DNA of 29,844 nucleotides from a virus. Lineage: Duplodnaviria; Caudoviricetes. Where the stretch lies: the IMG/VR virus record IMGVR_UViG_3300033485_000063, positions 1-29,844 of that record. One strand, given 5' to 3'. Under the pieces are notes generated by a model. That model ran no database searches. It saw only the letters and a program-made list of their open reading frames with translations, and was not told the origin of the DNA. This document shows positions 1-29,844 of this stretch, in pieces (position 1 is the first letter of the stretch; each line of letters begins with the position of its first letter). A program made the position numbers and the translations under genes.

Positions 1-324
1 GTGCTGGGGGTGGCGCGGGAGGAGTGGAAGAGGATCTCGAAACGACTCCATCGGCAGAAACTGCTGACGGAAAACGATGGCTCGGCGTTGGCGGCCTATT
101 GCATCGCGTACGAGCGCTGGGCGGACGCTGAGGAGAAGTTGCGGAAGTTCGGGACGGTCATAAAGTCGCCTCGGAACTTCTTGGTTCAGTCCCCGTACCT
201 GTCGATCTCGAACCGTGCGATGGAACAGATGCTGCGGGTCCTGACCGAGTTCGGGATGACGCCGTCCTCGCGCTCCCGCATCGACATCGACCCGGCCGGC
301 TCAGGTGGGGCTGATGAATGGTAG
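1..324 (+). CDS. terS: Terminase small subunit, P27-like family (5' end probably outside the window)
   Basis: Motifs AREEWKR, LAAYC..Y..W, SPY and EFGMTPSSRSRI; overlaps the start of the terminase large subunit gene. Confidence 0.9.
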   Translation: MLGVAREEWKRISKRLHRQKLLTENDGSALAAYCIAYERWADAEEKLRKFGTVIKSPRNFLVQSPYLSISNRAMEQMLRVLTEFGMTPSSRSRIDIDPAGSGGADEW

Positions 325-2027
325 ACGACGCTTCCGGCCTGCCGCCGGCGGAGCAGTACGCCCGCGCGGTCGTCTACGGGGAGATCGTCGCGTCCCGCTG
401 GGTTCGCTTGGCGTGCGAGCGATACTTCACGGACATCGAGCGGCAGGACGAGTTGGGGATCTACTTCGATTCGGATGCAGCCCAGCGTGTCATCCGGTTT
501 TTCTCCCTGCTGAAGCACAGCAAGGGGGAGTGGGCCGGGCAGGTCTTCCGCCTCGAGCCGTGGCAGGAGTTCATTCTCTGGAACCTGTTCGGCTGGAAGT
601 GGAAGGCATCGAAGTTGCGGCGGTTCCGCACGGGGTACATCGAGGTGGCGAGGAAGAACGGCAAGTCGACTTTCTTCGCCGGCATCGGCCTGTACCTGTT
701 CGCGTACGATGGGGAGCCCGGGGCCGAGGTGTACTGCGCCGCGACGAAGCGGGATCAGGCGAAGATCGTCTGGGGCGAGGCGCGGCGGATGGTGCAGAAG
801 TCTCCGGTCCTGCGAAGGAAGATCGATCTGTATCGAACGGCGTTGACGGTGGAGGAGAACGCCTCCAAGTTCGAGCCGCTGGGAGCGGACGATGACACGA
901 TGGACGGGCTGAACCCGCACGCCTCGATAATCGACGAGTTGCACGCCCACAAGTCCCGGGGCGTCTGGGACCTGCTGGAGACGGCGTCCGGTGCGAGGCG
1001 GCAGCCCATTCAGGTCGCCATCACGACGGCGGGATTCGACAAGCAGACGATCTGCTGGGATCAGCATGCTTACCTCGAGAAGGTGCTGGATGGAGTCCTC
1101 CCCGACGAAACGTACTTCGGGATGATCTACGCGCTGGACACGGACGACTCGTGGGAGGAGGAGGCGGTCTGGATCAAGGCGAATCCGAACCTCGGCATCA
1201 GCGTGAAGTGGGAAGACCTTCGACTGCAGGCGATACGGGCCCGTGATCTTCCGACTCAATTGAATAGTTTCCTTCGACTGCGGATGAATCAATGGACGGA
1301 GTCGTCCGTCCGCTGGATTCCGCCGGACGCGTGGGCCCGGTGCGATGGCCCCGTCGATGCGGATGGCCTGCGGGGGACGACGTGCTACACGGGATTGGAC
1401 TTGTCGACCACGACCGACCTGACGGCGCTCATTCATTTCTTTCCGAAGGAATGCGCCGGGGATAAACACAAAGTCCTCTGTCGGTTTTTCATGCCGCAGG
1501 ACAACGTGGCGAAGAGGGTCAAGCAGGATCGTGTTCCATACGATGTCTGGATTCGGCAGGGGTTCATCACGGCGACGCCCGGGAACGTCGTGGATTACGA
1601 CTACGTTCTGAAGCAGGTCGCCGACGATGCAGAGACGTTCGACGTGAAGGAGATCGGGTTCGATCGGTGGGGAGCCTCGCGGATACAGACTCAATTGCAG
1701 GACATGGGGCTGACGATAGTCCCGATCGGGCAGGGCTACCAATCGTTGTCGCCTCCCTCGAAGGAACTGGAGAAGATCGTGCTGAGCGGGGAACTGGCGC
1801 ACGGTGGGAATCCCGTCCTCCGATGGATGGCGAGCAATGCGGTCGTGCGCACCGATCCCGCCGGGAATATCAAGCCGGACAAGGCGAAATCGACGGAACG
1901 AATTGACGGCATCGTGGCGCTCGTTATGGCGATCGATCGGGCGAGCCGGGCTGGCGGGGATGTGAGCGTGTACGAGAAGCGCGGCGTCCTTACCTTCTCG
2001 CCCGGCGGCGGACAAGGGGAGGCATGA
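318..2027 (+). CDS. terL: Terminase large subunit
   Basis: LEPWQ adenine-binding motif, Walker A ARKNGKS, Walker B IIDELH, ITTAG, nuclease GLDLS..TDLTA, FDRW and RIDGIVA. Confidence 0.97.
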   Translation: MVDDASGLPPAEQYARAVVYGEIVASRWVRLACERYFTDIERQDELGIYFDSDAAQRVIRFFSLLKHSKGEWAGQVFRLEPWQEFILWNLFGWKWKASKLRRFRTGYIEVARKNGKSTFFAGIGLYLFAYDGEPGAEVYCAATKRDQAKIVWGEARRMVQKSPVLRRKIDLYRTALTVEENASKFEPLGADDDTMDGLNPHASIIDELHAHKSRGVWDLLETASGARRQPIQVAITTAGFDKQTICWDQHAYLEKVLDGVLPDETYFGMIYALDTDDSWEEEAVWIKANPNLGISVKWEDLRLQAIRARDLPTQLNSFLRLRMNQWTESSVRWIPPDAWARCDGPVDADGLRGTTCYTGLDLSTTTDLTALIHFFPKECAGDKHKVLCRFFMPQDNVAKRVKQDRVPYDVWIRQGFITATPGNVVDYDYVLKQVADDAETFDVKEIGFDRWGASRIQTQLQDMGLTIVPIGQGYQSLSPPSKELEKIVLSGELAHGGNPVLRWMASNAVVRTDPAGNIKPDKAKSTERIDGIVALVMAIDRASRAGGDVSVYEKRGVLTFSPGGGQGEA

Positions 2028-3346
2028 TGGGACTCTACGGGAGGATCGAGAGGTTCCTCAACGGCCTGACCCGGGACGTCTCCTTGACGAACGAGAAGGC
2101 GTGGAACCCGAGTCTGTGGAACCTGATCGGGGCGCAATCCGTGAGCGGGGAGAATGTGACCGAATCGACCGCGATGACCTATGCGGCGGTCTGGAACGCG
2201 GTGGCCCTGATCGCCGGAAGCATCGGCGCCCTTCCGCTTCATCTCATGCAGCGGAAGGAGAAGAGCAAGAAGATCGCGGACAATCAGCGACTGTACTGGG
2301 TCATGCACGATCAGGCGAACGATTACATGACGGCGATGGCCTTCCGCGAGACGATGATGTCCCACGTCCTTCTGTGGGGAAACGGATACGCGGAGATCGT
2401 ACGGAACGGGATGGGGGAGATCATTCAACTCTGGCCCATCACTCCGAATCGCGTGCGGGTCATCATGCGCGACGGGCAGATGATCTACATCGTGCGGGTC
2501 GACGGCAAGGACGTCGCCATCCCGAGGGGCAATATCCTTCATGTGCCGGGGCTGGGATTCGATGGCTTTCAGGGGTACTCGGTCGTGGCGATGGCCCGCA
2601 GATCACTCGGGCTCGGCATGGCGCTGGAGACGTTCGGGTCCCTGTACTTCTCGAATGGGACCCACCCCGGGACGATCATCTCGCATCCCGGGAAACTCTC
2701 GGACGCAGCCCATAACAATCTGCAGGAATCGTTGACGCAGGCGTACTCGGGGCTTGGGAAGTCCCATCGGCTGCTGCTGATCGAGGAGGGGATGACGGTG
2801 CAGAAGTTCGGTGTCCCACCGGACGATGCGCAGTTCCTCGAGAGCCGGCAGTTTCAGATCCCGGAGGTCGCCCGCTGGTTCAATCTTCCGCCGCATAAAC
2901 TCAAGGATCTCACCCGGTCGTCGTTCTCGAATATCGAGAGCGAACAGATCAGTTTCGTGACGGACTCGATCCTGCCGTGGCTCGTGCGGCTGGAGCAGAA
3001 CTACAATATGCAATTGCTGACGAAGGACGACAAGAACCTGCGCGGGCATGGACGCCTGTATTTCAAGCACGTCGTGGAGGGGCTCCTCCGCGGCGACTCC
3101 GCCAGTCGTGCGGACTTCTATACGAAGATGTTCAACGTCGGGGCGATGAGCCCGAACGAGATTCGGGAGAAGGAAGACATGGACCCGTACCCCGGCGGGG
3201 ACATCCGTGTCGTTCCGTTGAACATGACGACGCCGCAGAATGCCCTGAAGCCGCCCGCGCCTGCTGTCCCTCCGAACAAGGGGAATGGCAAGGACACGTC
3301 GGAGGAAGAGGAAGGTCAGGAGGAGAGCGATGTCGAACCCGCGTGA
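2024..3346 (+). CDS. HK97-family portal protein
   Basis: LLWGNGY, ILHVPGLGFDGFQGYS, DAQFLESRQFQIPEVARWFNLPPH, SFSNIE, LLRGD, MSPNEIREKE; ATGA overlap with terL. Confidence 0.96.
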   Translation: MMGLYGRIERFLNGLTRDVSLTNEKAWNPSLWNLIGAQSVSGENVTESTAMTYAAVWNAVALIAGSIGALPLHLMQRKEKSKKIADNQRLYWVMHDQANDYMTAMAFRETMMSHVLLWGNGYAEIVRNGMGEIIQLWPITPNRVRVIMRDGQMIYIVRVDGKDVAIPRGNILHVPGLGFDGFQGYSVVAMARRSLGLGMALETFGSLYFSNGTHPGTIISHPGKLSDAAHNNLQESLTQAYSGLGKSHRLLLIEEGMTVQKFGVPPDDAQFLESRQFQIPEVARWFNLPPHKLKDLTRSSFSNIESEQISFVTDSILPWLVRLEQNYNMQLLTKDDKNLRGHGRLYFKHVVEGLLRGDSASRADFYTKMFNVGAMSPNEIREKEDMDPYPGGDIRVVPLNMTTPQNALKPPAPAVPPNKGNGKDTSEEEEGQEESDVEPA

Positions 3347-3485
3347 GGAACTGTTGAACTTTCTGCTCAAGAAGAAGATCCCGATTCGCCTCGCGATCGA
3401 CATCCTCGAGCGGGCGCAGGCGGATATAGAAGAGAAGAAGCGTGGAAGAGAGAAGGCGATCCTGCCGAAATACGAGACGAGATGA
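3330..3485 (+). CDS. Small basic hypothetical protein (51 aa, MSNPREELLNFLLKKKIPIRLAIDILERAQ...)
   Basis: AGGAGGAG Shine-Dalgarno before ATG 3330; exactly fills the portal-protease gap. Confidence 0.6.
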   Translation: MSNPREELLNFLLKKKIPIRLAIDILERAQADIEEKKRGREKAILPKYETR

Positions 3486-3496
3486 AGGAGGTCATC

Positions 3497-4369
3497 ATGT
3501 ACTACAAGGTGGACGAGGTGGAACGCAGATGCCTGCCGATGTCGGAAGTCGAACTGCGCGTTGACGGGGAGGATGCTCCGAAGATCACAGGGTATGCCGC
3601 CGTCTTCAACACATGGGCGGACATCGGAGGGTGGTTCCGCGAGTCCATCCGCCCGGGGGCGTTCGCGAAGACGATCAAGGAGAACGACATCCGGGGCCTC
3701 GTGAATCATGACGAGAACTTCGTCCTCGGCAGGAACAAGGCGAAGACGCTGACGCTGCGCGAGGACGACAAGGGACTCGCGACGACGATCACCCCGCCGG
3801 GGACGACGTGGGCGAACGACCTGCTCGTGTCGATGCGGCGCGGCGATGTGAATCAGATGTCGTTCGGGTTCATCGTGAACAAGGCGGAGTACGACTACGA
3901 CAAGGACGAGCGCGTGTTGACGGATGTCACGCTGTTCGACGTGAGCGTGGTGACGTTCCCCGCGTATCCGACGACCTCCGCGCAGGTGCGATCGCTGTTC
4001 CAGAACAAGGGGAAGATGCCGTCCGTGACGACCACCGGCACCATCACCGTGTCGAGCGAAGCCGCCTCGACGGGGTGGGTCAACAGCGACGGCACGGCGG
4101 TGAGGACGGACTGGGGACTGGTCCCCGGAGGCGTGATCGTTCCCGGCGGGATCGTCCTACCTCCGCCGATCACGGAGGAGTGGAAGGAACTGTACCGGAT
4201 CGCCGACAAGATTCGCGACCGGCAGGAACTCACCGCCGACGAACTGCGCACGATGCTGGCGTTCCTCCCGGGGCTGCAGGAGAAGCCGCAGGACCCGCCT
4301 CCCGCCCCGGCGAAGGTGATGGACAAGTTCACGGAACTGTTCTACAGGGCAGAGAAGGCGACGGCGTGA
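3497..4369 (+). CDS. HK97-family prohead protease with C-terminal extension
   Basis: ITGYAAVFN, FRESIRPGAF, NHD, LREDDKGL, MSFGF, DVSVVTFPAYPTT. Start placed at ATG 3497 after AAGGAGGT (ORF track start is 3482). Confidence 0.93.
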   Translation: MYYKVDEVERRCLPMSEVELRVDGEDAPKITGYAAVFNTWADIGGWFRESIRPGAFAKTIKENDIRGLVNHDENFVLGRNKAKTLTLREDDKGLATTITPPGTTWANDLLVSMRRGDVNQMSFGFIVNKAEYDYDKDERVLTDVTLFDVSVVTFPAYPTTSAQVRSLFQNKGKMPSVTTTGTITVSSEAASTGWVNSDGTAVRTDWGLVPGGVIVPGGIVLPPPITEEWKELYRIADKIRDRQELTADELRTMLAFLPGLQEKPQDPPPAPAKVMDKFTELFYRAEKATA

Positions 4370-4388
4370 TAACGGGCTTTGCCACGAT

Positions 4389-4457
4389 CCTCCCGTACCG
4401 GCTTGCAAACCATACGGGGGGCGAAGCGGAACCGGCTTGCAAACCATTCCGCATCGC
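4389..4457 (+). promoter_or_regulatory. Tandem pair of hairpins with identical 17-nt core, upstream of the major capsid gene
   Basis: ACCGGCTTGCAAACCAT at 4397-4413 and 4431-4447, closed by different stems (CCCGTA/TACGGG and GCGGAA/TTCCGC). Confidence 0.7.
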
Positions 4458-4514
4458 ATACGAGGTCGGGGTCGGACTTCAACTATCTGACAATACATGC
4501 GGAGGTAGGACAGG

Positions 4515-5834
4515 ATGAAGACGATCACGCAGTACCGCGAGGATCTTGCGCGGCTCGTCAAGAAGGTCGGAGACATCGATGCAAAGTGCATCGCCGAGAA
4601 TCGCGATCCGTCCGCGAGCGAGATCAAACTGAAGACGGAACTCATGGACGGCGTCGACGAACTGCGCACGATCATCGCGACGCAGGAGCGGCAGGAGCGG
4701 ATGACCACGGACCTCGAAGCCCCGAGCGCGCAGCCCCTGTCGCGCCCGCGTCCGCAAAGCACCCCGCCAGAGGAGCGGCGGCAGGATCGGTTCATGTCTT
4801 TCGGTGAGCAGATGGCGGCGGTGTATCGCGCCGGCCTGCCCGGCGGGTCCGTCGATCCGCGTCTGTACAAGTCGCGTGCCATCTCGGGGCTGTCCGAGAC
4901 CGTTCCGTCCGATGGCGGGTTCCTCGTGCAGACGGACTTCTCCACGCAACTGCTGCAGGACGTGTTCACGACCGGCGTCCTCGCCTCCCGGTGCCGCAGG
5001 GTGCCGATCAGCGGCGGCGCGAACGGCACGAAGATCAACGGCGTGGACGAGACCTCCCGCGTGTCGACCCGCTACGGCGGCGTCGTCGGGTACTGGGAGG
5101 GCGAGGCGGATCAGTTCACCGGCAAGAAGCCGAAGTTCCGCAAGATCGAACTGACGCTGAAGAAACTGACCGGCCTCTGCTACGCCACGGACGAGTCGCT
5201 CGAAGACGCCGCGCAACTGGAGGGCGTCATCCGCGAGTCGTTCATCGGCGAGTTCGGGTTCCTGCTCGACGAGGCGATCGTCAACGGGACCGGCGCGGGC
5301 CAGCCGCTCGGGTTCCTCAATGCCGGGTGCCTCGTGACCGTCGACAAGGAGACGGGGCAGAAGGCGGCGACCGTGCAGGCGGAGAACATCGACAAGATGT
5401 ACTCGCGTCGGTTCGCCGGCCAGACGTCGAACTACATCTGGGTCTACAACCAGACGATCGAGCCGCAACTGTCGCAGATGGCGTACTCGGTCGGCACCGG
5501 CGGCATCCCGGTGTACCTCCCGCCCGGCGGCATGGCGGACGCCCCCTACGGTCGGATCAAGGGGCTTCCGGCAATCGCCATCGAGCAGGCGGCGGCGCTC
5601 GGGACGGTCGGCGACATCTGCCTCTGCAACTTCGCCAACGGGTACGTCCTCGCGGAGAAGGGTGGCATTCGGTCGGACGTAAGCATTCACGTCCGGTTCG
5701 AGTACGACGAGCAGGTGTTCCGTTTCATCATGCGGGTCGACGGCCAGCCGGTCCGGGCGTCCGCGCTCACGCCGTACAAGGGCGGCGCGTCGGCGACCAT
5801 GTCGCACTTCATCGCGCTCCAGACCAGATCGTAA
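4515..5834 (+). CDS. HK97-fold major capsid protein with N-terminal coiled-coil (delta-like) domain
   Basis: SDGGFLVQTDF, YWEGEA, ELTLKKL, TDESLEDA, AIVNGTGAGQPLG, FEYDEQVFRFIMRVDGQP; follows the protease. Confidence 0.96.
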   Translation: MKTITQYREDLARLVKKVGDIDAKCIAENRDPSASEIKLKTELMDGVDELRTIIATQERQERMTTDLEAPSAQPLSRPRPQSTPPEERRQDRFMSFGEQMAAVYRAGLPGGSVDPRLYKSRAISGLSETVPSDGGFLVQTDFSTQLLQDVFTTGVLASRCRRVPISGGANGTKINGVDETSRVSTRYGGVVGYWEGEADQFTGKKPKFRKIELTLKKLTGLCYATDESLEDAAQLEGVIRESFIGEFGFLLDEAIVNGTGAGQPLGFLNAGCLVTVDKETGQKAATVQAENIDKMYSRRFAGQTSNYIWVYNQTIEPQLSQMAYSVGTGGIPVYLPPGGMADAPYGRIKGLPAIAIEQAAALGTVGDICLCNFANGYVLAEKGGIRSDVSIHVRFEYDEQVFRFIMRVDGQPVRASALTPYKGGASATMSHFIALQTRS

Positions 5835-5846
5835 GGGGGTGATCAC

Positions 5847-6323
5847 ATGCTGACCCCCGAGAATATCGCGATCATCATGGGGCACGAGCCCGCCGCGTCG
5901 AACGCTCTCGGAGACACGTCCGATGCGATCTCCCTCAAAGGCGCGAAGGGCGTGCTGATCCTCGTCTCCGAGAACTCCGGCGGCGGGGATACGGATCTCG
6001 TCCTCACTGTCCACGAGGGGTCCACGGCGGCGCTTGCCGCTGCGGGTGGGACCGCGATCTCCGCGACCTTCCCGATCTGGACGAACCTCGACTGCGCGGC
6101 TACCGATCTGTGGACTCGGCAGACGGACGCCGCGACGTACACCATCGACGCGACCCCGGCGAAACTGAATCAGGTCGCGTTCTACATCGACGCCTCGATC
6201 CTCGCGGCGGGGAATTCGTGGATCGCCCTCGGGTCGAGCGGCGGGCACGCAAACAATCGCGTCGCCGTGACGTACCTGCTCGACGCGCCACGGTTCGCGC
6301 CGTCGCCAACCGCCATCGCGTAA
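5847..6323 (+). CDS. Putative capsid cement/decoration protein A
   Basis: Directly after the capsid gene, GGGGGT RBS, beta-rich small protein; resembles the next ORF. Function inferred from position. Confidence 0.6.
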   Translation: MLTPENIAIIMGHEPAASNALGDTSDAISLKGAKGVLILVSENSGGGDTDLVLTVHEGSTAALAAAGGTAISATFPIWTNLDCAATDLWTRQTDAATYTIDATPAKLNQVAFYIDASILAAGNSWIALGSSGGHANNRVAVTYLLDAPRFAPSPTAIA

Positions 6324-6341
6324 GAAAACGGAGGGAGAGAC

Positions 6342-6836
6342 ATGAGCGGTTTCAATATCGCGGAGAACGGACACGTCGTCCAATTGGTCATTCCGCACGA
6401 CTTGAACGGCGGGGACCATCATAGCGACGTGGTGAACATGGAGGGGTACGCCCACTGCACGATGCTCGTGCAGATCGGCGCGGCATCGCGAGCGGCGGGG
6501 GTCATCACCGTCGAGTCGTGCTCCGCGCTTGGCGGTGGAGGCACGAACACGAAGATCGACTTCACCGCCTACAAGTGCGAGACCGCGTACGGGTCCGCGA
6601 ACGACGACGTCCTCGGCGCGAAGGTTGCCGTGGACGACACGACCGGCATCGTCCCGCCGGCGGGTACGACCGGCATCTTCTACGTCATCGAACTGGAGTC
6701 CTCGCAACTGGTATCGGGGCATGTCGGGTTCCGGCTCGACATCGTCGATCCCGCTGCGGAGCAGTTCACTTCAGCGGTGGCGATCTTGAGCGGGTCGCGG
6801 TACGGTTCGCCGCAGAGCCCGACGACGGTCGACTAA
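6342..6836 (+). CDS. Putative capsid cement/decoration protein B
   Basis: GGAGGGAG RBS; ENxxV...P...SD.V.M.G pattern shared with the previous ORF. Confidence 0.6.
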   Translation: MSGFNIAENGHVVQLVIPHDLNGGDHHSDVVNMEGYAHCTMLVQIGAASRAAGVITVESCSALGGGGTNTKIDFTAYKCETAYGSANDDVLGAKVAVDDTTGIVPPAGTTGIFYVIELESSQLVSGHVGFRLDIVDPAAEQFTSAVAILSGSRYGSPQSPTTVD

Positions 6837-6842
6837 CAAACG

Positions 6843-6870
6843 GGGGCGGAGGTCTTCACGACTCCGCCCC
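6843..6870. terminator. GC-rich intergenic hairpin with no + strand U-tract (terminator or stability element)
   Basis: GGGGCGGAG (6843-6851) pairs with CTCCGCCCC (6862-6870), just after the stop at 6836. Confidence 0.5.
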
Positions 6871-6886
6871 ATCAGAGGAGGACTGG

Positions 6887-7066
6887 ATGCACCAAGAGAT
6901 TCTGCATGCGATTCGCAAGATCTCGCGGGAGATCGCGATCGAAGAGATCGAGAAGGCGGAGGCAAGGAAGAAGGAGGCACCGCCGCCCGCGCCCGTCGTG
7001 GTCGCCGATCCCGTGTTCGGCGGGGGCGATACGTGGAAGTCGACACCGGAGAAGGACAACATCTAA
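6887..7066 (+). CDS. Small hypothetical protein (59 aa, MHQEILHAIRKISREIAIEEIEK...)
   Basis: GAGGAGGA RBS before ATG 6887; this is the 3' part of track ORF 6518..7066. Confidence 0.6.
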   Translation: MHQEILHAIRKISREIAIEEIEKAEARKKEAPPPAPVVVADPVFGGGDTWKSTPEKDNI

Positions 7067-7105
7067 TCGGCTGCGTCCGAACAGGGCGAGCCACGGAGGT
7101 GAGTC

Positions 7106-7618
7106 ATGTCGAGTTACAGTCCGAGCACGATCGCACGAGTCGCGGACATCAATCGCGGTCTGTGCGTGCAGACGACCACGTTCCTCAATGCGACCTACAT
7201 CGGGGTCGCGCAGCAGTCGCTCTTCACCGTGAAGGGCGTGATCAGGATCATCTACCTCGGGATCGAGGCGATCACCACATGGTCGGCGGATGCGACGACC
7301 CTGAAGTTCGGGTTCGACTCTTCCGACCCTGCGGTGGCAGCGGTCGATCTCTGCACCGCGTCCGGTGCGCTCACGTCCCTCGCGAGGGGGAAACGGGTCG
7401 CAGTCAAGGGTGATGCGCTTGCCACGGGTGCGCTCGAATCCGCGAACCAGACCGTGTCGCTCGGGACTTCCCCCGTCGACGTCGGCGCGGAAGGCGGGAC
7501 GGGCGTGCTCTATCTGACCGGCGCAGGCGCGGCGCAGACCGGAGCGACGGCGACGTCGAAGGTCACGCTGCTGTACGTTCCGATCAGCGAGGGTGCATAC
7601 GCGGAGGCATTGATCTAA
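7106..7618 (+). CDS. Hypothetical virion protein (170 aa, Thr/Ala/Gly-rich, beta-type)
   Basis: GGAGGTGA RBS; lies between capsid and neck genes. Confidence 0.7.
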   Translation: MSSYSPSTIARVADINRGLCVQTTTFLNATYIGVAQQSLFTVKGVIRIIYLGIEAITTWSADATTLKFGFDSSDPAVAAVDLCTASGALTSLARGKRVAVKGDALATGALESANQTVSLGTSPVDVGAEGGTGVLYLTGAGAAQTGATATSKVTLLYVPISEGAYAEALI

Positions 7619-7627
7619 CAACCGGAC

Positions 7628-7661
7628 GGCGGGGAGGGAGTTCGGGGAGAACCTCCCCGCC
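7628..7661. terminator. GC-rich intergenic hairpin with no U-tract
   Basis: GGCGGGGAGG (7628-7637) pairs with CCTCCCCGCC (7652-7661). Confidence 0.5.
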
Positions 7662-7681
7662 AACATTGAGGGGGAACCGGC

Positions 7682-8218
7682 ATGACGGTATATCAGGTGA
7701 CGACGATAAAAAGATTCGTCGGTCTGTCGACCGACACGAAGCCGACGGACGCGCCGATCGGTTCCTCGTTCTGGTGCTATGACACCGGGGTCATGTTCAA
7801 GACCTACGATGGAACGAATTGGATCGCGTGGAGCGAGAACTCCGTCGTGCAGCCGGGGACGATCGATCTCCATAACGCGGCGAACACCTACGACCTGTTC
7901 ACCGCGACGGGCGGCGGCGTGTACGTCGAATACTTCACGTTGACGTTGCCGAACAAGGACTTGACCGACGACGCGGCGCTGACCGGCATCACCGTGCAGA
8001 CGGACACCACGACCGTCGTGACCCTGATCGCGTCGGCGGCCGGGCTGAAGGCGCAATTGACGGCGAACAAGGTGTTCACCTTCGCGACGCCGTTCGCGCT
8101 TCCGGTGGGGAAGAAGATTCAACTGACGATCGTCGGCGGGACGGCGACGGATGATCCCACGACCTGCATCACGTCGTGTCGGTATCGCTCGATCAACCCT
8201 GCGGGCTATCTCGCGTAG
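7682..8218 (+). CDS. Hypothetical two-domain virion protein (N-terminal STDTKPT module plus a domain resembling 7106..7618)
   Basis: GAGGGGG RBS; GLSTDTKPT...DTG...YDGTNW module; C-terminal similarity to the upstream ORF. Confidence 0.7.
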   Translation: MTVYQVTTIKRFVGLSTDTKPTDAPIGSSFWCYDTGVMFKTYDGTNWIAWSENSVVQPGTIDLHNAANTYDLFTATGGGVYVEYFTLTLPNKDLTDDAALTGITVQTDTTTVVTLIASAAGLKAQLTANKVFTFATPFALPVGKKIQLTIVGGTATDDPTTCITSCRYRSINPAGYLA

Positions 8219-8226
8219 GAGGGGGC

Positions 8227-8814
8227 ATGGTCGCCACACTCGTTCTCGGTCCGACGGAAGAGCCCGTGACCGTCGCGGACATGAAGGACTATCTGCGGGT
8301 GGACACCACGACGGATGATGGGCTGATCGCGGCGCTCATCACCGCAGCCCGCGAGGAGATCGAGGACTGGACGCGGCGGAAGTTCATGACGCAGACGTGG
8401 GACTACTTTCCGCAGCGGTTCCCGTCGGCGAATTACATCACGATCCCATTCGGGAATCTGAAGACGGTGACATACGTCAAGCACACGGATACGGCGGGGA
8501 CCGTCACGACGTTGACTGCGGGCACGGACTACATCGTCGAGACGAACGGAGATCAGCATGGGCGCATCGTGCTGCCGTATGGGGAGACGTGGGCGAGCGG
8601 ACCGTTCTACACGTCGAACCCGATCGTCATTCGGTTCGTCTGCGGGTGGACGACGCGGGCGTCCGTGCCGGGGAAGATCAGGACCGCGATCATGCTGCGC
8701 GTCGCGGCGAGGTACGAGGACCGGGGCGAGTCGGTCATCGGGCAGACGGTCGTGGAGAACAAGGCGGCGGAGATGCTGATCGCGTCCGAGCGGCTGTGGG
8801 GGATCTTCGAGTGA
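8227..8814 (+). CDS. Head-tail connector (gp6/gp15-like, long form)
   Basis: PTEEPVTVADMKDYLRVD...DDGLIAALITAAREEIE..T.R..MTQTW, IRFVCGW, VPGKIRTAI, YEDR; AGGAGG RBS before ATG 8227. Confidence 0.9.
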   Translation: MVATLVLGPTEEPVTVADMKDYLRVDTTTDDGLIAALITAAREEIEDWTRRKFMTQTWDYFPQRFPSANYITIPFGNLKTVTYVKHTDTAGTVTTLTAGTDYIVETNGDQHGRIVLPYGETWASGPFYTSNPIVIRFVCGWTTRASVPGKIRTAIMLRVAARYEDRGESVIGQTVVENKAAEMLIASERLWGIFE

Positions 8815-9131
8815 GGATCGGCGGGCTGCGGCATCGGATCGAACTGCAGGCGTTCACGTCGGTGTCCGACGGGATGGGCGGGCAGACGAACACGTGGACG
8901 ACCGAGGATGCGGTGCGTGCGGCGATCTGGCCCGTGTCCGCTGCGGAACAGATCAAGGCGGGAGCGCAGGCGATGACTGCGACGCACCGCATTCAGATCC
9001 GATACTTCGAAGGACTGAAGCCGTCGTGGAGGGTGAAGTTCGGGTCGCGGTACTTTTCGATCGTCAGCATCATCGACAAGGACGAGAAGCACGCGCAGGT
9101 GGATCTGCTTTGTCGGGAGGTCGTATCGTGA
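8811..9131 (+). CDS. Head-closure / head-tail adaptor (SPP1 gp16-like)
   Basis: GTG start in a GTGA overlap; IGGLRHRIELQ, DGMGG, THRIQIRY, RYFSIVSI, LLCRE. Confidence 0.9.
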   Translation: MRIGGLRHRIELQAFTSVSDGMGGQTNTWTTEDAVRAAIWPVSAAEQIKAGAQAMTATHRIQIRYFEGLKPSWRVKFGSRYFSIVSIIDKDEKHAQVDLLCREVVS

Positions 9132-9616
9132 ACGCGCTGTCGATGGAACTCATGCGGAAGGTCGTGGAGGAATACGACCTCGCGGACGGGAAGACGGTCA
9201 TCGACGTCGGTAGTTACGATGTGAATGGAACATACCGTCCGCTGTTCGCCAGCAGTCGGTACGTCGGCGCGGACATCCGTCCCGGACCGAACGTCGACGT
9301 CATCGTCGACTCCCCGGAGTGGCACGCGCTGAAGGGAGCGGACGCCATCGTGACCGGCAGCACGTTCGAGCACGTCGAGGATGCGCCGAAACTGATGGAG
9401 CAGATGTACGAGGTGCTCGCGCCCGGAGGGGTTCTGTGCGTGCAGGTCCCGTCGTGCGGGCCGAAGCACGACTACCCGAACTGGTACAGAAATTATTCGG
9501 CGGCGGACATGGCGTTCCTGATGGAGATGGCGGGGTTCACCGTGCTGCACACGGAGATCGACCCGCACCCCGAGTTCATGTTCTGCACCGCCATCGCGAG
9601 GAAGTACGTCCCGTGA
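9128..9616 (+). CDS. Class I SAM-dependent methyltransferase (type 11-like)
   Basis: VIDVGSYDVNG motif I, YVGADIRPGPNVD, STFEHV, VLAPGG..VQVP, HDYP..YR; GTGA overlaps at both ends. Confidence 0.85.
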   Translation: MNALSMELMRKVVEEYDLADGKTVIDVGSYDVNGTYRPLFASSRYVGADIRPGPNVDVIVDSPEWHALKGADAIVTGSTFEHVEDAPKLMEQMYEVLAPGGVLCVQVPSCGPKHDYPNWYRNYSAADMAFLMEMAGFTVLHTEIDPHPEFMFCTAIARKYVP

Positions 9617-10023
9617 AGAACCTGACGACCGCCATCTATACGCATGCGGCGGGGACGGCGTTCTCGACATCGATCGGCGGCAGGTTTTATAAGGCGCGCA
9701 TTCCGCAGGGGACGGCGTTCCCGTATGCGCTGTTCTTCGTGGTGACGGATATGCCGATCGACACGTTCACGGATAGCATCGAGGAAGTGACCGTGCAGTT
9801 CTCGGTCTTTTCGAAGGCGTCGAGCAGTTCGGAGATCGAGGACATCTTCACGAACCTGAAGGCGGCGTACGACGGCGCCGTGTTGACGATCACCGGGAAC
9901 AAGATGATCGTCATGGAGCGACAGGTCGCGAGTCTCGCGAACGTTGCCGATGATACGCCGGACGGAACGGGCGAGTATTGGCAATACGATGTGGACTACA
10001 GCATCATCATGCAGAAGACCTGA
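9613..10023 (+). CDS. Tail completion/terminator protein (DUF3168-like)
   Basis: GGRFY...PQGTAFPY, VQFSVFS, C-terminal QYDVDY; size and position upstream of the tail tube. Confidence 0.75.
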   Translation: MKNLTTAIYTHAAGTAFSTSIGGRFYKARIPQGTAFPYALFFVVTDMPIDTFTDSIEEVTVQFSVFSKASSSSEIEDIFTNLKAAYDGAVLTITGNKMIVMERQVASLANVADDTPDGTGEYWQYDVDYSIIMQKT

Positions 10024-10033
10024 AGGGGGGATC

Positions 10034-10780
10034 ATGGCGAAGCAGGGAGGAAACTCTGGAGTCCCGAAGGACGCGGTCAGTTTCTCGGACGCGGCGACGA
10101 TCGCGCTGTCGACGCCCGAGCCGGAGCCGGTGTCGAAGCCGTTCGTGAATCACAGTCTGCCGTACAGCCCGACGGTCGCCGAGATCGAGCAGTACGTCGT
10201 CTCCATCGGATCGGATGACGTTCTCACGTTCGGAGGGGAGCGGATCGAGGGCGCGTACATTCAGCAGATACCGGACGAGATCGCCCCGTGCATCCACGCG
10301 ATGCTCGAATCCGGCGAGCACGTCGACTCGTATCTTGAGATCGGCGTCGCCGCCGGGGGGATGACGCTGCTGATGCACCACTACTTCCAGCCGTCGATCA
10401 TCGTGCTGGTAGATACGAACGAGCATCCTCGCTGCGTGAATCGACCGCAGGTGCTCGCGGGCATCAGGCGGGACGAGGTCATCGGTAGTTCGGGGGATGC
10501 CGGCACGTACGCGAATGTGCTCGCGCTCGGGCACGTCTACGACGCGGTGATGATCGACGGGGTCCACTACTACGACAACGTGAAGAAGGACGTGGAACTG
10601 TACGCATCGCTTCTGCGGAACGGGGGGTTCCTCATGCTGCACGATTCCGCGCTGACGGCGTGGGGCGTACCGAAAGTCGTCGCGGAACTGAAGGAAGACC
10701 CCGCGTGGCATTTCATCGGCGAGTGGGCGACGACGAAGATGAAGGCGTGCGGCGTCGCGCTGTTTCAGCGGGTGACGTGA
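10034..10780 (+). CDS. Class I SAM-dependent methyltransferase (Methyltransf_24-like)
   Basis: YLEIGVAAGG, YDAVMIDGVHYYDNVKKD, LRNGGFLMLHD, GVPKV; ATG 10034 after a GGGGGG RBS. Confidence 0.85.
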   Translation: MAKQGGNSGVPKDAVSFSDAATIALSTPEPEPVSKPFVNHSLPYSPTVAEIEQYVVSIGSDDVLTFGGERIEGAYIQQIPDEIAPCIHAMLESGEHVDSYLEIGVAAGGMTLLMHHYFQPSIIVLVDTNEHPRCVNRPQVLAGIRRDEVIGSSGDAGTYANVLALGHVYDAVMIDGVHYYDNVKKDVELYASLLRNGGFLMLHDSALTAWGVPKVVAELKEDPAWHFIGEWATTKMKACGVALFQRVT

Positions 10781-10995
10781 TGGCGGTCGCCGGGACGAAC
10801 ACCATCTGCAAGGAGATATGCGACGCGCTCGGCTTGAAGAACGTACGTCGGCTGCAGATCAAGATGGAGGTGGACAGCCTCGTGACTGTGGAGGCGGAGT
10901 TCTTTCCAGAGGTCAATGGAGTGAAGGCGGTCTATACGATCATGCGTGAATACGAACTTGTCCCGAAGAAGGGACTTGACGGGAGGCGGGGTTGA
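10780..10995 (+). CDS. Small hypothetical protein (71 aa, MAVAGTNTICKEICDALGLKNV...)
   Basis: TGATG coupling to the upstream gene and TTGA overlap with the downstream gene. Confidence 0.65.
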   Translation: MAVAGTNTICKEICDALGLKNVRRLQIKMEVDSLVTVEAEFFPEVNGVKAVYTIMREYELVPKKGLDGRRG

Positions 10996-11783
10996 AGTTC
11001 TCGTTCGGAGCGCTCGTGAATGACATCGTTCGGCTGGACATGGTCCTGCGGAAGTCGGAACTCGATCCGACGTTGCCGTGCCATATCATCAAGACGCCAT
11101 CCTGCGCGACCGTCGGGATGAATAAACTGCTCGGGCTCTTCGAGAAGGACGGGGCGGACGTCGGCGTGCTGACGCATCAGGATATGTTCTACAGGAACGG
11201 GTGGCTCAAGCAGGTGGAGGAGCAGATCAAACTGCTGCCGCCGTCGTGGATCGTCGCAGGCATCATCGGGAAGGACATGGACGGGGCGATCTGCGGGAAG
11301 TTCCATGATATGCGCGTCCCGTTGTGCTTCAACACGGAGGACATGCACACGTTCCCGCATCCGGCGTCGTGCTTCGACGAGTGCTGCATCCTCGTCAATA
11401 TGAAGAAGGGGTTCCGGTTCGACCAGAGGCTGCGCGGATTCGATCTGTACGGGACGCTCGCGGTGTGTCAGGCGTGGGAGATGGGCGGGACGGCGTGGAT
11501 CATCGACGCCTATGCGGAGCACTACTGCATGCGTCCGTTCACATGGTTCCCTGACAAGCAGTTCGAAGCGGGCTTCAAGTGGCTGCACGAGAAATTCCCG
11601 AACGCGCCGCGCATCGACACGACGGTGCTTGGCGTTCCGAACAAGAGCAACCCGGCGAGGTACGACGTGATGGTTCCGACGGATAAGAGGCTACACTCGC
11701 AGATCATGGCTGCAGAGAAGGAGGCGAAGGCCAATCCGGTACGCGATGGCGCTTCTCGTGAAGTTCAACCCTCAACCGTGTAG
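10992..11783 (+). CDS. GT-A fold glycosyltransferase-like protein (GT2-like, HQD type)
   Basis: TTG start after GGGAGG; GMN, VLTHQDM...W, AGIIG, FDECCI, FRFD...GFDLYG, EH pattern. Confidence 0.72.
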   Translation: MKFSFGALVNDIVRLDMVLRKSELDPTLPCHIIKTPSCATVGMNKLLGLFEKDGADVGVLTHQDMFYRNGWLKQVEEQIKLLPPSWIVAGIIGKDMDGAICGKFHDMRVPLCFNTEDMHTFPHPASCFDECCILVNMKKGFRFDQRLRGFDLYGTLAVCQAWEMGGTAWIIDAYAEHYCMRPFTWFPDKQFEAGFKWLHEKFPNAPRIDTTVLGVPNKSNPARYDVMVPTDKRLHSQIMAAEKEAKANPVRDGASREVQPSTV

Positions 11784-11798
11784 ATAGGAGGAACGACT

Positions 11799-12215
11799 AT
11801 GTCGAGCATCGGAGGAAGACTGGCGAAGGTCATGTACGGATCGGTCGTCGTGGCGGGCATCGGGACGTGGAGCATGAGCGGGTTCGTCCCGGACATCGCG
11901 GAGGACACCGCGTTCGGCGACACGGTGAAGAAGTGGAAGCGGGCGGGCATCGACGATGCAGGGTCGGTCTCGTTCGATGGGCTGTACGACCCGGACAACG
12001 CGACGGGGCAGGTCGCGCTGAACGCTCTTGCGACGAGCACGAGCGGGCTGACGAACCTGTACTTCTACGAGTCGACCTCCGTGTTCTGGCGGGTCGCTTC
12101 GGGCGGGGAAATCCTGCTCGACAAGTTCAACGTCGTCAGCATGAGCAAGTCCGGTCTGGCGACCGTGTCGTTCTCGGGCAAGGTGTCCGGGAAGGCGATG
12201 GAGCGCGTCGCCTAA
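11799..12215 (+). CDS. Major tail (tube) protein
   Basis: W-S-M, EDTAFGD..K....G..D.G.VSFDG.YD, Q..L, terminal VSFSGKVSG; precedes the chaperone and tape measure; AGGAGG RBS. Confidence 0.85.
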   Translation: MSSIGGRLAKVMYGSVVVAGIGTWSMSGFVPDIAEDTAFGDTVKKWKRAGIDDAGSVSFDGLYDPDNATGQVALNALATSTSGLTNLYFYESTSVFWRVASGGEILLDKFNVVSMSKSGLATVSFSGKVSGKAMERVA

Positions 12216-12245
12216 TACATCAACGAACCCGAACGAGGAGGAACG

Positions 12246-12704
12246 ATGAGATTCGATCTGTCGGAAGTACAAGGCGAGTGGTTCACATTCTTCCGCTCTG
12301 AGATCAAGGAGAACGGCGACGTCAACTACCTTGACCCCGAGCCGGACGCCGGGAGGGTCTGCCTGCGGATCGCCGACGCTGAGGCGGTCGAACGCATACA
12401 GGCACAGACGCGGAAGAAGAAGGCCGAATTCGTCCCGAACCCGAAGACGCGGCAGATGGAGCGCGTCGTGTATTTCGATCAGACTCCCGAGCAGGAGAAG
12501 AAGGAGCGGGAACTGATCTGGGACTGGGCGATTCAGGACTGGAAGGGAATCCTCGATAAGAACGGTGACGAGATCCCCTGCACGTTGGAGAACAAACTCC
12601 GGCTGATGAGCATTCCGGTGTTCGCCCGTTTCGTCGGGCGGTGCCTGCAACTCATCACCGGAGCGAACGCGCAGACGGCAGAGGCGGAAATAAAAAACTC
12701 ATAG
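12246..12704 (+). CDS. Tail assembly chaperone (gpG-like)
   Basis: IQDWKGILDKNGDEIPCTLENK motif; ends in EIKNS over a slippery heptamer. Confidence 0.85.
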   Translation: MRFDLSEVQGEWFTFFRSEIKENGDVNYLDPEPDAGRVCLRIADAEAVERIQAQTRKKKAEFVPNPKTRQMERVVYFDQTPEQEKKERELIWDWAIQDWKGILDKNGDEIPCTLENKLRLMSIPVFARFVGRCLQLITGANAQTAEAEIKNS

Positions 12705-12751
12705 CCCGGATAGAGTGGGTGGAGGACTACTCCCCCACTTGTCCGGGCTGT
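12692..12751 (+). promoter_or_regulatory. Programmed -1 frameshift signal (A AAA AAC) with downstream hairpin
   Basis: Heptamer at 12692-12698 is in the X XXY YYZ register of the chaperone frame; inverted repeat at 12701-12751; the -1 frame is open to 13027. Confidence 0.82.
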
Positions 12752-13027
12752 ACTGAAATGCACGCACGGCGGGACCCGGCGCAATTGCCTCCGTGCGAGA
12801 CATGCAGGGTGGAACTTATCGAGGAGAACGCCGATGCGGAACTTGTCTACCAGATGGCGAAGCGACAGGTCCGCATCGCGCCGGGGTCAGGTCAGATCAT
12901 CGACCTCGACTACGCGGCGGTCAAAGCAATCATGGACATCTACGAGATCGCTGATCAAAGGACGTGCTTCATGAAAGTGGCGCGGGCGTTCCATCATATC
13001 CTCGCCGAGCGGCAGAGGAAGGATTGA
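12698..13027 (+). CDS. Frameshift extension of the tail chaperone (gpT-like) with two CxxC motifs
   Basis: The -1 frame reads LIARIEWVEDYSPTCPGC...PPCETC...ENADA...LDYAAV; no convincing start of its own. Confidence 0.75.
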   Translation, partial: LIARIEWVEDYSPTCPGCTEMHARRDPAQLPPCETCRVELIEENADAELVYQMAKRQVRIAPGSGQIIDLDYAAVKAIMDIYEIADQRTCFMKVARAFHHILAERQRKD

Positions 13028-13028
13028 C

Positions 13029-13478
13029 ATGGCGAAGATCGACTTCGATCTGCAGAAGTACGACGGGGAGTTCAAGAAGGCGGGGATGCAGCGGCTCACG
13101 GAATGCGCCGAGGTGATCCGGGACAAGGCGCGGGACCTCGTCGTGATCGGCACGGTGACCCGCGTCCCCGGCCGGCGCAGGTTCGTCAACGCGGAAGGGC
13201 ATCTCGTCCCTTCGACCAATCCCCCGATCTGGATGGAGCGGACCCCGGGCGCGATGAAGAAAACGATCCGTGTCGTGCGAAGGGAAGAGGTCGTGGACTT
13301 CTCGCCGAAGGACGACAACGTCCGGGTCTACGCGGGGAACTATAAGACGTGGTACGCGGTTCAAATGGAATACGGACACGGACAATGGAGGGGCGGGCCT
13401 CGTCCGTTCATGCGGAAGGCGATTGCAGCGGCGCAGAGCGCGATCCGTTCCATCATAGAGGGCGGCGGATATGGCTGA
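13029..13478 (+). CDS. HK97 gp10-like tail component
   Basis: IRDKAR, G.MKKTI, WYAVQMEYGH...PRPFMRKA signature. Confidence 0.8.
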   Translation: MAKIDFDLQKYDGEFKKAGMQRLTECAEVIRDKARDLVVIGTVTRVPGRRRFVNAEGHLVPSTNPPIWMERTPGAMKKTIRVVRREEVVDFSPKDDNVRVYAGNYKTWYAVQMEYGHGQWRGGPRPFMRKAIAAAQSAIRSIIEGGGYG

Positions 13479-16400
13479 TAAAAGACCTGTCGGCACGATG
13501 TTCGTTGAACTGTCGCTCGACGCCACGAAGTACAAGACGGCGCAGAAGGAGATCCTCGCCGGCGCGGAGAAGAACTCCGCCGACATCGAGAAGGCATTCA
13601 AGACCGTCGGGGCTACGTCGGACAAGATGTATCAGGCGATGCGTCAGAACATCATCAATCATCTCGAAGCGATCAAGCGGTCGCACCTGCTGAACGAGGA
13701 CGAGAAGGTCGTCGCCGCGAAGGCGGCGCACGCGAAACTGCAGAAGATGGAAGAGGAGAGGTACGGCAAGCAGGTATCTCTTCTCGACAGCATGAAGAAG
13801 AACTGGCTCGCCGCCACCGCCGCGATCACGGGGGCGTACATGGCGATGAGCAAGGCGTTCGACCTCGTGGAGAAATCCGCCGCATACGCCGAGTCGCTTG
13901 AGAATCTGAACATGTTCACGCAGCAGTACAGCGTCTCGGGGAAGGAGATGGTCGACGTCATCGCCCGGAACTCTGCCGGGCTCATCAGCGTGTCCGTGGC
14001 TGCGGAGACCGCGACGGCGGCGATGGCGAAGGGGTTCACCCCCGAGATGCTCGCGAACATGGCGAAGTGGGCCCCGATCCTCGACGATATGTCGACGAAG
14101 GTGAACTCGTCGAATGAAGCGTTCAATGTGCTCATCGACTCCCTGTCCACGGGGCGGGAGCGCGGCGTGACGCAATTGCTTGGGGCGACCATCGACCTGA
14201 AGGCCGCGTTCGGGGAGCAGGCTGCCGAGATGACCCGGGCAGAGAAGGCGATGGCCATGTACTCGCTTGTCGCGAAGCGCATGGAGGAGATACAGAAAAC
14301 GGGGATGGGGTCTACCGACTCCTACGCGGACAAGATCGAGCGGTTCAAGAACACGCTCGAAGAGGTGAAGTTGACGATCGGAGACTTCATCGCCCGCGTC
14401 GGGGCTGGCATCCTCGCGATATTTCAGTCGGTCGCGGAACTCGGGTCGGTGTTCGCGAGCGCGCTGCTCGCCCCGATTTATGCGGCGATGAAGGTGACGG
14501 ATTACTTCGGGATCACGAAGGGCAAGGCGGACGAGGTCAAGCAGTCGATGGACGCGCTCGCGATGTCCGCTGATGACCTCGGGAAGAAGGCTGCTGCGAA
14601 CTTCGAACTGATGAAGAAGGGGATGTTCGCTGTCGGCGGTACGAAGGGTGCGCCCGTGAAACTCGGGCTCGAGGATGCGGCGGAGGGCGAGTCGAAGAAG
14701 GTCAAGGCGCTGAACGATAAGATCCTCGAGGACGTTCGGAAGACCGCGCTCGCGATCGAGCAGATGAACATGGACACATACCACAAGGAACTCGCCCGCA
14801 TCGACTCGCAGGCGAAGGCGTGGCTCGCGGAGGGGGCGAGCGAGGTTCAGGTCGCGAAGTGGGTAGCAAAAGAAAAAGAGAAGGCGGGGGCGGAGCAGGC
14901 GGAGCGCGACAGGAAACTCGCGGACGAGACGTCGAAGTTCTATTTCGCCGAGGCGGCAAAGCGAGCGAAGGAGCAGGACGACCTTCTGAAGGCGCGGGTC
15001 GATGCCGAGTTCGATGCGATGGAGGAAATCCTCCGCGGGCAAATCTACTATCAGGAACAGATGGACGCGGCGACGGGGACCGATCCGACGACGATGATCC
15101 TGAAGCGCGAGGCTGGGGAGAAGGCCCTCCTCGAACTTCAGCAGAGGCGATTGATCGCGAGCATCACCGAGCAGACGACGTTCGAGGAGACGCTGAGGAT
15201 CATGGCGCAGGTCCGCGCCATCGACGAGCAGATCGCGGCGCTCAAGGATATGACGACGACCGATCTGATCGTCCGCAGGATCAAGATCGAACAGGAACTC
15301 CTTGCCATTCAGCAGCAGCAGAAGAGCCTCGCCGAGGACATCGCGTTCCAGTACCAGCAGGCGTCGCTGAACGCGATGGGGCTGACGAAGATCGCGCAGT
15401 TCGCTGGACTCTCGCAAAGCATCGAAACCGGAAAGGACATCTATCGGCAGGAGTACGATGCGTTCCTTGAACTGCAAGAGAAGAAGATTCAACTCCTCGA
15501 GGAGAAGGGGGGCGAGCAGGTAGCGATCAACGAAGCGTTCCGCGAGATCGACCTGAAGTACGAGGAGATGCGGAACAAGCAGAAGATCGACATGCTGTCG
15601 GCGGGGTTCGGTGCGGCGGCGGAGATCGCGGAGCAGTTCTACAAGGCGGGCGGCAAGCAAGGCGGCGCGGCATTCGAGGCGTACAAGGCGTTCAGTATCG
15701 CGCAGGCGGTCATCGACACGTACAAGGGGGCGCAGGCGGCGTACGCCGCGATGGCGGGGTTCCCGCTTGCAGGACCCGCGCTTGCCGTGGCTGCGGCTGC
15801 GGCGGCGATCGCAGCGGGGATCGCGAGGGTGAACGCGATCAAGAACGCGCAGCCGGGGAGCGCGTCCGTATCGTCAGGCGGGGGTGGGACCGTTATTCAT
15901 GCCCCCACCGGCGTGCCCCGCACCACGGTCCTCGGGGCGGCGGCCGGCACGGAGAGCGAGTCGATCAAGAACGTCATCGATATCCTCGGTGATACGTACG
16001 ATCTGCAGTCGCAGGAATTGACCCGCATCCGTTCGGAGATGGTGGACCTGAACAAGAACATTACCGGTCTGGTGACGAGCATCGTCCGGGGCGGGAAGAT
16101 CGGGACCTCCGAGGGGCTGTCACTCGGGATCGATATGGGGTCGATCACGAAGTGGTCGCAGAACATAACGACGCAGATGGCGAACGTCATCACGCTCGGC
16201 ATCCTCCCGGGGCTGGCGGAGACCGTCGGGAAGTGGTTCGGGAGCGCGGCGAATGCCGTCTTCGGCGGAAGCATCAAGAAGGAACTGCAGGGAGCGGGCA
16301 TCGAGTTCAAGGCGAACGAGGTCGGCAAGATTCTCGCGAACGAGTACATCGACGCGATGTCGTACCAGATCGTCAAGACCACGAAGGATGGCGGGATTCT

Positions 16401-19400
16401 TAGCAAGGACAAGACGAGCACGGAGGTCATTCGCAAGTCCCTGACGGACGATCAGAATCGGCTGTTTAAGATGGTGTTCGAGGGGATGAGCGAGTCGCTC
16501 GTCGGGTTCGCGGAGAGGTTCGGGCAGGATACGCAGGCGGCGATGGACTATGTCTTCAAGACGTACAGGCTCGATCTGCGCGGACTGACCGGCGAGGAGA
16601 TGAACGAGAAATTGCAGGAGTACTTCTCGAACACGCTCGATCAGGCGACGGAGGATCTGTTCGGGGAGATCATCGGAAAGTATCAGAAGTTGAACGAGGG
16701 GCTGTTCGAGACCGCCTCGCGCCTGATCAACGACAGGGCGATCATGGGCGAACTGCTGGAGATGACGAATCAGCAGATCAGCGTCAGCGCGACGACGGTC
16801 ACGAAGACGCGGCAGGTGATGAACGAGGCGTGGACCGCGTGGAAGGAGCAGGTCGACTACATCAAGAGCACGGTGTCGAGCGGTCCGTTCGGTGGGCAGT
16901 CGCGGGCGATCGCCGCGCTCGGACCGGAGCCGACGAAGTACCTCGAGGAGATGTATACCGTGATCGACGACGGGTCGATGAAGGTCATCGAGTTCACGGA
17001 GACGATGATCGAGATGGCAGGCGGGCTGGATGAACTCGTCGCGGCGACGCTGAAATACTACGACAAGTTCTACACCGCGCAGGAAAAACTTGACCGGCTC
17101 ACGAGCAATCTCAAGGAGTCGCTCGCGAGCGTGAACGTCGCGCTGCCCGATACGCGGGCGGGATACCGCGACCTCGTGGAGAACCTTGACCTGACGACGG
17201 AGGCGGGGCAGAAGGCGTATGTCGCGCTCATGCAATTGTCCGACATCGCAGATGAATACTACAACGCGAAGGGCGACGAGATCGACGCGACGAAGGAATC
17301 GACCGCCGCGCTGCTCGACTTCGAGCGCGGGATCAGGCGGACGTGGGAAGACCTGCGGATGCAACTGATGGAACTGCAGGGGGACACCGCAGGGGCGACC
17401 GCGATGCGTCGGGAGCGCGAACTCGCGGAGGCGAACGAGATCCTTCGCCCGCTGATGCGCGCCATCTATGCGCAGGAGGATTACAACGCGGCGGTGTCTG
17501 CGGCGGAGGATGCGACGAGCGACTATGAGTCCGCGGTGGAGGCGACGGCGCAGGCGCAGAGGGCGGCGGAGAATGCGGCGGACCGGCTGACGAAGGCGCA
17601 CGAGGACGCGGCGGACGCGGCGAGGGAACTCTCGGAGGCGCAGGCGGATCTGCCGAGGGTGCAAGCGGAGGCGGCGCAGCGCGTGGCGGATGCGGAGCAG
17701 GCGGCGGTCGACGCCGCAGACGATCTCTCGCGGGCGCAGCAGGACCTGATCGATACGCAGAGGGATGCCGCGCAGAGCATCATCGATGCGAAGGAAGCGG
17801 CGGTCGACGCGGCGAAGGACTTGTCCGACGCGCAGGCGGATCTCGTGGAAACGCAGAAGGATGCCGCGCAGAGCATAGCGGACGCGCAGGAGCGGGCGGC
17901 GGATGCTGCGGAGAGCCTCGCGGACGCGCAGGAGGAGGCGGCGAAGTCGGTCGAGGAGTCGGCGAAGAGAATCGCCGATGCGCAGGAGAGCCTCGCCGAT
18001 ACGATCGAGAGTTCGGCGGAGAACATTGCGAACGCGGAGGAGGCGTATCAGGATTCACTGCGCGGGATAACGGACGCGCAGCGTGGAATCCTCGACGCGG
18101 AGCGTGCGTACGCGGACGCGCAGCAGGCGCTCGCCGATGAACTGCGGGCGATCGAGCGCAGGGGAATCGAGGCGCGGCTGAAGGCGGAGGCAGACGCGAG
18201 GAAGGCGGAGATCGACCGGCTGCAGCAGGAGAAGGAGTTCGCCGACGATCAGGCGCAATTGATCGGCGAGCAATTGCAGGCGCAGCAGGGGATGGTCGAC
18301 AGGCTTCGTTCCGTGTCGGCGACGGTGAATGATTGGATCGCCGGGATGACGACGAGCGAACTCTCTCCCGTGCAGTCTCGGGAGGCGTGGGAGGCGGAGT
18401 ATCAGCGACTCCAGCAGATCGCCTCCGCCCCCGGCGCGGAGCAGGGGGACGTGTCCGCCTTCCTGTCCTACGCGAAGGAGTACCTGCAGTTTCAGCGGGC
18501 GTACGGCGGCGACTATCAGACGACGTTTGATGCGGTGATGGCGGACGTTCAGTCGATCGGCGATGTCATCGATGAGCAACTCGTGGCGGCGGAGCGTCAA
18601 CTCGCGGCGACGCAGGCGGCGGATCAGGCGGCGCGTGACGCTGCGGAGCGTGCGGCGGTCGCGCTCGAAGCAGCGCAGGCGGCGGACGAGGAGGCGAACA
18701 AGACGGCGCAGGCGTTGCTCGAAGCGTTCGATGCCGCCGCTGACGACACGGCGCAGAGGCTTGCCGATCTTCGGCAGGGGATCGCCGACGCCGCGCAGGG
18801 AATCGAGGATGCGAAGCAGGAACTGGTCGATGCGCAGAATGCGTCCGCAGAGGCGTTCGCAGCGATCGGTGAAGCGCAGGTGCAGGCGCAGGAGGACATC
18901 GCGGATGCGCAACAGGCGCTCGCGGACGCGCAGGCGGAAGCGGCGCAGGCGGTCATCGATTCGCAGGAGCGCATAGCGGACGCACAGGAAGCCCTCGCGG
19001 AAGCGCAGGCGGGAATCGGTGAGGCGCAACTCGCCGCGCAGGAGAGCATCGCCGATGCGCAGCAGCAGATCGTCGACGCGACGGAAGCACTTGCCGACGC
19101 GCAGGCGGCGATCGGCGAGGCGGAGATACAGGCGCAGCAGGACATCGCCGATGCGGAGCGAAGCGTGGCCGACGCTGTACGCGACGCGGCGGAGGCGCAG
19201 GCGGCGATCGGGGAAGCGCAACTGGAAGCCGACCAGATGGTCGCCGACGCGCAGCAGAGGATCGTCGATGCGCAGGAGCGTGTGGATCAGACCGCGCAGG
19301 AGATCCTCCTCGCGGAGCAGGAGGTCGCCGACACGCAGGCGGCGCTCCTTGCCGCGCAGCAGGCGGAGACGATGGCGATGGACCGGATGGTCGCCGCGCA

Positions 19401-20121
19401 GGAGGCGGTCGTCGTCGCTACGAATAATCTCTCCGCGATGATGGCGGCGTACATGGCGGCTCCCGTGCCGGTCGTCGGATCAGGGAACATCCCCGGCGGA
19501 GTCGGATTGCCGGCGCCGGCGCCGATCACTGGCGGGAGCGGGTCATACGGATACCTCGGGCCCGGGCTCGGGTACGGGTTCGCAGGGACGGGCGAAGGAA
19601 CGACCATCACGTCTGGCGGGTACACCTACGCGCTCAACCCCGTTTACCCGGAGGAGTGGGGCGTGCCGTGGGGAACGAATCTTCCTCCGGGATACAATCC
19701 GACTGCGGATGCGAACTGGTCCGACTTGACGAGTGGCGGCGGCGATCCGGCCGCGTTCTGGGCGGAGTCCCCGTACACGGGATTCGGTGCGGATCTGAGA
19801 ATCCCGCAGGACTACTCCTCGGAAGAACTTCGGAACATGGGATACCCGGGGTACGGCATCGGCGGGCTTTCCAGCGGACCGTCGATCTTCGGAGAGAAGG
19901 GCAGGGAGTGGGCGGTCCCGACCTACGAGCCGGAGCGGACGAACTTCCTGCAATCCGCGCCCGCGTCGTTCTGGCAGAACCTCGGGGCGAACAAGGGCGG
20001 GTCGGGAGAGACGATCACCATTCAAGTCCCGCTCATCGTCGACGGCAAGGTGCTGACGGAAGTCGTGGCGAAGCACATCCCGAGGAACGCCGCGATCACT
20101 GAAGCGATCAGGAGGGTCTGA
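13471..20121 (+). CDS. Tape measure protein (2216 aa)
   Basis: N-terminal VGTMFVELSLD, long Ala/Glu/Gln helical body, AFSIAQAVIDTY...GPALA segment, C-terminal GG...GP..FGEKGREWAVP and LIVDGKVL. Confidence 0.93.
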   Translation: MADKRPVGTMFVELSLDATKYKTAQKEILAGAEKNSADIEKAFKTVGATSDKMYQAMRQNIINHLEAIKRSHLLNEDEKVVAAKAAHAKLQKMEEERYGKQVSLLDSMKKNWLAATAAITGAYMAMSKAFDLVEKSAAYAESLENLNMFTQQYSVSGKEMVDVIARNSAGLISVSVAAETATAAMAKGFTPEMLANMAKWAPILDDMSTKVNSSNEAFNVLIDSLSTGRERGVTQLLGATIDLKAAFGEQAAEMTRAEKAMAMYSLVAKRMEEIQKTGMGSTDSYADKIERFKNTLEEVKLTIGDFIARVGAGILAIFQSVAELGSVFASALLAPIYAAMKVTDYFGITKGKADEVKQSMDALAMSADDLGKKAAANFELMKKGMFAVGGTKGAPVKLGLEDAAEGESKKVKALNDKILEDVRKTALAIEQMNMDTYHKELARIDSQAKAWLAEGASEVQVAKWVAKEKEKAGAEQAERDRKLADETSKFYFAEAAKRAKEQDDLLKARVDAEFDAMEEILRGQIYYQEQMDAATGTDPTTMILKREAGEKALLELQQRRLIASITEQTTFEETLRIMAQVRAIDEQIAALKDMTTTDLIVRRIKIEQELLAIQQQQKSLAEDIAFQYQQASLNAMGLTKIAQFAGLSQSIETGKDIYRQEYDAFLELQEKKIQLLEEKGGEQVAINEAFREIDLKYEEMRNKQKIDMLSAGFGAAAEIAEQFYKAGGKQGGAAFEAYKAFSIAQAVIDTYKGAQAAYAAMAGFPLAGPALAVAAAAAAIAAGIARVNAIKNAQPGSASVSSGGGGTVIHAPTGVPRTTVLGAAAGTESESIKNVIDILGDTYDLQSQELTRIRSEMVDLNKNITGLVTSIVRGGKIGTSEGLSLGIDMGSITKWSQNITTQMANVITLGILPGLAETVGKWFGSAANAVFGGSIKKELQGAGIEFKANEVGKILANEYIDAMSYQIVKTTKDGGILSKDKTSTEVIRKSLTDDQNRLFKMVFEGMSESLVGFAERFGQDTQAAMDYVFKTYRLDLRGLTGEEMNEKLQEYFSNTLDQATEDLFGEIIGKYQKLNEGLFETASRLINDRAIMGELLEMTNQQISVSATTVTKTRQVMNEAWTAWKEQVDYIKSTVSSGPFGGQSRAIAALGPEPTKYLEEMYTVIDDGSMKVIEFTETMIEMAGGLDELVAATLKYYDKFYTAQEKLDRLTSNLKESLASVNVALPDTRAGYRDLVENLDLTTEAGQKAYVALMQLSDIADEYYNAKGDEIDATKESTAALLDFERGIRRTWEDLRMQLMELQGDTAGATAMRRERELAEANEILRPLMRAIYAQEDYNAAVSAAEDATSDYESAVEATAQAQRAAENAADRLTKAHEDAADAARELSEAQADLPRVQAEAAQRVADAEQAAVDAADDLSRAQQDLIDTQRDAAQSIIDAKEAAVDAAKDLSDAQADLVETQKDAAQSIADAQERAADAAESLADAQEEAAKSVEESAKRIADAQESLADTIESSAENIANAEEAYQDSLRGITDAQRGILDAERAYADAQQALADELRAIERRGIEARLKAEADARKAEIDRLQQEKEFADDQAQLIGEQLQAQQGMVDRLRSVSATVNDWIAGMTTSELSPVQSREAWEAEYQRLQQIASAPGAEQGDVSAFLSYAKEYLQFQRAYGGDYQTTFDAVMADVQSIGDVIDEQLVAAERQLAATQAADQAARDAAERAAVALEAAQAADEEANKTAQALLEAFDAAADDTAQRLADLRQGIADAAQGIEDAKQELVDAQNASAEAFAAIGEAQVQAQEDIADAQQALADAQAEAAQAVIDSQERIADAQEALAEAQAGIGEAQLAAQESIADAQQQIVDATEALADAQAAIGEAEIQAQQDIADAERSVADAVRDAAEAQAAIGEAQLEADQMVADAQQRIVDAQERVDQTAQEILLAEQEVADTQAALLAAQQAETMAMDRMVAAQEAVVVATNNLSAMMAAYMAAPVPVVGSGNIPGGVGLPAPAPITGGSGSYGYLGPGLGYGFAGTGEGTTITSGGYTYALNPVYPEEWGVPWGTNLPPGYNPTADANWSDLTSGGGDPAAFWAESPYTGFGADLRIPQDYSSEELRNMGYPGYGIGGLSSGPSIFGEKGREWAVPTYEPERTNFLQSAPASFWQNLGANKGGSGETITIQVPLIVDGKVLTEVVAKHIPRNAAITEAIRRV
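17580..19400 (+). repeat. Two blocks of ADAQ-type coiled-coil repeats (32-aa / 96-nt period) inside the tape measure
   Basis: GCGGCGGTCGACGC at 17701 and 17797; GGATGCCGCGCAGAGCAT at 17763 and 17859; 32-aa units such as SIADAQQQIVDATEALADAQAAIGEAEIQAQQ. Boundaries approximate. Confidence 0.8.
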
Positions 20122-20528
20122 TGGCTGCGAGTGAGATGTATGACTTCCTGTCGACGATCACGCCAGACTACAACGCCGCCATCGGCATCACGCCGAAGGG
20201 GACGGTCTCCGATGAGTCGCAGAAAAGCGGCGTCATCCACATCGGCTCCGACGGGTCCGAGGAGCGCATCTCGTTCGGCACTGCGTCGATCTTCTTCATC
20301 ACGATCGGATGGAACGTGCTGTCGGAGTCGGACGCAGGGACGATCTTCGATTGGTACAATGACGCTGCGAAGGCGAACGGGATGCAGCGGTCCTTCAAGT
20401 ACGCATTCGGTGACGGTCACACCTACGTCGTGCGGTTCGATTCGACTCTCACGCGCAGCGGAAGGAATCTGTCGTCCTATGGCATCTCCGGTGTCCGCCT
20501 GAAGGTCCTCGGGCGGATCGCGGACTGA
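20121..20528 (+). CDS. Putative distal tail protein
   Basis: 135 aa, TGATG-coupled to the tape measure; DGSEER, F.I.W..L, G..RSF, YVVRF pattern. Confidence 0.7.
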   Translation: MAASEMYDFLSTITPDYNAAIGITPKGTVSDESQKSGVIHIGSDGSEERISFGTASIFFITIGWNVLSESDAGTIFDWYNDAAKANGMQRSFKYAFGDGHTYVVRFDSTLTRSGRNLSSYGISGVRLKVLGRIAD

Positions 20529-20529
20529 C

Positions 20530-23500
20530 ATGGAATCCTTCACCACACGGCAGACGGCGGTCATCGCCGCGTCGAATAAGACGGTCTACTGGTTGTTCAG
20601 AGTGGTGGACCGGCTCGACCGTGCGTACTACTGGTCGACCGGGACGATGGCGTCCACGGGGAACGAGTCGTACTTGAGCAACCTCATCGGCGGTCCCGGC
20701 GTGTACGATCAGCATGAGTGGGAGCGGGCTCACGAGTTCCGCATCATCAACTTCTCAGGGATCACACTGCGCAGGAGCAAGTCGGAGTACGGCATCCACG
20801 CTCCGAATGATGTGTCTTTTTCCGTACTCAATTCGACGAATGAATTGTCGGCGTCCGATCTGATCGGTGGGAAGGTCCGCATCCTGCTCGTGATCGACGA
20901 CGGCAGCGGCAAGGAAGTCTGCGGGGCGTGGAGGTTCAGGATCAATCACGCCTCACCGACCAATCAGCAGATCGAAGTGTCGTGCGTCGACTTCCTGCAG
21001 GAGTACCTGAAGGGGACGTACCCGAACACGAAACTCATCGACGAACTGTACCCGTCCGTGTACGGGACGAAGGGCGACAGCCTTTGCGTCCCGGAGCCAT
21101 ACGGCACGGTGTACATCCCGCTGCGGTCCGTCTATGCGAACTCGAACAGGTACTATGTCCTCGGTCCCGACACCTACACCTACACGATCACGGAGGTCCG
21201 GTCGCCGCGATCGCTTGGCACGAAGATCACGTGGACGTCCGGGTCGTACACGTTCTCGCAGATCTCATATCAGGGATGGAGGATGTTCCAGCCGCTGATC
21301 GCTGGAGGCGCGAACGGACTGTTCATGTCGGGGACGACGATCCTCGACGTGCCGACGAAGTTCTCCCGGTCGGACACCGCGAGCGTCACGAATCCCGCCG
21401 ATGTCCTCCGGTACGTCCTGCGGAACATGGGCGTCAGCGATTCCGAACTCGACCTCGCATCCTTCGAGACGGCGAAGACGACGTACACCGGGTGGGGGCT
21501 GGAGTGGAACTTCGCGTTCTGGTCGCGGGAGGAACGAACGAAGGTGCTCGCGAACCTGCTCGTGATGTGCAACTCGGTCCTGATCGTCGGCGAGCAGATC
21601 AGACTGCAGGTGCTGTCGAAGACGTCGCAGATGACGCTGACGACGGCGAGCATCATGAAGAACAACGCGGTCGGACCGGACACGTTCCGGTACTCGGAGA
21701 CGTTGCAGGACACAGCGTCCGACAGCGGATATGTCGCGTATCAAATCGACGGCGAGTCGCAGGATGAGTTTCTGTCGGTGCTTATCCCTGCGGACACGAC
21801 GGCGGCGGTGATCGACAGCGAGACGGTCGTCCTCCCCGGCGTTCAGGACACGCAGCAGGTGCAGACGCTCGGGCGGCTGTACTACCGGCGGAAGTTCATG
21901 AAGTCGGGCGACGTGACGATGACGGTCAAGGGGACGTGCGTCGCGCTCCGCCCGGACGATGTCGTCACCGTGAGCGGGACGGACTACGGCGGGACGTATG
22001 ACGTGCTGATCGACGAGATGACTATCAAACCGGACGTGTCCGTCGACCTGAAGTGCATCAAGTTCGGGTACGCGCTCGCCGACTATGAGGACATCACGAC
22101 GGTCACGATCACCCCGAGCACGACCGTCCCGGTGACGCCGTACTCCGTGGTCATCGCTGGGCCGGACGGGGCGTCCTCCACGGGGACCGCGCCGAACGAA
22201 CTGCCGAGCCGCCTGAAGATCGGGACGGGGTCGACGACGATCATCCTCGATCCCGCGACGCCGATCAAGGTCGCGGTGTACGAGGCGAACACCGAGCGGC
22301 TGCGGATCGGGAACCTGAACGGCTTCATTGGCGTGTCCACGAACGTGTACGGGTTCGGCGTCGGGGCTGCGTCGCCGGGGTATCGGGCGAAGATCACGGC
22401 GAGCGAGGCGTACATCGGGAGCGATACGAACTACCTGCAATACGTCGGCGGGACGCTCACGCTGCGCGGGACGCTCAACGCCTCGGACATCCTGTCCGGG
22501 ACGCTCAACGCGAACAACGTCACGATCACGAATCTCTCCGCGTCATCGATCACGACCGGGGACTTCTCCGCATCGCGGATCGTCGGCGGGACGCTGAACT
22601 GCTTGAACATCACGGTATCGAATCTGTCGGCGTCCGTCATCACGACGGGGACGCTCAACTGCAACCTCGTGACCGTGTCCAACCTGTCGGCGAACAGGAT
22701 CACCACGGGGACGCTCGACTGCAATCTCGTGAACGTGTCCGGGTTGTCGGCATCGCAGATCTCGACCGGGACGCTGAACGCTGCGAACGTGTCGATCATC
22801 AACCTGTCGGCAACGTCGATCACGACCGGCACGCTGAACTGCGCAAACCTGACGATCAATAACGTCCCGGCGACCGCGCTCATCGGGACGATCGTCGCCG
22901 ACCGGATCGGCGCGGGTACGATCACCGGAGGCATGGGCGGGAAACTCGTAACAGGCGGTGGCGTTGGAACGGTCGAGGCGACGAACATCCGCACGAACAC
23001 GATTACCGCGACGCAGATCAGCGCGTCCTACGTCTACGCCGGGACGCTGACGGCATCGCAGGTGAACGCGGTGGCGATCTCCGCGTCGTCGGTCACAACG
23101 GGGACGCTGAACTGCACGAACCTCACCGTCACGAACCTGAACTGCTCGACCGCGCTCATCGGGACGTTGAGCGTCGACCGGATCGGGAACCTCTCGATCA
23201 CCGGAGCGAAGATCGCGAACAACACGATCACGGCGACGAAGATTCAGGCGAACTCAATTACGGCGAACGAGATCAGTTCAACCTATGTCTATGCGGGTAC
23301 GCTCACGGCGGCGCAGGTGAACGCCGTCAACATCAGCGCGACCTCCATCCAGAGCGGTACACTGAACGTCACGAACCTGATCGCTGCGAACGCCATCATC
23401 GGCGGAAAGATCGCAACGGGATCGAGCGGCGTGAACACGGCGAACCTCGTGGACTATGCCGTGACGGACATCGCGGTTGCTGCGGCGTCGCAAATCTATA

Positions 23501-23835
23501 TGACGGTGGGTTCAGTTCAAACCTTGTTGACCATCCCCATCACCACGACATACGCGAATACAGTATTGTCCATAACGGTTTCCGCATGGGTGAACCTACA
23601 GTTCACGTCCTCGCAGACGATGTACGTGGAAGTGGACTCCTATGGGACGCCGACCAGTTCGATGAATTATGTAACGCAACCTAATGCGTCGGTGTCGCAG
23701 GTGTTGGCTATGGCGATCGCGACCGGATTCACCGTGGCGTCTCCCGGTCCTCATAACGTGTACGTGAAGGGGTCAAGGACTGGAATGGCGGGTTATGTCA
23801 CGCTGCAGGCAACGGTTCTCGGGAGGAAGAAGTGA
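20530..23835 (+). CDS. Tail tip/hub protein with fused repetitive beta fibre
   Basis: VPEPYG, TNPADVL, LRPDDVVTV hub-type motifs, then 10/20-aa repeats LSAxxITTGTLN and a distinct C-terminal domain. Confidence 0.8.
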   Translation: MESFTTRQTAVIAASNKTVYWLFRVVDRLDRAYYWSTGTMASTGNESYLSNLIGGPGVYDQHEWERAHEFRIINFSGITLRRSKSEYGIHAPNDVSFSVLNSTNELSASDLIGGKVRILLVIDDGSGKEVCGAWRFRINHASPTNQQIEVSCVDFLQEYLKGTYPNTKLIDELYPSVYGTKGDSLCVPEPYGTVYIPLRSVYANSNRYYVLGPDTYTYTITEVRSPRSLGTKITWTSGSYTFSQISYQGWRMFQPLIAGGANGLFMSGTTILDVPTKFSRSDTASVTNPADVLRYVLRNMGVSDSELDLASFETAKTTYTGWGLEWNFAFWSREERTKVLANLLVMCNSVLIVGEQIRLQVLSKTSQMTLTTASIMKNNAVGPDTFRYSETLQDTASDSGYVAYQIDGESQDEFLSVLIPADTTAAVIDSETVVLPGVQDTQQVQTLGRLYYRRKFMKSGDVTMTVKGTCVALRPDDVVTVSGTDYGGTYDVLIDEMTIKPDVSVDLKCIKFGYALADYEDITTVTITPSTTVPVTPYSVVIAGPDGASSTGTAPNELPSRLKIGTGSTTIILDPATPIKVAVYEANTERLRIGNLNGFIGVSTNVYGFGVGAASPGYRAKITASEAYIGSDTNYLQYVGGTLTLRGTLNASDILSGTLNANNVTITNLSASSITTGDFSASRIVGGTLNCLNITVSNLSASVITTGTLNCNLVTVSNLSANRITTGTLDCNLVNVSGLSASQISTGTLNAANVSIINLSATSITTGTLNCANLTINNVPATALIGTIVADRIGAGTITGGMGGKLVTGGGVGTVEATNIRTNTITATQISASYVYAGTLTASQVNAVAISASSVTTGTLNCTNLTVTNLNCSTALIGTLSVDRIGNLSITGAKIANNTITATKIQANSITANEISSTYVYAGTLTAAQVNAVNISATSIQSGTLNVTNLIAANAIIGGKIATGSSGVNTANLVDYAVTDIAVAAASQIYMTVGSVQTLLTIPITTTYANTVLSITVSAWVNLQFTSSQTMYVEVDSYGTPTSSMNYVTQPNASVSQVLAMAIATGFTVASPGPHNVYVKGSRTGMAGYVTLQATVLGRKK
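22470..23460 (+). repeat. Degenerate 10/20-residue fibre repeats (NLSASxITTGTLNC)
   Basis: GGGACGCT(C/G)AAC recurs, often at 60-nt spacing; YVYAGTLTA occurs at 23029 and 23284. Confidence 0.8.
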
Positions 23836-24212
23836 AGAACTTCTCCGTGTATGACGGCACGGGCAGGATCGTGCGGACCGGACTATGCAAGGAGATCGAC
23901 CTTCCCCGAGTGGTGATGGCTGGGGAGTCCTACGTCGACTATCTCGTGAACCCGGAAACGGAGTACATGGTGGACGGCAGTCCAGCGACGCGCCCGACGA
24001 ATCCCGTGACGCTCGACAAGAAGACGGTCACGATCGGAGAGTCGGCGACGTTCAGCAGCGTGCCGACCGGCACGACGTTCGACGTTGACGGGGACGTCGT
24101 GACCGTGAACGACGGGTCGCTCGTCCTGACGTTCGACACGGAGGGGGAGTATCCGGTGAGGATTACCTGCTTCCCGTATCTCGACCACGAGGTGACGATC
24201 ACATGCTCCTGA
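23832..24212 (+). CDS. Hypothetical tail-associated protein (126 aa)
   Basis: GTGA overlap with the tip gene, GGAGG RBS; FSVYDGTGRIVRTG start and Ig-like-looking C-terminal half. Confidence 0.7.
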   Translation: MKNFSVYDGTGRIVRTGLCKEIDLPRVVMAGESYVDYLVNPETEYMVDGSPATRPTNPVTLDKKTVTIGESATFSSVPTGTTFDVDGDVVTVNDGSLVLTFDTEGEYPVRITCFPYLDHEVTITCS

Positions 24213-24454
24213 ACGTGACGCGGGAGTACATCCTGAAGATCGGGGTGCGGGAGGCGTTCCTGAAGGTGTTCAAGGGACTGTTCAATCACGAGAACCGGAT
24301 GCGCCCGCTCTACAAGGTCGCGTTCGATCAAGAGAACCGCATCCGGGTGCTGGAGGGGCGGGCGCAGATCACCGAGGTGGCGTTCCTCAACGCGATCGAC
24401 GACCTCGATCAAGTCACGAAGCGGCAGTTCATCGTCGCGCTGAAAAACCTGTAA
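24203..24454 (+). CDS. Small helical hypothetical protein (83 aa)
   Basis: GAGGTGA RBS; overlaps the upstream gene. Confidence 0.65.
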   Translation: MLLNVTREYILKIGVREAFLKVFKGLFNHENRMRPLYKVAFDQENRIRVLEGRAQITEVAFLNAIDDLDQVTKRQFIVALKNL

Positions 24455-24464
24455 GGGGGACACG

Positions 24465-24617
24465 ATGCCGAAGACGTTCGAGTTCACGGAGGAACTGGTC
24501 GACGAGATTCTCGGATACCTAGGGGAGCAGAAGTACACGCAGGTCGCGCCACTCATCAACAAGATCGGCAAGGTGATCGCGGATGCGGACAAGGCGGAGC
24601 CGAAGAAGGAGGAGTAG
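24465..24617 (+). CDS. Small hypothetical protein (50 aa, MPKTFEFTEELVDEILGYLGEQKYTQVAPLINKI...), not in the ORF track
   Basis: AAGGGGG RBS, ATG 24465, TAG 24615-24617; fills the gap exactly. Confidence 0.7.
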   Translation: MPKTFEFTEELVDEILGYLGEQKYTQVAPLINKIGKVIADADKAEPKKEE

Positions 24618-24619
24618 CG

Positions 24620-24856
24620 ATGGCGAAGACCGTAATCTACCACATGAGCGCTCTCACCGGGGGCGCAGCCAACGCGCTCGACTCCATCGACGGGAACGAA
24701 CTGGAGGACGGGTATCGCGCCATCGTGATGATTCACGGGACGTGGGCGCTGCACCTGTACACGCTCGACGCGGACTCGGGCGCTGCGGAGTCGTCGCCCG
24801 CCGTCATCCGCCCGGACACGAACTACGGCAACAAGCGATGGATCAAGTGCTCGTGA
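24620..24856 (+). CDS. 78-aa protein paralogous to the C-terminal domain of the next gene
   Basis: AGGAGGAG RBS; LTG...LDSIDG..L.DG.RA...Y.LD.DSGA.ESSP..I.P.TN.G.KRW..C. Confidence 0.8.
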   Translation: MAKTVIYHMSALTGGAANALDSIDGNELEDGYRAIVMIHGTWALHLYTLDADSGAAESSPAVIRPDTNYGNKRWIKCS

Positions 24857-24870
24857 TCGGAGAGTAGCGA

Positions 24871-27717
24871 ATGGCGATCTCCGTCGTACAGAAGACGCCG
24901 AACTCGGCGACGCTCGCTGGAGGAAACAACAGCGGCGATCTTGCGTCGGCGTTTCCGTCGAATGTGACGGCGGGGAACTGCATCATTGTCATGGGGTCGA
25001 GCAGTCGCGGGTCCGCGCCTTCCATCTCCGACAATCGGGGGAACACCTACGTCTCCGTCGGGTGGGCGAACAAGTCCGCAGGCGGGGCGACGTGGGATGC
25101 GTGGTACTGCGCGAGCGCGATCGGTGGGGCGACGACGATCACGCTCTCGGCAACAGGTACGGGGGACACGTACCTCGGCGCGGTTGAGGTGTCTGGGCTT
25201 TGCAAGCGGTATCCGCTCGACAGCCATAACTCCACGACGACGAGCGGGCTGACCTCGCCGTCGATCACGACCATCTCCGCGAGCAGCATCGTGTTTGGCT
25301 TCGCGTTCGCCGGCAACGGATCGGCTGCTCCGACCGTCGGGAACATCGACGGGTCCGCCGCGACCGCCATCGGAGTGACGAACAACGGAGGGGACAATCC
25401 GGGGTGGGAGTACCGCATCCTGTCGAGCACGGCGACGACGACCGCCGCGTTCGCGACCGGCGGCGGAACGATGTACACGCAGATCGCCGTCTTCCGGCCG
25501 GAGATGCTCGCCCCCGCTCATGTTCAGGATCAGATCGGGTATACGTCGGGAAGCGGAGCGACCGTCGTGTCAGCGTCCGGGACGTTCATGCCGGGAAGCC
25601 TCATCGTCGTGTGCGTCGGATGGCTGAACGCGAGCGCCGCGACGGTCAGCAGCATCGCGCAGTCCTCCGGGTCGAATACATGGGTTCAGGTACACGCGCC
25701 TCGGGCATACGGAGGATACAACGCGAGCGACGTCTGGTACGCCTACAACGCGACCGGATTCACCGGGACGATCACGGTCACGCTTTCAAGTTCCTCGGCG
25801 ACGTACAAGAGCCTCGTCGTGTCGGAGTACACGGGGTTCACGAGTCCTGCCGATCCGCTCGATACGCATCAGGACGCCGGGGAGTGGGCGACGACCGTCA
25901 ACACCGGAGCCACCGGGAACATCACGACGTGGAACGGACCGGGAGTCGTCATCGGCTTTGTCAAGTTTGCAGCATCGCCCACGGTATCAGCGCGGACGAT
26001 CAATGGCGGCGCGGTGGACGGATACGTCGCCGTCACGCAGGGAGAACTGACGTACAAGGTCATGACGGGAACGATGACGGGCGAGGCATCGTGGACCGTA
26101 AACTCAGCGAGCGATTCGACGGTCTGGATCGTGTCATTCAAGAGCCATCCGCGCTTCACGGCGACGGACACCCTGTCGCTCGCGTCTGATCTGGAAGTCA
26201 CAGGCACGACCCCTCCGGGGATGGAGTACGTCCAGTCGAAGGGACTCGCGTCGGCGGGAAGTTCCGGGACGATCGCGCAGACGCTCGACAGCGACGTCCT
26301 GTCGGGAAGCCTGCTCGTCGTCGTGGCGTCGTGCGTCGACGCCTCGGGGACGATCACCGCGACGTGCGCGGACTCCCTCGGGTCATCGTACACGCTCGGC
26401 GTCGGTCCCACGCGGAACGCGGACCTGAACGGGACGGGGTATGCTCAGTGGATTTTCTACAAGGCGTCCTCACCGTCGGGTGCGAACACGGTGACGGTGA
26501 CGTTCAGTACGTCGACGACGGATAGGCGCATCGACATCTTGGAGTATTCGGGGGTCGCGCTGTCGTCGCCTGTCACGGGTACTCCGGTCGGGGCGACGGG
26601 AACGACTGGAGCACCGAACAGCGGCAACACTACGACGACCGTCGATGATGCGCTGATCGTCGGCGGCGGGCTGCATGACGGAGGGAACCTGACGGCGGGC
26701 GCGACCTTCACGCAGCGCGTCCGGGCTGACGGGTATGACTGCACGGAGGACAAGATCGTGTCGTCGGCGGGAGCATACGCCGCGACGTTCTCGACCGGGA
26801 CAAGCGACTGGATCGCGCAGGTCATCGCGTTCCGGTCGTCGCTGACGGGCGTCTACTTCTCCGTGACCGAGACTCTCTCTGTGGCATTCACCCTGTCGAC
26901 CCCGAAGGTCGGGAGCAATCTGTTCAGCAGCAGCGACGCGCTGGCGCTGGCGGACTCCCTCACGGTGAACGCGAACTCGCAGATCGTGCAGGTGTCGGTG
27001 TTGGAATCGCTCACCGTGGGCGAGATCGGATACCTGTCGGGGGACACCATCACCGTGCTGCCGTCGGACGGGCTACTGCTCGATGACTCGTTTACGTTGT
27101 TCATCGACGGGCGGAGCGTGGAGACGGCGGAGTCGCTGTCGCTCGCTGACTCGGCGACGATCGCGTTCAACCAGTCGGGGCTGTCGTTCTCCGAGTCGGC
27201 GGACTTCGCGGACTCCGTGGCGATCAAGCCCTCCGGGATAAAGTTCAGCGTCTACCATGACGCCGTGCTCGGCGACGCGCTGACGGTGCTCCGTCCGGTG
27301 CTGACGTTCGAGGGATCGGACTCCATCGCGCTGTCCGATTCAATGCAGAAGGCGAGCGGCACGATCACGCTGTCCTTCACCGAGACATTGAGTCTGGCGG
27401 ACAGCGATACGGTGTCGCCGAGCGGCGCGGTCCGGTTCTCCGTGACCGACATCGCGTCGTTCACGGACGCCGTGCAGAGGGCGACGACGAAGCAGGTGAA
27501 CACGCTGTACTGCTTCTCGTCGCTGACGGGCAGTTCGGCATCGCTCGACTCGCTTGACGGCGACGCCCTGACGGACGGCGACAGGGCGTGGGTCATCGCG
27601 TCGAACGTGTCGTACTGGTACTATCTTGACGAGGACTCCGGGGCAACGGAATCATCCCCGTCGATCATCGCTCCGAACACGAACGCTGGAGCGAAGCGGT
27701 GGCGCAGATGTACGTGA
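24871..27717 (+). CDS. Ser/Thr/Gly-rich modular fibre or adhesin-like virion protein (948 aa)
   Basis: Three ~200-aa beta domains (start xVQ, end F[RK]), then [DE]xLxLxD spacer repeats and a C-terminal domain shared with 24620..24856. Confidence 0.75.
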   Translation: MAISVVQKTPNSATLAGGNNSGDLASAFPSNVTAGNCIIVMGSSSRGSAPSISDNRGNTYVSVGWANKSAGGATWDAWYCASAIGGATTITLSATGTGDTYLGAVEVSGLCKRYPLDSHNSTTTSGLTSPSITTISASSIVFGFAFAGNGSAAPTVGNIDGSAATAIGVTNNGGDNPGWEYRILSSTATTTAAFATGGGTMYTQIAVFRPEMLAPAHVQDQIGYTSGSGATVVSASGTFMPGSLIVVCVGWLNASAATVSSIAQSSGSNTWVQVHAPRAYGGYNASDVWYAYNATGFTGTITVTLSSSSATYKSLVVSEYTGFTSPADPLDTHQDAGEWATTVNTGATGNITTWNGPGVVIGFVKFAASPTVSARTINGGAVDGYVAVTQGELTYKVMTGTMTGEASWTVNSASDSTVWIVSFKSHPRFTATDTLSLASDLEVTGTTPPGMEYVQSKGLASAGSSGTIAQTLDSDVLSGSLLVVVASCVDASGTITATCADSLGSSYTLGVGPTRNADLNGTGYAQWIFYKASSPSGANTVTVTFSTSTTDRRIDILEYSGVALSSPVTGTPVGATGTTGAPNSGNTTTTVDDALIVGGGLHDGGNLTAGATFTQRVRADGYDCTEDKIVSSAGAYAATFSTGTSDWIAQVIAFRSSLTGVYFSVTETLSVAFTLSTPKVGSNLFSSSDALALADSLTVNANSQIVQVSVLESLTVGEIGYLSGDTITVLPSDGLLLDDSFTLFIDGRSVETAESLSLADSATIAFNQSGLSFSESADFADSVAIKPSGIKFSVYHDAVLGDALTVLRPVLTFEGSDSIALSDSMQKASGTITLSFTETLSLADSDTVSPSGAVRFSVTDIASFTDAVQRATTKQVNTLYCFSSLTGSSASLDSLDGDALTDGDRAWVIASNVSYWYYLDEDSGATESSPSIIAPNTNAGAKRWRRCT

Positions 27718-27757
27718 TGTCGGCAGTCAACACCTAAACGGACAGGAGGAATCGGAC

Positions 27758-28267
27758 ATGGCAAGAAAAACTGCGGGAAGGAAGAAGGCGGTCGGCTGGA
27801 AGGACTCCATGCGGATCAAGGGATTCTGCCGCGTCGGTGTCTACGAGTACGGACCGAACGGCGAGCCGAACTACAAACTCGTCAGCGATTCGGGATTCGT
27901 CCCGAACCAGAAGACGAACGTCGGCTTCATGAACTACCTGAACTACGTCCTCGGCGCGAGCGCGGGCTCCCTGCTCGTGTCGTCGGCGGCGGTCGGGACC
28001 GGGGGCACGCCCGCGAGCAACGCGACGTCGCTGACCGGCGAGTCGATGGTGCGGCGTCCGACCACGTACTCCGCGCCCGCGTCGACGCAGGTGCAGTGGA
28101 TCGCGTCGTGGGACTCCTCGCTCTGCACGGGTTCGTTCACCGTGGGGAACGCGGGGCTGTTCAACTCGTCCTCGGGCGGGTCGCTGGCGTGGGGCATCAG
28201 CACCCCCGGTCAGACGTGGAACACGAACCAGTCGCTCGCGTTGACCTACCTGCTCAACCTGTCGTAA
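27758..28267 (+). CDS. Putative fibre-associated/collar-like structural protein (169 aa)
   Basis: AGGAGG RBS before ATG 27758; N..TN.G, AVGTG.T....T.L..E, AGLFNSSSGG.L pattern I associate with phage fibre-anchor proteins. Confidence 0.65.
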   Translation: MARKTAGRKKAVGWKDSMRIKGFCRVGVYEYGPNGEPNYKLVSDSGFVPNQKTNVGFMNYLNYVLGASAGSLLVSSAAVGTGGTPASNATSLTGESMVRRPTTYSAPASTQVQWIASWDSSLCTGSFTVGNAGLFNSSSGGSLAWGISTPGQTWNTNQSLALTYLLNLS

Positions 28268-28301
28268 GGGGCGAGCAGTACAAACACCCGAAGGAGGAAC
28301 G

Positions 28302-28943
28302 ATGGAAGCGCTGGAGAGAGTAATCGCGGACAACTTCCACGCGATGTACTACTACTCGCCGCACACTTGGAACGGCGGCGTGACGCGGTGGAAGGGAATA
28401 CCGGTCCTCGGCAATCCGCTCGATATGTGGATGCTGCAACAGACCATAGTCGAGACCAAACCCGACGTCATCGTCGAGACGGGGTCGGCTTGCGGAGGAT
28501 CGGCGCTTTTCTACACGGACGTGCTGCCGAAGGTTCGGATCATCTCGATCGACATCCAGACCGAGATGCAGCCGATGATCGAGCATCCGCGCATCACGTT
28601 CGTGAAGGCGATGTCCACGGACAAGAAGACGATCGCGATGGTGGGGAAGGAGTCGAGGGGGAAGCGGGTCATGGTCATCCTCGACTCCGACCACACGACG
28701 GCGAACGTGCTGGCGGAACTGAAGGCGTATGCGCCGATGGTGACGCGGGGCTGCTACCTGATCGTGCAGGACACGAATATCGACTGCTCGCCCGTGAACC
28801 ATCCGCAGTTCAAGGACAACGGACCGACGAAGGCGGTCAATATCTTCATGCAGGGGAACAAGGACTTCGAGGTCGACCACTACAAGGAGGAGGGGTTCTA
28901 TATGACGTTCTATCCGGGCGGATGGCTGAGGTGCATCCGATGA
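28302..28943 (+). CDS. CmcI-family (cephalosporin hydroxylase / rhamnosyl O-methyltransferase-like) protein
   Basis: WKGIP...P.DMW..Q, KPDVIVETGSACGGSALF, VMVILDSDH, LAELKAYAPMVT.GCYLIVQDT, GP..AV, TFYPGGWL. Confidence 0.9.
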   Translation: MEALERVIADNFHAMYYYSPHTWNGGVTRWKGIPVLGNPLDMWMLQQTIVETKPDVIVETGSACGGSALFYTDVLPKVRIISIDIQTEMQPMIEHPRITFVKAMSTDKKTIAMVGKESRGKRVMVILDSDHTTANVLAELKAYAPMVTRGCYLIVQDTNIDCSPVNHPQFKDNGPTKAVNIFMQGNKDFEVDHYKEEGFYMTFYPGGWLRCIR

Positions 28944-29368
28944 AAAACGACATGGGGCTGCTGATCCACATCGGAGAAGGGGAGGCGCCGAAGGGGTTCA
29001 CGCACTGTGAGTTCGACCTCGAGCGGTTCCCGTATCCGCTGCGCCCGGACTCCGTCCACATCTGCCTGCTGCCGCACGCGCTGGAGCACGTGAAGCCGTG
29101 GCTGATCTTCAAGGCGTTCAATGAACTGTGGCGCGTCATCAAACCGGAGGGGCAACTCGCGATCGCGACGGCGTATGCGGGGTCGCCCGCGTGGTGGGGC
29201 GATCCGTCGCATTGTACCGGCTTCAACGAGCGGTCATTCTTTTATCTCACGCCGTCGCATGCGGCATTCGACGCGAAGAAGTCGAAGCCGTGGGCGATCG
29301 AGAAGGGGAACCCCGTGTATCAGGTGAACGGAAACATCGAGTGCGTCCTACGGCCGGTGAAGTCATGA
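28940..29368 (+). CDS. Methyltransferase-like protein (type 11-like, degenerate motif I)
   Basis: ATGA overlap; DLERFPYPLRPDSV, HALEH, NELWRVIKPEG, DPSH..GFNERSF. Confidence 0.75.
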   Translation: MKNDMGLLIHIGEGEAPKGFTHCEFDLERFPYPLRPDSVHICLLPHALEHVKPWLIFKAFNELWRVIKPEGQLAIATAYAGSPAWWGDPSHCTGFNERSFFYLTPSHAAFDAKKSKPWAIEKGNPVYQVNGNIECVLRPVKS

Positions 29369-29844
29369 AGAGAATCCAACCGAAGCCATACAATCTGCGG
29401 GGCGGCAAGGTGGTACTCACGGAGAAGGCTGACGTGTCCCATCGGATCGTGAGATCCGCCAAGTCGTACAGGAACCGACTGATGGTCGCGGTCGGCATGA
29501 CGGGACTCATCCGGGCGGAGTGGGCGATGGCGCGGTGGGGGCAGACCATCCCGTGCAACTTCCAAGTCATCGACTACGCGATGTGGATGGAGCAGTTCAC
29601 GCCGCTCGGGTTCCTCGTCGCGGACGCCCGGAACCTCGCGGTGCAGGAGTTCCTCGGCAAGAGCGCGGAGTGGCTCGTGTTCATCGATCACGACACGATC
29701 ATCCCGCCCGACTTCTACATCAAGTTCAACGAGCGGATCATCCACGAGCGCGTCCCCGTGTGGAGCGGGCTGTACTTCACGAAGTCCGTGCCGAGCGAGC
29801 CGCTGGTCTATCGCGGGCGCGGGACGGGGTACTACGCCGACTGG
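29365..29844 (+). CDS. GT2-like glycosyltransferase, runs off the window end (not in the ORF track)
   Basis: ATGA overlap; open for 160 codons: VADARNLAVQEFL...AEWLVFIDHDTIIPPD (DxD motif), VWSGLYFTK. Confidence 0.82.
   Translation, partial: MKRIQPKPYNLRGGKVVLTEKADVSHRIVRSAKSYRNRLMVAVGMTGLIRAEWAMARWGQTIPCNFQVIDYAMWMEQFTPLGFLVADARNLAVQEFLGKSAEWLVFIDHDTIIPPDFYIKFNERIIHERVPVWSGLYFTKSVPSEPLVYRGRGTGYYADW

Follow-up and report, generated by a model that had tools for sequence, protein, structure and literature searches.

We find that six modification-enzyme genes of this phage, grouped in two cassettes within the late structural operon, are best read, with moderate confidence, as a predicted system for virion protein glycosylation with sugar O-methylation. 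In related contigs, the glycosyltransferase is the constant element of each cassette and the accessory enzymes vary; since these glycosyltransferases keep a structural-gene neighbour in dozens of phage contigs, the particle is likely to carry methylated sugars. The window analysed here, meaning the entire stretch of DNA, is the whole 29,844-nt record, with an estimated completeness of 65%.

The operon is an uninterrupted + strand block running TerS-TerL-portal-protease-capsid, then tape measure, then fibre. As the earlier note had claimed, six enzyme genes lie inside it. They are real, co-directional and tightly coupled: all lie on the + strand, their junctions are overlaps of 1-4 nt or gaps of 10-40 nt, most starts are preceded by purine-rich GGAGG-like stretches, and no + strand terminators were found near them. 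The enzyme span had been drawn from 8811, which is instead the start of the head completion gene (8811..9131, +; Pfam PF05521 Phage_HCP, 2.7e-27), a gene that overlaps the connector gene by 4 nt at its start and forms the upstream border of cassette 1. This cassette (9128-11783), set between the head completion / tail terminator genes and the gene for the major tail protein, comprises the class I SAM methyltransferase MT_A (9128..9616, +; 162 aa), the Methyltransf_24 / CmcI-clan methyltransferase MT_B (10034..10780, +; 248 aa), a 71-aa ORF with no assigned role (10780..10995, +; no family matched in Pfam, PHROGs or NCBIfam) and, as its core, the predicted Majastridin-like GT-A glycosyltransferase GT1 (10992..11783, +; 263 aa). 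The gene for the tail terminator, or tail completion gp17-like protein (9613..10023, +; Pfam PF11367, 1.8e-10; phrog_176 'tail terminator', 9e-10), has a GTG start at 9613 that overlaps the MT_A stop codon, and the 138-aa major tail (tube) protein is encoded at 11799..12215 (+; phrog_158 'major tail protein', 3.5e-5). Cassette 2 (27758-29844) consists of u27758, a small fibre-like virion protein of 169 aa (27758..28267, +), a CmcI / rhamnosyl-O-methyltransferase family protein of 213 aa (28302..28943, +), MT_D, a small Methyltransf_11-type protein of 142 aa with a degenerate SAM-binding loop (28940..29368, +), and GT2, a predicted STIV-A197-like GT-A glycosyltransferase truncated by the record end (29365..29844, +).

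Ser/Thr-rich surface-type proteins, also proposed from the sequence beforehand, are indeed encoded: Ser+Thr make up 26.8% of a 948-aa fibre-like protein (24871..27717, +) and 21-23% of four other virion-type proteins, versus 7.7-11.3% of the enzymes. The 948-aa protein matched no family in Pfam or PHROGs; its C-terminal 58 residues recur behind the tail protein in one related locus (L004), and a homologue precedes the cassette 2 glycosyltransferase unit described below in another (L014). No membrane-spanning segments were found in the enzymes (maximum 19-residue hydropathy of 1.07), and no nucleotide-sugar synthesis genes were found within the window of this roughly 65% complete record.

Neither glycosyltransferase matched a family in Pfam, PHROGs or NCBIfam, and the family-level label 'GT2' previously attached to them does not hold, as Pfam PF00535 matches neither. 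Both predicted structures are nonetheless clear GT-A folds, which agrees with the enzyme class assigned earlier to the genes at 10992 and 29365, and the Foldseek comparison suggested at that time returned a solved relative for each. The GT1 model (pLDDT 86.3) matches Majastridin (PDB 2nxv/2qgi; Foldseek E 2e-13), aligning to 2nxv with a VIA-align Z of 23.8 and an rmsd of 2.8 over 212 residues at 21% identity, while the chain after Majastridin reaches only Z 14.2. The best sequence-profile match of GT1 is likewise 2qgi (3.3e-8), an entry titled as a UDP complex, and the invariant residues H62, D64, D129, E130 and H177 fall in the stretch aligning with the Majastridin chain of that entry. GT2, of which the record holds 160 of ~290 aa, was folded as the 99% identical full-length form P0121 (pLDDT 80.9). 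Its best structural match is STIV A197 (2c0n; Foldseek E 1e-8; VIA-align Z 16.7, rmsd 2.9 over 173/191 residues, 18% identity), to which the profile E-value is just 0.024, followed by LH3/ColGalT1, mimivirus R699 and SpsA; the invariant residues are D108 and D110 (D108-x-D110), E227, D228 and H266. By profile comparison, the GT1 and GT2 families are unrelated (hhalign probability 0.2%). Lipid-linked glycans, polysaccharides and nucleosides are also substrates of GT-A enzymes, and AvpGT and TarS/TarP are among the fold matches.

In 66/66 related loci that leave 700 nt or more of room, GT1 is immediately followed by a homologue of the major tail protein (median gap 133 nt), although these loci are not independent, as the adjacency stems from a single phage lineage in which gene order is conserved. 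All 75 non-duplicate loci, retrieved with GT1 itself as the query, contain GT1, and it ranks first in the tail module by median identity (62%; the tail protein follows at 54%, the connector at 49%, the terminator at 38% and the tape measure at 33%). The accessory genes around it vary: MT_B homologues occur upstream in 24 of the 75 loci and homologues of the 71-aa ORF in ten (tblastn). Often, GT1 homologues are fused to methyltransferase or other glycosyltransferase domains, with SAM-methyltransferase Pfam domains in 15/120 homologues among the matches listed and an N-terminal extension of at least 200 aa in 54 of 71 GT1 ORFs (longest-ORF call); among the extensions and neighbouring genes are Methyltransf_11, GT92/Glyco_tranf_2_4, Methyltransf_24, a polysaccharide deacetylase and a radical-SAM enzyme. 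At its C-terminus, the window tail protein reads ...ERVA and Ser or Thr ends 49 of 61 unique relatives; the ERVA ending counts against the glycosylation reading.

In cassette 2, the conserved element is a three-gene unit of u27758, MT_D and GT2, whose order and strand are kept in 71 of the 75 viral loci with room; MT_D adjoins GT2 in 73 of 75. Only 9/79 loci have any other structural protein in common with the window, within the flanks examined. The unit sits between capsid and connector genes in one locus (L057) and comes after capsid-type genes in two others (L031 and L074). Members of the u27758 family alignment (A3) matched phrog_5417 (27/33), phrog_4176 'tail fiber protein' (10/33) and phrog_240 'head protein' (2/33). 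Glycan genes near the unit in 19 loci encode GT2 (PF00535), GT9, Anp1-like, sulfotransferase, UDP-glucose dehydrogenase, Methyltransf_24 and CmcI proteins. The CmcI gene at 28302 adjoins the unit in only 7/79 loci.

Four of the six enzyme genes, at 9128, 10034, 28302 and 28940, are of the SAM-methyltransferase type predicted for them, each with a Pfam match. MT_A matches Methyltransf_23 (1.6e-9; 38.1 bits against a cut-off of 27), Methyltransf_11 (2.7e-5) and phrog_32762 'SAM-dependent methyltransferase' (1.3e-11), and shares 37% identity (E 1e-27) with the methyltransferase domain fused to the GT1 homologue P0011. MT_B matches Methyltransf_24 (PF13578, 6.7e-8) and, weakly, CmcI (PF04989, 1.9e-5), as well as a PHROG family labelled 'DNA methyltransferase' (residues 168-222, 3.9e-4). 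The CmcI-like assignment of the gene at 28302 was borne out by a full-length match to RMNT_CmcI (PF04989, 4.9e-48, 164 bits), while its NCBIfam NF045824 score of 123.6 bits is far under the equivalog cut-off of 400 and it resembles solved CmcI only weakly (E 0.057). Both CmcI and Methyltransf_24 are members of an O-methyltransferase clan; PDB comparison shows a weak resemblance to CmcI and catechol O-methyltransferases. MT_D matches only the C-terminal half of the Methyltransf_11 profile (PF08241, 1.9e-4; 22.5 bits against a cut-off of 21.2), and where its family consensus reads LDIGCG...VDIVHDLE, the window copy carries IGEGE instead of the GCG loop and lacks 10 residues at strand beta-2. With the glycine-rich SAM loop lost, no more than three of the four methyltransferases seem competent. 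By Pfam, MT_A and MT_D have generic class I folds and show no substrate signature. A motif scan found neither [DNS]PP[YFW] nor PC[QHN] in any of the four, in keeping with the reported absence of the DPPY/NPPY and PC motifs of DNA methyltransferases.

Precedents exist in cluster O mycobacteriophages, chlorovirus A064R and STIV A197. Virion glycosylation is described for the mycobacteriophages Che8, Corndog/cluster O and Myrna (Freeman et al. 2023, as cited in PMC11600133 and PMC12363180), and cluster O phages have an O-methyltransferase gene followed by three glycosyltransferase genes, with capsid and tail tube as reported targets (PMC11600133). Like those of the mycobacteriophages, the glycosyltransferases of the window are phage-encoded and lie in or beside structural genes. 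Unlike the mycobacteriophages, the window phage is of another host and lineage and has two separate cassettes, each tied to one structural gene; tblastn found no GT1 or GT2 relatives in 50,697 GenBank phage records, so there is no cultured system to lean on. In PBCV-1, A064R joins two rhamnosyltransferases and a methyltransferase, the latter methylating the capsid glycan at O-2 of its terminal rhamnose, a sugar that A064R itself has just added (PMC7826918). This precedent makes the claim that a methyltransferase-plus-glycosyltransferase arrangement is uncharacterised an overstatement. The fusions of GT1 homologues resemble A064R, whereas the domains of the window are separate genes; A064R comes from a giant virus of eukaryotes whose capsid glycan is N-linked, and the likeness noted is one of domain arrangement. 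STIV A197, a minimal viral GT-A glycosyltransferase ~100 residues shorter than GT2, is an essential protein of a virus whose major capsid protein is glycosylated; A197 'possibly glycosylates B345', a candidate acceptor (PMC10551542). Majastridin (ORF6 of the Rhodobacter blasticus atp operon), whose H-x-D stretch aligns with that of GT1, is in contrast cellular and lacks a known phage or structural-gene context; no function for it is established in the literature found by name.

We consider it unlikely that the targets are host envelope glycans (LPS, capsule, teichoic-acid precursors), remodelled by the enzymes late in infection while the particle stays undecorated, in which case progeny could avoid sticking to debris, or superinfection be blocked. 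Fold matches to wall-teichoic-acid TarS/TarP, GtrB, heparosan/chondroitin synthases and WrtF point in this direction, as do the Pfam/NCBIfam names of the CmcI family, according to which its members methylate rhamnose of cell-envelope glycolipids, and the interpretation of phage glycosyltransferases as host-surface modifiers by cyanophage authors (PMC12801897). However, the enzymes are without a membrane segment, no flippase or Gtr-type partner was seen, each core keeps to one structural gene across phages, and a virion-type protein belongs to the three-gene unit. A host-glycan toolkit would also be expected to have cellular relatives, yet a search of 185,579 species genomes gave only four substantial matches, each on a phage-sized MAG contig. 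Modification of phage DNA or nucleotides, with base glycosylation and methylation evading restriction, is highly improbable given that the cassettes lie within head, tail or fibre modules at every locus examined, with no hydroxymethylase or DNA-metabolism gene beside them, that the methyltransferases lack the DNA-type motifs, and that relatives carry polysaccharide-type enzymes nearby (sulfotransferase, deacetylase, UDP-glucose dehydrogenase); in its favour, phage glycosyltransferases and methyltransferases are often anti-restriction enzymes, nucleoside-modifying AvpGT is among the fold matches, and one weak PHROG match of MT_B carries a DNA methyltransferase label.

Two further alternatives keep the virion as the site of action. 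The generic folds of MT_A and MT_D would allow some or all methyltransferases to act on proteins (Lys, Arg, Gln or termini) instead of sugars, with the glycosyltransferases still acting on virion proteins, and in mycobacteriophages a host enzyme is reported to methylate a tail protein in a step vital for infectivity (PMC13445384). This seems distinctly unlikely, as MT_A-type domains are fused directly to GT1 homologues, in parallel to A064R (PMC7826918), and CmcI and Methyltransf_24 fall in the O-methyltransferase clan. It is very unlikely that GT1, whether catalytic or not, serves as a GT-A-fold assembly factor of the tail, acting on or with the tail tube, so that its conservation would stem from assembly rather than from a surface glycan coat. 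Its presence in all loci of the GT1-based retrieval, its top rank in tail-module conservation, its position among the usual sites of assembly genes and a nearest solved relative of no established function would all suit such a factor, but the placement of its invariant residues against the 'UDP complex' chain and the frequent methyltransferase and glycosyltransferase fusions point to catalysis in a glycan pathway.

Taken together, the late-operon setting, solubility, structural-gene locking and fusions fit a virion-directed methylated glycan. For the methyl-capped glycan coat proposed in the earlier note, the enzyme identities, setting, gene locking and fusions therefore stand, while the glycan, its acceptor and the sugar methylation are what we infer. 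Under virion glycosylation, two unrelated soluble GT-A enzymes would attach sugars to virion proteins inside the infected cell, drawing on host nucleotide-sugars as donors, and the neighbouring methyltransferases would likely O-methylate the attached sugars, with MT_B and the CmcI-family protein capping sugar hydroxyls. GT1 may prime the major tail protein, its candidate acceptor, or another neck/tail protein made beside it; GT2 may prime its own candidate acceptor, u27758, or the Ser/Thr-rich fibre. What is new here is the adjacency of GT1 and the tail protein, the fixed u27758-MT_D-GT2 unit and the variable tailoring enzymes around both cores. Such variable accessory enzymes would diversify the glycan between phages, and the resulting coat may serve shielding, adhesion or stability.

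The window, a linear virus record of 29,844 bases taken whole, with a completeness estimate of 65% and a GC content of 59-68%, is the structural half of a siphovirus. Its + strand block runs from small and large terminase through portal, S78 protease, HK97-type capsid protein, head-tail connector, head completion protein, tail terminator and major tail protein to two overlapping chaperone ORFs, a 2,216-aa tape measure, distal tail proteins and a 948-aa fibre-like protein. The six modification-enzyme-like genes that an earlier note had placed within this block were all recovered at their positions. Neighbouring genes overlap by 1-4 nt or are separated by gaps of 10-40 nt, with GGAGG-like stretches ahead of most starts; a terminator scan found no + strand terminator flanking the enzyme genes, and the best results of a promoter scan were 9/12 promoter-like matches at 9978-10007 and 27626-27655. 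The Ser/Thr-rich surface-type proteins described in the same note are also present, Ser and Thr together making up 26.8% of the 948-aa protein and 21-23% of four other virion-type proteins, compared to 8-11% of the enzymes. At E<=1e-3, self-BLAST of the 948-aa fibre yielded no repeats and all-vs-all BLAST of ten virion-type proteins yielded no paralogues.

Several other features of the block were observed. The two tail chaperone ORFs (12246-12704 and 12641-13027) share 64 nt, read in different frames, which is what a programmed frameshift pair (G/GT type) would show. After them, directly before the tape measure gene, lies a Neck1/tail-completion-like gene (13029-13478; phrog_5, 7.5e-9), an atypical location for a neck protein; homologues were identified by tblastn in 46/75 related loci, at the equivalent position where listed. 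The tape measure gene (13471-20121) encodes a very long Ala/Glu/Gln/Asp-rich stretch with recurring ADAQ-/AEAQ-type motifs at approximately residues 1,280-1,900, as judged by eye from the translation, and GC climbs to 67-68% over 17001-20000, within this gene. An overlap of 127 nt between ORFs 6906-7232 and 7106-7618 probably means that one of the two, or its start, has been miscalled. The proteins starting at 7106 and 7682 (7106-7618 and 7682-8218) have no family match and a Ser+Thr content of 21-22%, and their homologues come after the capsid gene in the related viral loci L057, L128, L159 and L160; a role in head decoration or as head fibres is possible, which would make them further candidate glycan acceptors.

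Neither of the two glycosyltransferase-like genes, GT1 (10992-11783) and GT2 (29365-29844), matched a family in Pfam (E<=0.01), PHROGs or NCBIfam, and both were therefore folded from homologue alignments. The predicted GT1 model (pLDDT 86.3) matched Majastridin, the ORF6 product of the Rhodobacter blasticus atp operon, with a Foldseek E of 2e-13, and VIA-align superimposed it on Majastridin entry 2nxv with a Z of 23.8 and an rmsd of 2.8 over 212 residues, the second-best chain reaching Z 14.2. Foldseek returned 133 chains at E<=0.001, and many GT-A enzymes aligned at Z 12-14; the matches other than Majastridin are GT-A enzymes, polypeptide GalNAc-transferases among them. The GT1 sequence profile likewise matched Majastridin (3.3e-8), for which a second PDB entry, 2qgi, is titled as a UDP complex. 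By its predicted structure, GT1 belongs to the GT-A fold glycosyltransferase superfamily. Its H62-Q-D64 is invariant and aligned with the H-E-D of Majastridin, and differs from the canonical DxD.

Only the first 160 codons of GT2 lie within the record, and its fold was taken from P0121, a 290-aa form that is 99% identical. The P0121 model (pLDDT 80.9) best matched A197 of the virus STIV (Foldseek E 1e-8; VIA-align Z 16.7, rmsd 2.9, 173/191 residues), followed by LH3/ColGalT1, mimivirus R699 and SpsA at Z 13-15, and D108-H-D110 is invariant in 44 sequences. As modelled in P0121, GT2 has both a GT-A fold and a DxD motif. Searched by sequence, neither the cut GT2 nor full-length P0121 gave a significant match in the PDB. 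The earlier identification of both genes as glycosyltransferases is thus upheld by GT-A folds in the two predicted structures, while the Pfam family assigned to them, Glycos_transf_2 (PF00535), has to be dropped: neither enzyme reaches the Pfam threshold, and P0121 and its listed homologues carry no precomputed Pfam domain. The profiles of GT1 and GT2 are unrelated to each other. The GT-A-like N-terminal domain of P0107, a GT1 fusion homologue, was considered as a GT2 relative and ruled out when no relation was found.

The four methyltransferase-type genes are backed by Pfam matches. MT_A (9128-9616) matches Methyltransf_23 (1.6e-9; 38.1 bits against a threshold of 27) and MT_B (10034-10780) matches Methyltransf_24 (6.7e-8; 33.8 bits against 26.3) and, weakly, CmcI (1.9e-5); the strict GxGxG string is absent from both, and MT_B has no match in the PDB. 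The gene at 28302-28943 is CmcI-like, as had been proposed, with a match to RMNT_CmcI (PF04989) at 4.9e-48 and 164 bits against a cut-off of 23.2 that covers profile positions 7-204 of 206. NCBIfam sets it close to the rhamnosyl O-methyltransferases, although its 123.6 bits against the equivalog NF045824 are far below the cut-off of 400. For the fourth, MT_D (28940-29368), the assignment holds in part: the C-terminal half only matches Methyltransf_11, just over threshold (1.9e-4), and the SAM-binding motifs are lost. Where the consensus of its family is LDIGCG...GMDKR..VDIVHD, the window copy reads IGEGE and is missing 10 residues at strand beta-2, and its nearest relatives, in L014 and L015, read IGLTD with the loop likewise lost. 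On sequence grounds, MT_D of the window looks inactive.

Database searches with GT1 (E<=0.001) gave 293 relatives, of which the 120 listed are 59-100% identical, and a profile scan of viral contigs identified 123 relatives, of which 80 loci were kept, 75 of them non-duplicate. A major tail protein homologue lies directly downstream of GT1 in all loci with at least 700 nt of downstream sequence (66/66; median gap 133 nt), the two alignments overlapping slightly in 2/66, and is also present in 7/9 loci with less than 700 nt downstream. Upstream of GT1 are tail terminator, head completion and connector genes. All of these loci come from a single phage lineage whose gene order is conserved, so that GT1 and the tail protein gene are neighbours by descent and do not represent 66 independent events. 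With a median identity of 62% across the loci, GT1 ranks ahead of the tail protein (54%), the connector (49%), head completion (45%), the terminator (38%) and the tape measure (33%); it is more conserved than the terminator in 62/62 loci and than the tail protein in 43/73. Judged by these identities, GT1 is the best-conserved gene of its module. The C-terminal residue is Ser or Thr in 49/61 unique major tail proteins of this lineage, with a G-[T/V]-G-[S/T] end in 32/61; the window protein (11799-12215) ends in ...ERVA. The junction between GT1 and the tail protein gene seems to be an insertion hot spot, and Pfam identifies ORFs with the homing endonuclease motif NUMOD3 there in four loci (L003:3002-3784, L132:5432-6280, L147:6718-7524 and L152:6717-8033). 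A 240-aa ORF lies between the connector and head completion genes in another (L005:1304-2026).

The surroundings of GT1 are more variable. N-terminal extensions of at least 200 aa were found in 54/71 GT1 ORFs, which is an upper bound given the longest-ORF call, and SAM-methyltransferase Pfam domains were found in 15 of the 120 listed homologues; the fused domain of one GT1 homologue, P0011, is 37% identical (E 1e-27) to MT_A, a separate gene in the window. Scanned against Pfam, 78 extensions and adjacent ORFs yielded fused Methyltransf_11, fused GT92/Glyco_tranf_2_4 and a weak GT4 match, as well as separate Methyltransf_24 genes, a deacetylase-methyltransferase, a radical-SAM/SPASM enzyme and homing-endonuclease inserts, with no Pfam match for 38 of the 78. 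MT_B homologues lie alongside GT1 in 24/75 loci. One unchanging glycosyltransferase combined with exchangeable tailoring domains would be expected of a glycan pathway whose first step is fixed.

GT2 has 226 longer database relatives at E<=0.001, and 79 viral loci were compared. Among the 75 with at least 1,500 nt upstream, an MT_D homologue adjoins GT2 in 73, and 71 contain a full three-gene unit in the same order and strand, consisting of u27758 (27758-28267, encoding a small fibre-like protein), MT_D and GT2, with a median of 1,176 nt from the start of u27758 to that of GT2; the unit is incomplete in L026, L038, L053 and L091. Within the flanks examined, another structural protein of the window was found in only 9/79 GT2 loci, which argues that the unit moves between otherwise dissimilar phages. 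Its positions differ: it follows the Ser/Thr-rich fibre in the window, lies between capsid genes and connector in L057, has a capsid gene four ORFs upstream in L031 and a ‘virion structural protein’ (phrog_1623, 1e-70) directly upstream in L074, and follows an SU10-type adaptor in L049. CmcI is beside the unit in only 7/79 loci, three of which are the closest relatives L014, L015 and L016; as it is present in L014, L015 and the window, where the SAM loop of MT_D is lost, CmcI may have taken over methylation in this clade. In two loci (L049:8922-9968, 349 aa; L057:3302-4381, 360 aa), MT_D forms a single protein with an MT_B-type Methyltransf_24/CmcI-clan domain, linking the enzyme sets of the GT1 and GT2 cassettes.

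Members of the u27758 family are 150-200 aa long and rich in Ser, Thr, Gly and Asn (median S+T 22%). PHROG matches among 33 members were to phrog_5417 (unknown function; 27), phrog_4176 ‘tail fiber protein’ (10), phrog_3737 ‘tail fiber protein’ (3) and phrog_240 ‘head protein’ (2), with none for the window copy; Pfam gave only weak Gp80 fibre matches, in 2/33. The u27758 profile found nothing in the PDB (best E 0.89), only unnamed or auto-named viral clusters were recovered from the ESM Atlas, and the domain was not found at E<=1e-5 in longer proteins (>=346 aa), the last being weak evidence. A possible N-glycosylation site, an N-x-S/T sequon close to the C-terminus in relatives, was dropped because the window protein has no sequon at that position. 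The 146 ORFs around the unit in 19 loci include PF00535 glycosyltransferases, GT9, Anp1-like proteins, a sulfotransferase, a UDP-glucose dehydrogenase, Methyltransf_24, CmcI and radical-SAM enzymes, with beta-helix proteins just downstream. Cassette enzymes in relatives include a sulfotransferase (L031:9204-9965), a UDP-glucose dehydrogenase (L061:5839-7092), a methyltransferase-polysaccharide deacetylase fusion (L144:2923-3963) and a radical-SAM/SPASM enzyme (L136:1700-2458), which suggests sulfated, uronic-acid or de-N-acetylated variants of the presumed glycan.

By tblastn at E<=1e-5, no relative of GT1 or P0121 was found in 50,697 GenBank phage records, so that neither shows homology to the glycosyltransferases of phages Che8, Corndog and Myrna. 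Searching 185,579 species (one genome each) yielded four substantial GT2 matches, all on MAG contigs of 38-55 kb. In BFVD, GT1 is matched best by GT-A proteins from uncultured phages, none above 18% identity, and no mycobacteriophage protein is named among the best 50, some of which are nameless. Systems of this kind are already known. In the sources as far as consulted, cluster O mycobacteriophages are reported to carry an O-methyltransferase gene followed by three glycosyltransferase genes in tandem, with modification of capsid and tail tube (PMC11600133, PMC12363180, PMC13313380); PBCV-1 A064R is described as two rhamnosyltransferases joined to a methyltransferase acting on the capsid glycan (PMC7826918); and A197 is described as an essential GT-A enzyme of STIV, whose capsid protein is glycosylated (PMC10551542). 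The novelty lies in two enzyme families without a name, in the fixed structural partner that each has, and in how they are spread through uncultured phages; in the literature covered on phage virion or tail tube glycosylation and Majastridin, we found no description of either family.

The late operon contains two unrelated soluble GT-A enzymes, each with a constant structural neighbour and variable tailoring partners. The earlier note had proposed that the phage builds and methyl-caps a glycan coat on its particle, which is plausible and is strengthened by the comparative evidence; its chemistry, the glycan and the methyl groups, we infer. GT1 and GT2 would act in the cytoplasm on newly made virion proteins, using nucleotide-sugars of the host. 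The target of GT1 would be the tail tube, or a neck or tail protein, and that of GT2 the small fibre-like protein u27758 or the adjacent fibre, while MT_B, CmcI and perhaps MT_A would methylate sugar hydroxyls. Glycosylation of virion proteins by GT1 and GT2 with methylation of the sugars, as read here from genes and predicted folds, has in our estimate slightly better than even chances of being correct. Counting against it are the window tail protein, which lacks the C-terminal Ser or Thr of most of its relatives, the inactive appearance of MT_D, and the fact that Majastridin, the nearest solved relative of GT1, has no known function.

GT-A enzymes also serve many acceptor types, which weighs against a virion glycan as well, and the glycans of the host envelope might be remodelled instead; we consider this unlikely, with no membrane-like segment in any of the enzymes (highest hydrophobicity over 19 residues, 1.07) and no Gtr-type (GtrA/GtrB/GtrC) membrane flippase/transferase partners in the window, itself a 65%-complete record. 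Methylation may also be directed at protein rather than sugar, to which we give a rather small probability, as methyltransferase domains are fused to one of the two glycosyltransferases, GT1, in relatives. A role for GT1 in tail assembly appears improbable. Least probable is modification of DNA, as a pattern search found no (D/N/S)PP(Y/F/W) or PC in any of the four methyltransferases, in agreement with the earlier note. Within the preferred reading of virion glycosylation, we tentatively offer a more specific proposal, which is possible and still doubtful: two phage-specific GT-A families without a database name would each modify one virion protein. The first, Majastridin-like and encoded by a core gene throughout a siphovirus lineage, would act on the tail tube of that lineage; the second, A197-like, would pass between unrelated phages in company with a small methyltransferase and with the protein that it modifies, a small fibre mounted on the head or tail.

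In the literature covered, as far as consulted, experimental reports of virion glycosylation in bacterial viruses concern only a few actinobacteriophages, in which it is reported to weaken antibody recognition (PMC11600133, PMC12363180). If two dedicated families are indeed at work, glycosylated, methyl-capped virions would be common among uncultured phages far outside Actinobacteria, and variable tailoring enzymes around two fixed cores would turn the sugar coat of the particle into a surface trait that evolves fast. If the modules do what their anatomy suggests, sugar-coated, methyl-capped particles would be widespread in environmental phages, and their builders would be enzyme families missed by current annotation, unmatched in Pfam, PHROGs and NCBIfam and lacking relatives among GenBank phages by tblastn. 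The fixed pairings of GT1 with the tail tube protein and of GT2 with the small fibre-like protein are directly testable without a host and, if true, would provide a rule to predict the modified virion protein, with a bearing on phage stability, adsorption and immune recognition.
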